Source: an uncultured archaeon (GTDB taxonomy: Archaea > Thermoproteota > Nitrososphaeria_A > Caldarchaeales > Wolframiiraptoraceae). From it: a stretch of 64,000 nucleotides of DNA. Of this stretch, positions 1-64,000 are shown piece after piece. The notes beneath the pieces are model-generated. The model made no database searches and had not been told where the DNA came from. It saw only the letters and a program-made list of their open reading frames with translations. The first letter of the stretch is position 1. Every line of letters starts with the position of its first letter. Where the stretch lies: positions 32,001-96,000 of the forward strand of contig CALKCF010000007.1 of the NCBI GenBank assembly GCA_938083505.1, written 5' to 3'. The position numbers and the translations under genes are program-made.

Positions 1-560
1 TAATAGGTAAGCAAGGTAAGACTACACTTCTTTGGGTATTCGAGGAAGGGCTTTTTGAGCCTGCAGACTCTCTGCCGCTACACAACACTATTCATGGTAA
101 AGTAGGCATTCTGAGGTGTTCCGAGATAATCTATCCTGAGCCTATGTCGATCCTAAGTATGATGGGGGCTGACATCGTATTCGTTATTTCAAATTGGAAT
201 GCGAACGTGATACATCTTTGGCACCGCATAATTTTGGTCCGATCTTGGGAGAACTGGATGCCTATAGTAGGTGTTAACACGGCCGAATGGACTAAATCGC
301 GATTGGTTTATGGAGACTTCGAATTAGAGCCTAGGTACGGGGGATACAGTATAATTGTCGTGCCCGAAGATGTCGCGAACATTGACGAGTTCATCGTCAG
401 ACCTTATAGCGGTGAAAATATGTTCACGGAAGAGAGGTTAATAAAGTCGAAAGCAGGTAAAGATGAGGAGATATTGGTTGCGGACATGGACTTGAAGCGA
501 TACTCTGAGTTTAGATGGACTGTCTTCTTCAGGAATAGAAGGCTAAAATTCAACGTATAG
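1..560 (+). CDS. Carbon-nitrogen hydrolase (nitrilase family), 5' end outside the window
   Basis: The frame of ORF 144..560 is open back to position 3: IGKQGKTTL...GKVGILRCSEIIYPE...GADIVF. This carries the catalytic Lys and Cys motifs of the nitrilase superfamily and a C-terminal EEILVADMDL. Confidence 0.8.
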   Translation, partial: IGKQGKTTLLWVFEEGLFEPADSLPLHNTIHGKVGILRCSEIIYPEPMSILSMMGADIVFVISNWNANVIHLWHRIILVRSWENWMPIVGVNTAEWTKSRLVYGDFELEPRYGGYSIIVVPEDVANIDEFIVRPYSGENMFTEERLIKSKAGKDEEILVADMDLKRYSEFRWTVFFRNRRLKFNV

Positions 561-596
561 AAAAAAGTTTTTAAATAAAGGATATGTTTACATGCT

Positions 597-1445
597 GTGC
601 CTAAGGTATACATACCACATCCAAAATATCCTACAGTATCTATAACTGGTAGTAATTGTGAGCTGAAGTGCGACTACTGTCGCGCTCTTGTCTTAAGAAC
701 GATGGTGCAGATAGAGAACCCTGACAGATTTCTGTCCTTTTGTAAGAGGTTAAAGGAAAGAGGTGGTATTGGATGCTTACTCAGCGGTGGCTTCAACAAG
801 GAAGGTAAGTTACCTTTTGAGCCATACATTGAAGCCATAAGGTATGCAAAAAAGGAGTTAGGTCTAACGCTCAGCATACATCCCGGCATATTAGATAAAG
901 ATGATACAGCCAAGTTAAAGGATTCTGGAATAGATATAGCAGAATTCTACGTCGTTCTCAGCGAAAGCGTTCTAAGGAAAGTTATGCATACCAAATTATG
1001 TAAGGACGACGTATTGAAGGCACTCGATACAATTTACACCCATGGTCCGCGTTATATCTCGCCACATATAACGGTAGGCTCAGATTATGGCAAAATCTCT
1101 TGGGAATATGAGGCCATCGATGTGTTGAGAGACTATGACCCCTACGTTTTAATATTTCTAATATTGGTGCCGATAGAAGGCACACCCATGGCTCATGTTA
1201 AACCGCCTCCTATAAGCGATTTGATAGACCTTTTTTCTACTGCTAGGAAAAAATTGGAAAACACGGAACTTGTGCTGGGCTGCATGAGGGTTAGGGGTAG
1301 GTATACGCAGACGCTTGAAAACGAGCTAATATATAGGGGTCTAGTTGACAGGATAGCGGTACCCTACACATCAATCCCAGAACCGATTATCGAGACATGC
1401 TGCTCTCTTCCGGACAGTATCGCAATAAAACATGCACAAAGATAA
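597..1445 (+). CDS. Radical SAM protein, LipS1-like (archaeal lipoyl synthase subunit paralogue)
   Basis: CELKCDYC (CX3CX2C), GCMR and C-terminal CC motifs; paralogous to 49306..50298. Confidence 0.8.
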   Translation: MPKVYIPHPKYPTVSITGSNCELKCDYCRALVLRTMVQIENPDRFLSFCKRLKERGGIGCLLSGGFNKEGKLPFEPYIEAIRYAKKELGLTLSIHPGILDKDDTAKLKDSGIDIAEFYVVLSESVLRKVMHTKLCKDDVLKALDTIYTHGPRYISPHITVGSDYGKISWEYEAIDVLRDYDPYVLIFLILVPIEGTPMAHVKPPPISDLIDLFSTARKKLENTELVLGCMRVRGRYTQTLENELIYRGLVDRIAVPYTSIPEPIIETCCSLPDSIAIKHAQR

Positions 1446-1468
1446 ATAAAAAAATAATAGATGTTGTT

Positions 1469-2551
1469 TTATTTGAAGTAAGGTATCACCTTCTCGCCTA
1501 TGAGCTTTATCTGCTCTTCTAGTTTCCTAACGTCACCCGTTACGTAAAGGCCTACTAAGTCCTTTATGACGACGTTCTTCGCTCCAGCCTTTAGGAACTT
1601 CTCTATGCCTGCAATTACTTCGTCTGGTGTACCTACGGCTAAGAACTTCTCAGCTATTTTATCAGGCATAGCTTCTGCAGCTTTTCTTGGCATAGCGACT
1701 ACTTCCTCGACAGGTGGTGCTCTCTGGTAAGAGTAGTCTACGGTCTCAGGTATCGGCACTTCAAACCCGAGCTCTTTCAGAGTCTTTCTATGCGTTAGCA
1801 TTATGATCTCTGGCTTTATGGCGTCGACTACAGCCTTTCTCATGTTTGGGTCGTCAGTTACTGCAGTATAGATAAAGGCGATCTTGTCTATAGCTTCAAA
1901 GTCCCTTCCTGCCTTCTTTGCGGCATCCTTTATTATCTCCAGCCTTTTCTGATAGAGTTCCGGTGTGGCAAGCCAAGGTTTCCAACCATCAGCAACTTCG
2001 CCTACTAACCTAAGAGACTTGGGAGATCCCAATGCGCCTACATAGATAGGTGGTGCGGGCTTCTGCACAGGAACTTGGTCTATCCAAGCGTTCTTAAGCT
2101 TATAAAACTTCCCCTCAAAATTAACAGGACTTGCCCTACTGGACTTCCATGAGAGCCTGATCACTTCTATGGCTTCCTTCAACCTTGAAACCCTCGTTTC
2201 TGGATCCTCCCACGGTAAACCGTATGCCACTATGTTCATAGCTTCACCGGCTCCGAGTCCGAGTATTGTCCTACCACCAGTCAGCTCGTCAAGCGTAGCG
2301 GTAATATGCGCAACTTTTGTCGGATGCGCCCTAATAACATCCGTCACATCTGTTGCAAGCCTCATGTTCTTTGTTTGTGCGCCTATAGCGGTGAGTGTTA
2401 CCCAGGGGTCAACTTTGTCGCCCGAGGGTGGCATGTCCGTATAATGGTCTGGAACCCATGCAGACGTAAAACCATATTTTTCGGCAAGTACACCTGCATA
2501 TACTAGATCCGCCACAGGTAGAACAGTTAGGTGTATGCCAAACTTTACCAT
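1469..2551 (-). CDS. LLM-class (luciferase-like, possibly F420-dependent) oxidoreductase
   Basis: AEKYGFTSAWVPDH, DPWVTLTAI, GRTILGLGAG, PPIYVGALG motifs. Confidence 0.88.
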   Translation of the reverse strand: MVKFGIHLTVLPVADLVYAGVLAEKYGFTSAWVPDHYTDMPPSGDKVDPWVTLTAIGAQTKNMRLATDVTDVIRAHPTKVAHITATLDELTGGRTILGLGAGEAMNIVAYGLPWEDPETRVSRLKEAIEVIRLSWKSSRASPVNFEGKFYKLKNAWIDQVPVQKPAPPIYVGALGSPKSLRLVGEVADGWKPWLATPELYQKRLEIIKDAAKKAGRDFEAIDKIAFIYTAVTDDPNMRKAVVDAIKPEIIMLTHRKTLKELGFEVPIPETVDYSYQRAPPVEEVVAMPRKAAEAMPDKIAEKFLAVGTPDEVIAGIEKFLKAGAKNVVIKDLVGLYVTGDVRKLEEQIKLIGEKVIPYFK

Positions 2552-2620
2552 AACATTTCGGAAAAAAATTGGTCAATTAGTTTAATAAGTCTTTCCGTTT
2601 TTTCTTATATAAAATCTAAA

Positions 2621-3787
2621 TTATTGCTTCCCTTTTTCAACTTTTGAGATAATAGCGATACATGCCATCGCAGCGGCCATTAGGGCTTGGAGAAGGAAGC
2701 TTTCTCGTAGACCTATCGTCTCGGATACATATCCGGCTAGCAATGGACCGCATGCAAAACCAAGACCGAATATGCCCTCATATATGCCTACGACAAAGCC
2801 GTACTTCTCTGCAGGCGTGTTACGGGTTAGCGCATTAAAGAGTAAGGAGGTAAAGTAGCTTAACGTTGCAGCATAAATTGCAACTGCAGCATAAAAAACG
2901 GCCAGGGATGGGAAGTGTGCTATTAAAAGCATAGGGATGGCAAAAAGCGCTGAGGCTATCGTGAAGGCAAACTTCGGCGGTGACTTAACAATCTTTCCTA
3001 CAACTAAAAATGACAGTAATCTGGCAAGGCTGAAGACTGTGAATATCGTGCCAACGTAGAACTCGCTTATTCCTAATCTCCAAGCATAGTTGGGAAATAT
3101 AACTAAGAGTGTCGCGTAGACCATTGACTGGATAATGAGCATGCTATAGAATGGTGCGAGTTTAAGAAGAGAAAATTCACCATATTCCCACTTCTCATTC
3201 AAATTCTTTTGCTCCAAGGTTTTCGGTTGCCTTAGTGCAAGGACCAGCGGTATCGCAACCACTAATATTGCCAAGGATAGCCAGAATGCGGTATATATGC
3301 CGAAACTCTCAGCTATGTAGCCTCCGATACTGGGTCCGAGCAGAAAGCCGGCGTTCCACGAGACGCTATAGAATGCAAACGTCCTGATCCTATTCTGAGC
3401 TGTTGAACTAGAAGCAACCATAGTTTCTCCTACAGGCCAGTAGAAGACAAATGCCAGACCGATCAGAAACTGAGCGGCGATAATTCCAGGTACGCTCCTA
3501 ATCAGTGAGACAACCATGTAAAAAATTGCAGCCATTATAGGACTAACCAAGTACAACTTAACTTTGTCGACGCCCGCCAAAAAATGTCCGACAAGAGCGG
3601 GTAGGAAGGTATATGGCAATGCTCTCACGAAGCCGAGCGCTCCTATCTCTATATAAGATGCGCCAAGAACCTCAGCCTGTATGGGGATAAAGTATAGACC
3701 AGAAGATATGCCAAGTCCTATGACGAATGTGGAAGTGCTGAGCAGCCGCAGGAACGTTGCAGATTCTTTTAGCGTAAATTCACCCAA
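2621..3787 (-). CDS. MFS transporter
   Basis: About 12 hydrophobic segments; GFLLGPSIGG and GFACGPLLAG repeats. Confidence 0.88.
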   Translation of the reverse strand: MGEFTLKESATFLRLLSTSTFVIGLGISSGLYFIPIQAEVLGASYIEIGALGFVRALPYTFLPALVGHFLAGVDKVKLYLVSPIMAAIFYMVVSLIRSVPGIIAAQFLIGLAFVFYWPVGETMVASSSTAQNRIRTFAFYSVSWNAGFLLGPSIGGYIAESFGIYTAFWLSLAILVVAIPLVLALRQPKTLEQKNLNEKWEYGEFSLLKLAPFYSMLIIQSMVYATLLVIFPNYAWRLGISEFYVGTIFTVFSLARLLSFLVVGKIVKSPPKFAFTIASALFAIPMLLIAHFPSLAVFYAAVAIYAATLSYFTSLLFNALTRNTPAEKYGFVVGIYEGIFGLGFACGPLLAGYVSETIGLRESFLLQALMAAAMACIAIISKVEKGKQ

Positions 3788-3875
3788 TTTCGTGTGCCCT
3801 TTAAGTACTGCTGTGATTAAAATGTTTTCAGTTCAAGTATAACTATGAAGAGAATCATGTAAAAATTCTAAATTT

Positions 3876-4580
3876 TCAAACGAAAGCAAACCGTCTTGCT
3901 TTCTTGAACACATTGTTCAACATGTTCTGCGTCAACCTACCAGTCTGCGTGTTTTGTCTGCTAGGATGATAGGCTGCGATGATTAGAGGTGCAGCTCTAC
4001 CGAACAACTCTCCTTCAAACTTGTAAACAGCACCATGCAAAAACTTCGGGGAAGGTCTGGGTATTCTAACACCTAATTCCGATAAGATTCTCACACAACT
4101 ACGGAACGCTATCATGCCGAGCGCAACTATTACCCTCACATTTCTGAGAAGGAAGATCTCATTCTTTAGGTATACTAAACAATTCCTGATTTCTCCCTTA
4201 GAAGGCATGTTTTTGGGCGGGACGCACCTGACAACGGCTGTTAGGTAGACTCCCTCAAGCTTAAGCCCATTATCCTTATGAATGCTGTAAGGCTGAGATG
4301 CGTAGCCCGCAAAGTACAGCGCCCTCATCAAGGTATCAGCGGAACCATCGCCTGTGAACATCCTTCCGGTCCTGTTCCCTCCATGAGCAGCTGGTGCGAG
4401 TCCGACGACTAAGAGTCTAGCATTGGGGTCGCCGAAGCCTGGTATGGGTTTTGCCCAATACTCCTCGTTCAAATACCTCTTCGGCCGATTCTCAGCTACA
4501 TAACGCCTATAGAATACAAGCCTGGGACATTTGTTACATGAAATTATCGTTGCTATTAGTTCTTCTAAACTGTTTAGCAT
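3876..4580 (-). CDS. udgB: Uracil-DNA glycosylase family 5
   Basis: CNKCPRL Fe-S ligands, GLAPAAHGGNRTGRMFTGD, YHPSRQN. Confidence 0.92.
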   Translation of the reverse strand: MLNSLEELIATIISCNKCPRLVFYRRYVAENRPKRYLNEEYWAKPIPGFGDPNARLLVVGLAPAAHGGNRTGRMFTGDGSADTLMRALYFAGYASQPYSIHKDNGLKLEGVYLTAVVRCVPPKNMPSKGEIRNCLVYLKNEIFLLRNVRVIVALGMIAFRSCVRILSELGVRIPRPSPKFLHGAVYKFEGELFGRAAPLIIAAYHPSRQNTQTGRLTQNMLNNVFKKARRFAFV

Positions 4581-4597
4581 GTAATATTCTCCGTTAC

Positions 4598-5236
4598 TTA
4601 ACGCCTAGTCAACTTTATGAACGGATTATCCCTCCTTTCAGTACCTATCGTTGTCAGTCTTCCATGCCCAGGATACACTACGTAATCATCTGGTAGAGAC
4701 ATCAACTTTTTGGATAACGAATTTACTAACTGCTCGCTGTTACCGCCGAGAAAATCCGTTCTGCCAACGGTACCAGCGAATAGTGTATCACCAGTAAACA
4801 CAAACCCATCACCTACTATTGATACGCTTCCGGGAGTATGTCCAGGAGTGTGTAAAACTCTAAGTAGATGCTGACCGATCTCCAGTACATATCCATCGTA
4901 CAGGTAGCCGTCCGGTTCGGCTATATTTGGGATGTTATCTCCTACATACTTCCTAGCAATTTTAGCGGCAATTTCTAATAACCATACATCATCCTTATGT
5001 ATCAAGAATTTACAATCAAGAGCGTCTCTAACGTAATTGGCTGCTAGTATGTGGTCAAAGTGTGCATGCGTGCCGCACAGGTAGCTGATCTTAACACTAA
5101 CTCTATCCACCAGCGCTACTATCTTGTCACCGTCGCCGCCGGCATCAACTATGATACCTTCATTTGTATCAGAATCGTATACAAGGTACGAATTGCTTGA
5201 AAGCGGTCCGACGACAACTTTCTCGACGCGCAGCAA
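4598..5236 (-). CDS. MBL-fold metallohydrolase (glyoxalase II-like)
   Basis: THAHFDH, TPGHTPGS, FTGDTLF, PGHG. Confidence 0.92.
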   Translation of the reverse strand: MLRVEKVVVGPLSSNSYLVYDSDTNEGIIVDAGGDGDKIVALVDRVSVKISYLCGTHAHFDHILAANYVRDALDCKFLIHKDDVWLLEIAAKIARKYVGDNIPNIAEPDGYLYDGYVLEIGQHLLRVLHTPGHTPGSVSIVGDGFVFTGDTLFAGTVGRTDFLGGNSEQLVNSLSKKLMSLPDDYVVYPGHGRLTTIGTERRDNPFIKLTRR

Positions 5237-5256
5237 TGAGTATCACGCCCCGCATA

Positions 5257-6192
5257 TTAACCATAGACAAGCTCTTCCATTTCCTTATACTTTTTGAGTT
5301 TGGCCTCTATGAGTTCAACAATCTGACTCGGCCTTAGTATACCTTCCTCTGTTACGTAAGCCGTCACGAGCTCTACGGGCACAACCTCAAAGTATGGATT
5401 CCTTACCTTTATCTTTTGGGTAGGGAGCGATTCTGGCGGTAGTACCTCTTCGGTGACATGCTCCTCTTCCAGATACTCTAAGGTAGGTAGGGCTTTCCAT
5501 GTTGTGGAGACGACGTAGAGCGGCTTTCCTAAGAACCTACATGTGCATGCTAACTGGAGCGTACCAACTTTGTTAGTGAAAGAACCGTCCATAAGGATCG
5601 AATCTGCTCCGACAAGCGCAGCATCTGCCTCTTTCAGCATGTAACCGATTGCAGCATCTGTTGTTAGCACCGTGTCGATTCCCGATTCTGCTAAAGCCAC
5701 TGCCATCCTTCTACCTTCAAAGAGAGGTCTAGATTCTGCCACGTAAACCTTAATGTTCCTTCTAACCTCCTTAAGGACTGCCAACACTGATGAGCTATAA
5801 CTTAACGTTACAACACTGCCAAGTCCTGAAAGCAGTTTACGTCCAAACCTCCTAAGTCTTTCGACTGCAACATTATGTTCCTCGAGTACCGACATGGTTA
5901 TCTGTTTCAGCAGCTCTTTTAAGACGTGAGGGTTATCTACGTAACGTGAAGCCTCAACAAACTTGACCGCTACCTTAAACGCTGCGTTTTTCAAAGAGAA
6001 CATCGAAGGTCTGGAGTCTGCTATCTCTCGTGCCAACACGATAACTGATCGTCTGAGCGCATCCGCAGACTCTACGTATGCCGAATCTGCTAAAGTGATA
6101 AAGGCGTCCATAGCCCTGATGGTAAGCTCTGCCGATCCACTTTCCACATCGTTCTTTATCTTCCTGAGTATGCTCTCAAACTCTTGCTCCAA
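5257..6192 (-). CDS. eIF-2B subunit family / ribose-1,5-bisphosphate isomerase-like protein
   Basis: ESRPLFEG, VGAD, NKVGT, NPYFE motifs; the Cys of the isomerase THC motif is replaced (TLSYS). Confidence 0.85.
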   Translation of the reverse strand: MEQEFESILRKIKNDVESGSAELTIRAMDAFITLADSAYVESADALRRSVIVLAREIADSRPSMFSLKNAAFKVAVKFVEASRYVDNPHVLKELLKQITMSVLEEHNVAVERLRRFGRKLLSGLGSVVTLSYSSSVLAVLKEVRRNIKVYVAESRPLFEGRRMAVALAESGIDTVLTTDAAIGYMLKEADAALVGADSILMDGSFTNKVGTLQLACTCRFLGKPLYVVSTTWKALPTLEYLEEEHVTEEVLPPESLPTQKIKVRNPYFEVVPVELVTAYVTEEGILRPSQIVELIEAKLKKYKEMEELVYG

Positions 6193-6268
6193 ATATCACC
6201 TACCCAATCTAATCAACTCTCGTAATCTTAGATTAAAAGCTAGCGCTTTTGTGTTTACATTAGACTGA

Positions 6269-8806
6269 CTACATGAAACTTTCCAAGCCACTTACGCCCA
6301 CCATCTTATCGAAGTCTATTCCTAGCGCATCCAGAACTTGCTCGAACGTCGACCTCATATAGTCGATATACTTCTCGACGTCAACATGCTCTGGCCTTGC
6401 AAGTTGGAGCGGTCTGACACCATCTTTATCCTTAGTCTTCACGAAACTTATTATGTCTCCGGCCGACAGCTGTATACCAATGACCTCTAGCTTTCTCGCC
6501 GCCTTGACATGTTGTGGCGTCGTTTTCGTGTATTTCTCGGGCATCTTGGATAACATGACCCTAAATGCTAAGTCCTCCAACTCAAACTGCCCGTTCTTCA
6601 GTTTGTAGTACCAACTCCTTAAGAGGTTTTGCAGATTCTGCTTAGCTTGCTCGAAGTCATCTTCGTTCTGTACCTTCTTGAACTCCTCCAACATATTGTC
6701 AAAGGCTTCCTTTATGAACGTCGGTATGTGTCTCTTCTTTCCAGTCAGACCCTTAACGTCCACGACATCCTTCGTCGTCACACCAAGATAGTTCTTCTTT
6801 CTCGTGGAGAAGACAACATACCTGTAAACCTTGTCAACCTCGAGGTCTAACCTTAGCGTGCTCTTCGCCCATGATATGAGCTCATCTATGAGCTTCGGAT
6901 CGTTAGTCTTCAAGAAGAGGGAATCTGTATCGCCGTAAACTACCCGTATCCCTAGCTCTCTGGCTTTCTTTAAAGTCATCTTAAATGCATACCTTCCTAT
7001 TGCTGCAGTACTCTCGGCAACTGGTGGACAGTAGAGCTGGAAGTTGGAGAAGCCGAACACGCCGTAGCTAGCATTGAGCAAAACCTTCAGAGCCCGTTGG
7101 ACAACCTCATACCAACCCCTAACTTCGAGCTGGAGCGTCTTGTCGCCGCTCTTGGGCTTGTACCATCCGATCCTTATATCCCTTAGTGCGCCTATCACAA
7201 GGCTTTGGAGACCGCGCCTCTTCTTACAGACCCAATGACCAGTTTCTGGGATAATGTTGTCCTTACACTCTTCATGGACACACCTCACAGTTTCGTAGCT
7301 TAAGTTCCACTCCTTGAGGGCTGAAGGATATAGGCTTGCAAAGTCCAAGACTGTAACCCCAAAGTGTACGCCCGCCATCGGTTCCGCAACCAAAGCACCC
7401 CTGTACTTCTTTCCCTCGATAACTGCCTTAGTCGTAGTGGCTCCTTTTTCTTGAAGCAACTCGTCTTGTCTCGGTATCAGGTAGCCCCTCCTTCTATGCT
7501 CGAAGTAGAGCAAGCTCTTTATCCAGCCTGAAACTCCATGTCTGCAAACATCCTCGATGGGCATTCTGCTTATTCTCGCCAAGATTATGAGTAGTTTGAT
7601 TAAAAGCGAATCATTAAAGCTCAATAACTCGTGTACCAGTGCAGCGTCCCAGAAGCTGTACCTAGCTAACTCCTCCAGGCTCAACTCGCCCAGCGGCTTG
7701 CTTATCTCTACTTTGCCTTTTCCTATGAGCGCTCTTGAGATTGCTTCTAACGTGTTTTCTCGGTATTTGTTATCAAAGGCATATACCTGTATGGATTTGT
7801 TTAGGAAGAGCCTGTATAGGTCCACATGTATTCCCTTACGTAATGTTGCCCCCTCTTTACCGATTAATATCGGGTTCTTCTCCTTGGGTATGCCTAACTT
7901 GTCACCCCTGTTCTTTAAGTACGGTAGGTCAAAATCATCACCGTTGAATGTTGCAACAAGAGGGTATGAGCTTATTACATTAAATGCCTCCTCCAGCATC
8001 GTCTTTTCATTATCGAAGAGTCTTAACTCGAATCCCTCGTTAATTGGATTGGATGTGATATTTCCTCTTTTTAGCAGAAATACTGCATTGAAACCGTCAG
8101 AACCGACGAACGAGATTGCCACGACAGGGTCTTCGGCTTTCGTCGGCGAGGGTACTCTGGTAGTTACCGGTGCCAGAACTTCTATGTCGATAGAAACGTG
8201 CTTTATCTTAGGATACTGTGCCTCCAAAATTGAGAGCCATTTTCGAATCTCCTCGGCATCCTCGCCCTTCGCTTCAGCAAGATGTTTGGTCATGGCCATT
8301 ATTTGGTTAATAACATTGTCGCTGGCCACCATTATGGTAAGCCTTCCATCGGTAATTGTATAGGGCATGCCCGGTATCAAGCCCTTGTCATACAAATAGC
8401 AGAGGTGGTAAGGTATGTCTGCCTCCCAAACTGTGAGGAATTCCCTTATTGAATTGGATCTCCCTCCGATTGCCAGCGGGTCGTTAGCGATGATCTTAGT
8501 CAGCGTTATTTCCCTATCATGTAAAAGATCGCGCTTCTTTTCTTCTACAAAACCTATGGCCCCTCTGGCCTTCAGCTCTTGGTTGTTAGACAGCTCCTCC
8601 AAGCTTAGATTCGAATAACAATATGGTTTGTGCTCGCTTTCATCGTAAAGAATGAGTACCTCGTTCTTTTCAGGGTCTAGCATCTTAAGATAAGCCTTAC
8701 CAGTTTGGCCATCATAGGCTGACGATAGTAGATATAGCACCTTTTCTCCGCACTTTGTCCAGTCTTCTAAGGATGTCTGTTGAATCATATAAGATTCTTG
8801 ATCCAC
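6269..8806 (-). CDS. polB: Family B DNA polymerase (PolB1 type)
   Basis: Exonuclease DIEV and FNGDDFD; polymerase DFASLYPS, KVLLNASYG, YGDTDS, KKNY. Confidence 0.97.
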   Translation of the reverse strand: MDQESYMIQQTSLEDWTKCGEKVLYLLSSAYDGQTGKAYLKMLDPEKNEVLILYDESEHKPYCYSNLSLEELSNNQELKARGAIGFVEEKKRDLLHDREITLTKIIANDPLAIGGRSNSIREFLTVWEADIPYHLCYLYDKGLIPGMPYTITDGRLTIMVASDNVINQIMAMTKHLAEAKGEDAEEIRKWLSILEAQYPKIKHVSIDIEVLAPVTTRVPSPTKAEDPVVAISFVGSDGFNAVFLLKRGNITSNPINEGFELRLFDNEKTMLEEAFNVISSYPLVATFNGDDFDLPYLKNRGDKLGIPKEKNPILIGKEGATLRKGIHVDLYRLFLNKSIQVYAFDNKYRENTLEAISRALIGKGKVEISKPLGELSLEELARYSFWDAALVHELLSFNDSLLIKLLIILARISRMPIEDVCRHGVSGWIKSLLYFEHRRRGYLIPRQDELLQEKGATTTKAVIEGKKYRGALVAEPMAGVHFGVTVLDFASLYPSALKEWNLSYETVRCVHEECKDNIIPETGHWVCKKRRGLQSLVIGALRDIRIGWYKPKSGDKTLQLEVRGWYEVVQRALKVLLNASYGVFGFSNFQLYCPPVAESTAAIGRYAFKMTLKKARELGIRVVYGDTDSLFLKTNDPKLIDELISWAKSTLRLDLEVDKVYRYVVFSTRKKNYLGVTTKDVVDVKGLTGKKRHIPTFIKEAFDNMLEEFKKVQNEDDFEQAKQNLQNLLRSWYYKLKNGQFELEDLAFRVMLSKMPEKYTKTTPQHVKAARKLEVIGIQLSAGDIISFVKTKDKDGVRPLQLARPEHVDVEKYIDYMRSTFEQVLDALGIDFDKMVGVSGLESFM

Positions 8807-8832
8807 AATATAATTAGTCTACAAGCACATAC

Positions 8833-10608
8833 TTAATAACGTTTATCTGGTAAAAATTTGGTACTCGTCTCAGAAGTTGGTTTTTCTAGGACCCTGCTCC
8901 TCCGCCAGCTTAGCAGCACATATAAAAGACATGATAGCGATGCGACGAGTAGCGCAAGCGTCAGGATCTGAACGACTGACATGACGTCCACCAACGATCC
9001 ACCTATGCTGATCTTGTCACCTATTGTTATCCTAAGTTCCTCAGGACCCACCAATGGTATGCTGCGTTTCTGTAAGAGCTCTCCATCCATAAACACCGAA
9101 ACCATGAGCTTGCCTGGGTACGGTAAGGTCAATCTTATACCCTCTCCATCAACAATACCGTCAAACATATTTTCCCCTTCAAAGCTGACTTGAAGTCTTA
9201 GGCCGCCTATTGATGTGCCGAGCGAATCTACAACAGAAACGGTCACAGGATAGTTAATGGACTTCAGCCTTATGTTAATGTCCCCTTCACCGAGATTCAT
9301 AACACCATAATGTACTGGCCTTCCCATGTAGTTGAGCGTAACCTCGTACAAGCCTGGAAGGATTTTCAGATCGGCGCGTCCATCGTTTTCCGTAGTCGCC
9401 CCATACTCAGTGCCCGAGATGGTATCTTTGGCCTTGAGTGTTACACCGGCAAGCGGTACGCCTTCGTAATCCGTTACCGTTAACACAGCCCTAGAAAGCC
9501 TCGCAACAAACGTCTCTTCGGTGAGTGCTGACGTCACTTTCGTAACGAGCTTGCCTATGTACGATTTGCCTCTGAACAGCATTAGGGTGTAATCGCCAAC
9601 GTTACTGGGTGGTGTTGAGAAGGGTGCATTGGCGAGCGTGATCGTACCATCTGCATCGGTTTTCAAGGTCGTAAAGTTAGTAATAAGCCCATTACTTATC
9701 ATCACGCTTATTCCCTTAATCGGCTTTCCATCCTCATCAACGACCTTGAGCTTCAACGTGCCTAGGCTCGCGACTATGTCCAGAGCCACATCATGCATAA
9801 CATTCCTATTTTCTCTGTAAATGGTTATCGGCGTCGTGATAATAGTTTTTGTGACCTCTATTGTATAGTATTGTGTCGGTGCAAGCTCTGACGATGGAAT
9901 GTTCCGGAACGATACTGTTCCATCGGGTCCCGTGAGGCTCTTGCTAAAGTCTTCGGATCTTATCGTTACGGTTACTTGCGGGACTTTTTTACCTTCCATA
10001 TTCGTCACTGTGACGTTCAGATTCACGATCCTCGCAGATAGATTAATCAACGTTTTCTCTGGCACGGAGAACTGCGAGCTGACAACGATTATGCCATCCA
10101 CGAGAGCCTCAGCCGTATAGTCTCCTATGCCTACAACCGAAGAGTATGGAACGTCGGTAAAAGATACGCTGCCAAATTCGCCAGTCTTTCCGCTTAGGTT
10201 GATGCGACCACCAGAATCCCTTATACGCACCGTTATGTCCTGAACAGGCCTCTCCTTCGTATCTAGAACGATTACATTAATGGATGATATTTTGAGGACG
10301 AGCTCCACGTACGATTCTTTTGGAAACTCTACAACTTTTTGTGTCACGACAAAATCCCTGATTGCCGCCTCAACAGTATAGGTACCGCCTGGTAGATTCT
10401 TGAACACCGCATGACCTGTGCTGTTCGTTACGAAGATACGACTGAACCCTTCTTTGATAACTCTGACCTCGACATTACCCCTCGGCCTACCATCAGCATC
10501 GACCACGTGGACGTAGAGGTCCTGTTGCGCATGGATTACCGGCAGTAAGTAAGCAACGATTAGCGCTAAGGTAACGAGCAAAACCAACCTTTTTAAAGCC
10601 CCGTTCAT
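8833..10608 (-). CDS. Secreted, C-terminally anchored surface protein with tandem beta-sandwich (carboxypeptidase regulatory-like) repeats
   Basis: N-terminal signal peptide; about 6 repeats of VxVxDxxGxP...TxxxG; C-terminal TM helix followed by RRSR. Confidence 0.75.
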   Translation of the reverse strand: MNGALKRLVLLVTLALIVAYLLPVIHAQQDLYVHVVDADGRPRGNVEVRVIKEGFSRIFVTNSTGHAVFKNLPGGTYTVEAAIRDFVVTQKVVEFPKESYVELVLKISSINVIVLDTKERPVQDITVRIRDSGGRINLSGKTGEFGSVSFTDVPYSSVVGIGDYTAEALVDGIIVVSSQFSVPEKTLINLSARIVNLNVTVTNMEGKKVPQVTVTIRSEDFSKSLTGPDGTVSFRNIPSSELAPTQYYTIEVTKTIITTPITIYRENRNVMHDVALDIVASLGTLKLKVVDEDGKPIKGISVMISNGLITNFTTLKTDADGTITLANAPFSTPPSNVGDYTLMLFRGKSYIGKLVTKVTSALTEETFVARLSRAVLTVTDYEGVPLAGVTLKAKDTISGTEYGATTENDGRADLKILPGLYEVTLNYMGRPVHYGVMNLGEGDINIRLKSINYPVTVSVVDSLGTSIGGLRLQVSFEGENMFDGIVDGEGIRLTLPYPGKLMVSVFMDGELLQKRSIPLVGPEELRITIGDKISIGGSLVDVMSVVQILTLALLVASLSCLLYVLLSWRRSRVLEKPTSETSTKFLPDKRY

Positions 10609-10664
10609 TGTAGAACCAACCTTGATGCCTTTAGAAATACAACAAGACAGTTGTTAATAATATT

Positions 10665-11093
10665 TTACGGGCATCTACCTATGGATATGAGGAAGTTGTG
10701 AGCCTTAGTTAATGTCTCTTTTGCTGTCTTGTATGTGAGCTTCTTTAGGGCGTTCTCGTAATCTAACCACATGTAGTCCTTATGCTCGCTGGACAGTGTA
10801 ACATTCTTTTCGTGCGACCTAACCAGATAAAATATGACCTTTTTGTTGACAATATCACCCATTTTCTTGTAGAAGTACCTTATCTCGTGCTTGAACCCTG
10901 GCACAAATGTAATGTTCTTTATACCAGTTTCCTCAAAAATTTCTCTCCTTACCGTCTCAACAATCTCCTCCCCTTCCTCTATGTTTCCCTTAGGGAAATC
11001 CCAGTGTCCAGCCTCGTAAAGCAATAGCAGGTACTCGATGCTGTTGCCTTCACAGTAAAATACAACGGCTCCTGCTGATTTCTCATGAAGCAT
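10665..11093 (-). CDS. NUDIX hydrolase (Ap4A hydrolase-like)
   Basis: WDFPKGNIEEGE...RREIFEETG; LSSEH. Confidence 0.92.
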   Translation of the reverse strand: MLHEKSAGAVVFYCEGNSIEYLLLLYEAGHWDFPKGNIEEGEEIVETVRREIFEETGIKNITFVPGFKHEIRYFYKKMGDIVNKKVIFYLVRSHEKNVTLSSEHKDYMWLDYENALKKLTYKTAKETLTKAHNFLISIGRCP

Positions 11094-11224
11094 GCTTATA
11101 TTGCCCCCGACGGCCTCAGCGAACTTTGCTAAATTTATTCATAAGCAATGCGTATTAAGTTTAATTGCGGCATAAGTTTCTGTGAAATAAATATTAATAA
11201 CCTTAAACTCACCAATTAAGGAAT

Positions 11225-12097
11225 ATGCTTGTAGAAAGAAAACCTGAGTGGATAAGGACAAAAATTCCGTCAGGCCCTTTATACAATCGTGTGCATCGTG
11301 CTCTAAGAAGCAAAGGTCTCCATACCGTATGTGAGGAGGCCTTATGCCCAAACATAGCGGAGTGTTGGGCTCGTGGGACGATAACTATAATGTTGTTGGG
11401 TAATGTATGTACACGCTCGTGCAAGTTCTGTGCGCTCAGGGTAGGAAACCCGATGAAGCATGTTGATATTTATGAGCCGGAGAAGGTGGCTATGGTTGTG
11501 AATGAGCTGAATTTGGACTACGTAGTCCTGACTTCGGTGTGCAGGGATGATCTGTATGATGGGGGTGCTGGAGTGTTCGCCGAGGCTATCAAGGCGATCA
11601 AGAGGATGCATCCAAAGGCAAAGGTTGAAGTACTCGTACCTGATTTTAAGGGCGATAGGAATGCGATCGAAGCAGTAATAAGATCGAAACCGGATGTCGT
11701 CGGTCATAACTTGGAAACTGTTAAGAGGTTGACGCCGATAATCAGGGACGGAAGGGCGAGCTACCATACATCGCTCAACGTTCTAAAGATGTTCAAAGAG
11801 CTGGACGGTGGTATATATACGAAGTCGTCTTTAATACTCGGTCTTGGTGAGACTGAGCAGGAACTCGTGGAGGCTATGTCAGACCTGAGATCGGTCAGGG
11901 TCGACATCTTAACTTTGGGACAGTATCTTAGACCCACTAAACGACATGCGCCGGTCATCGAGTACGTCCGTCCTGAAACTTTCGAAAGACTGGGGGACAT
12001 AGCACGCTCTTTAGGCTTTAAGGCCGTAGCTTCTGCCCCCCTTGTGAGGAGCTCGTACATGGCCGCAGAGTTGTTCCAGAAGGTATCAGAGGGTTGA
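11225..12097 (+). CDS. lipA: Classical lipoyl synthase
   Basis: CEEALCPNIAEC (CX4CX5C), CTRSCKFC, HNLETV, RSSY. Confidence 0.97.
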   Translation: MLVERKPEWIRTKIPSGPLYNRVHRALRSKGLHTVCEEALCPNIAECWARGTITIMLLGNVCTRSCKFCALRVGNPMKHVDIYEPEKVAMVVNELNLDYVVLTSVCRDDLYDGGAGVFAEAIKAIKRMHPKAKVEVLVPDFKGDRNAIEAVIRSKPDVVGHNLETVKRLTPIIRDGRASYHTSLNVLKMFKELDGGIYTKSSLILGLGETEQELVEAMSDLRSVRVDILTLGQYLRPTKRHAPVIEYVRPETFERLGDIARSLGFKAVASAPLVRSSYMAAELFQKVSEG

Positions 12098-13497
12098 CGC
12101 GTTTGGAGGTTGACGCGGTAGTCATAGGCGGAGGCCCTGCTGGTTACGTTGCGGCGATAAGGTTAGGTCAGCTTCATAAAAAAACTGTTTTGATAGAAAA
12201 GGACAACTTAGGTGGTGTATGTCTCAACCATGGTTGCATTCCGTCAAAGATTATTGTGATGGCGGCTGACCTCTTTTGGAAGGTTAGAAAGCTCAATAAG
12301 TTCGGCATAAAGGTTCAAGGAATATCCATAGAACTTAAGCAGTTGCAGAATTGGAAGAGGAAAGTTGTCACGAAGCTGAGGGATGGTATAGCTTATCTGC
12401 TTAAGGGAAATGGTGTTCAGACGATCAAAGGTTTCGCAAAGCTGAAGTCGCATAAAGAAGTCGAGGTTAGGACGGAGACTTCTGAAATCACGCTCAAAGC
12501 CGAGAATGTACTCTGGGCCGTTGGTGCCGAGGACGTAGGTCTCCCAAATATGCCGTATGACGGTAGACGCATAATAAGCTCAAGGGACCTACTTGACCTA
12601 GAAATCTTACCAAAGAGTATGCTGATAGTAGGTGGAGGAGCAATAGGTCTCGAGCTTGGAACCGCCTTTGCCAAGATGGGTACAAAGGTCATAATTGTTG
12701 AGATAATGGACCAATTGCTTCCAGGGATCAGCAAGGATAGCGTGGCCGTTGTTCATAGGAACTTGAAGAGGTTTGGCGTCGAGGTATACACTAATTCTCG
12801 TGTGTCGACATACAGATATGATGGTGAGAACGTTTCAGTAGATGTTGTAAAGAATGGCGAGACATTAAACTTTAATGTAGAGTACGTGCTCGTTACGGTC
12901 GGTAAGAGAGCACCATCCCAGAACTATCAGTTGAAGGAACTCGGCGTAGAACTTAACAAGAACGGTTTCGTGGTCGTGGAGTCCAACATGAGGACTTCGG
13001 TGAACGGCATATTCGCAGCTGGTGATGCTACCGGCCCTCCATTCCTTGCCCATAAGGCTTCGAGACAAGGCTTGATAGCCGCTGAGGCGATGGCTGGTCA
13101 GAAAGAGAGACTTGGGCTTCCACCAGTACCCCTAGCGCTTTTCACAGACCCGGAGATCGCGGTTGTGGGGACGTCGGAGGAAGACGCGAAAACATCAGGC
13201 ATAGATGTCGTTATTGGTAAGTTCCCACTCACGGCCTTAGGAAGGGCAAACGTATCGAGCGATACGGAGGGTTTCGTTAAAGTTGTCGCGGAAAGGCCCA
13301 GTGGAAAGGTCTTGGGCATTCAGATAGTCGGGCATGGAGCAACGGACCTAATAGGTGAAGCTGCTTTCGCGGTATCTATGGGAATCACGGTTGAGGATTT
13401 AGGGAACGTACTCCATCCCCATCCGTCGTTCTCGGAGGCAATAAGTGAGGCTGCACATGCTGTAAATAAAAAAGCTATACATATGTTGAACGTTTAA
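12094..13497 (+). CDS. lpdA: Dihydrolipoamide dehydrogenase
   Basis: GGGPAGY, GGVCLNHGCIPSK, HPHPSFSE. Confidence 0.96.
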   Translation: MTRLEVDAVVIGGGPAGYVAAIRLGQLHKKTVLIEKDNLGGVCLNHGCIPSKIIVMAADLFWKVRKLNKFGIKVQGISIELKQLQNWKRKVVTKLRDGIAYLLKGNGVQTIKGFAKLKSHKEVEVRTETSEITLKAENVLWAVGAEDVGLPNMPYDGRRIISSRDLLDLEILPKSMLIVGGGAIGLELGTAFAKMGTKVIIVEIMDQLLPGISKDSVAVVHRNLKRFGVEVYTNSRVSTYRYDGENVSVDVVKNGETLNFNVEYVLVTVGKRAPSQNYQLKELGVELNKNGFVVVESNMRTSVNGIFAAGDATGPPFLAHKASRQGLIAAEAMAGQKERLGLPPVPLALFTDPEIAVVGTSEEDAKTSGIDVVIGKFPLTALGRANVSSDTEGFVKVVAERPSGKVLGIQIVGHGATDLIGEAAFAVSMGITVEDLGNVLHPHPSFSEAISEAAHAVNKKAIHMLNV

Positions 13498-13505
13498 AGA
13501 ATAAC

Positions 13506-14252
13506 ATGTTTGACATCTGCGTAACGAAGTGTTTGGTGATGAGGAGAGGCTTCCTTCTCGACCTTGGCTTCTGTGAGTATGAGCCTGCTTGGAGGCTTCA
13601 GCTTAAGTTAGTAGAGCTGAGGTCATCTTCCGCGATCTTAGATACCTTACTGCTTGTGGAGCACGATCACGTGTTCACGCTTGGTAGAAGAGCTTCGATG
13701 GACGACATAATCGTTGCAAAGGCACCCGTGTTCAGAGTGGAAAGGGGTGGCGGCGTTACGTACCACGGCCCGGGGCAGCTTGTAGGTTATCCGATAATAG
13801 ATCTGAGCGGTATGAAACTGGATATCAAGCACTACGTCCGTAAGCTGGAGAACGTCTTGGTCAAGACCGTGCGTAGGTTTAACGTAGAAGCCGACATCAG
13901 GGAGGGCTATCCGGGTGTATGGGTCGGCGAAAAGAAGATAGCGTCAATAGGTATAGCCATTAGGAACTGGGTCACTTTCCACGGCTTTGCGCTGAATGTA
14001 AACCCAGACATGAGCTATTTTAGATGCATAAGGCCATGCAATATGGAGCCCGACGTAATGGTTTCGCTCATGGAGGTTTTAGAGACCCCCATTAAGATGG
14101 AGGGGGTAAAGGAAGTTCTTATAAAGGAATTTGAAACGGAATTCGGCATGAATTTAAGCTATTTCCCGTCAGATCTTTGGAAAACCATCTCAGAATCTGT
14201 TGATTTATTACAAAAAGTAAAATGCAAAAATGCTTATAAGCTAAGCTTTTAA
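13506..14252 (+). CDS. lipB: Octanoyltransferase (start may be ATG 13539)
   Basis: EHDHVFTLG, RGGGVTYHGPGQLVGYP, KIASIG, HGFALN, PC. Confidence 0.95.
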   Translation: MFDICVTKCLVMRRGFLLDLGFCEYEPAWRLQLKLVELRSSSAILDTLLLVEHDHVFTLGRRASMDDIIVAKAPVFRVERGGGVTYHGPGQLVGYPIIDLSGMKLDIKHYVRKLENVLVKTVRRFNVEADIREGYPGVWVGEKKIASIGIAIRNWVTFHGFALNVNPDMSYFRCIRPCNMEPDVMVSLMEVLETPIKMEGVKEVLIKEFETEFGMNLSYFPSDLWKTISESVDLLQKVKCKNAYKLSF

Positions 14253-14280
14253 ATATAAATACAATACTATTTAAATAAAC

Positions 14281-14868
14281 ATGGAGAGTTGTGTAATGCC
14301 AAAGGGGCCTGAGCCAACTATAAAAATAGAAAATGTCGTAGCCAGTGTGACCCTTTTCCAGAGACTCGACCTATCTCAGATACAGAGGAGCTTCCCGGAT
14401 GTTGAGTACAAGCCGGCACAGTTCCCAGGCCTTGTCTTCAGACTTCAGAAGCCGAAGACGGCCACGCTGATCTTCAGCAGCGGCAAGATGGTCTGCACTG
14501 GGGCTGAGAGCGAGGAGGAGTCTATCAAGGCAGTTAAGACAGTCGTCAAACTCCTGAAAAAGGAGGGCTTCCTGATTAAGGAGGAGCCGCAAATAGAGAT
14601 ACAGAACATAGTGGCGAGCGTTGACCTCCATGGCAGGATAGACTTGGAAAGGGCTGCAGCGGAGTTGGAAAATGTCATGTACGAGCCTGAGCAGTTCCCA
14701 GGCCTAATCTACAGAATGGAGCAACCCAAAGTCGTCATACTTATGTTCGCGAGCGGCAAGCTCGTCTGCACTGGCGCTAAGTATGAGCGGGAGGTCTACG
14801 AGGCGGTACAAAAGTTGAAGGGAATACTGGAAGATAAAAATCTGCTGATATATAACACAACGTCATGA
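14281..14868 (+). CDS. tbp: TATA-binding protein (start may be ATG 14296)
   Basis: Two repeats of IENVVAS...YxPxQFPGL...SGKxVCTGA. Confidence 0.98.
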
Positions 14869-15891
14869 CGTACGCTTTCCTTTTAGCAGAATTTCGATGA
14901 ACCTTTTTGTTACGTCTTCTGCGGTCGCTCTACCGCCTAAATCAGGTGTCAGGCTCTTCGGGTCCTGCAGTAAGCAGAGCACAGTGTCCTCCAGGTCTCT
15001 TGCCGCTTTTAGCATGACCGTGTTGTTCTTTTTCTTGCCAAGCCACTCGAGCATCATCTTTGACGCCATAATTTGAGCTATAGGGTTTGCGTATAGTGGG
15101 TTGATGTCCGGCGCCGTTCCGTGAACCGGCTCGAACAGGCCGAACTCGTCTCCTATATTGGCCGAGTAGGCTAGGCCCAAGCTACCAACTATGCCCGCAG
15201 CCTCGTCGCTCAGTATATCGCCGAACATATTCGTCGTGAGTATGACATCGAACTTCTGTGGATTACTCACGAGCTGGTACGCCGCATTATCGACGAGCAC
15301 CTCCTCTATAGTTACGTAGGGATAAGATTTAGCGACCTCGAACGTTGCCCTTCTTAAAAGCTCAAAACTTTTCAGCACGTTTACCTTGTGGACGACCGTC
15401 ACCCTTTTCTTCCTGGCTTCTGCTATCTGAAACGCAACATTAGCTATCCTCAAGCACGCCTTCTTAGTAAGCACCATAAGGGCAACCGCATACTCCTCGC
15501 CGACGTCCTCAAGGCCTTTATACAAGTCTTCTGTGTTCTCCCTGACGATCACTAAATCCACATCACTCCACTTGGAGCTCACTCCAGGAAACGTCCTGAA
15601 GGGTCTTATATTGGCATAAAGGTCCAGCTTCTGCCTTAGGAAGACTATTACGTCCTTCGCCGACTCGCCGACAGGCCCCTTTAAGCATGCGTCTGAAGAC
15701 CTTATCTTGTCGAACGAGTCCTTCGGTAGCGGCTCGCCGAAATCCTTCTTTGCAGAATCGCCGGCTGGTGCCTCCACGAAGCTCAAATTGAAACCATAAG
15801 CCTCAGAAATGACCTCCAATACTTTTTTTGCAGACCTGACGACGACAGGGCCTATGCCGTCGCCCGGTATTACGCTTATGAGGTTTGCCAT
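14863..15891 (-). CDS. leuB: 3-isopropylmalate dehydrogenase (isocitrate/isopropylmalate dehydrogenase family)
   Basis: [33 protein letters not shown]; divergent from a leuA-like gene. Confidence 0.85.
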
Positions 15892-15915
15892 ATTCTAGCC
15901 CACTTTTCTGTGAAT

Positions 15916-15952
15916 ATTTAAGCGTTGAAATCTGGCATCATGGGACCATGAT
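15916..15952 (-). promoter_or_regulatory. Probable leaderless leuB promoter with an upstream 7-2-7 palindrome
   Basis: Minus-strand CAACG-CTTAAATA about 30 nt above the ATG; ATCATGG-GA-CCATGAT at 15937-15952. Confidence 0.5.
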
Positions 15953-15982
15953 CGCAGCATCTGTACTTTTCCGGCAAACTGT

Positions 15983-16032
15983 GAATTAGTTCAGTATTCG
16001 CGGAAAAATTTTCCAGCATGCTGAACTAATTC
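15983..16032. repeat. Long inverted repeat in the leuB/leuA divergent intergenic region
   Basis: GAATTAGTTCAGTAT...ATGCTGAACTAATTC (14/15 match) enclosing GGAAAA-A-TTTTCC. Confidence 0.8.
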
Positions 16033-16034
16033 TC

Positions 16035-16204
16035 GAGAAACGCTTATATATCGTTTGCCAACAAAGATGTGTAAGTTCGATAGGTGAGCAAAGTGAACCA
16101 ACTCGAATAAATTTGGCAAAACTTTTCGAGCTAACATCTAACAAAACCTTTCAAAAATCCTGTTCTGTCGATGTTGTTGCACTTCTTCTCTGAGGTGCTG
16201 TCCA
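16035..16204 (+). promoter_or_regulatory. leuA promoter (BRE/TATA) and a long leader with uORF MNQLE (16093-16110)
   Basis: GAAACG-CTTATATA; SD-like AGGTGA at 16082 ahead of GTG AAC CAA CTC GAA TAA. Confidence 0.5.
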
Positions 16205-17731
16205 ATGGCTTGGAGGAAAATACTATCTGAGGGGTATAACATTCCCGAGAGAGTTAGTATATTCGACACGACCCTAAGAGATGGTGAGCAGACGCCTGGC
16301 GTCGCCCTGACGCCGGAGGATAAGGTCGAGATAGCTATACAGCTCGACAAGCTCGGCGTCGACATCATAGAAGCAGGCTTTCCGATAACCTCGAAGGGTG
16401 AACAGAAGGCCGTATCGGACATATGTAAGCTCGGCCTCTCGGCCAAAATATGCGCACTTGCAAGGTGCGAGAAGAACGACATAGATGCGGCGGTCGATGC
16501 TGGCGTCGATTGGGTCCACGTGTTCCTGGCAACCTCCGACATACACCTAAAGCACAAGCTTAGGATGACAAGGGAGCAAGCCCTCACGAAGATAGCAGAA
16601 GCTGTTGAGTATGCTAAATCAAGAGGGGTGATTGTTCATTACTCGGCCGAAGATGCGACAAGGACAGAACATGACTTTCTGATGAAAGCGTTAAAAGTAG
16701 CAGTCGATGCTGGAGCGGACAGTGTAGACATACCAGACACCGTTGGCTTTGGGATACCCGCGGCAATTCGTAGAATAGTGTCCTCTGCGAAGTTTGTTAC
16801 AGGAAAGCCAGTAGCAGTTCACTGTCATGACGACATGGGGTTGGCAGTAGCAAACTCGCTTTCAGCCGTCGAAGCAGGTGCGGAGATAATCCATGCGACG
16901 ATTAACGGAATAGGTGAGAGGGCTGGCAATGCAAGCTTAGAGGAGATAGTCGTAGCACTAAACATGCTTTACGGTGTGAAGACTAACATAAACCTACAAG
17001 AGATATACAAGACGTCTAGGCTTGTTGCAAAGCTTACTGGTGTTTGGATTCCTAAGAACAAGGCAATAGTCGGCGAGAACGCTTTTGCGCACGAGAGCGG
17101 TATACACGTGCACGGTATACTCGGCTCTCCTGAAACTTACGAACCAATAGCACCAGAACTTGTCGGAAGGAGAAGGAAGATAGTTGCCGGAAAGCACTCA
17201 GGCATACACAGCATAGATTTCCTGCTTAAAGAGCGCGGTCTTGAGATGGACAAGGTGAAGGCTAGAGAAGTTCTGGAAAGGGTCAAAGCCCTCGGGGATA
17301 TGGGCATGAGGGTTTCGGACGCCAAACTTAAGGAGATAGCTGAAGAAATTGTAGGCGAGTCAAGAGATTCTCGGACAATATTCCTGAAGGAGTTCAGCGT
17401 CGTATCGAATACGAATTGTGCGACGGCGCGCATATCTTTGAAAATAGGCGACGAAGTCATCACGGCTGAGTCTTTAGACCACAGCCCGGTTGCCGCATCC
17501 CTCTCAGCCCTTCTGAACGCTGTATCGAGAAAGATGAACATCAAGTTGATTGACTTTAGAATCGATGCAACATCTTACTCACCAGATTTGAAATGTGAGG
17601 CAGAAGTAGTTTTGAGTGTCAACAACTCACAGGAGTATGTTGGCGAGGCGGTCGGGCACGACCCGGCTTTTGTCACAGTAAACGCCATAATAACGGGCAT
17701 CGAGAAGGCTGTGCAGTCCTCTCGGTCATAG
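16205..17731 (+). CDS. leuA: 2-isopropylmalate synthase (citramalate synthase not excluded)
   Basis: [29 protein letters not shown], plus a C-terminal regulatory domain. Confidence 0.8.
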
Positions 17732-17754
17732 GTGGAGTAACATGAAAGTTATCA

Positions 17755-17925
17755 CGAAACGTTTTTATAATGCGGAAGTTTTTCCCTTCACTTTGAGATG
17801 TGAGGGTGATAATAATGCGCCAAATTATCTAGCAATTTTAGATAAGCCCTCACCTAGTATCTACCCTCTAGTATCGTGCTGTTCTCTTCTTTATCTGGAA
17901 ATCCATTTGTATGCGGTGAAGGCAT
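17755..17925 (+). promoter_or_regulatory. ilvB promoter (BRE/TATA) and a structured leader with uORF MRQII (17815-17832)
   Basis: GAAACG-TTTTTATAA; SD-like GAGGGTGA ahead of ATG CGC CAA ATT ATC TAG; stems TTATCTA/TAGATAA and GTGAGGG/CCCTCAC. Confidence 0.55.
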
Positions 17926-19671
17926 ATGGTAAGGGCAGCTGATGCTCTGGTCAAGGCCATGGAATCAAAGGGTGTGGAGGTCATCTTCGGTATACCCGGT
18001 GGTTCTAATTTAACGTTTTACGACGCGCTGTATGACAGTAACATAAGAACCATACTGATGAGGCATGAACAGCAGGCAGTGCATGCGGCAGAGGGTTATG
18101 CAAGGGTTAAGGGAAGGCCTGGGATAGCCTTAGCGACATCAGGTCCAGGTGCAACGAACCTAGTGACCGGAATAGTTAACGCGATGATGGACAGTCAGCC
18201 TGTTATAGCGATAACTGGTCAGGTAACGCGCGACGTGCTCGGAACAGATGCCTTCCAAGAAACGGACATAACAGGCATACTTTTGCCCGTCACAAAATAT
18301 ACTGTAACTGTCAAAGACCCATCTAAGCTTGCCCAGACGTTCATAGACGCATGGTACATCGCCACAACCGGCAGGCCTGGTCCTGTTCTCATCGACGTTC
18401 CAAGGGACGTGTTCCAAGCAGAGGTCGAGCCTCAGTGGAAGAACGAGCCAAGTCTAGCGAAGTATGTGCTAGACTCTCAGATAAGCCATGTCCATGAACC
18501 GGACCCGGAGCTCATAGTGAGGGCTGCCGAGATATTGACGAACGCCGAGAAACCCGTGATAATAGCTGGCGGAGGTGTGATAATAAGTAACGCTTCCGAG
18601 GAACTCGTCAAGCTGGCCGAGTACCTTATGGCTCCTGTCGTGGTTACAACACCTGGTCTGGGTTCCATACCTTCTGACCACCCGCTCATGCTGGGCGTCA
18701 TTGGTATGCATGGCAGAATTGAGGCAAACCTTGCCGTGATAGAGTCGGACACGATTCTGGCAGTCGGTATAAGGTTCTCCGATAGGTCTGTTGGAAGGTT
18801 TGATGAGCTTCAAAGAGATAGAAAGATAATCCACATAGATATAGATGCTAGCGAGATCAGCAAGAATGTTACACCAACCGTAGGCATAGTCGGCGATGCC
18901 AAGAGGACTTTGGCCGAAATTTATGCCTGCGTAACTTCAAGGATTGCAAGAAAAGACGCGAGACCATTCGTTCAAAGGCTCAAAGCGATAGGTGAGAGGT
19001 TTGATGAGTTCATGAACAACCATGGCGAACTGAGTAGGATAACTCCTTGGCGTGCGCTTAAGGTGATAAGAGAGGAGTTACCACGGAATGCAATAGTAGC
19101 GACGGGTGTCGGGCAACACCAGATGTGGGTCCAGCTTTACTTCAAGGTTTTCGAGCCAAGAACGCTTCTGACGAGTTGCGGCCTCGGAACTATGGGCTTC
19201 GGCCTACCTGCTGCCATCGGCGCGAAAATTGCAGCACCAGACAGGGCCGTAGCCTGCATCGATGGCGACGGTAGTTTCATCATGACGTGCCAGAGCTTGA
19301 TACCGATAGCCCAGTACGACATACCCATTATATGCATAATATTCAACAATAGGGTCCTAGGTATGATAAGGCAGTGGCAGGACTTCTTCTACCAAAAAAG
19401 GTACAAGGATGAGAGTCTCAATATATATCTAAAGAAATACGTCAGTAAAAGCGTTGATTATGTGAAGCTCGCAGAATCCATGGGTGTAGAGGGAGCTTTA
19501 GCAGAGTCGCTGGACGATTTAAGGATGTTAATTAGGAGGGCTGTAAGAGCAGGACAAGCGCTGGTCATAGACTTGCCGATAGACAAGGATGAGAGAGTAC
19601 TGCCAATGGTACCTCCTGGCAAGTGGCTCAGTCAGATGATAGTGCCCCAGGGGTTCGATATCTATGGTTAA
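17926..19671 (+). CDS. ilvB: Acetolactate synthase large subunit
   Basis: FGIPGG, RHEQ, TSGPGATN, DAFQE, GDGS...NN TPP motif. Confidence 0.96.
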   Translation: MVRAADALVKAMESKGVEVIFGIPGGSNLTFYDALYDSNIRTILMRHEQQAVHAAEGYARVKGRPGIALATSGPGATNLVTGIVNAMMDSQPVIAITGQVTRDVLGTDAFQETDITGILLPVTKYTVTVKDPSKLAQTFIDAWYIATTGRPGPVLIDVPRDVFQAEVEPQWKNEPSLAKYVLDSQISHVHEPDPELIVRAAEILTNAEKPVIIAGGGVIISNASEELVKLAEYLMAPVVVTTPGLGSIPSDHPLMLGVIGMHGRIEANLAVIESDTILAVGIRFSDRSVGRFDELQRDRKIIHIDIDASEISKNVTPTVGIVGDAKRTLAEIYACVTSRIARKDARPFVQRLKAIGERFDEFMNNHGELSRITPWRALKVIREELPRNAIVATGVGQHQMWVQLYFKVFEPRTLLTSCGLGTMGFGLPAAIGAKIAAPDRAVACIDGDGSFIMTCQSLIPIAQYDIPIICIIFNNRVLGMIRQWQDFFYQKRYKDESLNIYLKKYVSKSVDYVKLAESMGVEGALAESLDDLRMLIRRAVRAGQALVIDLPIDKDERVLPMVPPGKWLSQMIVPQGFDIYG

Positions 19672-19933
19672 GCATACGTTCACCGCATTGATAGAGGACT
19701 CACTGGAGGCACTCCTCAAAGTATTCTTGACTACGAAGCAAGCTCAGGCGAAGCTTATCCGTGTGGAAGTTGACGATTCTGGTATAGATAACGTCAAGCT
19801 CTTAACTATGACGGTGTCGGTAAAACCTGAAAGGGCGGAGTGGCTCAAGAGAAAGTTATTTAACCTACCTGTGGTGCTGAAGGTAGATTACACAATATCG
19901 GATACGGGTCTGATGAAAAGTATGGATGCATAG
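19664..19933 (+). CDS. ACT-domain protein, probable acetolactate synthase small subunit
   Basis: 89 aa ACT-like pattern, overlaps the ilvB stop, lies between ilvB and ilvC. Confidence 0.65.
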
Positions 19934-19947
19934 GTGGTGAGAGGCAG

Positions 19948-20928
19948 ATGGTAAAAATATACTACGAGAGCGACATAAGCCTCGAGCCGCTGCTTGGTAA
20001 GAAGGTAGCAGTCATAGGTTACGGGAGCCAAGGAAGGGCCCAAGCACTCAACATGAGGGACTCTGGAATAGACGTCATTGTTGGTGTTAGAGAAGGAGGA
20101 AAATCTTGGAGTGTGGTGAAAGAAGACGGTCTTGAGCCGCTTCCTGTAGAGAAGGCAGCGAAGGAAGGAGACGTAATCCACATGCTAATACCGGATGTGA
20201 TGCAGCCTGAGGTTTACAAGAAATTCATAGAACCAAACCTGAAAGCTGGAAAGGTCTTGGGCTTCTCGCATGGCTACAACATACACTTTAGGCAGATCAT
20301 ACCACCAAGTTACGTGGACGTCGTGCTCGTCGCTCCTAAGGCACCAGGTCCGAGAATGCGTGAGCTCTACCTTGAAGGCAAGGGCGTCCCGGCACTTTTC
20401 GCGGTGAAACAGGATTATTCTGGAAACGCAAGGATGATAGCTTTGGCTATGGCTAAGGCGTTAGGTTGCGCCAGGGCTGGCGTCCTTGAGACGACATTTA
20501 AGGAGGAGACGGAAACTGACCTACTGGGAGAGCAAGCGGTTTTGGTTGGCGGTCTCATTGAGCTCATAAAGAAGGGATATGAGGTACTGGTCGAGGCAGG
20601 ATACCAGCCAGAGCTTGCATACTTCGAAGTATGCAACGAGATGAAGCTAATAGTCGACTTAATATATAAAGGAGGCTTGGTCGGAATGCTGAAGGCAGTC
20701 TCCGATACCGCAAAGTTCGGCGGCCTACTTGTGGGCTCCCAGATAATCGACGAGCGTGTAAAGGAGAATATGAGGGAGGCTCTCAGGAGAATTCAAGACG
20801 GCTCCTTCGCGAGACTTTGGAGCGAAGACCCGAGGAGTAAGCTAATACTCGAGAAGAAGATGGAGGAAATAAGGAACCATCCAATAGAGAAAGTGGGCGA
20901 GGCCGTTAGGAAGTTGGCCCAAATATAG
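19948..20928 (+). CDS. ilvC: Ketol-acid reductoisomerase
   Basis: [33 protein letters not shown]. Confidence 0.97.
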
Positions 20929-21699
20929 TCAGCCTTGGAATAAGATCGGAAGGAGTTTGTAGTACACTGCCAGGCCGAACAGGAGCAGAGACATTAACAA
21001 GACCACATAGTCCTTAGCACTCATTTTAAGTTCTCTTAATGAAGTTCTTTTCTTCGCAGCACCAAAGCACTTAACTTCCATCGCCTCCGCCAACTCGTAT
21101 GCCCTTCTGAGAGCGTTCGCGAGGAGCGGTACGAGTATCGGTATAAGCTTCTTAGCTCTCTCTAAAGGCCCGCCCCTGTCCAGCTCGACGCCGCGTGCCC
21201 TCTGCGCATCCATGATGTCTTTGAGCTCTTGGGCTATTATCGGCGTAAACCTTATCGCCGATATGAAGGCGAATGTGTATGGGTAGGGGACACGCCAGCT
21301 TGTAAGCGTTAGCCCTATCTCTTCCGGTGTCGTGGTCAAGAAGAATATTGAGAACGATGAAAGGAACAGCACAAGCCTGTACGCTAGCGTTGCTGAATAG
21401 TAAAGCGTCTCTTGCAATGTCGCATGGGTATCAGTCGAGATGAAGAATATAGCATTTAAACCAAAGACAAGGGCAGCCAGGGGCATCGAGCCCCTTATCG
21501 TCTTAAGCCAGCGTCGCACTATCTTAGCAATGTAAGCCATAACCGCCTGTACTGTTATGAGAATCGTCAGCATCCATACCTCTGCATACATCACGACTAT
21601 GATGAGCATTATCGTGGAAACGAGAAGTTTCACCCTTGGATCGAGCTTGTGTATCGCTGTATCGCCAGCGTAGAACTTAAGCCCCTCTAGTATGCTCAA
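20929..21699 (-). CDS. ecfT: ECF transporter transmembrane T component
   Basis: LDPRVK, AQRARG, AEAMEVK. Confidence 0.92.
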   Translation of the reverse strand: MSILEGLKFYAGDTAIHKLDPRVKLLVSTIMLIIVVMYAEVWMLTILITVQAVMAYIAKIVRRWLKTIRGSMPLAALVFGLNAIFFISTDTHATLQETLYYSATLAYRLVLFLSSFSIFFLTTTPEEIGLTLTSWRVPYPYTFAFISAIRFTPIIAQELKDIMDAQRARGVELDRGGPLERAKKLIPILVPLLANALRRAYELAEAMEVKCFGAAKKRTSLRELKMSAKDYVVLLMSLLLFGLAVYYKLLPILFQG

Positions 21700-22513
21700 G
21701 CCTCCTCAACCCATCCACTATGCTCCTTATAGCATCCTCGACCGAGATTACCTTAGTATTAAAGCCAAGGTCTGCCAACCTAGACACCGTTGCGGCCACC
21801 TGGGGCATGAGTATCGAGCAGCTGCTAAGCAGCTCACCATCTGTCAATATCGCCTCAGCCCTACCGTCCGCCACTATCCTTCCTCTTGACATCAGGATGA
21901 CCCTCGGTCTAAGTTCAGCGACAAACTCTACGTCATGTGTTGAAATTATGACTGACCTTCCCTGTAGATTCAGCTGCTTTATCATTTCCTTTAGCTTCTC
22001 CTTCTGCGCATTGTCCTGGCCGACTGTCGGTTCGTCCATTGCTATGACCTGTGGATTCCATGCCAAGATTATCGCAAGGGCTAGCCTCTTCTTCTCACCA
22101 CCGCTCAGTAGAAAGGGAGACCTCTTCCGGTATTTCTCCAGCTCCATGAACTTAAGGGCCCAGTCTACCCTTCTCTGCACAACCTCCTCACTGAAGCCCA
22201 AATTCCTTAAAGAGAAAGCAACCTCCTCCTCAACCGTCGGAAGAAAGAACATATCGTCGGTGTTTTGGAACATTATGCCGACGATCCTGGACAGTTGTGC
22301 CACGCTAAGCGTCCTAGTGTCCTTTCCGTTTACGTAGACGCTACCGGTGGTTGGTTTTAGAAGACCGTTTAAGTGCTTTATGAACGTAGTCTTGCCAGCA
22401 CCGTTCTCGCCCATCAGCGCCACTAGCTCACCTCTTCCGATCTCGACACTGATACCGTTTAACGCCTTTACACCAGTGGGATAAACGTAGGTCACGTTAT
22501 CGAACCTTATCAT
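21677..22513 (-). CDS. ecfA2: ECF transporter ATPase
   Basis: GENGAGKT, LSGGEKKR, DEPT. Confidence 0.9.
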   Translation of the reverse strand: MIRFDNVTYVYPTGVKALNGISVEIGRGELVALMGENGAGKTTFIKHLNGLLKPTTGSVYVNGKDTRTLSVAQLSRIVGIMFQNTDDMFFLPTVEEEVAFSLRNLGFSEEVVQRRVDWALKFMELEKYRKRSPFLLSGGEKKRLALAIILAWNPQVIAMDEPTVGQDNAQKEKLKEMIKQLNLQGRSVIISTHDVEFVAELRPRVILMSRGRIVADGRAEAILTDGELLSSCSILMPQVAATVSRLADLGFNTKVISVEDAIRSIVDGLRRLEHTRGA

Positions 22514-23351
22514 GGACGAATCCTCTTATACCCCGCTCGAACTCTTCGGGGCTTAGCGGCACATCGTTAAACACTTTTAAATGTTTGTTCACACCCTTAG
22601 CCATGCTTACGACCTTCGGGACAGGTACACCGTAGGGCATAACCTCTTCCGAGGCGAAAATTTCCCTCGGATCCCCGTCCATGATTATACTTCCTTTCTG
22701 CATGACGATTACCCTGTCTACCTTGTCGGCCAACAGCTCAACTCTGTGCTCAGCCACTATGACCGTGGTCCCTAGCTCTTTCTTTATCTTAAAAATTGTA
22801 TCGATTATCGACTTTGCGGATACGGGGTCCAAGGATGACGTCGGCTCGTCAAGTACCATGAGCCTGGGCATCAACGCGAGTATCGAGGCGATAGCAACCT
22901 TCTGTTGCTGACCTCCTGACAGCTCGAAAGGTGACCTCTTACTCAGGTCCTCTATCCCAACTGCCTTGAGAGCAAAATCCACTCTGCGCCTGATCTCATC
23001 TCTTGGTATGCCCAAATTCTCGAGCGCAAAGGCGACGTCGTTCTCAACAGTCAACGAGAATAGCTGATTCTCTGGATTTTGGAATACCATGCCAACGTGT
23101 TGGGAGAGTACATAGGTTGGTGTTTTGGAAACGTCCATACCGGCAACTATTACCCTTCCGTCAATCTTGCCAGCATAAAAATGCGGTATGAGACCATTTA
23201 GACATCTGCAAAGCGTTGACTTTCCACAGCCGCTAGGTCCGAGGAGGAGGACAAACTCTCCATCTTCGATACTTAGATCTATGTTACTGAGGGCGGGAAT
23301 ATCAGAACCACTGTAGGTAAATGTCAGCCCCTCGACCTTTACTATCTCCAT
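22497..23351 (-). CDS. ecfA1: ECF transporter ATPase
   Basis: GPSGCGKS, FQNPENQL, LSGGQQQ, LDEPT. Confidence 0.9.
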   Translation of the reverse strand: MEIVKVEGLTFTYSGSDIPALSNIDLSIEDGEFVLLLGPSGCGKSTLCRCLNGLIPHFYAGKIDGRVIVAGMDVSKTPTYVLSQHVGMVFQNPENQLFSLTVENDVAFALENLGIPRDEIRRRVDFALKAVGIEDLSKRSPFELSGGQQQKVAIASILALMPRLMVLDEPTSSLDPVSAKSIIDTIFKIKKELGTTVIVAEHRVELLADKVDRVIVMQKGSIIMDGDPREIFASEEVMPYGVPVPKVVSMAKGVNKHLKVFNDVPLSPEEFERGIRGFVHDKVR

Positions 23352-23357
23352 CTTCTG

Positions 23358-24371
23358 TTACACTCGGCTCAACTTATCACTGAGCAAACCTTCTAATAAG
23401 CTCAAGCACAGCTTAATGGCCTCTTCTGGTGTTGATTTACAATATACCCTTGCGGCTGTAGCATGACCTCCGCCATGTCCTCCTAGCCTTGCACCAACTA
23501 CCTGCGCCACATCCTTTCCTAGGTTTATGTTAGTTCTGGCAAAGAAATCTTGCTGAGACCTCATTGACACCGCAACACCGTCCTTATACTCGCCAGCCAC
23601 TATTGATATATGACAACCAAGCGATAGGAGAGCCCTAGCGACAGACGTCTGGAATGAGCTTACTTGTGATGTTGCTATTAACCACTCGCCAGACCTGTAT
23701 AGGTTCATTCTAGTAGCTCCCTTCAGACGTGCTATCCTTTCTGAAATATCTATCGGAACCTCTACCGCTTGTATGCTCTTGGAAGGATTGACGCCCAACT
23801 TTATGAGCTCGCAAACTTTACTCATAGTCTCCAAATTTGCAAGCGACAATCTTGCAGTATCGTAGTATATTCCGAGGAATAGCGCCTCAGCCTCTATCAA
23901 GTCAAGCTTTATATTCATAAGCTGGAAAACGTCCATTATGAGTTCGCAAAGTGCGCGGTAATCCTCGGAAAGGAATGCCAAAAAACCTTGTGGATACCCG
24001 CCTTGCGGAGGTGCGTGATGGTCTATGATGTATACTTTACCGCGAGCTTTCATAACGTCTTCGATGTATTCGCCTACTTGTTCGAATGAACCGACATCTA
24101 CTAATATTATGATGTCGACATCACCTATGGGCCCGCTTCTTATTTCGAGCTCGAGATAATCCACCATGGCCTTTACTTGTGCTGAAGTCTCATCTGGTAT
24201 GTGCACGTATACTGCGGTGCAACCTACGACCTCTTCAAGGACCCTCTTAAGAACGTAGGCGGCACCGACAGCGTCAGCGTCACCACCGACATGTGTTACT
24301 ATGGCTACAGTTTTACCACTAATTGAGCTAAGGAAGTCGCTAACGTCCTTGGCGAGTATCCTGTCTTTCAT
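23358..24371 (-). CDS. DHH/DHHA1 phosphoesterase
   Basis: HxxxDxDA, VD, IDHH, GGGH. Confidence 0.9.
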   Translation of the reverse strand: MKDRILAKDVSDFLSSISGKTVAIVTHVGGDADAVGAAYVLKRVLEEVVGCTAVYVHIPDETSAQVKAMVDYLELEIRSGPIGDVDIIILVDVGSFEQVGEYIEDVMKARGKVYIIDHHAPPQGGYPQGFLAFLSEDYRALCELIMDVFQLMNIKLDLIEAEALFLGIYYDTARLSLANLETMSKVCELIKLGVNPSKSIQAVEVPIDISERIARLKGATRMNLYRSGEWLIATSQVSSFQTSVARALLSLGCHISIVAGEYKDGVAVSMRSQQDFFARTNINLGKDVAQVVGARLGGHGGGHATAARVYCKSTPEEAIKLCLSLLEGLLSDKLSRV

Positions 24372-24727
24372 GACGAAGTCTGCTGGCCAGACATGATTCT
24401 TTGTATGTCCTTCTGTACAGATTCTATCTGCGTCCTCATCTTGGCATCCTGCTTCTCCAAGATTTTAAGCCTCGTCTCCGTCAGCTCCTTTTTTTCCTTT
24501 AGCTCAACAATAAGCTTGTCTTTGTTCACTTTTACGAGTATCGGGCCTGCAGCCTTATACACGACTACATTCTCGTCAGTCTTCTCAAGCTCCTCGAGTG
24601 CATTGGTTATTTCAGCAAGCTCCACTTCAAGCCTCTGTCTCTCCGCTAATAGGGCATTCAGCGTCTGCTGGAGCTGCTGTAGTCTGAGCAATTGCTGCTG
24701 AATACTTGGCGGTATCTCTTTCGACAA
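24368..24727 (-). CDS. pfdB: Prefoldin beta subunit
   Basis: Coiled coils flanking VYKAAGPILVK; superoperon context. Confidence 0.93.
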   Translation of the reverse strand: MSKEIPPSIQQQLLRLQQLQQTLNALLAERQRLEVELAEITNALEELEKTDENVVVYKAAGPILVKVNKDKLIVELKEKKELTETRLKILEKQDAKMRTQIESVQKDIQRIMSGQQTSS

Positions 24728-24797
24728 CCTACCACCCCCACAATAACTTCTAATGACCCCGAAATTCTTTTTAAAGCCTCCCTATAAACGTGTTCTA

Positions 24798-25055
24798 TCA
24801 GGCCTTACCAGACGCCAGCTCGTAGACTTGCAAGACAGCATCTATCCAACGTAAAAAGGAGTTAATGCTGGCCCTCATGGCCGTTAGGTCGTTAGCACTC
24901 ACCTTCAGGTTAAGGGCACAACCTGAGGCCTCTACACCCACTGTTACCCTTTTCGACGAAATAGTCTCGGTCTCAATTTTTAGTGCCCGCGCGATAACCT
25001 CCGATGTTCTACCTTTCATCGGTATGGATATGCTGACCTTTACATACCTTTCCAT
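24798..25055 (-). CDS. pcc1: KEOPS complex subunit Pcc1
   Basis: ANDLTAMRASINSFLRW motif; ATG at 25055 just after rpl37ae. Confidence 0.88.
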   Translation of the reverse strand: MERYVKVSISIPMKGRTSEVIARALKIETETISSKRVTVGVEASGCALNLKVSANDLTAMRASINSFLRWIDAVLQVYELASGKA

Positions 25056-25060
25056 TCCCG

Positions 25061-25288
25061 TTACTTCTTTGAAACGTATGGTGTGTACGCACCACCCGCG
25101 AAAGTGTAACCACACTTTCTACAGCCCCATACGCCAATGAACTTCCGCCTGACAGCCACCACACCACACTTCGGACACTCATACGTTGCCTTTTGCTGCT
25201 GTTCTATTTCCAATAACCTTTTCCTCAGAGTCGCACCGTATCTTGCGCCGAACCGATTGACAGAGTTCCCGACTTTCTTACCCAACAC
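25061..25288 (-). CDS. rpl37ae: 50S ribosomal protein L37Ae (eL43)
   Basis: RFGARYGATLRK, CPKC...CRKC, FAGGAY. Confidence 0.96.
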   Translation of the reverse strand: MLGKKVGNSVNRFGARYGATLRKRLLEIEQQQKATYECPKCGVVAVRRKFIGVWGCRKCGYTFAGGAYTPYVSKK

Positions 25289-26108
25289 CCACGACCTCCT
25301 TAAATTGCGCCCTAATCTTGCTTATCTGTTCTTCTGCGATATTTATTATACTTTCCATCAACAAAAACGGTATATGTCCTGGAGAGTTCTTCTGTACCGC
25401 GACGACGTTGGATGCGCTATCCATACATATCACGATTGATGTATCTAATGAGTTCTCCTCGGCCAGACAGGGATCTACCAGCAGCTTGTCCTTGATTATG
25501 CCTATCGTTAAGGAAAGAGGCACATCCCTGATGGGCACTTTTATGTACTCACCTTCAACCCTTTCAACTTTCTCGTTGACGAGTGAATAATTAGGTAATG
25601 TACAAGTCGCCAGAGCAGCCATTGCAGAGATAACAGATGGGTCGAAATAGTTGCCATCATAGTCCAGCACATATATATCTATGTAGAGGACGTAGACCGT
25701 CCTTCCTGGAACGATGCAGAGCTTCTCGAGGTCTATCGCCTTTCCTTCACGTATGCACCTATCCACAACTCTCGCCAGCTCTATGCCCCTCTCATCAGGT
25801 GGGCCCGGCTCGAAGCTTTTAGACGCAAGCGGTAGTAGCTCAGCATTGACGGAGAATACGCCCTCGTTGGGTCTATCGCCGTACGGTGTACCGAGCTCGA
25901 CCTTTATCCCCGTAAGTATCCTCGTGCTTCCCATAGAAACTAGAGCTGAGCCGTTTGCCTTCTCCACGACGTTCGTTTGTATCGTTATCTTCCTGAACTC
26001 GTATGGTGACCTCTCATCTATCCTCTTTCCTTGCTGAAGTAGCTTGTACACCCTTTCACTCATTATCTTTATGGTAAACGACCTCTCCTTAAGAGGAAGG
26101 AATGACAT
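25278..26108 (-). CDS. rrp42: Exosome subunit Rrp42
   Basis: FEPGPPDE, ELARVVDR, LDYDGN. Confidence 0.95.
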   Translation of the reverse strand: MSFLPLKERSFTIKIMSERVYKLLQQGKRIDERSPYEFRKITIQTNVVEKANGSALVSMGSTRILTGIKVELGTPYGDRPNEGVFSVNAELLPLASKSFEPGPPDERGIELARVVDRCIREGKAIDLEKLCIVPGRTVYVLYIDIYVLDYDGNYFDPSVISAMAALATCTLPNYSLVNEKVERVEGEYIKVPIRDVPLSLTIGIIKDKLLVDPCLAEENSLDTSIVICMDSASNVVAVQKNSPGHIPFLLMESIINIAEEQISKIRAQFKEVVGVG

Positions 26109-26111
26109 AAT

Positions 26112-26846
26112 CTAAACCTCCGTCGTGCTTGCTCCATATTTCCTTCTAATAGCTTCGCGTTGAGCTTGGTAAATCTTCTGAATGCCTGCCTGGGCTAACT
26201 CAAGTCCCTGTTTAAACTCATCTTTCGTCATCTTTCCGTTTAGTTGAAGTAATACGATGGTGTTTGAGCTAGGTGTCATGCCAACTGGCATATCAGCCTC
26301 CCCATACTTATCCTCTATATCCGATGGGTCTAGGATGATCGTCCCGTCTACCTTACCGACAGCCACCGCAGCTATAAGCTCCCTCATCGGTATGCCTGCA
26401 TCTGCCAAGGCGAGCGATGCAGCCGTAAGTCCGGCAGTCCTTGTGCCACCATCAGCCTGTACAACTTCCACGAACACATCTATGGCGGACCTTGGGAACT
26501 CCTCAAGGAACACAACAGACTCGAGTGCTTCTCTTATGACCTTAGAAAGTTCTACTTCCCTTCTCGTCATACCAAGAATTTTTCTCTCATCCGTACTAAA
26601 GGAAGTCATGTGATACCTACAATTAAGTATCGCCCTATCTGGTATTGCGAGGTGCTTCGGATGCGCCTCCTTCGGTCCGTACACTGCCGCGTACACTTTC
26701 GTCTTGCCCAGCTCCACGTATGCAGAGCCATCGCTTTTCTCCAGAATACCAACCTCTATCTTCAGGGATCTTAAATCTGTCGGACCCCTTCCGTCCAACC
26801 TTCTGCCGTTTTCGTCGATGAGTTTAGGTTTTGTCGTTTGTGTCAT
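26112..26846 (-). CDS. rrp41: Exosome exonuclease Rrp41
   Basis: [28 protein letters not shown]. Confidence 0.96.
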
Positions 26847-27522
26847 ATGCGACTTCACCACCAACTAATCTGCTTACATATGCCATGACCTTATCGGTCA
26901 AACCTTGGGAGTGCGTCTCCCTTTCTATAAGCCTTATCGCGGACGCTGCGGCAAACTCACTTGTAGGTGAGGGGCCGTTCACTATCACGAAACCATTTGT
27001 GCCGACCATTATACTACATCCAGTGATCTTCTTAATCATGTTTATCATGGAACCCTTCTTCCCTATCAGCCTGGGTACCTTCGTCGGGGTAATAGTTAAG
27101 AGCACCCCTTCGGTTATCTTCTTAAATTGTTCATTTAACTCCAGTAAAACTCCTTTAAGTCCACTGCTTGCCACCCTTGCATAAATCACGTCCCCGATTT
27201 TTAGGTTAAGCGATAAAAGCTCCTTTGCGTTCTTAACTTTAAGCAGCGCCGTTACGTAGCTCCCAAGCTCAACCTCCACACCTATCGGTTTTATGTCCGA
27301 TACTATGCCGATGACCATGTCGCCAGCCATTGGTCTATACGGTCCCTTTAACATTATGACCTCTACTTTTCCGTCCCTTATTGTTGCTATCCCAACTGTG
27401 GATGCGAAAACTTTTCCATTCGTTACGTACGTCCCTTCACCAGCCCTCCTGCTATCGTCGGACAGGAGCTGTCCCGGTAGCACGATTTCCCTCTCGTTGA
27501 AATAAATAGGCACATGCATCAC
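26824..27522 (-). CDS. rrp4: Exosome RNA-binding protein Rrp4
   Basis: S1 and KH domains, [10 protein letters not shown]. Confidence 0.93.
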
Positions 27523-28218
27523 CTACTCAATGGGCCTTGCCTCTGCCCTTCCCGAGCAGAGTTTGTTTAGCTTTTCTATCAAGTCTGCTTGAAGACCAAC
27601 CAGTATTTCGACCTCACCAACCCAGCTACCGTCACTTTTATACTCTTCCTTTAAGATCTTTCCGACGTTCTTTAAAAGACCGTACGCTTTACCTACAAAC
27701 TCGCCCGGCACTCTGACGTACATTCTCATCATGCCCATCTTCATCGGAAGTATTGTGCTTAGTTTCTCTATAACTTTCGTTGCTTGCTCTTTTGCATCAA
27801 CAAATGGGTCTATTGATACGCCCGCTTGCTCCATAGCCAACTCGATCCTTTGTGGAGGGTGGGGCAGTCTTGTCCTCGGATCGACCACGTTCTTGGATAT
27901 GAACTCTATTATTTGTCTCCTCTTTTCATCTATCAATCTATGCCTCTGCTCGGACGTTATCTGTAGGGTCCCCTCGCTGAGTATCTTGGCAGCTATGGCC
28001 AGTTTGTCCTTTGTCTTAAAAACCTTTAACAGTTGCTCTTCCGATGCCCTTATACCCTTCTTCGCGTCGGTGTATATTTCTTCGTATATAAGGACCTTCA
28101 AAATGGGTATCTTTTCCCCCATCTTGTATTTGAGTGCACTATCTGGGTCCACGAGTATTTCGAACGTTTCACCGCGCACTAATCTTGCGATGGTGTATGA
28201 CTCTTTTTGTTTCGTCAT
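27523..28218 (-). CDS. sdo1: Ribosome maturation protein SBDS/Sdo1
   Basis: FEILVDP, DPRTRLPHPPQRIE. Confidence 0.95.
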   Translation of the reverse strand: MTKQKESYTIARLVRGETFEILVDPDSALKYKMGEKIPILKVLIYEEIYTDAKKGIRASEEQLLKVFKTKDKLAIAAKILSEGTLQITSEQRHRLIDEKRRQIIEFISKNVVDPRTRLPHPPQRIELAMEQAGVSIDPFVDAKEQATKVIEKLSTILPMKMGMMRMYVRVPGEFVGKAYGLLKNVGKILKEEYKSDGSWVGEVEILVGLQADLIEKLNKLCSGRAEARPIE

Positions 28219-28231
28219 TCTAAAAACCCGG

Positions 28232-28981
28232 TTACTTCAAACCATGAGGTTTGTACTTTTCCATCATCTCTTTGACGTACTTCTCAAGCTCCGATAACGG
28301 CATGGGCGTGTATTTCCTCGTAGAGGTGGGTATCGTAACGAGCCTGATAGTCCACCCCTCATCTATCTTTTCGGCTTGAATTATCAGGGACGCGACGGCC
28401 AGTCTTATGGCCTCCTCCAGAGTTATGTCGTTTCTGTAGTTCGCCTCTAAGAACTCCTTTACTTTATCAGCACCCCTTCCTATGGACCACGAAAAGTACT
28501 CCAGAACTAGCCCGCTCGGCTCTGTGTAAAATACATGCGGGCCAGTTTTGTCAACACCGCCGATTAGCAGAGCGGCACCGAACGGTCTCACACCTGCGTG
28601 TTGTGTATACATCTGCATTATGTCCCCGATCCTCTTTCCGATAGCCTCTACCGTCGCCGCATCGTCGTACGATAGTCTTATTATCTGGGCGTATATTCTT
28701 GCGTTATCTACCAGAACTCTTGCGTCGGAATTTAGACCCGCGGCCGCTGCTCCTATGTGTTCGTCAATCTGGAAGAGCTTCCATGAGTACTCTGGATTCT
28801 GGAGCTTTGTATGCATCCTTTCCTCAACCGCTAACACAACACCTTCATTTGATGTTATGGCGACAACAGTAGATCCAGACCTTACAGTCTCGAGGGCATA
28901 TTCTACCTGGTACAACCTTCCCTGCGGCGAGAAGACGGTAATTGCCCTGTCATAAGCCCCTGCTATACCTAACGCTGTCAT
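28232..28981 (-). CDS. psmA: Proteasome alpha subunit
   Basis: YDRAITVFSPQGRLYQVEYA, RPFG. Confidence 0.97.
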   Translation of the reverse strand: MTALGIAGAYDRAITVFSPQGRLYQVEYALETVRSGSTVVAITSNEGVVLAVEERMHTKLQNPEYSWKLFQIDEHIGAAAAGLNSDARVLVDNARIYAQIIRLSYDDAATVEAIGKRIGDIMQMYTQHAGVRPFGAALLIGGVDKTGPHVFYTEPSGLVLEYFSWSIGRGADKVKEFLEANYRNDITLEEAIRLAVASLIIQAEKIDEGWTIRLVTIPTSTRKYTPMPLSELEKYVKEMMEKYKPHGLK

Positions 28982-29114
28982 TCTTATCCCTATCCCCTAA
29001 CTTCTAAAAATTGGCATTAATTAAATATATCTTTAAATTTAATATTGTATTAAATTTTAAATTAAACTAACCAACTACGGGCCGGCCACGCTATATGGCG
29101 CGGAGATATCGACA

Positions 29115-29771
29115 TTAATCTTCTTTATTTAGTATTTTTACTTCGCATTTTGCCAGCTTTTTGAACTGTTTAGCATCCTTTTCTGAACCAACTATCGCGC
29201 CGTAGTGCATGGGTATGGCAAGCCTCGGCATCATGGTATTCGCAACAGAGGCAGCCTCCTCTGCTGTCATAACATACGTTCCGCTTACCGGAACTAGAAG
29301 AACATCCACCTTTAATTCCTTCATCTCCGGAATGAAGTCCGAGTCGCCTGTATGGTATATGTTTATGCCTTTTATTTTCACTATGTAGCCGACACCGCCT
29401 GCGTCCTTTGGATGGAACGGCCTTCCAGGTTCTCTGAACTTTGTAGTGTTATATGCAGGCACCACCTTTATCTTTACACCGTCAACTTCGACCTCGTCTC
29501 CGGGCTTCACATACTTTATCTCCTTGGCCTTCACCCTTCCCAACTGGTTTGCACAAGACCTCGCAGCCATTATAACGCATTTTTCAGAGGATATCTTGTT
29601 TATGTCGTCAACACTAAGATGGTCAAAATGTTCATGCGTTATTAATATGATGTCTGCCATCTCTTCCCCCTTTATCTTGTAAGGATCTATGTAAATGGTT
29701 TTGTCATCCTTTAACCTGAATGCATCATGACCAAGCCAACTTATCTTAATACCTTCAAACTCTATTGGCAC
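29115..29771 (-). CDS. MBL-fold metallohydrolase
   Basis: WLGH, THEHFDH, YHTGDS, IPMHYG. Confidence 0.9.
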   Translation of the reverse strand: MPIEFEGIKISWLGHDAFRLKDDKTIYIDPYKIKGEEMADIILITHEHFDHLSVDDINKISSEKCVIMAARSCANQLGRVKAKEIKYVKPGDEVEVDGVKIKVVPAYNTTKFREPGRPFHPKDAGGVGYIVKIKGINIYHTGDSDFIPEMKELKVDVLLVPVSGTYVMTAEEAASVANTMMPRLAIPMHYGAIVGSEKDAKQFKKLAKCEVKILNKED

Positions 29772-29939
29772 ACTGTACCAACCTCAAGTTTACTCTGAAG
29801 TTCATACTTAAAAAAGTTATGCCATGTGGCTTTCCCGCAACTCTTATACCTGCACACATCAACCTATATCAATCCTGTTAAACTTCAAACTGATTATGAT
29901 TATACGCTCATATCTTTCTAAAAGGAAATCTAATGCTCT

Positions 29940-30152
29940 TTAGCCCTCGCCTAAACCTTTCCTCTTATACCGTTCTTTACCTAGGCTGAAGATTAAGCCC
30001 ACACCACCGGCTACGATAAGTGAAGAATAAACTAAAGAAAGTATGATAATTTCATACCACTGAATATTTTGTAAGAACACGAGCAAGGTCGGCAACCCTA
30101 TGGCGCCGATGACTATCGCGAAGATATATAGAAGCAATAACTTTTTCAGCAT
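29940..30152 (-). CDS. Small two-TM membrane protein
   Basis: Two hydrophobic helices and a basic tail; TATA-like TTTATA upstream. Confidence 0.55.
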   Translation of the reverse strand: MLKKLLLLYIFAIVIGAIGLPTLLVFLQNIQWYEIIILSLVYSSLIVAGGVGLIFSLGKERYKRKGLGEG

Positions 30153-30200
30153 GATGCGCGTTGGAAGATGATACCCTATAAACTTTTACTAAAAACTGCT

Positions 30201-30869
30201 CTAAAACCTTAGGTTTAGTCTTCTTTTTTCCTGACCGTAACCCCTTATATATGCTTCCCTAAGCCTCTTCACCTCATCAATATCAAGGGGCTTTGCATAG
30301 CCTAAAGAGCTTGCAAGAATGAACGTTCTAGCCTCATCCTCCACCAACAAAGCGGTTTGAAATGCGTCCTCTAAAGAATCGCCGACAGCGATCACACCAT
30401 GGTTTCTCAACAGGACAGCCTTTCCTTCGCCCAAATTCTTGACAACCTCCTCTGCAAACTCTTGTGTGCCGGACATAACGTAACGTGTAACGGGCACTTT
30501 ATGACCTACGGCAGATGCAAACTCAGATGTCAGCACTGGTATCTCCTGTCCAGTAACGGCTAATGCAGTTGCATAATGCGAGTGCGTATGTATGATTGCA
30601 TTTACATCCTCTCTTACTTTGTAAATCAGGCTGTGCACGGGTACTTCCGAGGAAGGTCTCCACTTTCCCCTAATGATATTGCCTTGTAGGTCCATCAGAA
30701 TTATGTCGCTCGGCTTAAGGGCCGACTTGTCGAAGCCACTTGGTGTCATGAGCACCATATTCTTACCAAGCCTTGCGCTTATGTTACCCCAAGTACCGGA
30801 TAAGAGCTTATAATCAAAAGCCCTTTTTCCTACGGCCACTATCTTCCTCCTAAGCTCTTGCTCTGACAT
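30201..30869 (-). CDS. Class II aldolase/adducin family (fuculose-phosphate aldolase-like)
   Basis: GNIS, TPSG, PSSE, HTHS, NHG. Confidence 0.92.
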   Translation of the reverse strand: MSEQELRRKIVAVGKRAFDYKLLSGTWGNISARLGKNMVLMTPSGFDKSALKPSDIILMDLQGNIIRGKWRPSSEVPVHSLIYKVREDVNAIIHTHSHYATALAVTGQEIPVLTSEFASAVGHKVPVTRYVMSGTQEFAEEVVKNLGEGKAVLLRNHGVIAVGDSLEDAFQTALLVEDEARTFILASSLGYAKPLDIDEVKRLREAYIRGYGQEKRRLNLRF

Positions 30870-30943
30870 TCTCGCGAATGTTTACTATTTTTAATGTGGA
30901 CGTAATAAACATTCTCTTACATAAATCAGTATACAGGGGTCTT

Positions 30944-31186
30944 TTAAGGTTTAATGAGGTTCTCAAGACTTAAAAATTGAGGAAGTAAGTGGCTTAATCC
31001 ATCCTTTCCATCTCTTCTGAGATACGTCTCGATAGCCACTCGTTCATGAATTGGCTGAAAGCTCGGAGGTCTTCTGCGCTCTTCAAACATCTTTTGGACT
31101 AGCCTTCGGTGTAGCCCCTCAAGGTACTCAGCGATCTGAAGGCCCACAGTTATTGTCATCTTAACCTTAGCCGGAGGCATATTCAT
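30944..31186 (-). CDS. Small viral hypothetical protein (possibly ribbon-helix-helix), 3' end probably damaged
   Basis: Coupled to the capsid stop; KVKMTITV strand followed by a helix. Confidence 0.35.
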   Translation of the reverse strand: MNMPPAKVKMTITVGLQIAEYLEGLHRRLVQKMFEERRRPPSFQPIHERVAIETYLRRDGKDGLSHLLPQFLSLENLIKP

Positions 31187-32148
31187 CAGATGCTTATCCT
31201 TGCTATGGCTTTTGAACGTAGTATGTCCATACCTATCCGTCCACTTGCCATGATGCCGTAGACTTCGTCCTTCATAGTCTCGTAACTGCTTATCGTTAAG
31301 TCACGTCTGATGAGTAGCACACCGGCTGCCTTCCTATCTATGACTAATGCTTTGTTATCTGGAACCGAGCTGCTGTTATCAACTATTAGCTCCAGTCCTA
31401 AGAAGTTGCCTAGCACACCCCTCTGCTTATCGATAGTCTCGCCGAAGTAAAAGCTATGTATGAACTTGTCATCCTTCCAAAGGTCGGCCTCCCTGGACGT
31501 GCTGACCAGTAAGCAATCTGGGTGGAACATCTCCTTCAATACAGCCTTCCTCGCGTTTACAACGTCCTCGTAACTAAGCCTTCCAGAATTGATAGTCGCT
31601 ATCTCCGAGTCTCCGGCGAGCTCATCTTCTGGTATCTGTGTGAACATGCTTATGACCTCCTCTGTCTCCAGCAGACCGACGGTCCTGCCCAGCTCCGCAG
31701 CTCATCTTTCTAACACAACCCATAGTGCATCTTTAAGGAACTTCATCGTCCATTCTGCCGCTGCCCTTGTCTCTAAGTCAGCTTTAACGTCTTGAACGTC
31801 ATACCTCTCACCGGTGATCCATACTTGGGCCAGCTCTGCACTTTTGTACGTCCTAGCCTTCTTCACCTTCAGAAACCTTATGACAGGGTCCGAGGTTCTT
31901 ATGACCTGAACAAAATGTCTGGCTATCAGGTTGGGCTGAGCCGCCTCGACCACAACATCGTGCATCCTCGCTACAGCTTCGAGTATGCTACTCGTTATAG
32001 ACTCGTAACCGGATGGGAAAAGCTCTGATATACGGGTAAATACGGGGTTTATCGAGAACTTTGGTAACACTTCGTTGATTTCGTCCCTAATCTTCGGATC
32101 GCTGTATAGGGCATCAAACTTTTTTGGTATAACATCCTGCCAGCCCAT
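31186..32148 (-). pseudogene. HK97-fold major capsid protein interrupted by one in-frame TGA (31702-31704)
   Basis: ORFs 31702..32148 and 31186..31647 are in frame (WVVLER*AAELGRTVG...), about 320 aa in total; C-terminal GNFLGLELIV...GRIGMDILRSKAIARI pattern. Confidence 0.78.
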
Positions 32149-32149
32149 A

Positions 32150-32579
32150 TCATTTCACCACGAGGATTCTACCAACATCTCCAGGAGCTGCGAAGTTATC
32201 AAGAGTTATGCCAAGCCTCCTTGCATAGTATATAGTGTATGCATCACTCCCACTTTCATCTACATTCTGGTCCGTTAGTGGAGGTACGCGTCGTGAAGCG
32301 TCCGCACCGTACACCGCCTGGTTTATGCTTATGGCTGCGACAGCCACGACCTTCACGATACCAAATACGCATGCTGGTACATAATCACCTTCATAGGTAT
32401 TCTCCAATGCTATTCCTATACAATTCGTCGAAGCTGTAGCTAGTACTATGGTATCTTGACCTACTAGGTATACGAGGGTCTCCTTTGGTTATTGTTGCAG
32501 TGGCCTTGAAGCTTAACACAACACCCTCATCCCTTGGAGAAATTAAGTCCCTAACGTTTAAATCAGGCCACGTATCCAT
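32150..32579 (-). pseudogene. Capsid decoration/cement protein (DUF2190-like), single frameshift near 32478
   Basis: Repaired reading ATATITKGDP/VYLVGQ...CIGIALE...FGIVKV...AAPGDVGRILV; directly upstream of the capsid gene. Confidence 0.65.
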
Positions 32580-32639
32580 TTCCGCTCAAAATAATTTGTA
32601 CAAATACTTTCCTAAAAATTAGGACATAAATTACGGAAC

Positions 32640-32897
32640 GTAAAAATAATTGTCACGTTTTTCACAGACAAAGCTAACCCAGACGTTCAGTAACTTCTCT
32701 ACCTTCTCGGTAAGCTCGTAAACTTTTGCACCAGCCCTTGCTTACCTATAAGTCATCATACCTTCGCTTACTGCGTAATCTAGTATACGCTTAAGTCTTT
32801 GATAATTAATGCCCAAAAATCGTCCAATTCTGTAAGGTGTCACACCGCCAGCGTTCGCCAACTCAAGTATTTTTACAAACTACTCTAACTCTCTCAT
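32640..32897 (-). pseudogene. Winged-helix DNA-binding protein with two internal stops
   Basis: Manual translation MRELE*FVKILELANAGGVTPYRIGRFLGINYQRLKRILDYAVSEGMMTYR*ARAGAKVYELTEK. Confidence 0.6.
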
Positions 32898-32972
32898 GCC
32901 AAATAATTTTCACAAAACTTAGTCATAAATTTTTTACATATATATTCGTTCCATTTTCATGATATTTTTAGA

Positions 32973-34240
32973 ATGGAATTTTTATCCACGTTAAAATTAA
33001 CATTTTTTGAAATGTTCCTAGGAAGATTAATCGGAAAGGTATGTATCAGACCAATAACAGAATCTGTACAGAATCCAACAATTTACGCAATGTCCGGAAC
33101 AGTTGGATATCCAATCGTTTCATTTAAGCGATACGTAGATTACTATCTGAGCGACCCGCTAATCATGAGTGCAGCAGATTACATAGAGCAGGCAGTCGCA
33201 GGCATGGGTGGTTACACGACAGCTGATCTTAACTTTGCGAAGTACAGCGTTGATGAATTCAATGCAAAAATAAACCTTGACGAGCTCCATCTAAAAATAG
33301 CTAAGTGGAAGACGCTATGCGGCAACTTCTTCTTGAAAAAGGTTTACGATGACTACCGACGCTGAGACAGTTAGAGACCCTGCTGCTCGCACGGCCGATA
33401 CTATCGAGCTAAGTGGTAAGGGCTTCACATTTACCAACACCGCACCCTTTGCCGGTACCATGAGTTCCACGTTCACAGACGTCCTAGATGGAACGATTTT
33501 GTGGTACAACCGCTTGCATAGAGGTCAACAGACCAGGCTCTCATCCAGAATCATCGTCCATTATAGGTGGAACGTGGTTGACGAGCATACTTTCAGCACG
33601 AGTTGGCTTACGTCGATGCTCACGAAGGGCGTAGAATTTGTGATAAAGGGCAAGGTCAGGAAGTGTGAGCCGTTCGTTAAACTGAAAGAGAAGCTTGACG
33701 ATGCTTTAATGAAACTTGCTATAAAGGTGATACCGCGGCACGTTTACGTGTTTCCAGCGATGCCCCTCAACTTCCTGAAAGAGGCCCAATCATAGTTAGA
33801 GAAACTTGAACCAGAACAGAACTTCTTAACAAACAGCAAAGAGTTTAAGGTAAGGGAGGTGGGCGTCTCTTCTAGGGCGGTCTTAGAGTTCTTCTGGAAA
33901 AATATATTTGACCAATTCATAATGGGAACGCAGACGCATCATGTAAAGCTATTCACAACTCCTGAATTTACAGAGGCTTCTGCGAAAGTAGCTGATGCGG
34001 CGATGGAAAGGAAGCTCGTGGGGATTAGGAGGTCCATCAAGCGGTAACTAAGCGCGAGATATTCGACGAAACTGGGGCCTAAAAGAAGGGCCGAAGATAG
34101 ATATAGAACACCTCATAAAGTTTGCCAAGCTTCTAACACATGGTGTATAAGTCGTCAGACTTGATGAGTTATGGAAAATGCTGAAGAAGTTCGGATTCAT
34201 GCTAACCGAAGAGCCTAAGAAAGAGGAGGCAGTGAAGTAG
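32973..34240 (+). pseudogene. Portal protein, fragmented
   Basis: YLSDPLIMSAA...GMG, INLDEL...CGNFF, IVHYRWN, TEASA and NWG...DE segments across several frames and stops. Confidence 0.65.
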
Positions 34241-34241
34241 A

Positions 34242-35063
34242 ATGTCATGGGGAGGAAACTGAAGAATACATAAGGAGCGGTCATAGAAACACGGAAGAGT
34301 TTGAAGAAGGAACCTTCAGGACTGTAGACGTAGACCCAGAGCTGGGAATAAAGGCCATAATTGCCAAGCCAAAGGGAAAGGACAGTATGGAAGTCCAGAA
34401 TTACCTCTTCTCGAAATCTAAGGGTTGGACGCTCGAGAAAGCCGAGGAGCAAATTGATAAGCATGTCGCTAGTGCCGAGTCGTTCAAATGGACCCTTAAC
34501 GCATTCAAGGTTTACAAGGATTTAACAGAGTCAAAGGGTGCTAAGGTCTGGAAGGTCAGAGCGCTACATGTCGAAAAGACTAAGAATGGTACGCTTTTAC
34601 CGAGGAGGAGCTGAGGCTGGCGGCTAGGAGCCTTGCTATGAGACCTGTGAATATAAACTACTCGAAGATGCTACACTTTCCAGAGAATTTTGTGATTACT
34701 GCCGATTATGAGAACGGTGTTGTCGAAGCGCTTATCTGGATATCGGACCCGAACGCGAATCGAATGATAGAATTAGGCGAGAATAAGCGGGGCAAGCGTG
34801 GAGTGGGTAGCAATGAACGCATTACCTGTCAATGACATAAAGCCAAGAGGTCTTGTTTTACAGGTTTGGCACTACTCACAAAAAATGTAGAACCAGGCGA
34901 CCCGCTCGCAAGGATAATTAGGGAAGAATATGTTAAAGCAACCAAGGTTGGTTATGAGTGCTTGCTAAAGAGCCCTGTTGCTAGGGCTATCCTGTCGAAA
35001 TATGGATGTCCTAAATTGACAACGCTTTGTAGAAGAATTTCACAAAACATGGTCAAATATTAA
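34242..35063 (+). pseudogene. Prohead protease/scaffold-like viral gene, fragmented
   Basis: MSW/EETEEYIRSGHR...FRT...GIKA...EVQNYLF...GWTLEKA, then KNG..EEL..AARSL..RPVNIN; follows the portal gene. Confidence 0.55.
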
Positions 35064-35071
35064 AAGGTTGA

Positions 35072-35189
35072 TAGCCCGGGCCGGATTCGAACCGGCGTCC
35101 GCGGGGCTCTCCTCCATCGATAAGATCCAGAGCCCGCGATCCTTAGCCCAGTATCTGACCGAGTGTTTTGGCCGCTAGACGACCGGGCT
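35072..35189 (-). tRNA. tRNA-Gln(CTG) with two introns (21/22: 35143-35167; 37/38: 35107-35126)
   Basis: Spliced 73-nt cloverleaf AGCCCGG TC GTCT AGCGGCCAA GGAT C GCGGG CTCTGGC CCCGC GGAC GCCGG TTCGAAT CCGGC CCGGGCT A; A1-U72 pair; BHB-type motifs at both introns; CCA not encoded. Confidence 0.93.
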
Positions 35190-35229
35190 ATCAAAATAGA
35201 AATTTTCCTCGTCCTATTTCAGTTTTCCG

Positions 35230-35847
35230 TCACACCGTCTTCTTAAATATCGGTAATATACCAAGATGAACGACATCGTCCCGCTTAATGCCCTCCAAGA
35301 GTATCGCCACCTTCTTCTCAACAATTCCGCCGACCTTTATAACAATCTCTTCCATGGCATTTAGAGTCTGACCAGTGCTAACTATATCATCTATTATGCC
35401 AACCCTCTTCCTAGCAATCCTTTCTTTGTATCTTCCGTCTATACAAAGAATCAACTCCTTATTGGACGTGATGGGTTTGTAAGACACGAATACTGGGTCA
35501 TGCATGAATTGTTTAATCTCTTTCCTGCAAACCACGTAAAAGCTGTGGTTTAACATGTTTGCCAGTTCATGAACGAGCGCTATGCCTTTGCTCTCGGACG
35601 TCATGAGAACATCGCACGTTAATAGATGTTTATAAAGCTCTTTAGCACAATGGTTTATGAATTCTTTATCGCCTAAGCTGTCAAAGTATGCAATCCAGGT
35701 GTCTGGAGATACTTGGACAAGGGGTAACCTTCTCTTGAACCCTTTTATCTCTAGCTCGTAGTATTCTTGCCCTTCATATTTCAACATATACGCCAATTCT
35801 TCCACCAGTTGTTTCTGAGGAATGTATGTGTATAATAAATTTTTCAA
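35230..35847 (-). CDS. Purine (adenine) phosphoribosyltransferase-like protein
   Basis: ESKGI, RK, VGIIDDIVSTGQT PRPP motif. Confidence 0.85.
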   Translation of the reverse strand: MKNLLYTYIPQKQLVEELAYMLKYEGQEYYELEIKGFKRRLPLVQVSPDTWIAYFDSLGDKEFINHCAKELYKHLLTCDVLMTSESKGIALVHELANMLNHSFYVVCRKEIKQFMHDPVFVSYKPITSNKELILCIDGRYKERIARKRVGIIDDIVSTGQTLNAMEEIVIKVGGIVEKKVAILLEGIKRDDVVHLGILPIFKKTV

Positions 35848-35985
35848 GTAGGTCCCCGCCGCACACGATTTTCATACAGATAATCAAAATGGGTAAACAG
35901 ATTCCTCTATTGAGTACGTAAACGTGATGTAAGAATTATTTGTCTGTCTATGTAAACCTAACGGTTATAGCTCTGAATCAAAGCT

Positions 35986-37185
35986 GTGTGCCCCTTGATG
36001 GGAAATTATTCAGCGATCTTAAGCACAGATATACCTGACTCTTGGAAGTACGCAGGCGACGGCTGGGGCTCGAGCCTTCATAAGATATGTTCCAGAACCG
36101 GCTCGTTCCCTCCTGCCCTTGCCCACTATTTTGTAAAAAGGTACTCTAAATACGGTGACACAGTCCTTGACCCATTCTCCGGAAAGGGAACGGTACCACT
36201 CGAGGCATGCCTGAACGGAAGAATAGGTATAGGCAATGACCTGGCACCAGAAGCATACGTTATAACGAGAGCAAAGGTGAATCCAGTTACTTTGGATGAT
36301 GTAAAGGAATGGATATATAAGACAAGGGAAAAATGGAACCCAGAAAGCTACGACGTTGACGAAGTAAGCAATGATGTTCGCATATTTTTCAGCAAATATA
36401 CACTAAAGCAGATATTAGCAATAAGGGACATGTTGATGGATGACGACTCAGACCTTGTAAACTTTATAAAGGCACTCATGTGCGGAATACTCCACGGCCC
36501 CACTAGGATGCATCTAAGCATACCGTGCTCCCACGCCTTTTCGATGTCCCCAAAATATATACGGCGTTTTGTTAAAAAGAATGGCTTAAAGAAGCCCAAG
36601 AGGGATGTGCTAAAATGTCTACTTACAAAGGCTGAGAGGGTTCTAGCGGATGGTCTGCCGAGGGTTAGGGGCATAGCGACGTTAGAGGATGCTAGGAGGC
36701 TACCGCTTGAGGATGAGAGTGTCAACCTGATAGTTACGTCACCGCCCTACTTTAACATGCAGACTTATGCTTGGGACAACTGGCTGAGGTTGTGGTTTTT
36801 GGGATACGACTATTTAGAGGTGAAGAGTAAGTTATTCCAGTCAGAATCGAAGCAGAAGTTTAAAGCTTTTATGTTCGAATCCTTGAGGGAAATGTTTAGG
36901 GTATTAAAGGATAACTCAGCCTGCTTCGTAGTTGTTGGTGACGTGAAGCTGAACGGCCACTACATCAATATGGCAGATATGATAGCGCCGATAGCAGAAA
37001 GCATAGGCTTTACGGTTGCTAGGCTGATTTCAGACTCCATACCGAAGTCGAACAAGCACCTCATGTACATAAAAGTGGATGAAGGTGTTAGCCAGGAGAG
37101 AATACTTGAACTTCATAAAGGTAATCCCGTACTGAACAACGAGCCTGTTGCTTGGGCCAAGGTGCCCGCGGAGGTTTTTGTATGA
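35986..37185 (+). CDS. Amino DNA methyltransferase, probably N4-cytosine (alpha motif order)
   Basis: VLDPFSGKGT (motif I), then TSPPY (motif IV), EMFRVLK. Confidence 0.9.
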   Translation: MCPLMGNYSAILSTDIPDSWKYAGDGWGSSLHKICSRTGSFPPALAHYFVKRYSKYGDTVLDPFSGKGTVPLEACLNGRIGIGNDLAPEAYVITRAKVNPVTLDDVKEWIYKTREKWNPESYDVDEVSNDVRIFFSKYTLKQILAIRDMLMDDDSDLVNFIKALMCGILHGPTRMHLSIPCSHAFSMSPKYIRRFVKKNGLKKPKRDVLKCLLTKAERVLADGLPRVRGIATLEDARRLPLEDESVNLIVTSPPYFNMQTYAWDNWLRLWFLGYDYLEVKSKLFQSESKQKFKAFMFESLREMFRVLKDNSACFVVVGDVKLNGHYINMADMIAPIAESIGFTVARLISDSIPKSNKHLMYIKVDEGVSQERILELHKGNPVLNNEPVAWAKVPAEVFV

Positions 37186-38279
37186 TTCTGGAAACGCATG
37201 GGGATGTTTGCAGGCTGGGTTACATGAGGCTCATAGCATGTCTAGCTGAGGATGACACACCAAAGAGCTTCGATTTCTTGGCATCCATACTTTACGACTT
37301 CGTGCACAGAATCGGGCCGCCGCAACTTCCAATAAAACCCGTAGGCATAATAACTAGGCCTGTAAACGCAAGGAATTACGTCTCAGTTGCTGCGGAGATG
37401 AACATACTGAATAGGAAAACTCAAACTTTAGGAGATGTTGGCAAGCTTTACGTGAGACTCGACTCAGCCGCTAAGTTTCTTGCTGAAAACAGACAAATTA
37501 CGCATGAAGAACTTTTGACACTAAATTCAGTTGAGAAAGTGTTGTTGTTCGTTACTTTAATCTTTGCAGACTTTCCGTTTTTATTGAATGTTATAATTTG
37601 GGCTTTAGAGCGTGAAGAGTTCACGAGAATGGAGGCGATGAACCACATGATGGAGGAGCTCTACCCTTCTGCTCTGAAGAACATTCTAACAAAGGTTGAT
37701 GCGAGGAAGAGGAGCCTGATAGAGAAGGATATAACTGAAGCGGAAAACTTCAGGACGAATAGGCTAAGCCTAAAGAATAAGAACGAATGGATAAAGAGCA
37801 GCCAGTACGCTAAATATAGACACATAGCCCCACCCAGATTGGAATGGCTTGTAGATCTTGGGATTCTCAAAAGAGCTGGTAGGGGTAAGTATTCCGCAGA
37901 TGAAGCATTCGTTAAATGTAAAGAGATGTTTGAGGGTTACTCTAAAGGTCCCATGAAGAGAATTGAGGAAGATATCATAAACGACATCGCACCGCTCTTG
38001 ATTCCCGGCTTGGTGAAAGCTAGTAGGCTTGATGTGGCGAACATGATAATCGAGGCCTACAGGAGGTTTGCAGGTAGGGATAATGCTGTAAGTCTTACCA
38101 TGCTAGAAAGGCTTTGCGTTTTCCTTTTATTAGAAAGGAAACTACTCTCAGCACCAAGTATGGTTCATGATGTATTCAACAACTTAGCCGTCAGATTTCC
38201 GGATAAGATGTTCGTACAAAAGGGGAAAACGGGCGGCGTAGAGGTTGTCATGATGAACATATCACCATCTGACCTATAA
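37182..38279 (+). CDS. Hypothetical protein translationally coupled to the methyltransferase; probable winged-helix domains
   Basis: ATGA overlap at 37182-37185; PRLEWLVDLGILKRAGRGKY helix-wing pattern. Confidence 0.7.
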   Translation: MILETHGDVCRLGYMRLIACLAEDDTPKSFDFLASILYDFVHRIGPPQLPIKPVGIITRPVNARNYVSVAAEMNILNRKTQTLGDVGKLYVRLDSAAKFLAENRQITHEELLTLNSVEKVLLFVTLIFADFPFLLNVIIWALEREEFTRMEAMNHMMEELYPSALKNILTKVDARKRSLIEKDITEAENFRTNRLSLKNKNEWIKSSQYAKYRHIAPPRLEWLVDLGILKRAGRGKYSADEAFVKCKEMFEGYSKGPMKRIEEDIINDIAPLLIPGLVKASRLDVANMIIEAYRRFAGRDNAVSLTMLERLCVFLLLERKLLSAPSMVHDVFNNLAVRFPDKMFVQKGKTGGVEVVMMNISPSDL

Positions 38280-38381
38280 CACTGATGTTTTAGTGAGGGG
38301 TTAGAAGTAAATCCAAGACACGAAAAAGACTTATAACACTTAGCGATACACCTACGTTCCGATCTGGAGGGATGCGCGGAT

Positions 38382-39593
38382 TTGGATTTCGATTTTTCTG
38401 AGGAACAGGAACTCTTTAGAAAATCCCTCAGGGAATATTGTCAAAAGAACTTGGCCCCAAGAGTTTTGGAGATAGAAGAGGACGGTAGGATACCCAATGA
38501 TATAATCGAAGGTTTGGCAAACATAGGGGTACTTGTAATGACTGCATCATTAGAAAAAGGCGGTGCAGGTGCGGATGCCGTGACTGCAGGCATAGCAGGC
38601 GAGGAGATAGGTAGGGCTGACATATCCTGCGCCACGGCTGTCTTCTACCTAGTTCCAGCAGCATGGGGCTACATATTCGATAAGTATGGAGATCCCGAAC
38701 TTTCGAAGAAAGTCCTTTCAAAAGTTGCAAAAGGTAAGGCATTCATCGGAATAGCGACCACCGAGCCAGCAGCAGGTTCGGATCTTGCCAACATAAGGAT
38801 GACCGCCGTAAAGAAGGGTAGCACGTACATTCTCAATGGTGAGAAGCTGTACACATCTGGTGTGAGAGAGGTGATGGAATTCCTGCCCGAAGGTGGTGGC
38901 TTCCTCACTTTGGCAAAGACGGACCCGTCTAAAGGAACAAGGGGCATGTCGCTGTTCTACGTACCGCTAAAGGAAGTTTCCGGAGAAGTTAGCATTACTT
39001 ACCTCAAAGAGATGGGGAGGAAGGGTATATCGACCGGTGGTTTTTCATTAAAAGATGTAGAGATTCCCGAGGAGAATATGATAGGGTCGGAGAACAGAGG
39101 GTTCTACATCTGCATGGAGGGCTTTGACTTTGCTAGGTCAATAATCTCAGTAGTCTGCTGCGGTGTAGCCATGTCAGCCCTTGAGATGGTGATGGACTAC
39201 ATAAAGCAAAGGGACGTATTCGGCAACCCGTTGGCTAAATATGAAGGTGTACAGTTTAAGCTGGCGGAAAATTATGCAAAGCTGGACGCCGTGAGACTTT
39301 TGGGATACAAAGCATTATGGATGTTCGACAAGGAGCAGAAGGAGGGGAAGTTCACGAGGTTTGAGGTTACTAGGGTGGCGGCGGAGGCCAAGATGTTAGC
39401 ACCGTGGGTAGCGTTCGAGGCGATAAACGACGCCATGCAGTGGTACGGGGCATATGGTTACATGGCCGAGTGCCCACTTCAGATAGCATTAAGGGGTATA
39501 AGGTCGTACATGTGGGCCGAGGGGGCGACTGAGATAATGAAGATAATAGTGGCAAGGGAGCTGCTTGGCAGAGAGTACACAGCCTACAGGTAA
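38382..39593 (+). CDS. Acyl-CoA dehydrogenase
   Basis: TEPAAGSD, LNGEK, R-x-VFG, GAYGY, EGATEI. Confidence 0.95.
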   Translation: MDFDFSEEQELFRKSLREYCQKNLAPRVLEIEEDGRIPNDIIEGLANIGVLVMTASLEKGGAGADAVTAGIAGEEIGRADISCATAVFYLVPAAWGYIFDKYGDPELSKKVLSKVAKGKAFIGIATTEPAAGSDLANIRMTAVKKGSTYILNGEKLYTSGVREVMEFLPEGGGFLTLAKTDPSKGTRGMSLFYVPLKEVSGEVSITYLKEMGRKGISTGGFSLKDVEIPEENMIGSENRGFYICMEGFDFARSIISVVCCGVAMSALEMVMDYIKQRDVFGNPLAKYEGVQFKLAENYAKLDAVRLLGYKALWMFDKEQKEGKFTRFEVTRVAAEAKMLAPWVAFEAINDAMQWYGAYGYMAECPLQIALRGIRSYMWAEGATEIMKIIVARELLGREYTAYR

Positions 39594-39608
39594 AGTTAAG
39601 GATAAGGG

Positions 39609-40271
39609 TTGGATAAGGAAACTTTTGTTAGCATCATTAAATTATTATCTGAGCACTATTGTGTTCAGTCTCCTGGACATCTAAATGTGCCGGACCCATT
39701 CAAGGTACTCATAGGTACAATACTTTCACAAAGGACCCGTGATAAGGTGACGGACTTAGCCTTCAGCAGGTTCTTCTCGAAGTATAAGAATGTCGAGGAA
39801 GTTGCAAAAGCACCGCTTAATGATATAATACGTTTGATAAAACCCGTGGGTTTTTACAGACAGAAGGCTAAGAGGATAAAGAAGGTTACAAAAATAATAC
39901 TTGAACGCTACGGCGGACGAGTGCCAAGAAATAGAGAGCTCCTCATCGAACTTCCGGGCGTAGGTTACAAGACGGCCGATATCGTGTTATCACTCGCCTA
40001 CAACGAGCCGGTCGTGGCAGTAGATACGCATGTTGAGACAATCTCCAAGAGGCTTGGAATAGCTAGGTGGAACGCAAAGTACGAAGAGGTAAGAAAGAGT
40101 ATAGAGAGCGTCACACCACCGCATCTAAGAAGGATCGTAAACGGTGTGCTGGTTAAGTTTGGAAAGGAAATCTGTAAGAAACCGAGGCCGAAGTGCGAAC
40201 TCTGTCCTATAAAAGTTCATTGCGAATGGTATAAAAGTAGGCACCCACTAACTAACCTCAAAACTGCATAA
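39609..40271 (+). CDS. nth: Endonuclease III
   Basis: LSQRT, LPGVGYKTA, VDTHV, CX6CX2CX5C. Confidence 0.95.
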   Translation: MDKETFVSIIKLLSEHYCVQSPGHLNVPDPFKVLIGTILSQRTRDKVTDLAFSRFFSKYKNVEEVAKAPLNDIIRLIKPVGFYRQKAKRIKKVTKIILERYGGRVPRNRELLIELPGVGYKTADIVLSLAYNEPVVAVDTHVETISKRLGIARWNAKYEEVRKSIESVTPPHLRRIVNGVLVKFGKEICKKPRPKCELCPIKVHCEWYKSRHPLTNLKTA

Positions 40272-40350
40272 ATTGCATGGATATTCAAGATATTAACATA
40301 ATTTGCCATCAAAGATATGTTTTAAGCTAACACGTTCTTTAGTCTATAAA

Positions 40351-41364
40351 ATGATGAGACGGCTAAACATACTGATAATTGCAGTAGCCATTCTCGTAGC
40401 ACTCACAATTGGAATTTTCTCTTTTTACATACCTAAGGAAGAGACTAAATATAGCATCAAGATAGGCAACGTACCAGCAATAACATACGCACCGACTTAC
40501 ATAGCGATTAGTCTCTTCATGGACGATGTAGGTATAAATGCAACTTACGTAGCGTTCCCGAGCGGAACGAAGGCAAGAGAGGCTCTCATAACTGGCGAGA
40601 TAGACTTTGCCTCACTATCAACAGTACATGTGCCTATAGCTAGACTTAAGGACAGGCCGTTGAAGATAATAATGTCGTTACACTCTCGGGAGATATTTTC
40701 ATTAATGGTCAGGTCGGAGCTGAAGGGTGTTGTCAAAGAGGTTAAAGACTTGAAAGGTTTAAAGTTAGGCTTCTCAGCACCGGGCGCTGGAAGTTGGGCA
40801 TTTGCCGTTTACCTATTAAGAAAAGCCGGACTCGAGCCCGGAAAGGACGTGGAAATGGTAGCCGTCGGAGAACTTTCAACAATGTACTCGGCTCTAAAGG
40901 TCGGTAAGGTTGATGCGGTCGTAGCATGGGACCCGTTGACGACACAGTTGATGGAAACTGGTGAGGCTTACGCGCTAATCGATCTTTATGACGCAAAACA
41001 ACACACGGAGTTATTAGGTGAAGAAGCGATGTCTCAAGTATTGGTTACTAGGGAGGACATGATATCCAAGAACCCTGAACTGGTCGAGAGGGTCGTTAAG
41101 GCCCATAAGATGGCGTTAGAGTTCATAAAAAAAGAAGATGCTAAGAAGGTGGCTGAAGTTCTTCAGCCATACTTCAAAGGTATGGACATAGCACTTCTTG
41201 AGAAGGTTGTGAACAGGATAAAGGAAGTCATACCCGAAGATGGTAGCTTAAGCGAGTCGGCCTATTATGCTGATATCATGCCGTTAATCGAGACCGGCGT
41301 TCTTGAGAGGAGCGTAAGCTTTGAGGAAGCCGTAGATTGGAGGTTCGTCGGTAGGAGACCGTAA
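40351..41364 (+). CDS. ABC transporter substrate-binding protein (NitT/TauT family)
   Basis: N-terminal anchor; DLKGLKLG, GKVDA motifs. Confidence 0.88.
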   Translation: MMRRLNILIIAVAILVALTIGIFSFYIPKEETKYSIKIGNVPAITYAPTYIAISLFMDDVGINATYVAFPSGTKAREALITGEIDFASLSTVHVPIARLKDRPLKIIMSLHSREIFSLMVRSELKGVVKEVKDLKGLKLGFSAPGAGSWAFAVYLLRKAGLEPGKDVEMVAVGELSTMYSALKVGKVDAVVAWDPLTTQLMETGEAYALIDLYDAKQHTELLGEEAMSQVLVTREDMISKNPELVERVVKAHKMALEFIKKEDAKKVAEVLQPYFKGMDIALLEKVVNRIKEVIPEDGSLSESAYYADIMPLIETGVLERSVSFEEAVDWRFVGRRP

Positions 41365-41366
41365 TT

Positions 41367-42122
41367 ATGAATGCAGAATGCGTATCGATCGAAGGGCTGA
41401 GTGTGTCTTATTTATCATCGACGGGAAGGATTGAGGCGCTCCGTGACATATCGTTTAAAGTATACGATGGTGAACTTATCACGATAGTTGGCCCTAGCGG
41501 CTGTGGAAAGACAACGCTACTTAACGCCATTGCGGGTCTGCTAAATTTTCGAAACGATGTGCTGATTAGCGGAAAGATATTCGTTAAGAACGCTAAGAGT
41601 ATAGGGTATGTTTTTCAGAGAGATGCACTCCTTCCTTGGAGGACGGTTATCGAGAATGTCGCGTTAGGTCTCGAGGTCAGGAACTTTCTAAAGAAAAAAA
41701 GAAAGGAGATAGCGCTAGACCTCTTAAAGATGATCGGGCTTGAGGATTACGGGAATAAGTATCCACACGAACTTTCTGTGGGCATGAGACAAAGGGTTGC
41801 GCTGGCGAGGGCGATTGCCTATGACCCAGAGCTCATACTTATGGATGAACCACTCGGCTCACTCGATGCTCAAACTAGGATGACCCTTCAGGATGAAATA
41901 CTGGCGATACATAAGAAGACGCGCAAGACTATGTTGATGGTTACGCATGATATAGCTGAAGCCATAATATTGGGCGACAGGATCCTTGTTATGAGCGGTA
42001 GGCCAGGTACTGTGAAGTCAGAGTATATTGTTAAATTACCAAAACCCAGGTCTGCATTCAGTTCTAGACTCGACCCAGAGTTTAGTAGACTTTATGGACT
42101 CATATTAGATGATCTAAAATGA
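41367..42122 (+). CDS. ABC transporter ATPase (NitT/TauT)
   Basis: GPSGCGKT, LLPWRTV, LSVGMRQR, VTHD. Confidence 0.93.
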   Translation: MNAECVSIEGLSVSYLSSTGRIEALRDISFKVYDGELITIVGPSGCGKTTLLNAIAGLLNFRNDVLISGKIFVKNAKSIGYVFQRDALLPWRTVIENVALGLEVRNFLKKKRKEIALDLLKMIGLEDYGNKYPHELSVGMRQRVALARAIAYDPELILMDEPLGSLDAQTRMTLQDEILAIHKKTRKTMLMVTHDIAEAIILGDRILVMSGRPGTVKSEYIVKLPKPRSAFSSRLDPEFSRLYGLILDDLK

Positions 42123-42151
42123 AGATATGCAAATGAGTCAATCTGATCGCC

Positions 42152-42964
42152 TTGCCACGGAAGGCATGCATTATGAAGCACTCGAAAAATAATTGGAAGT
42201 TTCACATAATACGTTTAATACTTCTGATAGCATTCTTACTCCTTTGGGAAGCTTTAACCGGCGGACTGCACCCATCTTTTTCACTATTTGACCCGTTTTA
42301 TTCAAGCAGCCCGAGTCGTATTGGGTATGAGCTTTACATACTCTTCTTCCGAGAGAGCCTACTCAAGGATATGTTCATAACGCTTGGAGAGGCTTTTGCA
42401 GGCCTTGCCCTAGGTATGGTAAGCGGTGTTGTTTTAGGTCTGGTATTCGCTTACTCAAAGCTAATCTCTTTGCTGTTTGAACCGTTAATGTCGGCGCTGA
42501 ACTCCATTCCAAGGCCAGCCCTTGCACCGCTCGTCATCTTCTGGTTTGGCATCGGAATCTTCTCTAAGATATTCTTGGCATGGTCACTCACGTTCTTCGT
42601 GATATTCTACAACACCTACCTCGGCATAAAATCCATAGACCCGGATATACTGAACGTTATGAGGGTCATGAACGCTAGTAAGCTTCAGACTATACGGATG
42701 GTTATCTTACCATCTGTGATGTCGTGGATATTTGCAGGTCTAAGGCTAAGCGTATCTTACGCTCTCATAGGTGCGATAATAGGAGAATTCGTCGGCGCAA
42801 CTGCAGGCATTGGGTATCAACTCATATACGCCGAGGGGCTTTTGATGAGCGATAGACTCTATGCATTGGTTTTGGTAATTGCCGTCATAGGTGCTTCACT
42901 CGCGGAAATCGCCAAGAGAATAGAAAGCAAACTCTTAAGATGGAAAACAGAAATTATTCTTTAA
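42152..42964 (+). CDS. ABC transporter permease (NitT/TauT)
   Basis: IPRPALAP, IIGEF, GIGY; hydrophobic. Confidence 0.9.
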   Translation: MPRKACIMKHSKNNWKFHIIRLILLIAFLLLWEALTGGLHPSFSLFDPFYSSSPSRIGYELYILFFRESLLKDMFITLGEAFAGLALGMVSGVVLGLVFAYSKLISLLFEPLMSALNSIPRPALAPLVIFWFGIGIFSKIFLAWSLTFFVIFYNTYLGIKSIDPDILNVMRVMNASKLQTIRMVILPSVMSWIFAGLRLSVSYALIGAIIGEFVGATAGIGYQLIYAEGLLMSDRLYALVLVIAVIGASLAEIAKRIESKLLRWKTEIIL

Positions 42965-43818
42965 ACTATTGGTTTAACTTCTAAGCTAATGTCTATTGAC
43001 CTAGCGGAGTGCGTAATCTCACCTATTGAGATTATGTCAACACCAGTTGTCGCGTAATCAACAACGTTCTCTTCAGTAATTCCACCCGAGGCTTCGAGTA
43101 ACACCCTTTCCCTTAACCCAGTTGCCTCCAGCATTCTGACTACTTCTTTAATCTCTGGCGGCTCCATATTGTCAAGCATGATTATGTCGGCCCCTGCCCT
43201 TGCAGCCTCGAGTGCATCCCTTACGCTAGAGACCTCAACCTCAACTTTTACGGCAAAACTTGCGAGCTTTTTTGCCATCTCGACCGCTAGCCTAACGTCA
43301 CCAATGACAGCTATGTGGTTATCCTTTATTAACACCATACTTGATAAATCATACCTATGAGTATCACCACCACCTACCTTTACAGCCTTCTTCTCGAAAA
43401 ACCGTAAGCCTGGCAACGTCTTTCTCGTAGCTGCAACCCTTACCCTTGGGTTTACTTGACGCACCTTCTCGACAACCCTTCGTGTATGCGTCGCCACACC
43501 GCACATATGTGCAATTAGGTTCAAGAGTACCCTTTCAATCGACAGCACTTTCCTTATACTACCCATGAGCTCTAGTAGGGCCTCGCCCTTTTCAAAAGAC
43601 TCCCCATCCTTTTTGATGAACTTAACATCGAGGCCCACCAGCTCGGCCAACCCCTTTGCTTCGTCACAACCGCACATCATACCCGACTCTTTTGTCACCA
43701 CGGTCCCTTTACCTATCACATCCTCTGGAATTAACAAATCGCTTGTTATATCGCCCCAACCTAAATCCTCCTCGAGGAATCTAAGCAACTGTCCCCTTAA
43801 ACTCATCATTGAGCTCAC
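42961..43818 (-). CDS. nadC: Quinolinate phosphoribosyltransferase
   Basis: TRKTLPG, HR, IKDNH, EVEV, MLDN, EASGG. Confidence 0.96.
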   Translation of the reverse strand: MSSMMSLRGQLLRFLEEDLGWGDITSDLLIPEDVIGKGTVVTKESGMMCGCDEAKGLAELVGLDVKFIKKDGESFEKGEALLELMGSIRKVLSIERVLLNLIAHMCGVATHTRRVVEKVRQVNPRVRVAATRKTLPGLRFFEKKAVKVGGGDTHRYDLSSMVLIKDNHIAVIGDVRLAVEMAKKLASFAVKVEVEVSSVRDALEAARAGADIIMLDNMEPPEIKEVVRMLEATGLRERVLLEASGGITEENVVDYATTGVDIISIGEITHSARSIDISLEVKPIV

Positions 43819-43875
43819 CTATCCCGTATGCCGTTAAACGAGAAAATAATTAAAAATTAAGCCTTTGTAGGTCCA

Positions 43876-45444
43876 TCAACCCTTGTTGCTTACTCCCCTG
43901 ACGTAAAAATCTTGACTCAGCTTTCTACCCGTGCGCCTCTCCCACTCAGGGATGGATATGCCGTAATTCGCTTGTATGCTATCTCTGTATATCTCTGGCA
44001 ATACGTTGAATGCGCAGAACGGAATGATGCGCCCGTCTGGCACGAGGTAATGAATGCTACACCTCTTAACCCTCTCTATGTCATAGTTATACTTGTCTTG
44101 GAAGTGCATCATACCAATGAAGAGGCTTTTCTTATGCCACTCACCAACACTTTCGTAATCGTGCTTTACAAGTATCTCGAAGAGAACTCTAGAGATGTTC
44201 AGCCCAGCAGGCTTTTTGCTCTCATTTATGAAGCTTTTTATCTTCATGAGCATGCTGAGTCCTACTATATACTTGCTCTTCCCTTGCCTTATCTCCTCTG
44301 CCTTCTCAGAGATATAGTTGAGCAAACCTTCAACATCAACGAAGTCCGTTATTGGTATAAGCTTATCTCCGTCTTTAAAAACGTACGTTCCAGCACCACA
44401 AACAAAGTGTGGCGTCAACTCATATTTTGGCTTGAGTGTTAAGGCTTCTATGAAGTGCGTTACCGGTGTGCATGTAGGAACCGTGAACCAAGCATCGGCT
44501 GGTATCTGCCCATACGTTTGCTCCTCTATGAGACGGATACAATCGGGTATTGTTATCCTGTACTTTTCCCTGTGTTTTTTTGGCATCAAACCAGTCAAAG
44601 AAACCGGCTGAAAGTTCACCGACCTGACTATATCGGCATTATTAAAACCGAACCTGATGATATCTCCTAGCTCATGGTCGTTAATAGACTTTATTATTGT
44701 AGGTACAAGAACGACGCCGATGTTGAGCTTCCTTGCGTTATCTAAGATTGCTGGTATCTCCCAATGATTCTTCAGATTTGTCTCATGCGTTACACCGTCA
44801 AAGCTTAAGTAAAGTGTACTCAAACCAGCCTCCTTAACCCTTTTGAAGAACTCGAAGTCCTTGGCGAGTCTTATACCGTTCGTGTTAAGCTGAACATGGT
44901 CGATGCCGTGCTTTTTTATTATACGGACTATCTCCGGGAGATCATCCCTCAAACACGGCTCCCCACCGGTCAATTGGACAGAGTTGCCTGCTACCGGCCT
45001 CTCCGCCCTAAGGACCCTTATCATTTCTTCTATCTGTTCCAATGTAGGTTCATAAACATATCCTACCTTCTCGCTATAAAAGAAGCAGTACCAGCACCTA
45101 ATGTCGCATCTGTTTGTCACAACAATGTTTGCGAGAGCTGTATGACTCAAATGCAGGTTACACAAACCACAATCCATTGGACAGATTGGCTCCTTGACTT
45201 GAACGTTTGGGTTCTCTATTCCCTTACCATTGTGTGCCCATTTACTAAACCTTCTGTACATATTCACATCGCCGAAATAGAGCTCCTCAACGTGACCATG
45301 TTCCGGACAGGATTTTCTCATTACGACCTTTCCATCAATTTCGACAAGATCTGCTGGTATTATCGCATTACATGTAGGGCAAATACTCTGAGTAGTGGTA
45401 ATGACGTTGACGTCCCTATTTAAAGATTTAACTGTTTGAGTCAA
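43876..45444 (-). CDS. tes: Tetraether lipid synthase (Tes/GDGT-MAS, MJ0619 family radical SAM)
   Basis: N-terminal CPTC...CPEHG, CPMDCGLC-H, CDIRCWYC, C-terminal RCSIHY...IIPFC. Confidence 0.88.
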   Translation of the reverse strand: MTQTVKSLNRDVNVITTTQSICPTCNAIIPADLVEIDGKVVMRKSCPEHGHVEELYFGDVNMYRRFSKWAHNGKGIENPNVQVKEPICPMDCGLCNLHLSHTALANIVVTNRCDIRCWYCFFYSEKVGYVYEPTLEQIEEMIRVLRAERPVAGNSVQLTGGEPCLRDDLPEIVRIIKKHGIDHVQLNTNGIRLAKDFEFFKRVKEAGLSTLYLSFDGVTHETNLKNHWEIPAILDNARKLNIGVVLVPTIIKSINDHELGDIIRFGFNNADIVRSVNFQPVSLTGLMPKKHREKYRITIPDCIRLIEEQTYGQIPADAWFTVPTCTPVTHFIEALTLKPKYELTPHFVCGAGTYVFKDGDKLIPITDFVDVEGLLNYISEKAEEIRQGKSKYIVGLSMLMKIKSFINESKKPAGLNISRVLFEILVKHDYESVGEWHKKSLFIGMMHFQDKYNYDIERVKRCSIHYLVPDGRIIPFCAFNVLPEIYRDSIQANYGISIPEWERRTGRKLSQDFYVRGVSNKG

Positions 45445-45687
45445 GAAATAGCACCGAACTTATTGCATAAAAACCTCTTGCAATTTTTAAACGTTTCTAA
45501 CCAAATACATGGATGAGTGGTGTTACTGTTTTCCACACGTATTATTGTTTTAAAGTAACATTATAACAACATTTACGTTAACTACCCGTCAAAATTCTGC
45601 GAGTTAGTGGTTAAAGGCTTCTTATACATCGCAACCTTATCTTTAAATTTTAGAACAAACGTCATAAGTTTGAGGGAACACACAGCT

Positions 45688-46371
45688 TTGTCAGAGAAAA
45701 TAGAGGTAATAGTGCCTGAGGAGGGCGAGGTTTTCGACATAGAACTCGAGGAAGACTTACTTGAGGCGAATAGAAGAATAGCTGAAGAAAATAAGCAACT
45801 TTTAGAAAAGCACGGCGTAAGGGCAATCGATGTAATGGGCTCGGTCGGTTCGGGGAAGACGACGCTTATTGAGAAGTTAATAGCTCTACTAAAGGACAAG
45901 CATAGAATTGCTGTATTCGGTGGCGATGTTACAACGACAATAGACGCCGAAAGATTAAGGAAGTCTGGTGCTAAGACGCTACAGATAAACACCGGCAAAG
46001 AATGTCACCTTGATGCCAACCTTGTGAGAAAGGCACTGAACAAAATGGACCTGAATAACATTGACGTGCTTTTTATAGAAAATGTCGGAAATCTGATATG
46101 TCCAGCTGAATTCCCACTCGGAACAGACAGCAGGGTGGTCGTCATAAGCGTGACTGAGGGCCCTTACACACCATTGAAGCATCCTTACATATTCATGGAG
46201 GCGGATGTTGCTGTTATCAATAAGATAGATTTAGCAGAAGCTATGGGTGTGGACGTTGATGAGCTGGAGGCTAAGATAAGAAAAGTTTCTCCAGACATCG
46301 TGGTCGTTAAGACGAGTTGCAAAACCGGTGAAGGTATAGAAAAAGTGGCCAAAGCGCTAGGTCTGTTGTAG
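45688..46371 (+). CDS. hypB: Hydrogenase nickel incorporation GTPase
   Basis: GSGKT, CHLDA, ENVGNLICP, NKID; TTG start at 45688. Confidence 0.95.
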   Translation: MSEKIEVIVPEEGEVFDIELEEDLLEANRRIAEENKQLLEKHGVRAIDVMGSVGSGKTTLIEKLIALLKDKHRIAVFGGDVTTTIDAERLRKSGAKTLQINTGKECHLDANLVRKALNKMDLNNIDVLFIENVGNLICPAEFPLGTDSRVVVISVTEGPYTPLKHPYIFMEADVAVINKIDLAEAMGVDVDELEAKIRKVSPDIVVVKTSCKTGEGIEKVAKALGLL

Positions 46372-46373
46372 AA

Positions 46374-46745
46374 ATGCACGAGTTCTCCATAATGTCGCAG
46401 CTTGTGGAGAGAGTGGTTGAGGAAGCCAGAAAAAGAAATGCAAAGAGGGTTATAGAGGTTGAGCTATACGTTGGCCAACTATCCTTCCTTAATTCAGAAC
46501 AGATGCGCTTTGCATACAGTGTGCTTTCCAAGGGTACGATCCTAGAAAATTCTCATTTAATCATTAACATAATAGATGCTCGCGTTAAGTGTGAAGTCTG
46601 TGGGTTTGATGGTAAGCCAGACTACATCGATGATGCCTCTTATCACGTTTCAGCACCCCTCTTCTTATGTCCTGTATGCGGTAGCCCTGTAGAGGTTCTA
46701 GAGGGGAGGGGTTGCATTATAAGAAGGGTGAAACTCGAGATTTAG
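46374..46745 (+). CDS. hypA: Hydrogenase nickel chaperone
   Basis: MHE start, two CXXC motifs. Confidence 0.95.
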   Translation: MHEFSIMSQLVERVVEEARKRNAKRVIEVELYVGQLSFLNSEQMRFAYSVLSKGTILENSHLIINIIDARVKCEVCGFDGKPDYIDDASYHVSAPLFLCPVCGSPVEVLEGRGCIIRRVKLEI

Positions 46746-46792
46746 GTATTATGAGTAGAGTTTATTAGTTAGAGCAGCGCAATTTTATAAAA

Positions 46793-47008
46793 ATGTGTTT
46801 GGCAGTACCTGCAAAGGTTGTAGAAAAAGTCGGCAATGTAGCTAAGGTAGATTTTGGCGATAATACACTTAGAGAGGTAGACGTGTCGCTCGTAGACGTT
46901 TCCGTAGGACAATACGTGCTTGTTCACGCAGGCTATGCCATACAGGTGCTTGACGAAGATGAGGCGCTCAAGACGATAGAGCTATTGTCAGAGATACTTA
47001 GCGAATAG
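46793..47008 (+). CDS. hypC: Hydrogenase maturation chaperone
   Basis: MCLAVP, VLVHAG. Confidence 0.96.
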   Translation: MCLAVPAKVVEKVGNVAKVDFGDNTLREVDVSLVDVSVGQYVLVHAGYAIQVLDEDEALKTIELLSEILSE

Positions 47009-47032
47009 TGGTTACGTCATTGGTGACGTTAT

Positions 47033-48118
47033 TTGAGTTTTTTGAAGGAACTCAGGAATAGGGAGTTAGCATATGCGCTTGTGCGCAAAATTAAGGAGGT
47101 CTTCCCAAAGAAACCGATTAAGATATGTCATGTATGCGGCACGCACGAATGGACAATAGTCCATTATGGTTTACGTTCACTTCTTCCAGATAATATAGAG
47201 CTTATTGCCGGGCCTGGTTGTCCTGTATGCATAACCCCTGCGTTGGACATAGACCAAGCCGCCGAGCTAGCACTCGAGGGCAAGACTGTTACAGTATTCG
47301 GGGACGTGTCAAGATCAGTTGGCGTCAAATACTCCTTAGAGGCTGTGAGGTCAGAAGGTGGTAACGTGAAGATCGTTTATAGCATACTCGACGCTCTAAA
47401 GATAGCTAAATCGGACAAAAGCAAGGAGGTCGTATTCTTCGCAGTAGGGTTCGAGACTACTGCTCCACTCACCGCATTGCACATACTTCGGACACCACCA
47501 AAAAACTTCTCGATACTCAGCTCGCATAGATACGTGCCACCCGCAGTCATCACCCTTTACTCCCGTGGTAAGCTGGAAATGGATGGTGTAATAGCGCCAG
47601 GTCATGCCACGACGATAAGCGGCTTGAAGACTTACGAGCCCTTAGCTAAAGAGCACGGCATTCCCGTCGTTGCCTCCGGTTTCGAGCCTGTGGACGTTCT
47701 AATGTCCATAATCATGTTAGTTAAGCAGATATCAGAAGGCAAGGCAGAAGTACTGAACCAGTATTCAAGGTCTGTTACATGGGAAGGCAATGTTAAGGCG
47801 ATGCAGACGATTAACCGCGTCTTTGAACTAACTGACGCTCATTGGAGGGGCATAGGTACGATAGAGCACACGGGCTTCGTCTTGAGGAAGGAGTTTAAGG
47901 ATTACGATGCAAGATACAAGTACGGCCTGAAGAACGTGAACTATGCCAGCGAGATGCATCCAGGATGCAGGTGCGCTGAGATTATGCTTGGAAAGATTAA
48001 ACCTACGCAGTGCCCACTTTACATGAAAGTATGTAAGCCAAGTAAGCCCGTCGGGCCGTGTATGGTCTCAATCGAAGGCACGTGTAGAATTTGGGCAACT
48101 CATATTGCATTCTCATAA
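47033..48118 (+). CDS. hypD: Hydrogenase maturation protein
   Basis: CGTH, GPGCPVC, GFETT, PGH, C-terminal Fe-S cysteines. Confidence 0.96.
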   Translation: MSFLKELRNRELAYALVRKIKEVFPKKPIKICHVCGTHEWTIVHYGLRSLLPDNIELIAGPGCPVCITPALDIDQAAELALEGKTVTVFGDVSRSVGVKYSLEAVRSEGGNVKIVYSILDALKIAKSDKSKEVVFFAVGFETTAPLTALHILRTPPKNFSILSSHRYVPPAVITLYSRGKLEMDGVIAPGHATTISGLKTYEPLAKEHGIPVVASGFEPVDVLMSIIMLVKQISEGKAEVLNQYSRSVTWEGNVKAMQTINRVFELTDAHWRGIGTIEHTGFVLRKEFKDYDARYKYGLKNVNYASEMHPGCRCAEIMLGKIKPTQCPLYMKVCKPSKPVGPCMVSIEGTCRIWATHIAFS

Positions 48119-48160
48119 CGCATTGAAAAGTTATATACAAAAGTTATTAGACTATAATTT

Positions 48161-49276
48161 ATGAATACACGACAAGAATCGCCAGATTACGTAAGAATAA
48201 GCCTTGCCGCAGCCATGACCTTAGGGTTGGTGAATGGTACGTTCTTCAGGGGTGCAACCCTTTATTGCGTTAACCTCCTCTTAACGTACAGTGATGGGTG
48301 TATAGGAAGGTGCGCATACTGTGGGCTTTCTAGAAGCAGGGCTTTAGAGAAAGACTGGACTGACTACAGCTTCATACGCGTTAATTGGCCGATGGTTAGC
48401 TTAGATGAGGTCATTGAAAGGATGGATTCATGTCCGCATGTTGAAAGGGTTTGCATCTCGATGGTGACGAATCGCAGGGCACCTAAGGACTGTCTAACTG
48501 TCGTCAAGAGATTGCGTGAAAAAACGGACTCGATATCCTGCCTGATAACGCCGACAATAATAGACCGTAACTGGCTTGAAGAAATGAAGAGGGCAGGAGC
48601 CGATAAGATAGGTATAGCGATAGATGCTGCGACACCAGAGCTTTTCGATAAGCTCAGGGGTAGATGGGTTGGAGGGCCTCACCGCTGGGAGAAATACTGG
48701 AATACAGTCAAAGAGGCTGTAGAAGTATTCGGTAGGTATAATGTCGGTATTCACTTGATAGTTGGCCTTGGTGAGACAGAAGAGGAGATGGTCAAGTGCA
48801 TACAAGCAGCTTACGATATTGGCGCATTAACACATCTCTTTTCATTCTTCCCGGAGGATGGGTCAGTTATGGAAAGGCACCCCCAACCTCCAATCGGACA
48901 ATATAGGCGCATACAACTTGCCCGTTACTTGATCAATAAGGGTCTAGCGGTCGTTGACGGCATGCGTTTTGACAGCTCTGGAAGATTGATAGATTTCGGC
49001 TTAGAAAAAGATGTGCTCGATGAGGTGATAGAGAGCGGACTTCCGTTTATGACGTCAGGATGTGCTAGCAAGAAAAGGGATAATGCGTGCAATAGACCCT
49101 TCTCGGACTATACACCATACCACGCCCTAATCGGTGAGATGCGCAATTATCCCTTCGTACCAACAAAGGATGACATTAAACTGATAAGAAGACAGCTACA
49201 GGATTATTCAAACATTCCAGTCAAAGTATGGGTGGAAGGGCTAGAAAGTCTATTAGGTTGTATTGAACATATTTAG
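48161..49276 (+). CDS. lipS2: Radical SAM lipoyl synthase subunit LipS2
   Basis: CIGRCAYC plus TSGC...CNRP (variant of TXGCPXC(N/D)RP); lipS1/lpl context. Confidence 0.82.
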   Translation: MNTRQESPDYVRISLAAAMTLGLVNGTFFRGATLYCVNLLLTYSDGCIGRCAYCGLSRSRALEKDWTDYSFIRVNWPMVSLDEVIERMDSCPHVERVCISMVTNRRAPKDCLTVVKRLREKTDSISCLITPTIIDRNWLEEMKRAGADKIGIAIDAATPELFDKLRGRWVGGPHRWEKYWNTVKEAVEVFGRYNVGIHLIVGLGETEEEMVKCIQAAYDIGALTHLFSFFPEDGSVMERHPQPPIGQYRRIQLARYLINKGLAVVDGMRFDSSGRLIDFGLEKDVLDEVIESGLPFMTSGCASKKRDNACNRPFSDYTPYHALIGEMRNYPFVPTKDDIKLIRRQLQDYSNIPVKVWVEGLESLLGCIEHI

Positions 49277-49305
49277 GTTAGGCGAATAACATCACTGGTG
49301 GTTGA

Positions 49306-50298
49306 ATGGATCAGTGCTTTGGCCTAAAATTTGACGAGCTTAAACCATTGATAGAAAAAGCGTGGACGATGACGCGTACAAACTTCCCAGAAGAGGTCCA
49401 TTTCTACTTTCCGGACATGGTGTACATTGAAACATCGTTCTATAGACCCACAAATGTTTTTCGCTTCCCTGGAATATCGATAACTGGCACAGTCTGCAGA
49501 TTACAATGTGATCATTGTAAGGGTGCGCTCTTGAAGAGTATGCTTCATGTAACCACACCCGATGCCTTATTTGATGTATGCTTTAGGGTAAAAGAGGCCG
49601 GTGGTGTTGGTTGCCTTGTGACTGGCGGTAGCCTTGAAGATGGAAGCGTTCCAATAAAGAAATTCATACCTGTGTTAAAGAGGATAAAAGATGAGCTAGG
49701 ACTTCATGTAGTAGTACACACAGGCTTGGTTGACGAGGAACTTGCTGAAGGTCTGGCTTATGCTGAAATTGATGCTGTTATGATAGATATAGTAGGCTCT
49801 GATGAAACTATAAATGGTGTGCTGAAGTTAAATAAAACAGTTGCAGACTACGAAAGGTCTTTGAAAAATCTGAAGAAATATGATGTACCTATGGTGCCGC
49901 ATATAGTTGCTGGCATACATTACGGTCAGATTCTGGGCGAGAAGAAAGCCGTAGAGATCGTTTCTAAATATAGACCAGAGGCTCTTGTGATAGTTGCTTT
50001 GATGCCTCTTGCCAACACACCTATGGAAAACGTCTCCCCTCTTAGCCCGATAGATGTCATACGTGTAATTCTTTTTGCTAGGTTTTTAATGCCAAATATT
50101 CCTATAACATTAGGCTGCGCCAGGCCAAGAGGTGCGTTAAGGTCTGCGACAGATGTTTTGGCATTAAAGGCTGGAGTTAACGCCATCGCCTATCCTAGCG
50201 AAGAAGCTTACAAGTTTGCAAGAAGACTAGGTCTGAACGTCGTCGTCCATGAGAGTTGTTGCTCATTGATCTATCGGAATATTGCTTTGAAGGTGTAG
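49306..50298 (+). CDS. lipS1: Radical SAM lipoyl synthase subunit LipS1
   Basis: CRLQCDHC, GCAR and CC motifs. Confidence 0.85.
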   Translation: MDQCFGLKFDELKPLIEKAWTMTRTNFPEEVHFYFPDMVYIETSFYRPTNVFRFPGISITGTVCRLQCDHCKGALLKSMLHVTTPDALFDVCFRVKEAGGVGCLVTGGSLEDGSVPIKKFIPVLKRIKDELGLHVVVHTGLVDEELAEGLAYAEIDAVMIDIVGSDETINGVLKLNKTVADYERSLKNLKKYDVPMVPHIVAGIHYGQILGEKKAVEIVSKYRPEALVIVALMPLANTPMENVSPLSPIDVIRVILFARFLMPNIPITLGCARPRGALRSATDVLALKAGVNAIAYPSEEAYKFARRLGLNVVVHESCCSLIYRNIALKV

Positions 50299-50302
50299 TG
50301 CA

Positions 50303-51883
50303 TTGCGTCAGTGGAGGCTTATTGATACGGGTCTTAGACCTGCATCTGAGAATATGACACTTGATGATGTGATATTGGAATGTAAAGCAAGGAACTTGGT
50401 GCCAGATACTGTAAGATTTCTGAGGTTCAGTCCACCAGCGGCCCTCGTTGGGTATCACCAAGACGTCTATCAAGAGGTCCGATTGGAGTATGCTAAAGAG
50501 AACGGAATAGATGTTAACAGGAGGCTAACAGGAGGTGGTGCTATATACTTTGATAGCTCTACTATTGGATGGGAGGTGATAGCATCAAAGCGATCACTAT
50601 GCACGAACTACTCCTTAGAATGGATCTTCAAGACGGTGTGCGAGTGTGTCGTAAATGCCCTAAAAGAGTTTGGTTTAGACGCTTGCTTCCGACCTAGGAA
50701 CGACATAGAGATAAATGGCAGGAAGATATCGGGTACGGGTGGTGTTGAGAGAGGGGATGCTTTTCTCTTCCAAGGTACACTTCTTGTAGACTTTGATGTC
50801 GAGACCATGATAAAGGTTCTAAAGATTCCGATAATAAAACTCAAGGGTAAGGAGCTCGAATCAGTGAAGAGGAGGGTAACCTGCCTTAAGTGGGAGTTAG
50901 GTTATACGCCAGATTATGAGGAGATCAGGAACGCATTAATCAAAGGTTTCAAAGAAGTTCTTAACATAGAACTCAAATTTGGTGACCTTACTGATTATGA
51001 GTTAGAACTTTTTGAAAAAAGTTTACCATGGTTTAGTTCTGAAGAATGGGTGTTCATGGATAGACGTTCACCAAAAGGTTCTACTATAGTGCATGCGGTT
51101 GATAAGAAGCCAGGTGGTGTCATTCGTGTATCATTGAATGTAGATAAGGATACAAACGTTATAAAAAGTGTGCTAATAACAGGTGATTTTTTTATATTCC
51201 CACAAAGAGCAATCATGGATCTGGAGGCTGCTCTTAAGTTCATCCCGGCAGATGCTGATAAGATAAGGGAAATAATTCACAGGGTATTTGAGGAAAAACA
51301 GGTTAGGACGCTCAGCTTAACTGAAGGTGACTTCGTGGAGCTTATACTCGAGGCCTTAGAGAAAACTGAGCTTGAATCTTACGGCATAGATGCTGATGAA
51401 ATTAACAATATATATCCAATAACAAATGATGTCAAGTCAACATTGAAGAACGGTTTTGATTATATGCTGTTACCATACTGCTCTAAAATGGTGTCATGTA
51501 TGTATAGAAAAATTGATGGGTGTATAAAATGTGGTGAGTGTACAGTTGGTGAGGCATACCGTTTAGCAGAAGAATTTGGTCTAAAGCCCATAACAATTCA
51601 TAACTTTGAACACCTAATAGAGGTTTTGAAGGTGATGAAGGTTAAAGGTGCAAGGGGCTTTATTGGGTGCTGTTGTGAAGCATTCTATGTAAAACATCGT
51701 GACGAGATGAGAGAGGTGGGTGTGCCAGGGATAATAATAGATATCGAGGACAAAACTTGCTATGACTTGGGAAAGGCAGAAGAGGCATATAGGGGCAACT
51801 TCGAGGCCCAGACTAGACTGAATCTGCCCCTCATCAAGAAGATCTTGGTAGCATCCTTAAAAATGGGTGGTAAAAATGCATAA
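50303..51883 (+). CDS. Lipoate:protein ligase (catalytic and accessory domains) fused to a Cys-rich C-terminal domain
   Basis: RRLTGGGAIYFD, RNDI, GRKISG, QGTLL, ITGDFF; C-terminal PYC..C..CIKCGEC..GCCC. Confidence 0.9.
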   Translation: MRQWRLIDTGLRPASENMTLDDVILECKARNLVPDTVRFLRFSPPAALVGYHQDVYQEVRLEYAKENGIDVNRRLTGGGAIYFDSSTIGWEVIASKRSLCTNYSLEWIFKTVCECVVNALKEFGLDACFRPRNDIEINGRKISGTGGVERGDAFLFQGTLLVDFDVETMIKVLKIPIIKLKGKELESVKRRVTCLKWELGYTPDYEEIRNALIKGFKEVLNIELKFGDLTDYELELFEKSLPWFSSEEWVFMDRRSPKGSTIVHAVDKKPGGVIRVSLNVDKDTNVIKSVLITGDFFIFPQRAIMDLEAALKFIPADADKIREIIHRVFEEKQVRTLSLTEGDFVELILEALEKTELESYGIDADEINNIYPITNDVKSTLKNGFDYMLLPYCSKMVSCMYRKIDGCIKCGECTVGEAYRLAEEFGLKPITIHNFEHLIEVLKVMKVKGARGFIGCCCEAFYVKHRDEMREVGVPGIIIDIEDKTCYDLGKAEEAYRGNFEAQTRLNLPLIKKILVASLKMGGKNA

Positions 51884-52946
51884 GTTTGACGTGATAGTGG
51901 TTGGTGGTGGCCCTGCAGGTACTGCGTGTGCGATCAGATGTGCTAAAATGGGATTCAGGACAATGTTATTGGAAAAATCAACAAGTTACAGAAAGAAATT
52001 CTGCGGCGGCGTCACACCAACCGTAACAAGAAATTTGATAGAATTCGAGCTAGGGTTGAGAATACCTCAATCGGTGCTGTCTGTCCCAGAAAGTTTAGGA
52101 CTTTTCTACGTACCTCCCAGTGGGAAGTGCAACGGTGGTACAATGAAGAATTATAAATTACTTAATTTGCGTAGGGTTGACTTTGACGAATGGTTAAGGG
52201 AAGAGGTTAAGACACATAACGTCGACCTTTTATACCGTGCAGAATTTCTCGAGTTGAAGTTAGGAAAGGATAACCTGTTAAAGGTGAATGTGAATGGTAG
52301 TCTGGAGGTCTTTGAAGCTACTTATGTGGTTGGTGCTGACGGGGCTATTTCAAAAGTTCGTTCTTGCCTGTTTCCAAACTATAGGTCTAAAATACTCACT
52401 GTTGTACAAGAAGTTTGGGAGGGGGAAGGAGACTTTAAAGATAATTTTTACATAATTCTTAACAGCAAAATCGTGCCAACTTATGGTTACGTAATTCCTA
52501 AAGACGGAAAAATTCTTGTAGGTTTTGGCTTTGAAAGTGGAAGGATTAACTTGCAGCTTTGTATGACCAAACTTTTGAGTTTACTAAAAGATGAGTTTTC
52601 GTTCAAACCTGTGGAGATGAGTGCAAGAGAAATCGCACCCGTACCGTTCGCTATTTCACCTATAGGTCTCGAGAATGTCGTACTCGTTGGAGATGCCTGT
52701 GGGTTATGTAACCCCTTCTCAGGAGAAGGTATAAGATTTGCGATCGAGAGTGGTGTGGCCGCTGCGGAATCTATTAAGATATCACAAGAAGAGAACGCAA
52801 AGTTGACATCGGTTTATGAATCAAAAATAGATGGGTTAAGGGATTTTTTGCTCAGAATGTATGCATTCGTAAACGAGCTTGATGATGAAAAGAGAGAGGA
52901 TTTCGTCAGGAAGGAACTGTCACGCCTTAACGTATTCGGTATATAA
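51876..52946 (+). CDS. Geranylgeranyl-reductase-like FAD oxidoreductase, LipT-like by context
   Basis: GGGPAG, CGG, VGADG, YGYVIP, GDA...PFSGEGI; overlaps the lpl stop. Confidence 0.8.
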   Translation: MHKFDVIVVGGGPAGTACAIRCAKMGFRTMLLEKSTSYRKKFCGGVTPTVTRNLIEFELGLRIPQSVLSVPESLGLFYVPPSGKCNGGTMKNYKLLNLRRVDFDEWLREEVKTHNVDLLYRAEFLELKLGKDNLLKVNVNGSLEVFEATYVVGADGAISKVRSCLFPNYRSKILTVVQEVWEGEGDFKDNFYIILNSKIVPTYGYVIPKDGKILVGFGFESGRINLQLCMTKLLSLLKDEFSFKPVEMSAREIAPVPFAISPIGLENVVLVGDACGLCNPFSGEGIRFAIESGVAAAESIKISQEENAKLTSVYESKIDGLRDFLLRMYAFVNELDDEKREDFVRKELSRLNVFGI

Positions 52947-52947
52947 C

Positions 52948-53994
52948 TCAGCAAATCCTCGGAACCGGGTCACCGATCGGTGGGGGTAGGAGCCTCCTAC
53001 CCCCTATTACCGTCTCAAGTACAACATGTTCGTACTTATCGGTGGCCTCACCTATTATCTCGGCATCCTTACCTTCTGGCGTCTCGCGTATGGCTTCTAA
53101 TACTGCCTCGGCCATTTGAGGCACCACAGCGATTATAACTTTTCCTTCGTTTCCTACCTCAAGCGGATCTATGCCCAGCATCTCGCAAGCAGCTCTAACA
53201 CCTTCCCTTATCGGTATTTTCTCTTCTTTTATGTAAATTCCGACTCCTGACTTTTGAGACCATTCATTAAGAGCATTTGATAGGCCGCCCCTTGTCGGGT
53301 CCTTCATAGCAACAATTCCGCCAACCTCTAAAGCCCTCTTTATCATTTTGTTAAGGGGTGCGACGTCAGACTTTACGAGAGTATCGAACCCGTAACCCTC
53401 CCTCGAGGAAAGTACGGCTATGCCGTGATCGCCGATAGTCCCAGAAACTATTATCTTGTCACCCGGCCTGACGTTAGAATCAAGTAACCATCTTGTCTCT
53501 ATGTTCCTGTAACGCTTAACGACACTAAGATTGTGGTCTAATGCTGCCTGCCTCCTTCCGATACCGGACGAGTTTATGATGAATTTGTCTAAAGCACCCC
53601 TTTCCACAACTTTTGTGTCGCCGGTTGCTACAAATACGTCGGCTTCTATGCAAGTCTGTCTTATGCTTAAAATTATGCTCTCAAAATCTGACAGCGAAAA
53701 CCCCTCCTCTAAAACAAAACCCATCGCGAGCGCAACGGGCTCTGCCCCCAGCACAGATATGTCGTTTACTGTTCCTGAGACCGCCAACCTCCCTATATCG
53801 CCGCCTGGAAAGAATAACGGCTTAACAGTATAAGAATCTGACTTTATTACAGTATCATTCACAACGGCGGCATCGTCCAGCGCCTCTAAGGGTACTTCAG
53901 CATTCCCCCATGCAAGGTTCTTGATTATGAAGTCCTTAATCAGAGACTGCATCACGACGCCCCCTGCACCATGAGCCATCGTTATCCTATCCAA
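52948..53994 (-). CDS. hypE: Hydrogenase maturation carbamoyl dehydratase
   Basis: HGAGG, GTVND, DPTRGG, C-terminal PRIC. Confidence 0.96.
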   Translation of the reverse strand: MDRITMAHGAGGVVMQSLIKDFIIKNLAWGNAEVPLEALDDAAVVNDTVIKSDSYTVKPLFFPGGDIGRLAVSGTVNDISVLGAEPVALAMGFVLEEGFSLSDFESIILSIRQTCIEADVFVATGDTKVVERGALDKFIINSSGIGRRQAALDHNLSVVKRYRNIETRWLLDSNVRPGDKIIVSGTIGDHGIAVLSSREGYGFDTLVKSDVAPLNKMIKRALEVGGIVAMKDPTRGGLSNALNEWSQKSGVGIYIKEEKIPIREGVRAACEMLGIDPLEVGNEGKVIIAVVPQMAEAVLEAIRETPEGKDAEIIGEATDKYEHVVLETVIGGRRLLPPPIGDPVPRIC

Positions 53995-54141
53995 AGGGCA
54001 TCAACCTCCCTGTGTTAACATAAACAACACTACTATTTTATTTCATACATAGGCAAGGTCGAAATCTTTAAAGCACCCTCTTGCTACCTAGTTTTATTTT
54101 ATTTTGTATATACGAGCATAATACGGAATGCGTCAATTAAA

Positions 54142-55202
54142 ATGCGCCCACATCTCCGTAAGGTCATAAAGCTGGTAGGTCTGCCCTAGCCGTGACGTTG
54201 CCCAAAGAGTGGGTATCCTTAATCAAGCTAAAAGAGGGCGATTATGTCATCATAGAGGATACCGAAGAAAGCCGCGTCAAAATAAAGAAAGCTGATAGTG
54301 AATTTGGGATTCCACCTACTGTCTGTGTCATTAATGCGGATGTTTGCACATCGCAAAATATGCTGCGGAGGATCATAATCGGCGCATACTTGGTTGGTCA
54401 CAAAATCATTTGGGTACAGACGGAGAGTGGTTTCAAACCTAACGACATCGAAGGAATAAGAGCTCTGACAGAGATTCTTGTAGGACTTCACGTAACGGAT
54501 CAGACTGATAACATAATCATACTCCAGAGTCTTGCTGACCCTTCTAGACCAATGATCGATAGCTCTATCCGTAGACTCTACTTAATATCTTCTAGCATGT
54601 ACGAGGTGGCGCTTGGCATCCTTTTAGGCGAGGAGGATCCAAAACGTCTTGAAGACATCAAGGCGCTTGAGATAGAGTGTGACAAAATTTATTGGCTTGT
54701 AACAAGACAACTACTTTTATCGGTCAATGATAGGGCTTTAGCAGAGGAGCTAGGCATAAGGTCTAACCTTTGGCTTTTAGGAAATAGGACAGTTATTAGG
54801 ATGTTAAAAAGTATAGTTGCAGATAGTGAGTGTATATCTAGATATGTTGAAAACTTACTGAAGCTTGGCTATAAACTCGACGCGGAGACCGCACGTTGGT
54901 TTACCAACATACGTGAGGAGATCAGAAAGTTATCGAATATGGCAATTGATTCTCTTATTACGAGAGACTTGATGGGTGGCAATAATGCTGTTGAATCTGC
55001 GAACAAGCTTGCGAAACTTCTTGAGGCAGCGGAGATGGTGGCTCCAAAAAAATATAATGTTAACGTCTGCCCATCAATATCAGGCATAGTCAGGTCTTTA
55101 AGAAATATCGTTCTAAACTATAGATACGTAGGGGAGGTTGCAATTAACAGGTCAGTTGAAGAATCTGGTGAATACATGAATATAGACACCGGTGATTTTT
55201 AG
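54142..55202 (+). CDS. AbrB-PhoU family regulator with a 1-nt frameshift near 54172 (ORF track start 54192)
   Basis: MRPHLRKVIKL/GRSALAVTLPKEW matches the paralogue RKVIKLGRSALCVTLPKAW; PhoU helical domains follow. Confidence 0.8.
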
Positions 55203-55253
55203 GAGAAAACTTAGAGCATCATATTTAAATAGAGTATAAAAACATAAAACCGT

Positions 55254-55709
55254 ATGAATAATGAGGCCAACATAAACTCCTTAATTTTTAACGTAAAGTT
55301 ACAATGGGACCATTCCACAGGTGTTGAGGCCTTTACTAAAAGGGGCATAATTTATCTAGATATGCCTAAGGAGTTTGGTGGTCTGGGAAGACATCCTTGC
55401 CCAGATGAAGTGTTTCTTTCTGCTTTGGGAGGGTGCATGATAACTACGTTAATTTACTTCCAGCGACGAATGGGTGCAAAGATAGAAGGCATAGAAGTTA
55501 ATGTTGATGGAGAGATCAAGCTGGATAATGGAGGATACAGAATCACTAATATAAAAATTAAGTTAAGGGTTCTAGTAGAAGAACCAGAACTTGAAAAGGC
55601 TGCAAGATGCGCAAAGTTAGCTATAAAGTATTGCCATTTAACTAGGTCTATAGAACCAGCTATTGCTGTAACTACGGAGTACGAGATCGTTAGTCCAAAT
55701 CATTCCTGA
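55254..55709 (+). CDS. OsmC/Ohr family protein
   Basis: DMP..GG.G..P, ALGGC and KYC two-cysteine motifs. Confidence 0.88.
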   Translation: MNNEANINSLIFNVKLQWDHSTGVEAFTKRGIIYLDMPKEFGGLGRHPCPDEVFLSALGGCMITTLIYFQRRMGAKIEGIEVNVDGEIKLDNGGYRITNIKIKLRVLVEEPELEKAARCAKLAIKYCHLTRSIEPAIAVTTEYEIVSPNHS

Positions 55710-55785
55710 AACACAAGCTAATTATTTTTAAAGAATTTTAAAAAATAAGTTAATGTTTATTTGTAATTAGGTTTGATAAAAAAAT

Positions 55786-56223
55786 GTGGTAGTTATGGTG
55801 AAGTTGTTTGACAAGTACGAGTTTCCAGAAGGTTTGTACTACTCTAAGGACCATCTCTGGTTAAAAATTGAGGGTGATGTTGTAAGAGTTGGCGTTACAG
55901 ACCTAGCACAACAAGCGGCTGGTCCGATAGTGTATGTAAGACTCGTACCAAAGGGTAAGGTTGTGGAGGCGGGTAAGCCTTTAGGGACTATGGAAACCGG
56001 GAAATGGGTTGGACCTTTGAAGTCTCCCGTATCCGGAACGATAGTTGAGGTTAATGAAGCCCTTAAATCTCAGCCTAAACTTTTGAATGAAGACCCGTAC
56101 GGAAAGGGGTGGTTAGCAGTTATAAAACCCTCAAAACTTGAGGAAGAACTGAAGGGGTTATTCTCGAAAGTTGAAGATATGATTCCATGGTTACAGGAGG
56201 AGTTACCGAAACTTATCAAATAA
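55786..56223 (+). CDS. Lipoyl-carrier protein (GcvH/LbpA-like), lipoyl Lys intact
   Basis: GVTD, METGKWVGPLKSPVSG, NEDPYGKGW. Confidence 0.92.
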   Translation: MVVMVKLFDKYEFPEGLYYSKDHLWLKIEGDVVRVGVTDLAQQAAGPIVYVRLVPKGKVVEAGKPLGTMETGKWVGPLKSPVSGTIVEVNEALKSQPKLLNEDPYGKGWLAVIKPSKLEEELKGLFSKVEDMIPWLQEELPKLIK

Positions 56224-56262
56224 CCAACTTGGTTGCTAATTGTTTAAAATAAAACTTTTTTG

Positions 56263-57432
56263 CTATATTAAACTCAGTTGTTCCGCTATCAGCTGTGATA
56301 TGTCAATAACGCGCTTACCGTCTTGCATTGTGGTGGCTGTTTGAGTGAATGTTTGAACGCATGCAGGACATGCCGAGACAATAATATCAGCATTCGTGGA
56401 TGTTAATATTTCATATCTTCTTTGGGCGAGATTATCGGCCAAGTATGGATTGACTAACTTCAGGAGACCTCCAGAACCACAACATATTGATTCCCTACCA
56501 AAATACTTAGGCTCTATGAATGTATCTGTAATACTTTGTAAAACCATTCTAGGCTCTTGAATGATGCCGGATATTCTTCCGAGCTCACATGGATCATGAT
56601 AGGTTAATTTTACGTCTGCCTTAGGAACTGCAAGCTTTCCAGAAGTTATGTATGAGTTGAGAAGTTGAGTTGAATGTAGTACTTCGAATCCAGGTTTTTT
56701 ACCCAAGAGTTTCGGATATTCATGCTTAAGCGCAATGTAACAGCCTGGGCAACCTGTCACAACTTTCTTTGCACCAATAGACTCTATCATCTCAACATTA
56801 TGGAGTGCAAAGGTTCTGGCCTCTTTAATACCACCGGAGAGAACGAGTGGATGGCCACAACACCATTCGTCCTTTAACAACGTCCAATCTTCATTCATAG
56901 AATTTAAAATCGACGAAAACGCCTGCGCAATTGACTGAACCCTACCGGAGAACGATGTTATACAGCCAACAAAGTAAACGACTTCTGCCGAATCCTTAAA
57001 ATTTACGTCAGCACTGGTGTAAGTAACCCAATCCGTCCTTGATACATTGTCCATCATGTAGATGTTCTTTGATTGTTGTATTATTTCAGATAATTTGATA
57101 ACGCCCTGAGGCACTAACCTATGTTCATATAATATCTCCCTAATTTTTAACCATATTTCTAAAACATCGATCTCTGTATGACAAACTTCTTTGCATAATC
57201 CACACAATGTACAGTTAAAAATCCTCGTAGACAATGGTTTTCCAAGTTTACGTAGCTTTTGTTCATCTAGTTTACCACCATTTCCTAAAAATTCTTTAAG
57301 AGCGAATATTTTGCCCCTTGGCGATGCCGACTCCCATCCCAAAAAGTAATAAGTAGGGCACTTCTTCACACAATAACCGCACTGAGCACATGCGAAGACA
57401 TTCTCTAAATGCAATTTTGGTAAGATGAACAT
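56263..57432 (-). CDS. HdrD/GlcF-like Fe-S oxidoreductase (two [4Fe-4S] motifs, two CCG domains)
   Basis: CAQCGYCVKKCP, CTLCGLCKEVC, WCCG, YHDPC, CCGSGG, ACPAC. Confidence 0.9.
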   Translation of the reverse strand: MFILPKLHLENVFACAQCGYCVKKCPTYYFLGWESASPRGKIFALKEFLGNGGKLDEQKLRKLGKPLSTRIFNCTLCGLCKEVCHTEIDVLEIWLKIREILYEHRLVPQGVIKLSEIIQQSKNIYMMDNVSRTDWVTYTSADVNFKDSAEVVYFVGCITSFSGRVQSIAQAFSSILNSMNEDWTLLKDEWCCGHPLVLSGGIKEARTFALHNVEMIESIGAKKVVTGCPGCYIALKHEYPKLLGKKPGFEVLHSTQLLNSYITSGKLAVPKADVKLTYHDPCELGRISGIIQEPRMVLQSITDTFIEPKYFGRESICCGSGGLLKLVNPYLADNLAQRRYEILTSTNADIIVSACPACVQTFTQTATTMQDGKRVIDISQLIAEQLSLI

Positions 57433-57433
57433 C

Positions 57434-58864
57434 TTACATCACTCTTCTTAAAAACCACATACCATCCATGAACATGCTATACAGCTTCCCAGGGAGGGGG
57501 AAACCCAACCTGAGTCTAACCTCTATCATTTTGCCCGGGTTTAGCACGTTCCATGGATCTAGCATGCGTTTAATTCTTTTAAGTTCGCGCTTTTTCTCCG
57601 GTTCTGCTCTCTCCATAAATTGGAAGTTCCATAATCCATAACCGTAAGGTTTACCTCCAGCCTTTATGGCAGCATCAAGTACTTTTTTTGTTATTGCCGC
57701 ACTCATAAGATATCTGAGAGATTTTCTTTCATCACAAAGGAATAGCTGGAACATTAGAGCTTTGTATCTCGATATAAACATGACCTCAACTTCTACATCT
57801 AAATGTGCTTGGTTACCCAGCTGCCAACAGTATTTCACCATGTCCAATATTTTATGTGTTGGTATTATGAACTCATTGCCTAGGATACTTGGTCCCCACT
57901 TCTTAATCTTCAGCGTATAAAATCTTTCTTCCCATTCACGTCTTGCCTCATCTTCTGGAACAAGATATCCCCGATATCGGTTTACTATGTTGTCCAATGT
58001 AAGGTACTGCTTATAAACCTCATACCTATTACCATCAACGCATCCAAAGAAATACGTGTCAGACTCAACGTAATCCTTTGTCCTGACAAATCCGAAGGCT
58101 TTTAGGACAAGGGAATGCGGACTTGTTAGTCTCAGGACTTCTTGAGCTGACATCAAAGCGTTGGCAAAATTGCTGAAGTTCGCCATAAACGGCACCTCCA
58201 CATCGCTTTTCGGAATTAGCTTCAAAGTTAAATCAGCAAATATGCATAAGATCCCTTCAGATCCGAAAAGTTGTGATAGGTTAGGGTTGCTTTTGTCATC
58301 AACCACAACGATCCTTCCAGACGGAAGGACTACGGTTGCTTTGACAACGTTCTTGAGGAATGGACCGTACTTAAGAGAACCATAACCTATCCCACCAGTT
58401 GCCGCCCAGCCACCAACGGTTGAGCTTAACGCACTTGAAGGGTATGTTGGTAGCTTCCAACGCGTCTCTCGCAGAAAATGCATGATGTCTTCCCATACGG
58501 CTCCACATTCAACGGTCAGTAACCCATTTTTTTCGTCGAAATGAACGATCCTGTTAAGCCCCGTCAAGTCTAAAATTATGCCACCCTTTACAGGTATTGT
58601 GCCCCCGAATCCCCATGTAGCGCCACCCCGAGGTATAACGGGGATCCTGTATTCATTTGCTAATCTCATAATTTCTGCTATATGTTCTGTAGTCTTCGGT
58701 CGTACTATTGCGACAGGTGTTGTGTCAAAGAGTGGCTTTACAAATTTGGGTAAAACTGCCAAGTCGTGAGAATAAACTAGCTTTTCAAGTAGATCTACAG
58801 ATACGTATTCTTGTCCTAACTTGTTAATAACTTCGTTCAAAAAATCACTAGAAGTGCTCATCAC
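57434..58864 (-). CDS. FAD-linked oxidoreductase (GlcD/Dld-like)
   Basis: PRGGAT, STVGG, GSEG, DPWNVLNPGK. Confidence 0.9.
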   Translation of the reverse strand: MMSTSSDFLNEVINKLGQEYVSVDLLEKLVYSHDLAVLPKFVKPLFDTTPVAIVRPKTTEHIAEIMRLANEYRIPVIPRGGATWGFGGTIPVKGGIILDLTGLNRIVHFDEKNGLLTVECGAVWEDIMHFLRETRWKLPTYPSSALSSTVGGWAATGGIGYGSLKYGPFLKNVVKATVVLPSGRIVVVDDKSNPNLSQLFGSEGILCIFADLTLKLIPKSDVEVPFMANFSNFANALMSAQEVLRLTSPHSLVLKAFGFVRTKDYVESDTYFFGCVDGNRYEVYKQYLTLDNIVNRYRGYLVPEDEARREWEERFYTLKIKKWGPSILGNEFIIPTHKILDMVKYCWQLGNQAHLDVEVEVMFISRYKALMFQLFLCDERKSLRYLMSAAITKKVLDAAIKAGGKPYGYGLWNFQFMERAEPEKKRELKRIKRMLDPWNVLNPGKMIEVRLRLGFPLPGKLYSMFMDGMWFLRRVM

Positions 58865-58874
58865 GTCCTCATGC

Positions 58875-59294
58875 CTATTTTGTTAGTTCGTCAAAGTACT
58901 TTAGGTCTTCTTCATAATTGATCGGCTTAAGCACGGCGATCCAGCCTTCGCCGTAGGGGTCCTCATTTATAAGCTCAGGCTTTTCTCTCAGCTTCTCATT
59001 GAGCTCAACTATCCAGCCGGATACTGGACTTCTTAATAGCACCACACGCATGCCATGTTCAACAGAGCCGAAAGGATGCCCCCTAGTGATTAGACGCCCC
59101 TTCGGAAGGGCTCTAACGAATTCTATCGTGCCCACAAAGTCTGCAATGTCCTTTCTAAGACCAACCCGTACAAGAATCTCAGAGTAATCGGTTACTTGCT
59201 CAAGCCTCGCCCACATACCGTGGCTAACCTTCGAGACGAACAACTTTCCTACGAGCGCGGAAATGGGCATTACCATTTTCTTAAACCACCTCAA
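58875..59294 (-). CDS. GcvH-like protein lacking the lipoyl Lys
   Basis: FGSVEHGMRVVLLRSPVSG (Met at the Lys position), INEDPYGEGW. Confidence 0.85.
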   Translation of the reverse strand: MRWFKKMVMPISALVGKLFVSKVSHGMWARLEQVTDYSEILVRVGLRKDIADFVGTIEFVRALPKGRLITRGHPFGSVEHGMRVVLLRSPVSGWIVELNEKLREKPELINEDPYGEGWIAVLKPINYEEDLKYFDELTK

Positions 59295-59386
59295 AATAGT
59301 GCTTAATTACAGTGCTATATCATTCGTAACTTATTGTTTCATATAGCTGACAAATATCACGTATACGCTATATATAAATATCAGGC

Positions 59387-60493
59387 TTGCCGTTTTCACA
59401 TAGAGAATTGAATACAGAAAGCAGTCGTTTTTATGGCCGCACACTAAGAAAGGTAATAAAGCTTGGTCGATCGGCGTTATGTGTTACTTTACCAAAAGCT
59501 TGGGTTGATGCTGTTGGGATAAAGGAGAATGATTATTTAGTTGTAAGACAGAGTGGTGATTCGTTAGAATTAAGCAAAGTTGAACAAGAGGAGGGTGTTG
59601 GACCACCGGTTTGTATAATAAACGTGGATGCATGTGTAGAACCTTATTCTATCACTAGAGTTTTGATAGGAGCTTATATAGCTGGTCACGAAACGATCTG
59701 GCTACAATCTAAAAGACCATTCACACAGAAACAGATCGAGGAAGTTAACACAATAACAAGAAAACTTATTGGAGTTCACGTCGTGGATAGTTCTGAAAAT
59801 ATCATAATTATTCAGAACCTTTCGAACCCCATAAGACCTTCTATGGATAGTTCCATCAGGAGGTTCCATAGCCTTGTAGCGCATATGCTTGATAGTGCGG
59901 TAAGTATGCTATCAAGCAGCAACCAAGATGCTATTAAGCACATTATGAGTATAAGTGAAGAATGTGATAGGCTTTACTGGTTAACGGTAAGGCAACTTAT
60001 AAGGGCAGTCAGCGACCCAAGTGTACGAGAAGCCCTTGGGATAAAGTCAACTCTATGGTTGCTTGGCAATAGGCTAGTCTTACTTTTGCTTAAAAGAGCA
60101 GTCAATTTATGCGAGTCGATTGCTCTCTCAGTATATGAAATATTTACGAGTGGGTGTGGCATTGAGAAACGCATCGTAGATTGGTGCATAGATTTTTGCA
60201 CAACGCTAAAGCATACGTCTCAAGGTGCGATGGACTCTCTCCTATCAAGGGACCTTTTGCTAGCAAACAAAGTAATATCACAAATCGACGCCTTAGTTAA
60301 AGAGAAAATAGAGATTGGTGAAAAGTTGACCAGTAACAGTAAATCGTTCAGACATTACCTTTTCCGAATAATACATGCTCTTAAAGAAATTGGTTTATGC
60401 TATCGTCAGATTGCAGAAGTGGCAATAAATAGGTCACTAGAGGAATCTGGAAAATTTGTTACTATTGAATGCCCACTCAAGGACTTCGACTAA
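59387..60493 (+). CDS. AbrB-PhoU family regulator
   Basis: RKVIKLGRSALCVTLPKAW AbrB domain plus PhoU repeats; paralogue of 54142..55202. Confidence 0.85.
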   Translation: MPFSHRELNTESSRFYGRTLRKVIKLGRSALCVTLPKAWVDAVGIKENDYLVVRQSGDSLELSKVEQEEGVGPPVCIINVDACVEPYSITRVLIGAYIAGHETIWLQSKRPFTQKQIEEVNTITRKLIGVHVVDSSENIIIIQNLSNPIRPSMDSSIRRFHSLVAHMLDSAVSMLSSSNQDAIKHIMSISEECDRLYWLTVRQLIRAVSDPSVREALGIKSTLWLLGNRLVLLLLKRAVNLCESIALSVYEIFTSGCGIEKRIVDWCIDFCTTLKHTSQGAMDSLLSRDLLLANKVISQIDALVKEKIEIGEKLTSNSKSFRHYLFRIIHALKEIGLCYRQIAEVAINRSLEESGKFVTIECPLKDFD

Positions 60494-60501
60494 AGTTAAA
60501 T

Positions 60502-61689
60502 CTATAGCAGGTTGTTCTGCTGAACAATCAGCTGGCTCATGTCTAACACTTTGGGGCCTTTTTCAATTTTTGGTTCAACGGATGCGAAGGTTTGCACGCA
60601 TGTCGGACATGCTGAGAGCATATATTCAGAACCCGTGTCCTTCAAAATTCTCAACCTTTGAATGGCGAGCTGCTTCGAAAGTTCTGAGTTTAACATTTTT
60701 AGCATACCACCAGAGCCATAGCACACACCTTCCATACTATGGCCATATGGTTTAACAAACTCTCGTGTTACTTGCCTAATAACGTTCCTAGGTTCTTCGA
60801 TAACGTCCTTGAGTCTACCCAATTCACAAAGATCATGATACGTAACTCTAGCTTCTAAAATTGGCATCCTTAATTTATCATCAGCTATATATCTGTTGAG
60901 CAGTTCTGTGAAATGGAGCACCTCAAACTCTAACTTATAAACCCGTCACAACGGCCTTTAGCACTAACGGACGTTAGCTGTTTTATGTTGCGCTTTACTA
61001 ACTTTATAGCCTTACCAATTCCACTGCTAACTGTGAGAGGATGACCACAACAAGCCTCATCCTTCAAAAGGGTCCAATCCTCACCCAAACAGTTCAATAT
61101 CGAAGTTATGACTGCAGGTATGTCTTGCGCTCTACCCTGATAAGACGAGATACAACCAACAAAATATACTATGGTAGCACTATCTTTAACTTTGACATCC
61201 ACTCCTGTGTATAGCGACCAGTTGGTTCTTGCAGAATTATCCACACTAAAAACGTTCTTCGTCCCGTTAATCATATCATGGAGATTATTTAAGAAGTCAA
61301 CAGCGCAATGGACGTTGCCAAGAAATCCCCATGAAATATTCTTTCATGGAGGTTATAAGCGATGGTGTGTCTATACTGATTGGGCAGAATACGCTACACC
61401 TACCGCATAGCGAACAGTTTAGAAATAGAGCATCGGCCAGTTCCCAAACCTCTTCATCTGATGGGGACCTTAATCCAAAAAGTTTTGCTTTAAAACTATG
61501 GTCTTTACGAACCAGAGATCTAAATCGTCTGATAATTCCGCCACAACTCGTGGGAAAGCCCAATGGATGTGAATTAGAGTTCAGAGGCCTGTATAGCGAG
61601 CACTCTTCTCTACATATCTCGCACCTGACACAACCATCAAGCTCGACAATCTGCTTAACACTTAACGGTATCCTTTTCGCTTTTGCCAT
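60502..61689 (-). pseudogene. HdrD-like Fe-S oxidoreductase in three fragments
   Basis: CVRCEICREEC and CSLCGRCSVFCP; YFVGC, ACCG; YHDLC, VCYG, ACPTC. Frameshifts; the CPGC segment is missing. Confidence 0.85.
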
Positions 61690-61692
61690 ACC

Positions 61693-62313
61693 TTAATTCA
61701 CGTCTCTCACAGTTTTAGGTACGGAGTTGACCAACATGACCATAGGACCAGCTAATGCGTGCCAGAGCCTACCTGAGTAAGGTATAGCGCCCACGAAAAC
61801 ACCGAGGAAAAATCCGGAGGTTGGCCATAGAACGTTATAGAACAATTCAATTTGGTAGGACTTAGACCTACCATGAGCTGAGCTATGGCGTATGCTATGA
61901 ACATAAACCTACTTGAATCTGGAAAGCCAAATTTCACAATTGTTGTAGCTTCAGCCATGTATCTAAAGAAGAACCATATCACGGGCATAAAAAAGGTCAA
62001 TAGCATCAGTTATTGAATACTCAAAACACATCCTGCTATATCCGCGGCTATATGGTTCGAAAGTATTAACAAAACGTAAAAAGAAACAAAGAATGCTTTT
62101 TCTAATCTTCTCGATCGTTCATATTTGTAGAACCTACGCTTACCAAAGACATTGATGATGAATGTCTTAATAACAGCAACTAAAGAACGAGGGTTCATGA
62201 TCATTAACAGAGCTTTCTTAATTGTTCCAAATATTCCATAATATTCCGATGAGTGGGGCTATTGTCCCTATCAGAGAAAATATTGAGGCAAAAAAGATTG
62301 CGTCTGGTGTCAT
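61693..62313 (-). pseudogene. NarI/HdrE/DsrM-like membrane subunit, degraded
   Basis: Hydrophobic fragments with stops and frameshifts, ending FVGAIPYSGRLWHALAGP; immediately upstream of the HdrD-like pseudogene. Confidence 0.55.
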
Positions 62314-62344
62314 GTGCTTCCACCACGAAAGTATGTTTACAGCA

Positions 62345-62723
62345 GAGGAGGTTATCAAAAACCCGCAACTGATAAACGAAAACCCTTATGGTAGATGTTG
62401 GATGGCCGTCCTGAAACTAAGCAACATTGAAGAACTGGATACGTTACTTTGAAGATGAAGTTTACTTCAACTATCAAACCCGTGATGGGACTGCGTAGTA
62501 TGAGTATCTTTCTTCCGTGCTTTATTGATTCGAACGTGTATCCTTTATTTATACATCTACCCTTTAGTAAGACCCTGAAGCTTTCTATTCGTCCTAACGT
62601 TTTGATAACAAAATCCTTTAACTCCATCCTTATCACCGACGATGTCAAAGATTGCTGCTCAACTTTAACACAGAAATATTCATATGTTAATAGCCGCTCC
62701 CGAAGTATACCTTTCTCTGACAT
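62345..62723 (-). pseudogene. GcvH-like paralogue (Arg at the lipoyl position) whose 3' end is inverted
   Basis: Minus strand reads ...SIKHGRKILILRSPITGLIVEVN to 62460; the continuation EEVIKNPQLINENPYGRCW is on the plus strand at 62345-62452. Confidence 0.8.
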
Positions 62724-62867
62724 GCTTGTTCTCCTCAGATATCGCGAGAATGCAGTAGAGTATAACCTACGTCGTATAAAGACTTAGCATGATATGCTGA
62801 GTTATGTATGTGTCAGTTTAACAGGAAGTGCAATATCTTAAAATAAAAACAAAAACCTTAGAAAATT

Positions 62868-64000
62868 CTATAATAGGCCGAGTTGTCTAGCAAACAATTC
62901 CGCTACGTCTAGGACTTGCATCTTTATACCAATCTTCTTTAACCCATCCATTAGCGTTATCTTGCAGGCTGGACATGCGGAGGTAAGGATTTCAGCTCCT
63001 AGGACTTGAGCTTGTTTCACCCTCTTTTCAGCTATGTTTAACCTTAGCTCGTCGTTCACAGCTTGGAGAATGCCCCCGCCCCCACAACAGCGCACGTCCC
63101 TTTTGTTCTCGGGCATCTCCTTGAAGAAAGATGCTACTGTAGTAATTACACGCCTCGGCTCGTCTATCACGCCGCTGAGTCTTGCAAGCTCGCATGGGTC
63201 GTGGTAAGTTACAATGGCAGACTCTTTTTCTAATCCTTTGAGGGGTATATGTTCCTTTTTGATGTATAGATCAAGAAATTCCATGAGATGCATAACATCA
63301 AACCTTAGAGCCCTGCCTATCAAAAAAGGATACTTTTGCTTAATCATCCTCACACATCCTGGACATGCTGATATCACCAGCCTGGCACCCAAGTTTTCTA
63401 TTGCCCTAACGTTATGTTCAGCCATATTCCTAGCACCATCTTCATCTCCTATCATAAGCAGCGGTGCACCACAGCACCACTCATCCTCACCTAGGAGTGT
63501 CCAATTTACTCCTGCATGGTTTAAGATCAGAGATGTTGCGTATGCTATTTCTTGTGTGACCGCCTTGTATGAAGATGTGCACCCAACAAAATACACAACA
63601 TCAGAACATTCGTTCATCTTAACGTTCTCAAGACCTAAGTAATCAACCCACATCGCTCTTGCATCATTCCCCACACCGTAGGTGTTGCAAGTATTAAGTA
63701 TGAATTTATCAACCTCCTTAAGTACTGACGGGTGTTTGTTAAATCTATAAACAATTTTCCTGAATAGTTCCCAAAGCGTATCTGTTTGTATTCCGAACGG
63801 ACATACGGCCATGCATCTACCACAAAGGGCGCACTCGTAGACGCTTTCAACATACTTCTCAATTTCATTTAACTTCTCTATCTTTAATCGAGAGAACGTA
63901 AGGAATGGGCTCATGCCGCTCTTTATTATTTTAAGCATAACAGAGGCCCTACCTCCTGGCATAATCTGTGGTTTTTTCAGAACCTCATAAGTTGGGCAAT
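62868..64000 (-). CDS. HdrD-like Fe-S oxidoreductase, 5' end outside the window
   Basis: CALCGRCMAVCP, YFVGC, WCCG, CPGC, YHDPC, CCGGGG, ACPAC. Confidence 0.9.
   Translation of the reverse strand, partial: CPTYEVLKKPQIMPGGRASVMLKIIKSGMSPFLTFSRLKIEKLNEIEKYVESVYECALCGRCMAVCPFGIQTDTLWELFRKIVYRFNKHPSVLKEVDKFILNTCNTYGVGNDARAMWVDYLGLENVKMNECSDVVYFVGCTSSYKAVTQEIAYATSLILNHAGVNWTLLGEDEWCCGAPLLMIGDEDGARNMAEHNVRAIENLGARLVISACPGCVRMIKQKYPFLIGRALRFDVMHLMEFLDLYIKKEHIPLKGLEKESAIVTYHDPCELARLSGVIDEPRRVITTVASFFKEMPENKRDVRCCGGGGILQAVNDELRLNIAEKRVKQAQVLGAEILTSACPACKITLMDGLKKIGIKMQVLDVAELFARQLGLL

Follow-up and report, generated by a model that had tools for sequence, protein, structure and literature searches.

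Known leader systems and the leuA locus

In bacteria, the sensing of amino-acid supply by leader peptides is textbook knowledge. The enterobacterial leaders leuL, ivbL and ilvL (Rfam Leu_leader) encode short peptides with consecutive codons for the end product of the pathway. In the translational attenuation of ermC and cat, a ribosome that pauses in the leader ORF removes one arm of the hairpin that masks the ribosome-binding site (RBS). Closest to the locus described here is the LEU element, which precedes leuA in actinobacteria and contains a uORF whose consecutive Leu codons have a predicted pairing partner in the ribosome-binding region of leuA, although mutation of the Leu codons is reported to have left regulation unaffected (Seliverstov et al. 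2005, PMC1262725). The ilvB-II motif of Corynebacterium, first recognised as an RNA motif, is a conserved uORF rich in branched-chain codons that precedes the ilvB operon (Narunsky et al. 2023, PMC10272879). Our search of the literature on leader-peptide sensing of amino acids found bacterial descriptions and no archaeal case.

We analysed the leader of leuA in a window of 64,000 nucleotides (the whole stretch of DNA, numbered from its first letter). The host is Ca. Terraquivivens, a hot-spring archaeon of the Caldarchaeales. The gene order is leuA-ilvB-ilvN-ilvC, in which the ilvN assignment is tentative, and leuB is divergent. LeuA was identified from its Pfam domains HMGL-like, HCS_D2 and LeuA_dimer. 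All leuA leader features given below lie on the + strand.

The leuA promoter consists of a BRE, GAAACG (16037-16042), and a TATA box, TTATATAT (16044-16051), and is conserved as GAAA[CT]G[CT]TTATATA in all seven genomes of Terraquivivens. The 14-nt BRE/TATA word GAAAYGYTTWTATA has just two sites in the 1.15-Mb genome, one in the leuA promoter and the other in the ilvB promoter. From the usual archaeal TATA-to-start distance, the transcript is predicted to begin near 16073-16075, and the predicted 5' leader is roughly 130 nt long. A conserved 50-bp palindrome adjoins the BRE; a transcription factor site may coexist with a leader peptide at leuA.

We propose that this leader is a leucine-sensing translational attenuator of the leader-peptide type, read by the ribosome, and we consider this reading probable on balance, if not strongly so.

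The long leader frame and its leucine tail

The long leader ORF comprises 26 codons, from TTG at 16113 to TGA at 16191-16193, in the -1 frame relative to the mini uORF discussed below. Its C-terminal end reads ...VVALLL*, the last codons being GCA CTT CTT CTC TGA (ALLL*). The Leu run CTT CTT CTC (16182-16190) supplies the candidate sensor codons and lies directly before the stop, which overlaps the Shine-Dalgarno (SD) sequence of leuA. The -1 frame is also open upstream of TTG 16113. This TTG is present in three of the seven species of the genus and is TTA in three others, and no canonical start is conserved.

An open -1 frame across the leader had been noted in the preliminary description of this DNA, and the frame is open throughout the genus. 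In the leuA leaders it contains a single, terminal stop in 7/7 cases, compared with two to four stops in the other two frames, and in 6/7 the terminal stop is the one that follows the Leu run. Outside the genus, the ORF in the frame of a conserved ATT has no internal stop in 31/31 leaders, while the other frames contain 49 and 47 stops. Counted from an invariant TATTGCT motif, this ORF has 24-47 codons in 39 unique leaders, and the distance from its end to the leuA ATG is 9-16 nt in 26 of the 31 leaders examined first and in the majority of the 39 unique leaders. Judged by sequence comparison, the -1 frame is kept open across the class (Caldarchaeales, "Aigarchaeota") and is a stronger signal than the mini uORF.

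The tail of this frame has a distinct composition. Leu, Ile and Val account for 64% of the last six codons in the 39 unique leaders outside the genus, compared with 24% in the body of the ORF, and the same tail bases yield 7% and 16% when read in the other two frames. Tails of relatives include LLLL*, LLIIIIL* and LVIIVILLLVVL*, and in one genus 12 branched-chain codons stand in succession. The tail Leu codons outside the genus are mostly CTT or CTC (93/106, or 88%, vs 38% in the genes of this genome). Within the genus, the comparative alignment called for in the preliminary description shows an SD/uORF block that is invariant in 7/7 genomes and a run whose Leu codons swap synonymously among relatives (CTA/CTG/TTA/CTT/CTC). 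Of the 482 genes of this genome whose upstream region spans 90 nt or more, only leuA combines a long open frame with a stop that overlaps an SD and directly follows a Leu triplet. A loose scan of these 482 upstream regions for amino-acid runs listed 24 ORFs, with nothing convincing of the same design for other amino acids. These patterns point to the -1 frame ORF with its terminal Leu run as the sensor that is conserved class-wide.

A metagenome search for more diversity within the genus returned five matches, all near-identical to known species. Five leuA loci of Bathyarchaeia have neither the motif nor a clear leader, and in genus g2, of the same family, the upstream region is short and leaderless-like and holds no leader ORF.

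Could the ORFs be incidental, and the conserved blocks be sites for proteins (e.g. an Lrp-type regulator or an RNA-binding protein) or structural RNA? The 27-nt block that holds the mini uORF is invariant at every codon position, which is more than coding requires, and the mini ORFs occur at chance frequency. A 50-bp palindrome at the BRE is as expected for a transcription factor, and a protein partner has been proposed for the actinobacterial LEU element (PMC1262725). Such sites, however, would leave three observations unexplained: one frame is free of stops in 31/31 leaders, the Leu/Ile/Val tail is specific to that frame and includes Ile and Val codons that differ in base composition, and the Leu codons turn over synonymously. 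We regard this account as very unlikely.

If the leader is read as an attenuator, its tail resembles that of leuL, ivbL and ilvL. In each case a short ORF, putatively translated in the archaeal leader, contains consecutive codons for the regulating amino acid (ALLL* here), and the Leu, Leu/Ile or Leu/Ile/Val composition tracks an operon with leuA plus ilvB/ilvC. Unlike the enterobacterial leaders, the archaeal leader has no terminator hairpin with a U tract and no T run of at least 5, and its regulatory codons lie at the extreme C-terminus of the peptide, beside the SD of the main gene. This C-terminal position suggests control of translation initiation, not termination. A cmscan of 15700-18100 with E up to 10 returned only chance miRNA and snoRNA matches and none to Rfam leader models.

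The same codon run would also be at home in transcription attenuation, in which translation of the leader would control premature termination by RNA polymerase, either at U-rich sequence or through FttA/aCPSF1; in bacteria, leader peptides act on termination in this way in the leu, ilv and trp operons. A pyrimidine/U-rich run follows the candidate helix P1 (see below), as this mechanism would use. Archaea couple transcription to translation, and factor-dependent termination on RNA that is not translated is established for them, which also counts for this reading. However, no oligo-T tract of at least 5 is found after the run or in early leuA, here or consistently in relatives, and no Rfam leader or attenuator matched with E up to 10. 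In addition, stalling at the leader's end would leave the polymerase uncoupled and more prone to terminate, the reverse of the required response, and the overlap of the leader stop with the leuA SD points to translational control instead. Transcription attenuation thus appears highly improbable. The ilvB-II motif, which has been read as transcription attenuation, differs further from the archaeal leader in being bacterial and in having no overlapping second frame (PMC10272879).

The mini uORF, the ilvB leader and the choice of frame

The leader has an SD of its own, GGTGAG (16083-16088), invariant in 7/7 genomes of the genus. Its GGTG core is spaced 6 nt from the GTG at 16093, within the genome's range of 5-8 nt from GGTG to gene start. 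The anti-SD sequence is assumed here because the 16S 3' end was not found in the assembly with the probe used. The GTG opens a mini uORF, GTG AAC CAA CTC GAA TAA (MNQLE*; 16093-16110), which has a single Leu codon, CTC, at position 4. The SD and the mini uORF share a 27-nt block, invariant in 7/7 Terraquivivens genomes, while the flanks diverge. Start and stop are kept in 7/7, and the changes seen are N/S, E/D/E and TAA/TAG. As aligned, this block is conserved far beyond chance. In other genera, the homologous position has GGTG[GA]G, then 3-4 nt, then the invariant TATTGCT, in which an ATT and a TTG overlap. The homologous TTG frame in the 31 leaders outside the genus closes after 5-10 codons, and its codon 2 is always CTT or CTC.

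The preliminary description called for a genome-wide count of SD-led, five-codon uORFs as a null. In this genome, an SD with a start and at most 8 codons occurs in 19 of the 482 upstream regions, compared with 23.9 +/- 5 in shuffles, so there is no enrichment. With 19 observed and 24 expected, we rejected the mini uORF as an unusual pattern. A look-alike, MTQL*, lies at -114 of a radical-SAM gene and has no promoter or pathway link. When folding was constrained with a ribosome parked on the mini uORF, the predicted accessibility of the leuA RBS was unchanged in all seven genomes. The earlier proposal of amino-acid-specific control therefore survives only in part. The leader is conserved and looks translated, and stalling, re-initiation or coupling is the right family of mechanisms, but the comparison points away from the mini uORF as the main sensor. 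As an SD-led ORF with a canonical start at the entry of the device, it may in this genus be either a loading or decoy ORF or a second sensor.

The ilvB leader is built from the same parts. GAAACG lies at 17756, the SD GGTGA at 17805 and CTGTTCT at 17879, and a mini uORF, ATG CGC CAA ATT ATC TAG, runs from 17815; the ilvB ATG, at 17926, is 111 nt after the start of the uORF. At leuA, the ATG is 112 nt after the start of the mini uORF, and CTGTTCT, at 16160, is 45 nt before the ATG. All of the features that had been listed for these two leaders are present. Their matched geometry had been taken as an independent sign of a shared design, and common descent most likely accounts for it instead. Outside Terraquivivens, leuA and ilvB are contiguous behind one leader. 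In this genome, the two leaders are most likely paralogues, because the promoter word is unique to both and because the leaders align with each other (z = 4.1, or 2.4 without the promoter). Across the genus, the start of the ilvB mini uORF moves (ATG or GTG at -6 or -9) with its frame retained, and the -1 frame continues open as far as the ilvB start in 7/7 genomes, with no branched-chain run at its end.

The two overlapping frames allow a different reading, in which the choice of frame would itself be the sensor. A hungry Leu codon in the mini frame, which would be CTC at codon 4 in this leader and CTT/CTC at codon 2 in the other genera, would move the ribosome into the -1 frame, which it would then translate to the leuA RBS. 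The ribosome would thereby escape the early stop and switch leuA on by unfolding or by coupling. The SD-led start would lie one base after the first codon of the long frame (A-UUG elsewhere, A-GUG here), and initiator tRNA would re-pair from UUG to the overlapping AUU elsewhere, while a -1 shift would be needed here. We consider this unlikely. We are equally doubtful of its broader form, in which a hungry CUY would divert the ribosome by re-pairing of initiator tRNA, by a shift or by start-less resumption after termination, and the -1 frame alone would unlock leuA and ilvB.

Several observations are consistent with frame choice. Relative to the SD-led canonical start, the long frame lies at -1 in 6/7 species of this genus and in 39/39 leaders outside it (A-TTG), and it has no canonical start in Terraquivivens. 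The mini frame closes within 5-10 codons throughout. In other genera, its invariable CTT/CTC at codon 2 leaves only T or C after GCT, while the long-frame residue takes the values W, S, P, R, Q, Y and C. The moving starts and retained frame of the ilvB mini uORFs, whose open -1 frame has no branched-chain run, fit as well, and the logic would be homeostatic. However, GTG AAC CAA CTC GAA TAA contains no slippery X XXY YYZ site; a shift of tRNA-Gln from CAA to CCA would create a central mismatch, and the start GUG of this genus cannot slip to AGU. The relation between the frames also varies. In one species of the genus, G006, the Leu-run ORF shares the frame of the mini uORF, with two stops between them, and in genus g8 one in-frame TGA divides the two. 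Without a slippery heptamer or a fixed frame relation, the -1 frameshifting raised in the preliminary description is unlikely to be obligatory. Moreover, the terminal Leu run would stall a shifted ribosome a second time, and the ATT may be merely a weak independent start.

Predicted helices and a model for leucine sensing

The leuA RBS consists of the SD GAGGTG (16192-16197) and the ATG (16205-16207). The leader TGA (16191-16193) overlaps this SD by two bases, with 11 nt between stop and ATG, and CTTCTCTGAGGTG at the RBS is invariant in 6/7 genomes of the genus. In the fold predicted to mask the RBS (16158-16217), GCACUUC (16179-16185), which corresponds to Ala-Leu codons of the leader ORF, pairs with GAGGUGC (16192-16198), the leuA SD. 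In the outer helices, leader codons are paired to the AUG and to leuA codons 2-5. The MFE of this fold is -18.8 kcal/mol (z = -2.44), and 3/200 shuffles fold as well. In consensus folds of two other families, the Leu run pairs with leuA codons 3-5 or with +17..+26, enclosing the SD and the AUG; in one family, the pairing of CUUCUCUA with UGGAGAAG is predicted for 6/6 leaders. In ensemble folding of full-length leaders, around half show the run paired to leuA coding sequence. By prediction, the sensor codons thus lie in or next to one strand of a helix that would mask the leuA RBS, with few compensatory changes. In this genome, the predicted accessibility of the RBS ranks at the 13th percentile among 103 SD-led genes, which is low but not extreme, and on this basis we rejected strong sequestration of the leuA RBS here.

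A second candidate helix, P1, would pair the leader's own RBS and its 5' flank (16069-16091) with an anti-RBS segment in the leader ORF (16160-16183, including CTGTTCT). The 3' strand lies just 5' of the Leu run and extends into it. The duplex energy of P1 is -16.2 kcal/mol in this genome. Across 11 lineages, native 5' and 3' windows pair more strongly than swapped ones, with a permutation p of 7.5e-4 that GC matching could inflate. The consensus fold of one family includes an 8-bp P1, and full-length ensemble folding is heterogeneous, with P1 in about a third of predictions.

A stem between CTCGAA (16102-16107) and TTCGAG (16125-16130) had also been proposed. Its arms are present and 90% of its alignment cells are paired, but no compensatory change accompanies the pairing. 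TTCGAG has an alternative partner in GGCTTGGAG (16207-16215), and 90-94% of alignment cells pair for the stem or for this alternative. The two show 0 and 1 compensatory pairs, which shuffles equal, so the covariation is not significant. We rejected CTCGAA/TTCGAG as a proven switch, since the alternatives (the SD hairpin 0:A and TTCGAG with leuA codons 1-4) are equally compatible with the alignment, likewise without covariation. Within the genus, the helices show almost no compensatory changes.

From structure prediction and limited covariation we infer the helices of the attenuator, and we likewise infer the direction of regulation and the coupling of the leader to leuA. Ribosomes would load at the leader RBS (GGTGAG, 16083) and read the short leader ORF, whose tail would be the CTT/CTC Leu run and whose stop shares bases with the leuA SD. 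The 5' arm of the fold that hides the leuA SD and AUG would consist of this run together with the preceding codons, while the segment just upstream of the run could alternatively pair with the leader RBS as P1. When Leu-tRNA is ample, the ribosome would reach the stop and leave, both helices would close, and little initiation would occur at leuA. Under a shortage of Leu-tRNA(GAG), the ribosome would dwell at the start of the Leu run and hold both masking strands. The leuA start region and the leader RBS would then remain open and leuA translation would follow, whether the leader ribosome re-initiates 12 nt downstream or a new 30S subunit binds. Because a pause on the last Leu codons would place the ribosome over the leuA SD, induction would require either that the pause fall on the first codon of the run or that this ribosome itself re-initiate. 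The arrangement of stop and start fits termination-reinitiation, with the stop a few nt before the leuA ATG and the SD at the stop.

This model resembles ermC and cat in that a ribosome pausing in the leader ORF is predicted to free a downstream RBS, and it resembles coupled gene pairs in that the leader stop and the leuA start lie a few nt apart with an SD at the stop. It differs from ermC and cat in the proposed signal, which is aminoacyl-tRNA supply and not a drug, and in the position of the pause site, which is so near the SD that a paused ribosome would partly cover it.

In Bacillus, ermC mRNA is also protected from decay in a stall-dependent manner. A paused ribosome in the leuA leader could similarly block 5'-to-3' decay by enzymes of the aRNase J/aCPSF2 type, so that the leuA-ilv mRNA would be longer-lived under leucine shortage. 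The sensor codons lie within about 120 nt of the predicted 5' end, the logic would be homeostatic, and a new 30S subunit would not require access beside the stalled ribosome. Although mRNA protection agrees with all of the conservation data, it leaves unexplained the stop that overlaps the SD, the complementarity of the run to the leuA start and the preference for CTY codons, and we regard it as the least probable of the readings weighed here.

The comparison of the proposed attenuator with the LEU element is one of layout, not of sequence. Both have a Leu-run uORF before leuA, pyrimidine-rich codons that face a purine-rich RBS, and no obvious terminator. The LEU element is bacterial and involves the base stem of a pseudoknot, whereas here the run abuts the SD and the stop overlaps it. 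The archaeal run is predicted to pair with the SD in this genome, or with leuA codons 3-5 or +17..+26 in relatives. The archaeal leader is also unlike the LEU element in its second helix, to its own RBS, and in its overlapping mini ORF in another frame. As an argument, the analogy with the LEU element cuts both ways.

The device appears to be conserved across a class of thermophilic archaea (Caldarchaeales), and its layout is unlike the bacterial ones: the regulatory codons are the last of the peptide, the stop and the SD of the main gene are fused, helices are predicted from the sensor region to the leuA start and to the leader's own RBS, and an overlapping mini ORF has a Leu codon of the same type. 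If the frame-choice reading were true, the leader would gauge an amino acid by a change of reading frame, a mode of sensing for which no counterpart is known in any domain. If the device is confirmed, re-initiation, coupling or frame change in archaea would be directly testable at such sites, and the leader would offer a compact natural part for leucine-responsive expression in thermophiles. Confirmation would also mean that ribosome-mediated cis-regulation of biosynthetic operons exists in Archaea.

Layout of the leuA leader and its long frame

The host of the window is an archaeon (TBP gene at 14281-14868) with a genome of 1.15 Mb and a G+C content of 43-44%. leuA (16205-17731, plus strand) is divergent from leuB (14863-15891, minus strand) and lies upstream of ilvB (17926-19671, plus strand), a small probable ilvN ORF and ilvC (19948-20928). 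All leader elements listed in the preliminary description are present, together with the matching layout at ilvB. The leuA promoter has its BRE at 16037 and TATA at 16044, followed by the leader Shine-Dalgarno sequence (SD) GGTGAG (16083-16088), the mini uORF GTG AAC CAA CTC GAA TAA (MNQLE, 16093-16110), the proposed stem arms CTCGAA (16102) and TTCGAG (16125), the word CTGTTCT (16160) and the leuA ATG (16205). A -1 frame ORF runs from TTG 16113 to TGA 16191-16193, ends GCA CTT CTT CTC TGA, and overlaps the leuA SD (GAGGTG, 16192-16197) with its stop. At ilvB, the mini uORF begins at ATG 17815, 111 nt upstream of the ilvB ATG (17926).

We compared these leaders with those of other genera and families, whose LeuA is 49-57% identical, and on sequence grounds the class-wide signal is the long (-1) frame, not the mini uORF. 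The conserved 5' block elsewhere consists of GGTG[GA]G, a few bases and an invariant TATTGCT, from whose ATT an ORF of 24-47 codons runs in 39 unique leaders outside the genus. The ATT frame has zero internal stops in the 31 leaders counted, against 49 and 47 in the remaining two frames over the same stretch. In 26 of the first 31 leaders and in most of the 39, this ORF closes 9-16 nt short of the leuA ATG, its stop touching or lying within the leuA SD. Leu, Ile and Val make up 64% of the last six codons and 24% of the ORF body (39 leaders), compared with 27% in the window genome's proteins; the same tail bases give 7% and 16% in the other two frames. The tails read, for example, LLLL, LLLIL, LLIIIIL, LLLKLIIL or, in one genus, LVIIVILLLVVL before the stop, and 93 of their 106 Leu codons are CTT or CTC (CTY; 38% genome-wide).

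Three related genera illustrate the range. The clearest case is genus g14 (loci L101-L103), where leader peptides end with up to 12 consecutive branched-chain codons (such as ...PPLVIIVILLLVVL), with the TAA stop and the SD AAGGTGG fused. In genus g8 (L009, L013-L015, L025, L106), the ATT-frame ORF has a Val-rich tail (such as ...STVGFVVMWDGVA) whose Val codons include the SD, and it extends 14 nt into leuA; here the short frame reads MLRRFAF, one in-frame TGA, then ...PLLWVLW. Genus g2, of the same family (L093-L096, L111, L112), has no leader ORF at its leuA homologue, which is 47-51% identical with a shorter N-terminus. Its mRNA is probably leaderless, because a TATA-like TTAATA sits ~25-30 nt upstream of the TTG start; either the leader was lost or the gene is a paralogue.

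The -1 frame of the focal genus, Ca. Terraquivivens, is the homologue of this class-wide frame. As the preliminary description had it, the frame is open across the leuA leader with Leu codons before a stop overlapping the SD; in six of seven species the terminal stop is its only one, and the other frames have 2-4. The ends are ALLL, FLL and LLLL (four species), and ILL in a different frame in species G006. Turnover is synonymous in the codons ahead of CTTCTC, which vary among CTA, CTG, TTA, CTT and CTC. A permissive search for amino-acid runs in the genome's 482 upstream regions yielded 24 ORFs, and only leuA joins a long open frame to a Leu triplet directly adjacent to a stop that overlaps an SD.

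The mini uORF and entry into the long frame

The preliminary description had proposed counting similar short leaders genome-wide. Of the 482 upstream regions, 19 contain a GGTG SD with a start 4-9 nt later that opens an ORF no longer than 8 codons, versus 23.9 +/- 5 for shuffled regions, which is no more than chance. One look-alike, outside the window (G000, the window's genome, C4:103772-103900), is an SD-led GTG ACA CAA CTC TAA (MTQL) 114 nt before a radical-SAM (TYW1-like) gene. Lacking both a similar promoter and a connection to the pathway, it probably arose by chance.

The proposed comparative alignment had a different outcome: the mini uORF is kept in both leaders across the genus. LeuA is just 83-87% identical between the window's species and the six others, throughout which the block GGTGAGCAAAGTGA[AG]CCAACTCGA is invariant while the flanks on either side diverge. 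In the leuA mini uORF, both start and stop are retained, and the changes are N/S, E/D/E and TAA/TAG. The ilvB leaders keep M(R)RQ[IV][ILP] and a stop, tandem ilvB duplicates of three species included, and their start codon varies in type and position yet is in frame in every leader. A metagenome search for the genus gave five matches and no added diversity. We consider the mini uORF probably real, because alignment on the common CCAA makes MNQLE, MLQIQDY of genus g5 and MRQII of ilvB one homologous series.

In every leader the short frame closes within 5-10 codons. Its canonical SD-led start (TTG in other genera, GTG in the focal genus) lies 6 nt past GGTG and one base after the long frame's first base (A-TTG and A-GTG, respectively). 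Outside the genus, the long frame can begin at ATT, and codon 2 of the short frame is always CTT or CTC, though the long-frame residue there varies widely. No canonical long-frame start is conserved within the genus, TTG 16113 being present in three of seven species and TTA in three others. A sensor based on the choice between these frames is a rival to the attenuator discussed below. Frameshifting had also been suggested as a control route, but an obligatory -1 shift is disfavoured because no slippery site was found in the leader and because G006 and genus g8 carry a Leu/Val-tail ORF in the mini ORF's own frame, with stops between.

Predicted structure and a proposed translational attenuator

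Two helices recur among the predictions, one joining the ORF end to the leuA start region and the other (P1) joining the segment just 5' of the Leu run to the leader's own ribosome-binding site (RBS). In the focal genome, GCACUUC (16179-16185) is predicted to pair with the SD GAGGUGC (16192-16198) within an RBS fold of -18.8 kcal/mol (z = -2.44). The predicted partners are CUUCUCUA and UGGAGAAG (leuA codons 3-5) in all six leaders of genus g5, and the Leu run and leuA +17..+26 in the g6 family. Predicted P1 helices have 13 bp in genus g3 and 8 bp in the g6 consensus; the focal candidate pairs 16069-16091 with 16160-16183, taking in CTGTTCT. Over the P1 windows of 11 lineages, native pairs outdo swapped pairs (permutation p = 7.5e-4). 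Ensemble folding of the full leader is heterogeneous, covariation within the genus is nil for the helices examined, predicted leuA RBS accessibility is at the 13th percentile only, and a ribosome modelled on the mini uORF leaves it unchanged. Nucleotide-level conservation is unusually high in the first leuA codons (16205-16230 and relatives; M A/S W R/E K; ATGGCNTGGAGRAG), and because they form the predicted purine-rich partner of the Leu run, RNA pairing may constrain the LeuA N-terminus.

The best-supported reading of the leuA leader is a translational attenuator, whose direction, coupling and pausing we infer. A ribosome pausing where the CTY run begins would enclose both masking strands, so that neither the leader RBS nor the start region of leuA would be masked. 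Initiation at leuA would then fall to a new subunit or to the same ribosome, once it had terminated 12 nt upstream. When Leu is ample, the ribosome would depart and the helices would close. The stop/SD fusion, the CTY bias and the run length of 9-15 nt, which is close to the span between the A site and the mRNA entry channel, all fit this model.

Transcription attenuation and stall-dependent mRNA protection are rivals, the former weakened in that classical attenuators are recognized by a terminator and an Rfam match and the archaeal leader has neither. A protein-binding element is a further rival. A nested 50-bp palindrome (15983-16032; arms GAATTAGTTCAG and CTGAACTAATTC, inner GGAAAA..TTTTCC) lies between leuB and leuA, with the BRE beginning 4 nt downstream, and is kept in six of seven species of the genus; its sole Rfam match was a chance miRNA model. 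It is likely a transcription-factor site, which may coexist with the leader.

Among known systems, the archaeal leuA leader comes closest to the actinobacterial LEU element, in which a uORF carries a run of Leu codons predicted to pair with the SD of leuA (PMC1262725). Enterobacterial leaders, ermC-type translational attenuators and the Corynebacterium ilvB-II uORF come next, and full-text literature searches found no archaeal leader-peptide attenuator.

Probable common origin of the leuA and ilvB leaders

Outside the genus, ilvB follows leuA by ~30 nt and one leader serves both; within it, ilvB has a promoter and leader of its own. In three Terraquivivens species ilvB is also duplicated in tandem (G001:C14:59339-63263, L034; G005:C24:38592-42521, L032; G002:C38:18218-21065, L036), every copy with its own promoter, leader and mini uORF M(V)RQIL. 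In all seven ilvB leaders examined (17756-17928 in the window), the frame -1 to the mini uORF is open beyond the ilvB ATG and lacks a terminal branched-chain run, ending at A-TGG-TAA, overlapping the start, or ~14 nt further.

The 14-nt BRE/TATA word GAAAYGYTTWTATA has exactly two copies in the genome, in the leuA and ilvB promoters. Both leaders contain GGTGA-N10-CCAA, and their alignment beats shuffles (z = 4.1; z = 2.4 without the promoter). The matched geometry had been put forward as the main argument for a shared control design. Given the single leader outside the genus, the unique shared promoter word and the leader alignment, the sequences indicate instead that the likeness is common descent and that the matched distances were inherited, not independently evolved. 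The telling point is the maintenance of both leader copies rather than their matched distances.

Follow-up and report, generated by a model that had tools for sequence, protein, structure and literature searches.

The spacer between leuA and ilvB in Candidatus Terraquivivens (Caldarchaeales), an uncultured hot-spring archaeon with a genome of 1.15 Mb, has the sequence features of a genus-specific promoter, with an inferred start of transcription, and a 5' leader of ~130 nt for ilvB, a small ORF and ilvC. The leader carries a mini-ORF (upstream ORF, uORF) that has its own Shine-Dalgarno sequence (SD) and ends in codons for branched-chain amino acids; since this uORF is kept in every relative, it probably gauges amino-acid supply by way of ribosomes. 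We consider the chances about even that the leader is, more specifically, a ribosome-mediated sensor of charged Ile/Val/Leu-tRNA exerting cis control of the leader-peptide type. The original prediction, made from the DNA of the window (the whole 64,000-nucleotide stretch analysed), was that ribosome stalling on Ile codons controls expression of this operon. All the sequence elements that it named lie where it placed them. The prediction is borne out in part: the leader's own promoter, the SD-led uORF, the conserved codon class and a twin leader at leuA speak for it, and the results on the hairpin, covariation, U-tract and SD switch speak against it. Judged from the window's sequence alone, the arrangement is no more than chance could supply; by sequence comparison across relatives, the promoter, the SD, the mini-ORF and the pairing potential of GUGAGGG:CCYUCRC are more than chance.

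The comparison comprised ten homologous leaders from seven species of this one genus (73-82% identity), namely those of the window and of all six other genomes of the genus, three genomes adding a second leader before a tandem ilvB. Seven leaders adjoin leuA, and three downstream copies follow the first ilvB copy; because the ten come from seven closely related species, counts over them are not independent. When genome and metagenome collections were scanned with patterns built around the mini-ORF SD (SD1) and the start of ilvB, the matches were confined to Terraquivivens species already known, near-identical contigs and chance occurrences, and brought in no further diversity. The features discussed below all lie on the forward strand:

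16035-16204, forward: twin leader of leuA (BRE/TATA 16035-16050; SD GGTGA 16083-16087; mini-ORF GTG AAC CAA CTC GAA TAA 16093-16110)
17742-17942, forward: 66-codon ORF from the leuA stop to the ilvB start, in the same frame as the -1 frame below; open in 7/7 leuA-adjacent copies
17754-17770, forward: BRE/TATA promoter of ilvB (ACGAAACG plus TTTTTATAA), invariant in the ten leaders
17792-17796, forward: predicted transcription start, inferred at ~30 nt after TATA
17800-17810, forward: SD1 block GUGAGGGUGAU, with two downstream C-rich segments as its 3' partners; near-invariant in the ten leaders
17815-17832, forward: mini-ORF MRQII-stop (10 codons when counted from GTG 17800), its stop column common to the ten leaders
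17820-17942, forward: -1 frame of the mini-ORF, open in 10/10 leaders to a stop overlapping the ilvB start
17825-17845, forward: predicted hairpin of the Ile codons and stop with TAGATAA (minimum-free-energy fold; this window only)
17846-17854, forward: C-rich segment GCCCUCACC, complementary to SD1 or to the ilvB SD
17855-17875, forward: conserved block YAGYAUC-UACCCUC-YAGYAUC, second partner of SD1 (7/10 leaders)
17876-17914, forward: G-poor, pyrimidine-rich spacer, U-rich at 17880-17896; pyrimidine-rich in 10/10 leaders
17915-17928, forward: ilvB SD GGUGAAGGC and ATG; GGTGAA and ATGGTAA invariant in the ten leaders
17926-20928, forward: putatively regulated genes, ilvB, an 89-aa ORF and ilvC (Pfam and NCBIfam)

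Promoter and mini-ORF of the ilvB leader

The leuA-ilvB spacer of 194 nt is restricted to the genus; outside it the two genes abut or overlap, and the spacer is absent. In one other genus (g2) ilvB stands alone, and of ten upstream stretches taken from it the start could be placed in six, each with a TATA-like element ~35-40 nt before the ilvB ATG and no uORF, so that the ilvB leader is not ancestral. The ilvB start at 17926 opens a gene that matches TIGR00118 at 665 bits (cut-off 538). The label ilvN, which had been attached to the next gene, finds no backing, as this 89-aa ORF (19664-19933) matched no Pfam or NCBIfam family. Directly past the ilvB-ilvC region, at 20929, follows a convergent ECF-transporter gene. 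A tree of ilvB, blurred by gene conversion, was unresolved as to which paralogue the window's copy represents.

The promoter is positioned as had been predicted, with GAAACG at 17756-17761 and TTTTTATAA at 17762-17770. The sequence ACGAAAYGYTTTTATAA is present in 10/10 leaders, including the three downstream of the first ilvB copy, and GAAAYGYTTWTATA occurs in the whole 1.15-Mb genome only at the ilvB and leuA promoters. TATA-like 7-mers peak genome-wide 28-48 nt before start codons, and from these distances we place the predicted 5' end ~30 nt past TATA, which leaves ~20 nt to the start of the mini-ORF and ~130 nt to the ATG of ilvB. TATA precedes the mini-ORF start by 48-51 nt, a normal spacing for the SD-led first genes of this genome; relative to the ilvB ATG it lies at -162.

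SD1 would fall ~10 nt from the predicted 5' end. The SD-like element that had been proposed, GAGGGTGA, is present at 17802-17809 ahead of the mini-ORF, and the GGUGAU of SD1 complements the 3' end of the genome's own 16S rRNA (...GGAUCACCUCCU) at 6/6 positions, a perfect SD that recurs in 10/10 leaders. The proposed uORF likewise reads ATG CGC CAA ATT ATC TAG at 17815-17832, the last two sense codons (hereafter test codons, ATT ATC) occupying 17824-17829, with GTG 17800 in frame. It is the sole ORF whose stop column, TAA or TAG, is common to 10/10 leaders. Its start has turned over among ATG, ATG-GTG and GTG at two adjacent in-frame codons, one or the other being present in 10/10. The predicted peptides are MRQII, MRRQVL (three leaders), MRHQVL, (V)RQVL, MRRQIP, MVRQIL (two leaders) and (V)RQIL. 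The final two sense codons thus specify Ile, Val or Leu in 19/20 cases, using six codons (ATT, ATC, GTC, GTT, CTC, CTA), against a genome-wide share of 26% for these residues; the exception is the Ile-Pro of leader G006. In 3/3 two-copy genomes the first ilvB copy has ..QVL and the second ..QIL. There are only two such regulatory codons per leader, with no run of them, and 5/6 nucleotide changes inferred in them keep the Ile/Val/Leu class, which chance would yield with p ~0.18. The check on conservation nonetheless came out in favour of the uORF, which is kept, together with its codon class, in the ilvB leaders of relatives. Not even synonymous sites vary in CGCCAA and SD1, and a constraint at the nucleotide level, on RNA or DNA, must therefore act as well.

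The leuA leader and its counterparts across the order

The twin leader of leuA lies 1.7 kb upstream of that of ilvB and shares its promoter motif, TATA preceding the mini-ORF by 50 nt in both. From mini-ORF stop to main ATG there are 94 nt at leuA and 93 nt at ilvB. The leuA mini-ORF encodes MSQLE, MSQLD or MNQLE, with Leu at the matching position in 7/7 Terraquivivens genomes. Profiles of each leader, run with nhmmer against the whole genome, revealed no extra copies, and the leuA and ilvB leaders were not detectably homologous to each other, for which reason their origin as a duplicated cassette is unproven. Seven sites in the genome fit a loose pattern of TATA, SD, mini-ORF and long ORF in succession, three of them intragenic; leuA and ilvB are two of the other four.

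A corresponding leuA mini-ORF extends across the order. In 28 leuA leaders from eight other genera an invariant UAUUGCUY, 49-53 nt after TATA, reads [U/C/A]UA UUG CUY (Leu/Ile-Leu-Leu) in a frame of 5-9 codons up to the stop in 28/28; the remaining two frames extend over 4-48 and 23-36 codons, and the mini-ORF sequence past codon 2 varies freely. A fixed ruler of 93-94 nt between mini-ORF and main start, which we had entertained, holds in some genera only, the mini-ORF start lying 62-123 nt from the leuA ATG across the order (~38-105 nt from its stop). Among upstream regions sampled across the phylum, leuA was mostly internal to operons, with one family having a different conserved leader.

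These observations bear on two other readings of the conserved sequence. The first is that GTGAGGGTGA...GCGCCAA, just past the transcription start, forms with BRE/TATA a DNA operator, bound by a factor (for example of the Lrp/AsnC type) that co-regulates leuA and ilvB, the mini-ORF being a by-product. Promoter control is the sole mode of transcription regulation established in archaea (PMC8448881), and an operator would account for nucleotides invariant even at synonymous positions and for GAAAYGYTTWTATA and GGTGA-N10-GCCAA being common to exactly the leuA and ilvB promoters. It would leave unexplained a start codon that moves but is retained, a fixed stop column, the restriction of variable positions to Ile, Val or Leu, and the 5-9-codon frame in the 28 leuA leaders of other genera with free sequence past codon 2; the block, moreover, has no dyad symmetry and no further copies of the motif in the genome. 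On this evidence we think an operator unlikely. The second reading grants the leader no regulatory role, and sees an inserted promoter followed by a long, drifting untranslated leader whose mini-ORF persists by shared descent. All ten leaders do come from one genus at 73-82% identity, and the statistics of the two test codons are weak taken alone; set against this are the start codon that has turned over and is always retained, the leuA leader built alike with no detectable sequence homology, and the leuA mini-ORF kept across the whole order, which together make the absence of any role extremely unlikely.

Pairings, spacer and possible outputs

The structural elements of the prediction fared unevenly. 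The stem assigned to the Ile codons consists of exact complements, TTATCTA (17825-17831) and TAGATAA (17839-17845), and is drawn by RNAfold, but it is private to the window, its 3' arm being absent from the other nine leaders. Eight of these nine have instead, a few bases downstream, a GGCGG/CUCGCC hairpin (alignment columns 46-65; 80% of cells paired) that does not occur in the window and of which leader G004 lacks the 5' arm. The alternative pairings proposed for GCCCTCACC (17846-17854) can both be formed, with GTGAGGG at 17800-17806 (7/7) or with GGTGAAGGC at 17915-17923 (8/9), but compensatory change does not accompany them.

In the ten leaders the pairing GUGAGGG:CCYUCRC (columns 9-15:57-63) joins 95.7% of cells, against 40-69% with a slid partner. 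SD1 has 86% pairing potential with columns 69-78, and the C-rich segment (columns 56-64) is 75% paired with the ilvB SD in the correct register, against 34-56% in other registers. Further overlapping complementary segments are paired at 100% (columns 14-17:27-30), 70% (27-31:46-50) and 80% (46-52:59-65), so that the overlapping segments retain 70-100% pairing potential, the window and G004 each lacking one segment. Pair counts of six candidate helices in the ten leaders gave no compensatory change beyond that of shuffles. Several of the single-sequence folds join the YAGYAUC-UACCCUC-YAGYAUC block to SD1 as an outer helix; leaders G001a and G002a have the block in altered form, and G004 has lost half of it. 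The single-sequence fold of the window has z = -0.9, with 38/200 shuffles folding equally well, and so lends no support from stability; RNAalifold drew two small helices only from the leader alignment, and a cmscan of 15000-21000 with the Rfam covariance models (E up to 10) returned only snoRNA and miRNA matches at chance level.

Were the leader a structured cis-acting RNA, whether a riboswitch or a protein- or tRNA-binding element acting through its SD-like and anti-SD-like segments, the small ORF would go undecoded. The chain of overlapping complementary segments, 70-100% paired, and the conserved block agree with this reading. We find it very unlikely nevertheless, given that covariation and an Rfam match are lacking, that the fold is no stabler than those of shuffles, that the segments differ between the window and other leaders, and that SD1 in sequence and spacing fits a genuine ribosome-binding site.

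Between the uORF stop and the ilvB SD (17833-17914) the leader contains 13% G and 39% T, compared with 22% and 28% genome-wide. The U-rich tract noted at first sight (17880-17896) does contain 11 T in 17 bases; the longest T run, however, measures 2-4 bases in the ten leaders, short of an archaeal U tract of five or more. A terminator scan of 17733-17925 found no terminator-like site. With T runs of at most four in all ten leaders, a U-tract terminator is not evident. The genome encodes an orthologue of FttA, a Rho analogue with a preference for U-rich RNA (PMC11616081), and a KH-less beta-CASP paralogue.

A ribosome footprint was masked on the uORF at the test codons or the stop and compared with free RNA, at 37 and 70 C under equilibrium folding. 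The unpaired probability of the ilvB SD was about the same in most of the ten leaders, and the changes in the remainder had no consistent direction. The proposed switch at the ilvB SD thus gained no computational support from constrained folding, predicted accessibility being nearly unchanged by ribosome masking, and we set aside a model of the erm/cat type in which that SD is unmasked.

The -1 frame of the mini-ORF ends either at a UAA lying 4 nt past the A of the ilvB AUG (six leaders) or at a UGA at +14 (four, including the window, 17940-17942). The +1 frame is open in 4/10 leaders only, and shuffled spacers leave the frame open with a probability of 0.30-0.42 per ilvB leader. In leuA leaders the -1 frame is open in 35/35, its stop lying on or next to the leuA SD in ~31. 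One could envisage from this a 'test-codon gate', in which a ribosome starved of Ile-, Val- or Leu-tRNA slips by -1, reads the open frame to the ilvB start (or the leuA SD), and re-initiates or clears the site; starvation would then itself bring ribosomes to the enzyme gene, with neither terminator nor RNA switch. A -1 shift at C CAA (A/G/C)UY requires tRNA-Gln to re-pair on CCA with a mismatch at the middle position, according to pairing rules, and a slippery heptamer is not present at this site. We regard such a gate as distinctly unlikely.

The same frame extends upstream as the 66-codon ORF, whose ATG overlaps or adjoins the leuA stop, with an ATGA overlap in most copies. We rejected it as a protein gene: differences by codon position (100/119/119) are unbiased, it has no Pfam match, its second half lies in different frames between genomes, and it is broken in the three downstream copies. 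It could otherwise be a coupling spacer: leuA and ilvB would once have overlapped until a promoter cassette separated them, and on transcripts that read through, the frame 17742-17942 would still pass ribosomes from one gene to the next, with the mini-ORF irrelevant. The frame open in 7/7 leuA-adjacent copies, the ATGA overlap at one end and the stop overlapping the ilvB ATG at the other are as coupling would have them, as are the lengths of both deletions in G004 (3 and 24 nt) and the direct overlap of leuA and ilvB in other genera. Substitutions without codon-position bias do not fit, nor do the three downstream copies, in which the frame lacks its start codon or is broken and which yet keep promoter, SD1 and mini-ORF; and the composition of part of the leader leaves two frames open there. 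We judge this proposal, too, to be quite improbable, and it does not exclude the sensor reading, with which it is compatible.

Under the reading that we prefer, of a ribosome-mediated sensor, the mini-ORF would be translated, and low supply would make the ribosome pause at the test codons and raise ilvB expression. A ribosome on this 5'-proximal mini-ORF would hold SD1 (GUGAGGGUGAU) off its two C-rich partners and so remodel the leader. In the G-poor, U/C-rich spacer, remodelling might then affect premature termination by FttA or decay in the 5'-to-3' direction; alternatively, it might affect how ribosomes reach the ilvB start. We consider an output that acts on the transcript, or on the delivery of ribosomes, more likely than plain unmasking of the ilvB SD. 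Provided that the leader is a sensor, a rough apportionment would give the largest share, somewhat short of half, to remodelling with termination or decay, a clearly smaller share to a -1-frame relay, slightly less to pure protection of the 5' end, and the least to masking of the ilvB SD (SD2).

Relation to known leader-peptide systems

Enterobacterial attenuators of ilvBN (ivbL), ilvGMEDA (ilvL) and leu (leuL) encode leader peptides of ~30 codons with regulatory codon runs of 4-15. The Terraquivivens leaders resemble them in having, at the head of a branched-chain operon, a short ORF with its own ribosome-binding site and codons for the pathway's products, these matching the gene (Leu for leuA; Val/Ile plus Leu for ilvB), and overlapping complementary segments downstream. 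They differ in their archaeal host, in their 5-6 (or 10) codons with two test codons directly before the stop, and in having neither a hairpin-plus-U-run terminator nor a terminator/antiterminator pair backed by covariation. Termination by archaeal RNA polymerase itself differs from the bacterial process, in using U tracts and FttA.

Translational attenuation of ermC and cat depends on a drug-induced stall, with the main SD clearly in a hairpin, and the stalled ribosome stabilises ermC mRNA. These systems share with ours a very short, 5'-proximal leader ORF, and in them a stall changes the fate of the downstream cistron without a terminator; in the proposed Terraquivivens sensor, by contrast, the ribosome would stall for want of charged tRNA, and masking leaves predicted SD exposure unchanged. 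In prfB, which belongs with the hungry-codon or programmed frameshift sensors, a +1 shift takes place on a defined slippery CUU U at the gene's own stop codon. The likeness is an SD just upstream of a short, stop-ended frame, here with a -1 frame open to the structural gene; the difference is that the shift would be -1 at C CAA NUC, with poor re-pairing and no slippery heptamer.

Free Trp is sensed in tnaC through a nascent peptide of 24 residues that controls Rho-dependent termination. In both cases an unstructured, G-poor stretch separates the uORF from the structural gene, and the genome analysed here encodes FttA, the Rho analogue (PMC11616081). The uORF with its two test codons is unlike tnaC, and a role for FttA would be by analogy. 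In Corynebacterium, with its leader uORF of ilvBNC and the ilvB-II motif, control of the ilv operon by a conserved uORF has been suggested or demonstrated (PMC10272879; PMC11857589). The likeness is a conserved small uORF upstream of ilvB; the Corynebacterium system is bacterial, comprises a three-hairpin attenuator and terminator with a longer Ile/Val/Leu run, and is unrelated in sequence (no Rfam match).

Transcription in archaea is coupled to translation as in bacteria, yet regulation is established at the promoter level alone (PMC8448881). No leader peptide for branched-chain amino acids in an archaeon came up in our literature search, and ribosome-read sensing of this kind would probably be a form of control not yet described in archaea. 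Ribosome-sensed leader control in archaea is a long-standing question, for which this locus offers a compact, testable case, with two adjacent operons bearing product-matched mini-ORFs and three two-copy genomes with paralogue-specific ..QVL and ..QIL. Since it has no classical terminator, it may reveal which archaeal machinery such a sensor acts through, be it FttA, decay in the 5'-to-3' direction, re-initiation or possibly frameshifting.

A promoter and short reading frame between leuA and ilvB

The window derives from Candidatus Terraquivivens (Caldarchaeales, formerly 'Aigarchaeota'; genome 1.15 Mb), a genus named in PMC9246946. Its locus has the following order:

TBP gene, first in the gene order
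leuB, minus strand, between the TBP gene and leuA
16205-17731, leuA, 2-isopropylmalate synthase, exceeding the NCBIfam cut-off
leuA-ilvB gap, 194 nt
17742-17942, 66-codon ORF, the window's version of the frame one base back from the mini-ORF (-1 frame)
17815-17832, plus strand, mini-ORF (MRQII-stop)
17926-19671, ilvB, biosynthetic acetolactate synthase (TIGR00118)
19664-19933, 89-aa ORF in the ilvN position, overlapping the ilvB stop and preceding ilvC
19948-20928, ilvC
ECF-transporter gene, convergent, after ilvC

The 89-aa ORF matched no Pfam or NCBIfam family, and the ACT and ALS_ss_C models also gave no match at E-values up to 10. A BLAST search of 41 related genomes with 17600-18100 showed that each of the genus's six other genomes has the spacer, and that three of them have it twice, where ilvB is tandemly duplicated (L003/L011 in G001, L004/L012 in G005, L006/L013 in G002; about 450 nt apart, each copy with its own promoter and leader). 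The window and these six genomes provide the ten leaders compared here. Since other families of the order have the leuA stop directly against the ilvB start or overlapping it (e.g. L008, L009), and another genus (g2) has a standalone ilvB with a short leader, the spacer, which is specific to this genus, is an insertion into an ancestral leuA-ilvB operon.

The promoter ACGAAAYGYTTTTATAA is unchanged in all ten leaders, and the genome has just two copies of the motif GAAAYGYTTWTATA, one each at ilvB and leuA; a DNA operator common to these two promoters is one rival explanation of the conservation. Genome-wide, TATA-like 7-mers peak 28-48 nt before start codons. The distance from TATA to the mini-ORF start (48-51 nt) is normal for a first gene led by a Shine-Dalgarno (SD) sequence, and that to the ilvB ATG (162 nt) is far beyond the usual range; the transcription start site is predicted from this TATA spacing.

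The original prediction described an Ile-rich uORF and mutually exclusive pairings in the ilvB leader, as a possible archaeal attenuator, and direct reading found every listed leader element in its predicted place. Given the 16S rRNA 3' end (...GGAUCACCUCCU), GGUGAU at 17805-10 is a perfect 6-mer SD. The ORF ending at 17830-32 is the only one whose stop column is common to 10/10 leaders; every leader also has a start for it, placed at either or both of two successive codons (ATG at the first; ATG or GTG at the second). The peptides are MRQII (window), MRRQVL (three), MRHQVL, (V)RQVL, MRRQIP, MVRQIL (two) and (V)RQIL. Of the 20 codons in their final two sense positions (17824-17829 in the window; the test codons), 19 specify Ile, Val or Leu, through six different codons; these residues account for 26% of the genome's codons. 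An in-frame GTG or ATG at the 17800 position, present in nine of the ten, would make a 10-codon version with 4-6 branched-chain codons. All three two-copy genomes have ..QVL before the first ilvB and ..QIL before the second; in G001 the two ilvB proteins are almost identical, through gene conversion, yet the leaders still differ in this way. Ile, Val or Leu was kept in five of six changes in the test codons, a small count that chance would give with p ~0.18; absence of any function for the leader is one of the rivals. CGCCAA is invariant even at synonymous sites, so a nucleotide-level constraint acts too; a structured RNA that is not decoded is a further rival.

Pairing potential and the -1 frame

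The predicted complementarity between the mini-ORF's SD block (SD1, GUGAGGG) and the downstream C-rich segment (17846-17854) is conserved as CCYUCRC (17848-54 in the window), with 95.7% of cells paired in the ten leaders versus 40-69% when the partner is slid. SD1 is also complementary to AUCUACCCUC (86%), and further overlapping helices could form: GGUG:CGCC (100%), CGCC(A):(U)GGCG (70%), GGGCGGG:CUCGCCC (80%) and the C-rich segment with the ilvB SD (75%). The GGGCGG segment is missing from the window and from G004. On sequence grounds, this array looks like an attenuator's chain of alternatives. Across relatives, the uORF and its Ile/Val/Leu codons were borne out in ten leaders and the anticipated covarying stems were not, as compensatory change reached significance in no pair; the fold energy in the window is unremarkable (z = -0.9).

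Other predicted elements fared less well. The Ile-codon hairpin (17825-45) is private to the window among the ten leaders; for the U-tract terminator, the longest T run in any leader is four and a terminator scan gave no match. Each leader was also folded separately with the footprint of a ribosome, placed on the test codons or on the stop, masked; the unpaired probability of the ilvB SD was essentially unchanged, so the proposed anti-SD switch lacks computational support; kinetic effects in such a switch are possible.

In 10/10 ilvB leaders the -1 frame runs uninterrupted from the Gln codon until it reaches a stop that overlaps the ilvB start. Six leaders have the UAA in AUGGUAA as this stop; the window and three others have the UGA at +14. 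Only four leaders have an open +1 frame, and the chance of an open frame is 0.30-0.42 per leader. G004 has two deletions, of 3 and 24 nt. Where leuA is adjacent (seven ilvB leaders), the -1 frame starts at an ATG lying on the leuA stop or beside it. The corresponding frame is also open in 35/35 leuA leaders, over 24-37 codons (window, 16111-16196; relatives, L043-L055 and L100-L119), and in about 31 of the 35 its stop falls on the leuA SD. Its last codons usually form a Leu/Ile/Val run (ALLLL, LRILLLW, IAIILLL); a canonical start is present in two genera only, elsewhere just AUU.

A protein gene was rejected for the 66-codon ORF because codon-position bias is absent (100/119/119), the frame differs between genomes, and it is broken in three downstream copies. 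The -1 frame may be either a spacer that keeps leuA-to-ilvB translational coupling on read-through transcripts, which as a pure coupling spacer would be another rival, or a frame entered by ribosomes from the mini-ORF. Since the mini-ORF (C CAA NUC) has no slippery site, we consider hungry-codon frameshifting into it improbable.

The window's leuA stop TAG (within 17729-17745) lies 10 nt ahead of the 66-codon frame's ATG. An ATGA overlap between the leuA stop and this ATG seems to be present in most of the six relatives (by eye in two); compared with theirs, leuA in the window would lack a few codons.

A leuA leader of the same kind

Alignment of the leuA leader in seven Terraquivivens genomes revealed the promoter motif found at ilvB, an SD (GGTGA) and a mini-ORF, GTG A(G/A)C CAA CTC GAN TAR, encoding MSQLE, MSQLD or MNQLE, with Leu at the position of the ilvB mini-ORF's Val or Ile. 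TATA lies 50 nt from this mini-ORF, and its stop 94 nt from the main ATG, versus 93 nt at ilvB. By profile search, the leuA and ilvB leaders showed no overall homology. A permissive scan of the genome for TATA, SD, mini-ORF and long ORF returned seven sites, three inside genes; leuA and ilvB are two of the four outside genes. One more intergenic site matching this pattern, outside the window on the minus strand (G000:C5:6764-6832), encodes LVPYR before a 267-aa ORF with no assigned function.

Across 28 leuA leaders drawn from eight further genera in the order, UAUUGCUY is invariant, 49-53 nt past TATA, with GGUG 9-10 nt upstream. Its frame reads [U/C/A]UA UUG CUY (Leu/Ile-Leu-Leu), varies only synonymously or conservatively, and stops after 5-9 codons in 28/28; the other two frames run 4-48 and 23-36 codons. 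From this order-wide short frame, a 5'-proximal mini-ORF with branched-chain codons is an old trait of the leuA(-ilvB) operon in this order, and the Terraquivivens ilvB leader a newer unit of the same kind. A DNA operator, a non-decoded RNA and a coupling spacer leave the start-codon turnover, fixed stop and order-wide short frame unexplained or explain them only partly.

Family f9, elsewhere in Thermoproteota, has leuA leaders (L122-L127) of ~150 nt with a conserved block, AAAGGGGGCGAGAYWACCTG, after an SD-led small ORF, and these may be a different leader family. Just upstream of the window's leuA BRE/TATA, a 50-bp nested palindrome (15983-16032) is a dispersed repeat, matching 13 sites in this genome and as many as 18 in one relative, both orientations counted; a leuA-specific regulator site is therefore unlikely, and it looks more like a REP- or MITE-like element.

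Proposed control and known systems

The best-supported reading, to which we give about even odds, is that the mini-ORF is translated, signals how much Ile/Val/Leu-tRNA is available, and acts in cis on ilvB, the 89-aa ORF and ilvC. Comparative evidence underlies the sensor; its response and output step are inferred. The leader would be remodelled as SD1 engages or leaves its C-rich partners, and, on the favoured view, this would alter either FttA-dependent termination or 5'-to-3' decay in the spacer, which is poor in G and rich in U and C. Exposure of the ilvB SD seems less likely. FttA, which favours U-rich RNA (PMC11616081), is encoded in the genome, as is a KH-less beta-CASP paralogue.

Archaeal Ribo-seq has reported uORFs (PMC11456600), and our literature search found no report of leader-peptide control of archaeal amino-acid operons. 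By analogy, the Terraquivivens ilvB leader would work like the bacterial ivbL, ilvL and leuL leader peptides, and like the Corynebacterium ilvB uORF as outlined in PMC10272879. Unlike the bacterial leader peptides, it showed neither a terminator nor covarying helices, and it is far smaller.

Follow-up and report, generated by a model that had tools for sequence, protein, structure and literature searches.

The window analysed in this work, i.e., the whole stretch of 64,000 nucleotides, belongs to 'Ca. Terraquivivens' (Caldarchaeales), whose assembly comprises 1.15 Mb and is 98.5% complete; the host is a small archaeon of hot vents. A lipoate assembly cassette, LipS2-LipS1-Lpl(AB)::DUF116-LipT, is inserted here among hyp genes. 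It embeds, all on the forward strand, a LipS2-type radical SAM lipoyl synthase subunit (48161-49276; Radical_SAM), whose best match is NF053743 (225.6 bits, yet under the cut-off of 270); a LipS1-type subunit (49306-50298; Radical_SAM and BATS; NF053742, 235.5 bits, cut-off 230); a Lpl(AB) lipoate:protein ligase fused to DUF116 (50303-51883; LplA-B_cat, 164 bits; Lip_prot_lig_C; DUF116, 41 bits); and a LipT-like FAD oxidoreductase of the geranylgeranyl-reductase family (51867-52946; FAD_binding_3), which scores 152.7 bits against TIGR02032, slightly under the cut-off of 158.8, and is named from its position after lpl, following Tanabe 2023 (PMC10332631). The DUF116 part of the fusion (residues about 380-488) is Cys-rich, and the fusion itself is shared by a congener, a Nitrososphaerales MAG and a metagenome contig. 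The cassette had been predicted from the sequence, and Pfam and NCBIfam matches confirm it at these coordinates. The [NiFe]-hydrogenase maturation genes hypB-hypA-hypC-hypD (45607-48118, forward strand; Pfam cobW/HypB, HypA, HupF_HypC and HypD) lie directly 5' of it, and hypE (52948-53994, reverse strand; AIRS and AIRS_C; 94% identity in the congener) lies on its other side. Outside this group, hyp genes also flank the cassette in the archaeal lineages L034 and L075; in the source genome both hyp and Mvh-Hdr genes flank the cassette.

Further along the forward strand, an AbrB-PhoU regulator (54192-55202; MazE_antitoxin/AbrB and PhoU) precedes an OsmC-family thiol peroxidase (55254-55709; PF02566, 60 bits; Cys61 and Cys127 present), which is in turn located 76 nt upstream of an LbpA-like lipoyl carrier with the GcvH fold (55786-56223; GCV_H, 133 bits; likely true start at the ATG at 55795). 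The carrier, which is co-transcribed with OsmC and the regulator and without any Hdr gene, exhibits the motif ETGKWVG with the lipoyl Lys; no other Biotin_lipoyl match and no other lipoyl-accepting domain were found in the genome. The net charge of its core is 0, whereas canonical GcvH proteins have a median of -11; this charge is a feature reported to separate the less acidic LbpA from GcvH (preprint 10.64898/2026.10.01.755906). A phylogenetic tree placed the carrier outside the canonical GcvH group with moderate support (SH-aLRT 87). OsmC and the carrier had both been recognised in the original prediction, and their pairing also occurs at loci L034, L075 and L138 and in the congener G003, and the presence of LipS1 among relatives tracks that of a KW-type carrier.

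The genome encodes two lipoylation sets and one LpdA. The second lipoate set, located at 11-14 kb of the window on the forward strand, is formed by lipA (11225-12097; canonical lipoyl synthase; Pfam LIAS_N and Radical_SAM), an LpdA-like dihydrolipoamide dehydrogenase (12094-13497; Pyr_redox_2, 211 bits; Pyr_redox_dim, 128 bits) and a LipB-type octanoyl/lipoyl transferase (13506-14252; TIGR00214 lipB, 176.9 bits, cut-off 83.55; LplA-B_cat). LpdA is the sole Pyr_redox_dim protein of the genome and was found in 28 of 31 relatives. No match to GcvT (PF01571), GcvP (PF02347), the 2-oxoacid E2 (PF00198) or DsrC (PF04358) was detected in the whole 98.5% complete assembly, and gcvT and gcvP are also absent from all six congeners searched. 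The lack of GcvP/GcvT and of 2-oxoacid dehydrogenase E2, initially noted for the window, thus extends to the entire genome, and no gcvP/T hides just beyond the window's edges.

Next to the carrier, and on the opposite strand, lies the operon gcvH2-glcD*-hdrD. Its last gene encodes HdrD_a (56263-57432; CCG, 108 bits; Fer4), which carries two [4Fe-4S] motifs and two complete CCG domains (10 Cys) in a pattern that is invariant across 11 homologues; its best NCBIfam matches are TfrB and LdhH, both under cut-offs. All ten CCG cysteines are kept in each of HdrD_a, HdrD_c and HdrB. GlcD*, a flavoprotein of the VAO/GlcD fold (57434-58864; FAD_binding_4, 128 bits; weak FAD-oxidase_C), lacks the catalytic motifs HxGDGNxH and GEHG and has GGKPYGYGLWN instead (alignment to LctD 7QH2), and is therefore probably not a hydroxyacid dehydrogenase; the GlcD-like gene itself had been correctly recognised. 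Since a canonical GlcD (HAGDGNVH, GEHG) paired with HdrD is encoded elsewhere in the genome, GlcD* is a specialised paralogue. The first gene encodes GcvH2 (58875-59294; GCV_H, 80.5 bits), a GcvH-fold protein of a Lys-less clade (support 98) with Met at the lipoyl site (EHGMRVV). As Met in GcvH2 and Arg in the second paralogue GcvH3 (62345-62729, reverse strand; tblastn vs. the congener) replace the lipoyl lysine, neither can be lipoylated, and the idea that both were additional carriers must be abandoned. GcvH2 is instead predicted to be a structural subunit of GlcD*: the model of their complex scored 0.77, vs. 0.01 for the best of three controls. Of 80 solved complexes, 58 attained the mark passed by this model, as did 2 of 110 mismatched pairs; these counts apply only roughly here because own alignments and three chains were used. 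At least 96% of the contacts were common to three runs, the pLDDT of the partner was at least 85, and the modelled interface involves a loop invariant in the GlcD* subfamily. The operon diverges from the second of the two expected AbrB-PhoU regulators (59387-60493, forward strand; PhoU and AbrB), a layout also found at L138, L140 and L143.

The remaining genes of the block lie on the reverse strand as well. The gene for HdrD_b (60502-61689; Pfam Fer4, CCG, CCG) now consists of three ORFs, as the frame shifts twice, near 61322 and near 60950 (tblastn), in a region that is identical in an independent Logan contig; in the congener it is a single reading frame of 412 codons. It neighbours fragments of a gene for a membrane protein with 4-5 TM (61696-62319; tblastn vs. 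the congener protein), which has no Pfam family match, is intact in the congener (281 aa) and is fused to HdrD in other lineages (676-aa fusions; hydropathy). The 3' end of gcvH3 (about 62345-62455) is inverted, 111 nt aligning reversed to the congener. Module B is decaying in the source genome. HdrD_c (405 aa; CCG, 108 bits, and Cys pattern) occupies 62868-64000 and starts outside the window, at 64085; it follows a NarI/HdrE-like gene (64082-64849), beyond which hycI-mvhAGD-hdrABC and hypF are found. All three predicted HdrD-like genes are present, one of them broken and one running past the window; the only Pfam-supported NarI/HdrE-like gene is the one just outside, and not the fragmented gene within. 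Likewise, sHdrA/B/C genes are absent from the window, as had been stated, and an HdrABC joined to MvhADG lies immediately beyond.

The clustering of these genes is not due to chance, given that the whole arrangement is retained in the congener at 78-94% protein identity and recurs across phyla. When any gene for a CCG protein, HdrA or MvhD lying no more than 10 kb from the carrier is counted, Hdr-type genes were found at 18 of the 30 KW-type loci outside the genus (16 of 21 when only loci of at least 8 kb are considered) vs. 2 of 49 canonical-motif GcvH loci. The linkage of the carrier with HdrD/GlcD, whose conservation in other genomes the original prediction had anticipated, was observed in Bathyarchaeia, Desulfurococcales, Thorarchaeota, Methanomethylicia and Nitrososphaerales, and also in Desulfosporosinus, Formimonas and Sumerlaeota. 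The reverse search, starting from GlcD*, retrieved homologues at 51%, 48%, 48% and 36% identity within the same gene set (GCV_H, CCG, two radical SAM, Lpl and LipT, with Mvh, HdrBC and OsmC variably present); those at 32-34% identity are not in it. In the congener G003, OsmC, the carrier and LipS1 are still encoded, whereas all three HdrD modules (GlcD*-HdrD_a, module B and HdrD_c/NarI) are gone; this loss and the decay of module B imply that the HdrD modules are dispensable for the role of the carrier.

The analysis establishes which genes are present, that classical lipoate enzymes are absent from the genome as a whole, that the linkage is conserved and that the structural model of GcvH2-GlcD* passes. 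We suggest, with about an even prospect of being right, that lipoamide bound to the carrier protein shuttles between dithiol and disulfide in the service of Hdr-type enzymes, OsmC being one of its sinks. The dedicated Lpl(AB)-LipS1/LipS2-LipT cassette would lipoylate the carrier, and its lipoamide would cycle between the two states much as CoM-S-S-CoB or DsrC does, here in protein-bound form. It might be reduced or re-oxidised by Hdr-type enzymes whose CCG sites are complete, the candidates being the H2-dependent MvhADG-HdrABC adjoining the block, a soluble GcvH2-GlcD*-HdrD_a complex, and the membrane-linked modules NarI-like plus HdrD_c and 4-5 TM protein plus HdrD_b. In this lineage the dithiol carrier may also feed the OsmC peroxidase encoded directly upstream, LpdA might provide a link to NAD(H), and the Lys-less paralogues would be fixed subunits on the cap domain of GlcD* and not carriers. 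Lipoamide as a substrate of the CCG sites is inferred from gene linkage, and so are which way the electrons would run and what GlcD* would catalyse. It must also be considered that CCG proteins need not be disulfide reductases, the domain being used otherwise in GlcF, GlpC, LutA and SdhE-type proteins, and that the midpoint potential of lipoamide (about -290 mV) is much lower than that of CoM-S-S-CoB (about -140 mV), so that there would be little driving force for an H2-dependent bifurcation; these points count against the shuttle, as do the TfrB and LdhH matches of HdrD_a, the lack of a lipoyl arm in the archaeal protein beside GlcD*, the co-transcription of the carrier with OsmC and a regulator and not with an Hdr gene, and the dispensable HdrD modules.

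Alternatively, the carrier might serve an antioxidant system only, comparable to the known Ohr/OsmC-lipoamide systems, in which it would pass electrons to OsmC as hydroperoxide reductase and be reduced again by LpdA at the expense of NAD(P)H, with the adjacent Hdr and GlcD* genes serving unrelated substrates. The gaps of 51 and 76 nt between AbrB-PhoU, osmC and the carrier, both catalytic Cys of OsmC, an OsmC-carrier adjacency that recurs at L034, L075 and L138 and persists in G003 without the HdrD modules, and the presence of LpdA within the window are in agreement with this, as are an AhpD-like CMD gene within the Desulfosporosinus cluster and a Hyphomicrobium GcvH-like protein that is a probable OsmC donor (preprint 10.64898/2026.10.01.755906). 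We nonetheless consider it unlikely: OsmC occurs at 1 of the 30 KW-type loci outside the genus, vs. 18 for Hdr-type genes; LpdA is also encoded by relatives without KW carrier and LipS1, and therefore does not track the system; and it would explain neither why Lys-less paralogues stand first in the GlcD*-HdrD and HdrD_b operons nor why the cassette sits inside the hyp/Mvh-Hdr cluster. It appears quite improbable that GcvH2-GlcD*-HdrD_a is part of lipoate assembly for LbpA-like carriers rather than a user of the cofactor, delivering electrons to LipS1/LipS2, processing the nascent dithiol or acting as a scaffold. A Lys-less protein could indeed imitate the substrate carrier; at L138/L139 the genes form one tight same-strand run (GCV_H(Arg)-GlcD*-HdrD-rSAM-rSAM-Lpl::DUF116-LipT), while GlcD*-HdrD lies between lipS genes at L141 and is embedded between two lipoylation sets in Desulfosporosinus. 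However, GlcD*-HdrD_a is missing from G003, which still encodes LipS1 and the carrier, many KW-type loci harbour HdrD or HdrABC with no lipoylation genes nearby, and LipS1, sLpl(AB), LipT and LipS2 of Thioalkalivibrio, expressed from one plasmid, demonstrated the lipoylation pathway in bacteria, a test from which, on our reading, GlcD*/HdrD were absent (PMC10332631).

A similarly low probability is assigned to a sulfur metabolism as in sHdr, where polysulfide or sulfane sulfur bound to protein would be oxidised, or reduced with H2, by the CCG enzymes together with the carrier, beyond mere electron shuttling. Four TusA-like genes elsewhere in the genome, reports that relatives use H2 to reduce sulfur (PMC9246946) and the type of the carrier and assembly genes favour it; against it stand the absence of the sHdrC1B1AHC2B2 layout, the long, Mvh-associated form of HdrA, the lack of matches to TusA and DsrC families within the locus and of DsrE domains among the Pfam matches of the genes scanned, and a carrier devoid of the Cys pair that most LbpAs possess. 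Finally, the generic GcvH, GlcD and GlcF-like matches in Pfam and NCBIfam might suggest a chance neighbourhood of a glycine-cleavage H relic and a D-lactate/glycolate dehydrogenase (GlcD plus GlcF/HdrD), as archaeal MAG papers usually annotate hdrD-glcD pairs (GlcD is a lactate dehydrogenase in PMC9723716). We regard this as very improbable indeed, being contradicted by the absence of GcvT and GcvP from genome and genus, by the motif loss of GlcD* beside a canonical pair elsewhere, and by the conservation of the linkage across phyla, seen whether the search starts from the carrier or from GlcD*.

Returning to the lipoyl-protein shuttle, the recurrence of the gene set in distant microbes suggests that a lipoyl protein may be the Hdr disulfide outside methanogens; if true, it would be the unknown disulfide used by Hdr-type enzymes in those organisms. 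The idea itself is not new: it was floated by Kohtz et al. 2022, and GcvH had already been suggested as a disulfide carrier for Hdr in the non-methanogenic Culexarchaeia (PMC9723716). Genes of the LbpA/sLpl(AB)/LipS1/LipS2/LipT type have until now been known from sulfur oxidisers with sHdr (PMC6067878, PMC10332631), and the block is a variation on the sHdr-LbpA theme. The HdrABC found here differs from the sHdr one in being Mvh-associated, with a 659-aa HdrA and adjoining MvhD/G/A. As for the carrier, it has no Cys, as had been claimed, whereas most LbpAs have two typical ones (PMC6067878); the accompanying claim that it is unlike sHdr LbpA does not hold, because it has a low-acidity surface and shares the ESGKWVGP motif with the LbpA adjoining sHdrC1B1A..C2B2 in an Aquifex genome.

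Gene calls, made from an ORF listing together with Pfam and NCBIfam scans, confirmed almost every gene that the original prediction had named in the block of lipoate, carrier and Hdr-type genes, although the two additional "carriers" lack the lipoyl lysine. On the plus strand, hypB, hypA, hypC and hypD (45607-48118) are followed by LipS2 (48161-49276; 225.6 bits against an NCBIfam cut-off of 270, by far its best match), LipS1 (49306-50298; NCBIfam equivalog, 235.5 bits against a cut-off of 230), an Lpl(AB) ligase with a fused cysteine-rich DUF116 domain (50303-51883) and a geranylgeranyl-reductase-type FAD protein in the LipT position (51867-52946). After hypE (52948-53994, minus strand) come, again on the plus strand, AbrB-PhoU regulator 1 (54192-55202), an OsmC protein with Cys61 and Cys127 (55254-55709; PF02566, 60.3 bits) and a GcvH-fold protein bearing the motif ETGKWVG, hereafter the carrier (55786-56223; PF01597, 133 bits). 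A minus-strand operon (59294-56263) encodes a second GcvH-fold protein (GcvH2), a GlcD-like flavoprotein (GlcD*) and the CCG protein HdrD_a; AbrB-PhoU regulator 2 (59387-60493, plus strand) is divergent from it. The minus strand then carries a damaged module B (62729-60502), composed of a third GcvH-fold gene (GcvH3), a membrane protein and HdrD_b, and finally HdrD_c (62868 onward), which continues beyond the window end. Next to the hyp genes, at 43876-45444 on the minus strand, a radical SAM protein is encoded whose N-terminal zinc ribbon is of the HMPTM type.

Reading the contig further on the same strand, we found a NarI/HdrE-like gene, hycI, mvhA, mvhG, mvhD, hdrA (659 aa), hdrB and hdrC, and then hypF; these genes place the block inside a hyp, MvhADG-HdrABC and HdrDE supercluster. 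The MvhADG-HdrABC set is complete according to Pfam, with adjacent HdrC, HdrB, long HdrA, MvhD, small and large [NiFe] subunits and protease, and the region is syntenic and 86-92% identical in a congener. The NarI/HdrE-like membrane gene that had been assigned to the window does exist, but just outside it, the membrane gene inside being the counterpart of a 281-aa congener protein without Pfam match. All ten CCG cysteines (C..CC..CxxC twice) are present in HdrD_a, HdrD_c and HdrB, and they are invariant in the HdrD_a alignment; these sites fit two non-cubane [4Fe-4S] clusters, for which disulfide catalysis is proposed.

When 105 GcvH-fold proteins from related loci were aligned, two types of lipoylation site emerged, E-[ST]-G-K-W-x-G (KW-type) and the canonical E-S-V-K-A/T-x-S-D. 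The carrier motif, METGKWVGP, is of the KW-type and not canonical, and its lysine aligns with the lipoyl lysine of Thermus GcvH (1ONL). The same type occurs in an Aquifex genome, in a GcvH-fold protein whose gene neighbours are sHdrC1B1A..C2B2 and LipS1, the setting of a genuine LbpA. The carrier phylogeny that had been proposed as a check, run as a quick ML tree (119 columns, many forks unresolved), recovered the canonical-motif proteins as one group without the carrier (SH-aLRT 87). The median core net charge is -3 for KW-type and -11 for canonical-motif proteins (62 sequences), and it is 0 for the carrier; low acidity is reported to be the property by which sLpl(AB) ligases distinguish LbpA from GcvH (Dahl-group preprint 10.64898/2026.10.01.755906). 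The carrier does not contain any cysteine and so departs from the LbpA pattern of one cysteine near each terminus, and the two terminal cysteines are also missing from some archaeal LbpAs (PMC6067878). No chain named LbpA appeared among the PDB matches. Judged by its sequence, the carrier is LbpA-like.

The two paralogues that had been taken for further carriers cannot be retained as such, since GcvH2 has a methionine and GcvH3 an arginine at the lipoyl-lysine position. In the quick ML tree they group with Lys-less proteins of other archaea (clade support 98), and 34 positions are invariant among six sequences 44-51% identical to GcvH2. Across genera, the GcvH-fold gene directly upstream of a GlcD-like gene is Lys-less (R or M), and a second, lysine-bearing copy (ETGKWVGPLK) adjoins the ligase or OsmC. 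In three loci from another family of the same taxonomic order (L020-L022; genomes G020, G023 and G026), a KW-type carrier lies 5 kb from a GcvH-fold paralogue with aspartate for lysine, and no Hdr or GlcD homologue is found within 20 kb; this paralogue is a second, independent type of Lys-less H protein, which branches inside the canonical-motif group.

The genome (1.154 Mb, 10 contigs, 98.5% complete) has 'Ca. Terraquivivens ruidianensis' (Caldarchaeales, Wolframiiraptoraceae) as its nearest named record, the carrier being 93% identical. The absence of gcvP and gcvT, noted at first for the window, extends to the whole genome, where profile searches for GcvT (PF01571) and GcvP (PF02347) gave no match; GcvT is also absent from all six congeners searched. 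We therefore rejected a glycine cleavage relic. Genome-wide family searches likewise gave no match for the 2-oxoacid acyltransferase E2 or for DsrC (PF04358), and DsrC was discarded as the Hdr substrate on this ground. The GCV_H matches of the genome are limited to the three GcvH-fold genes of this locus, and the carrier is the sole biotin/lipoyl-domain match; together with the absence of GcvT, GcvP and E2, this makes it the only lipoyl acceptor found. Two lipoylation routes are nevertheless kept, namely LipB with LipA, and Lpl(AB) with LipS1/S2 and LipT, in addition to LpdA. All four genes of the sLpl(AB)-LipS1-LipS2-LipT type sit 3-8 kb upstream of the carrier, whose lipoylation is predicted. 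Within the order, LipS1 is present in exactly those genera having KW-type carriers, and LpdA is nearly universal (28 of 31 relatives, GcvT-less ones included).

Some further observations concern lipoate assembly. A second lipoate cluster lies upstream in the window, with lipA (11225-12097), an LpdA-like gene (12094-13497) and lipB (13506-14252), in an archaeon that also has LipS1/LipS2; LipB normally draws on acyl-ACP, which is thought to be missing from archaea (PMC10332631). The DUF116 domain of the ligase spans approximately residues 380-488 and is rich in cysteine (CxxCxxC, GCCC), and the same fusion occurs in a Nitrososphaerales MAG (L138/L139) and in a metagenome contig (L141). We know of no function described for DUF116, and in the literature DUF116/PF01976 brought up nothing but unrelated eukaryotic DUF116x entries; its repeated fusion to a lipoate ligase suggests that it takes part in lipoate assembly. 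Congeners of this GcvT-less genus have an additional canonical-motif GcvH (G004:C2:186349-186519, locus L026; G001:C14, locus L027), not found in the present assembly.

The neighbourhood survey that had been advised was carried out from both the carrier and GlcD*, and it revealed that the linkage with Hdr and GlcD genes is kept across phyla. Among the 80 best genomic relatives of the carrier, 79 of which are outside the genus, a CCG protein, HdrA or MvhD lies within 10 kb in 18 of the 30 KW-type loci outside the genus (16 of 21 if only loci of 8 kb or longer are counted), compared with 2 of 49 canonical-motif-only loci; these relatives are not independent, and we do not lean on a Fisher p-value. 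The positive loci come from Bathyarchaeia, Desulfurococcales, Thorarchaeota, Methanomethylicia, Methanobacteriota, Bacillota, Sumerlaeota, WOR-3 and Myxococcota. The nearest counterparts have the gene orders GlcD-HdrD-carrier(K)-Lpl-GcvH(R)-GlcD*-HdrD in Bathyarchaeia (L033), hypFED-Lpl-carrier-membrane::HdrD-OsmC-HdrCBA in Desulfurococcales (L034) and E2-AhpD-like-LipB-LipA-carrier(K)-GlcD*-HdrD-DUF6506-Lpl-carrier(K)-Lpl(AB)-LipT-LipS2-LipS1 in Desulfosporosinus (L041/L043), the letter in brackets being the residue at the lipoyl-lysine position. The reverse search found homologues of GlcD* at 51%, 48%, 48% and 36% identity in the same gene set, as in a Nitrososphaerales MAG with MvhDGA, GCV_H(K), OsmC, CCG, AbrB-PhoU, GCV_H(R), GlcD*, HdrD, two radical SAM proteins, Lpl::DUF116 and LipT; Thermoplasmatota homologues at 32-34% identity were not in this set. 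The cluster of Desulfosporosinus sp. FKB also holds an AhpD-like CMD protein (L041:8044-8388) and a DUF6506 protein (L041:13365-13667), and the former possibly parallels OsmC as a thiol-peroxidase partner.

The flavoprotein does have the predicted GlcD fold, with FAD_binding_4 (PF01565, 127.6 bits), but it is not a normal GlcD, since the HxGDGNxH and GEHG motifs are absent. In the PDB it most resembles LctD from the lactate dehydrogenase/Etf complex of Acetobacterium (7QH2, E = 1e-28), where FISRYKAL of GlcD* replaces HAGDGNLH and GGKPYGYG replaces SGEHGIGY, the metal/substrate-binding motifs. This replacement is common to the KW-carrier-linked homologues in Bathyarchaeia, Desulfosporosinus and Formimonas, whereas the canonical GlcDs of other loci keep both motifs; indeed, both are missing from 119 of the 120 best database homologues of GlcD*, and 53 have a PYGxGxWN-type motif. 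On another contig (G000:C4:716-3400) a canonical GlcD (HAGDGNVH, GEHG) is followed by HdrD, and this pair is presumably the real D-lactate/2-hydroxyacid dehydrogenase of the organism. An ordinary lactate/glycolate dehydrogenase was rejected for GlcD*, given the absent catalytic motifs and the canonical paralogue elsewhere in the genome.

A complex model was built from three chains (GlcD*, HdrD_a and GcvH2) with our own alignments (A1-A3) and 3 controls. The predicted GcvH2-GlcD* pair scored 0.77, against 0.01 for the best control, a mark reached in the benchmark by 58 of 80 solved complexes and 2 of 110 mismatched pairs, which is a rough guide here owing to our own alignments and the three chains. 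Contacts coincide to at least 96% across the three runs, with a partner pLDDT of at least 85. In the modelled interface the subfamily-invariant GcvH2 loops FVRxLPKGR and PFGS rest on residues 227-376 of GlcD*, i.e., the cap domain, with a few contacts to the HdrD N-terminus. The model supports the binding of GcvH2 to GlcD*; because the cap is modelled with a GcvH-fold subunit on it, and because the lysine at this place is retained in the bacterial versions, GlcD* may have evolved to face a lipoyl arm instead of a hydroxyacid. The Lys-less GcvH-fold subunit and the catalytically remodelled flavoprotein are new protein subfamilies, each with a concrete partner that can be put to the test.

Within the genus, the whole supercluster is kept in three congeners (G004-G006) and is absent from two (G001 and G002), which have only canonical-motif GcvH. 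The sixth, G003 (C11:120620-124021, locus L010), still has both AbrB-PhoU regulators, OsmC, the carrier, LipS1, the Mvh region and a Lys-less GcvH2 left as an orphan, and exactly GlcD*-HdrD_a, module B and HdrD_c/NarI are gone from it; it thus serves as a natural deletion series of the system. Module B (60502-62729) is decaying in the present genome: HdrD_b has two frameshifts and a CC-to-CY change in its second CCG motif, the membrane gene is fragmented and a 111-bp micro-inversion affects the 3' end of GcvH3, while the module is intact throughout in G004. The one sequencing run listed with this DNA is a marine metagenome, probably its source, and no RNA run was listed for 54000-60500. The Logan contig of that metagenome is identical over 60300-63000 and reproduces the lesions from the same reads; being a separate assembly, it makes it less likely that the frameshifts and the inversion are the artefact of one particular assembler. 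Other lineages have the module-B membrane protein joined to HdrD in a single chain of 676-686 aa.

According to the reading that we prefer, the lipoamide of the carrier would be a dithiol/disulfide shuttle for Hdr-type enzymes: it would be reduced and oxidized at CCG sites, MvhADG-HdrABC would couple it to H2, the membrane HdrD modules would couple it to the membrane, and OsmC, possibly with LpdA, would draw on the dithiol form. We give this reading about an even chance. Lipoamide acting at the CCG sites is the most economical reading because the CCG cysteines are intact, no partner of the CoM/CoB or DsrC type is evident and the neighbourhood encodes no dedicated dithiol/disulfide other than the carrier. 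Against it, CCG domains also serve non-disulfide chemistry, and the low potential of lipoamide leaves little driving force for bifurcation. Moreover, the carrier lies in a predicted transcription unit with OsmC and not with any Hdr gene, and G003, which keeps the carrier without the HdrD modules, shows these to be dispensable. Both points would suit an antioxidant system in which OsmC alone uses the carrier; with the carrier linked to Hdr genes in so many lineages, we regard this as unlikely.

That GlcD*-HdrD instead serves in assembly or maintenance is, in our view, distinctly improbable. The same low probability is given to sHdr-like sulfur chemistry, with which the locus shares its LbpA-like carrier and its lipoylation genes but not the sHdr genes themselves. 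That the neighbourhood is due to chance is hardly credible, since the linkage recurs across phyla. The shuttle may be extended to a full cycle, in which carrier lipoamide would be the physiological "heterodisulfide" of non-methanogenic archaea and many anaerobic bacteria, with H2-dependent reduction by MvhADG-HdrABC bifurcating to ferredoxin, energy-conserving re-oxidation by membrane HdrD modules, and the GcvH-fold::GlcD*::HdrD complex and OsmC branching off the same pool; this extension is tentative and somewhat doubtful. If true, it would be a complete lipoate-based energy/redox cycle in an organism without other lipoate use.

Hdr-type complexes are widespread in non-methanogenic archaea and in anaerobic bacteria; to our knowledge, the question of what they act on there has stood for two decades, and DsrC answers it for sulfate and sulfite reducers only. 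Overall, the original prediction stands as regards a real block, a conserved linkage and the absence of GcvT/GcvP, and requires correction as regards its extra carriers and its flavoprotein. The system is real and conserved and is a variant of the LbpA-Hdr theme, of which this genome offers an unusually clean test case, with one lipoylatable protein, two lipoylation routes, no glycine cleavage, 2-oxoacid dehydrogenase or DsrC, and all candidate partner enzymes within ~26 kb. If the carrier were the Hdr substrate, lipoate would gain a role in hydrogen/energy metabolism beyond sHdr sulfur oxidizers, and MAG-based metabolic reconstructions would need many of their "GcvH", "glycolate oxidase" and "HdrD" annotations revised. 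Within the searchable library, we found no paper joining LbpA or "lipoate-binding protein" with HdrD or GlcD, and the Wolframiiraptoraceae paper (PMC9246946) is silent on Hdr and lipoate alike.

Among known systems, that of LbpA with sHdr and the LipS1/S2 pathway is established (PMC6067878, PMC10332631), in Hyphomicrobium denitrificans, Thioalkalivibrio and Aquifex. It has in common with the present locus a GcvH-fold lipoate-binding protein of low acidity with an ESGKW motif, a dedicated Lpl(AB)/LipS1/LipS2/LipT cassette, nearby CCG-domain Hdr-type Fe-S proteins and a coexisting canonical LipA/LipB route. However, the locus described here has no sHdrC1B1AHC2B2, TusA or DsrC (TusA matches lie on other contigs); its carrier is Cys-free, its ligase is fused to DUF116 and Lys-less paralogues are added; as proposed partners it has a complete MvhADG-HdrABC (659-aa HdrA) along with HdrD-type proteins, membrane anchors and a degenerate flavoprotein of GlcD fold, and the host is an anaerobic member of the Caldarchaeales, not a known sulfur oxidizer. 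The Dahl-group preprint (10.64898/2026.10.01.755906) also notes that LbpA-like proteins are not confined to sHdr organisms and that OsmC has a GcvH-like donor.

The methanogen MvhADG-HdrABC/HdrDE system (PDB 5ODC and relatives) shares the order hdrCBA-mvhDGA-hycI, a NarI/HdrE-like cytochrome b gene beside HdrD and the conserved CCG cysteines. Terraquivivens, on the other hand, is described as a non-methanogen in which CoM-S-S-CoB is not expected, DsrC is absent, and the proposed substrate, protein-bound lipoamide, has a much lower potential. For another Aigarchaeota bin, Hua et al. (2018) proposed DsrC as the Mvh-Hdr substrate (PMC6053391). Kohtz et al. (2022) suggested in passing that GcvH in the Ehe hydrogenase/Hdr cluster of Culexarchaeia might hold the missing disulfide (PMC9723716); these, too, are non-methanogenic TACK archaea with Hdr and [NiFe]-hydrogenase genes beside GcvH, but their hydrogenase is membrane-bound group 4 and not Mvh, and no lipoylation cassette, Lys-less paralogue, GlcD* or cross-phylum survey was described there.

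Lipoyl-dependent Ohr/OsmC peroxidases (Cussiol et al. 2010, cited in the preprint 10.64898/2026.10.01.755906) and mycobacterial Lpd-SucB-AhpD resemble the present case, in which a two-Cys OsmC is encoded directly beside a lipoyl protein and the genome has LpdA; the differences are a free-standing LbpA-like carrier in an organism without E2 and the Hdr and hydrogenase genes around it, which could provide the reductant in place of NADH/Lpd. Finally, GlcDEF glycolate oxidase and LctD (7QH2) likewise combine an FAD_binding_4 flavoprotein with a following GlcF/HdrD-like Fe-S and CCG subunit, but GlcD* differs from them in the loss of the metal/substrate-binding His/Glu motifs, in its PYGxGxWN motif and in the GcvH-fold subunit predicted on its cap domain.
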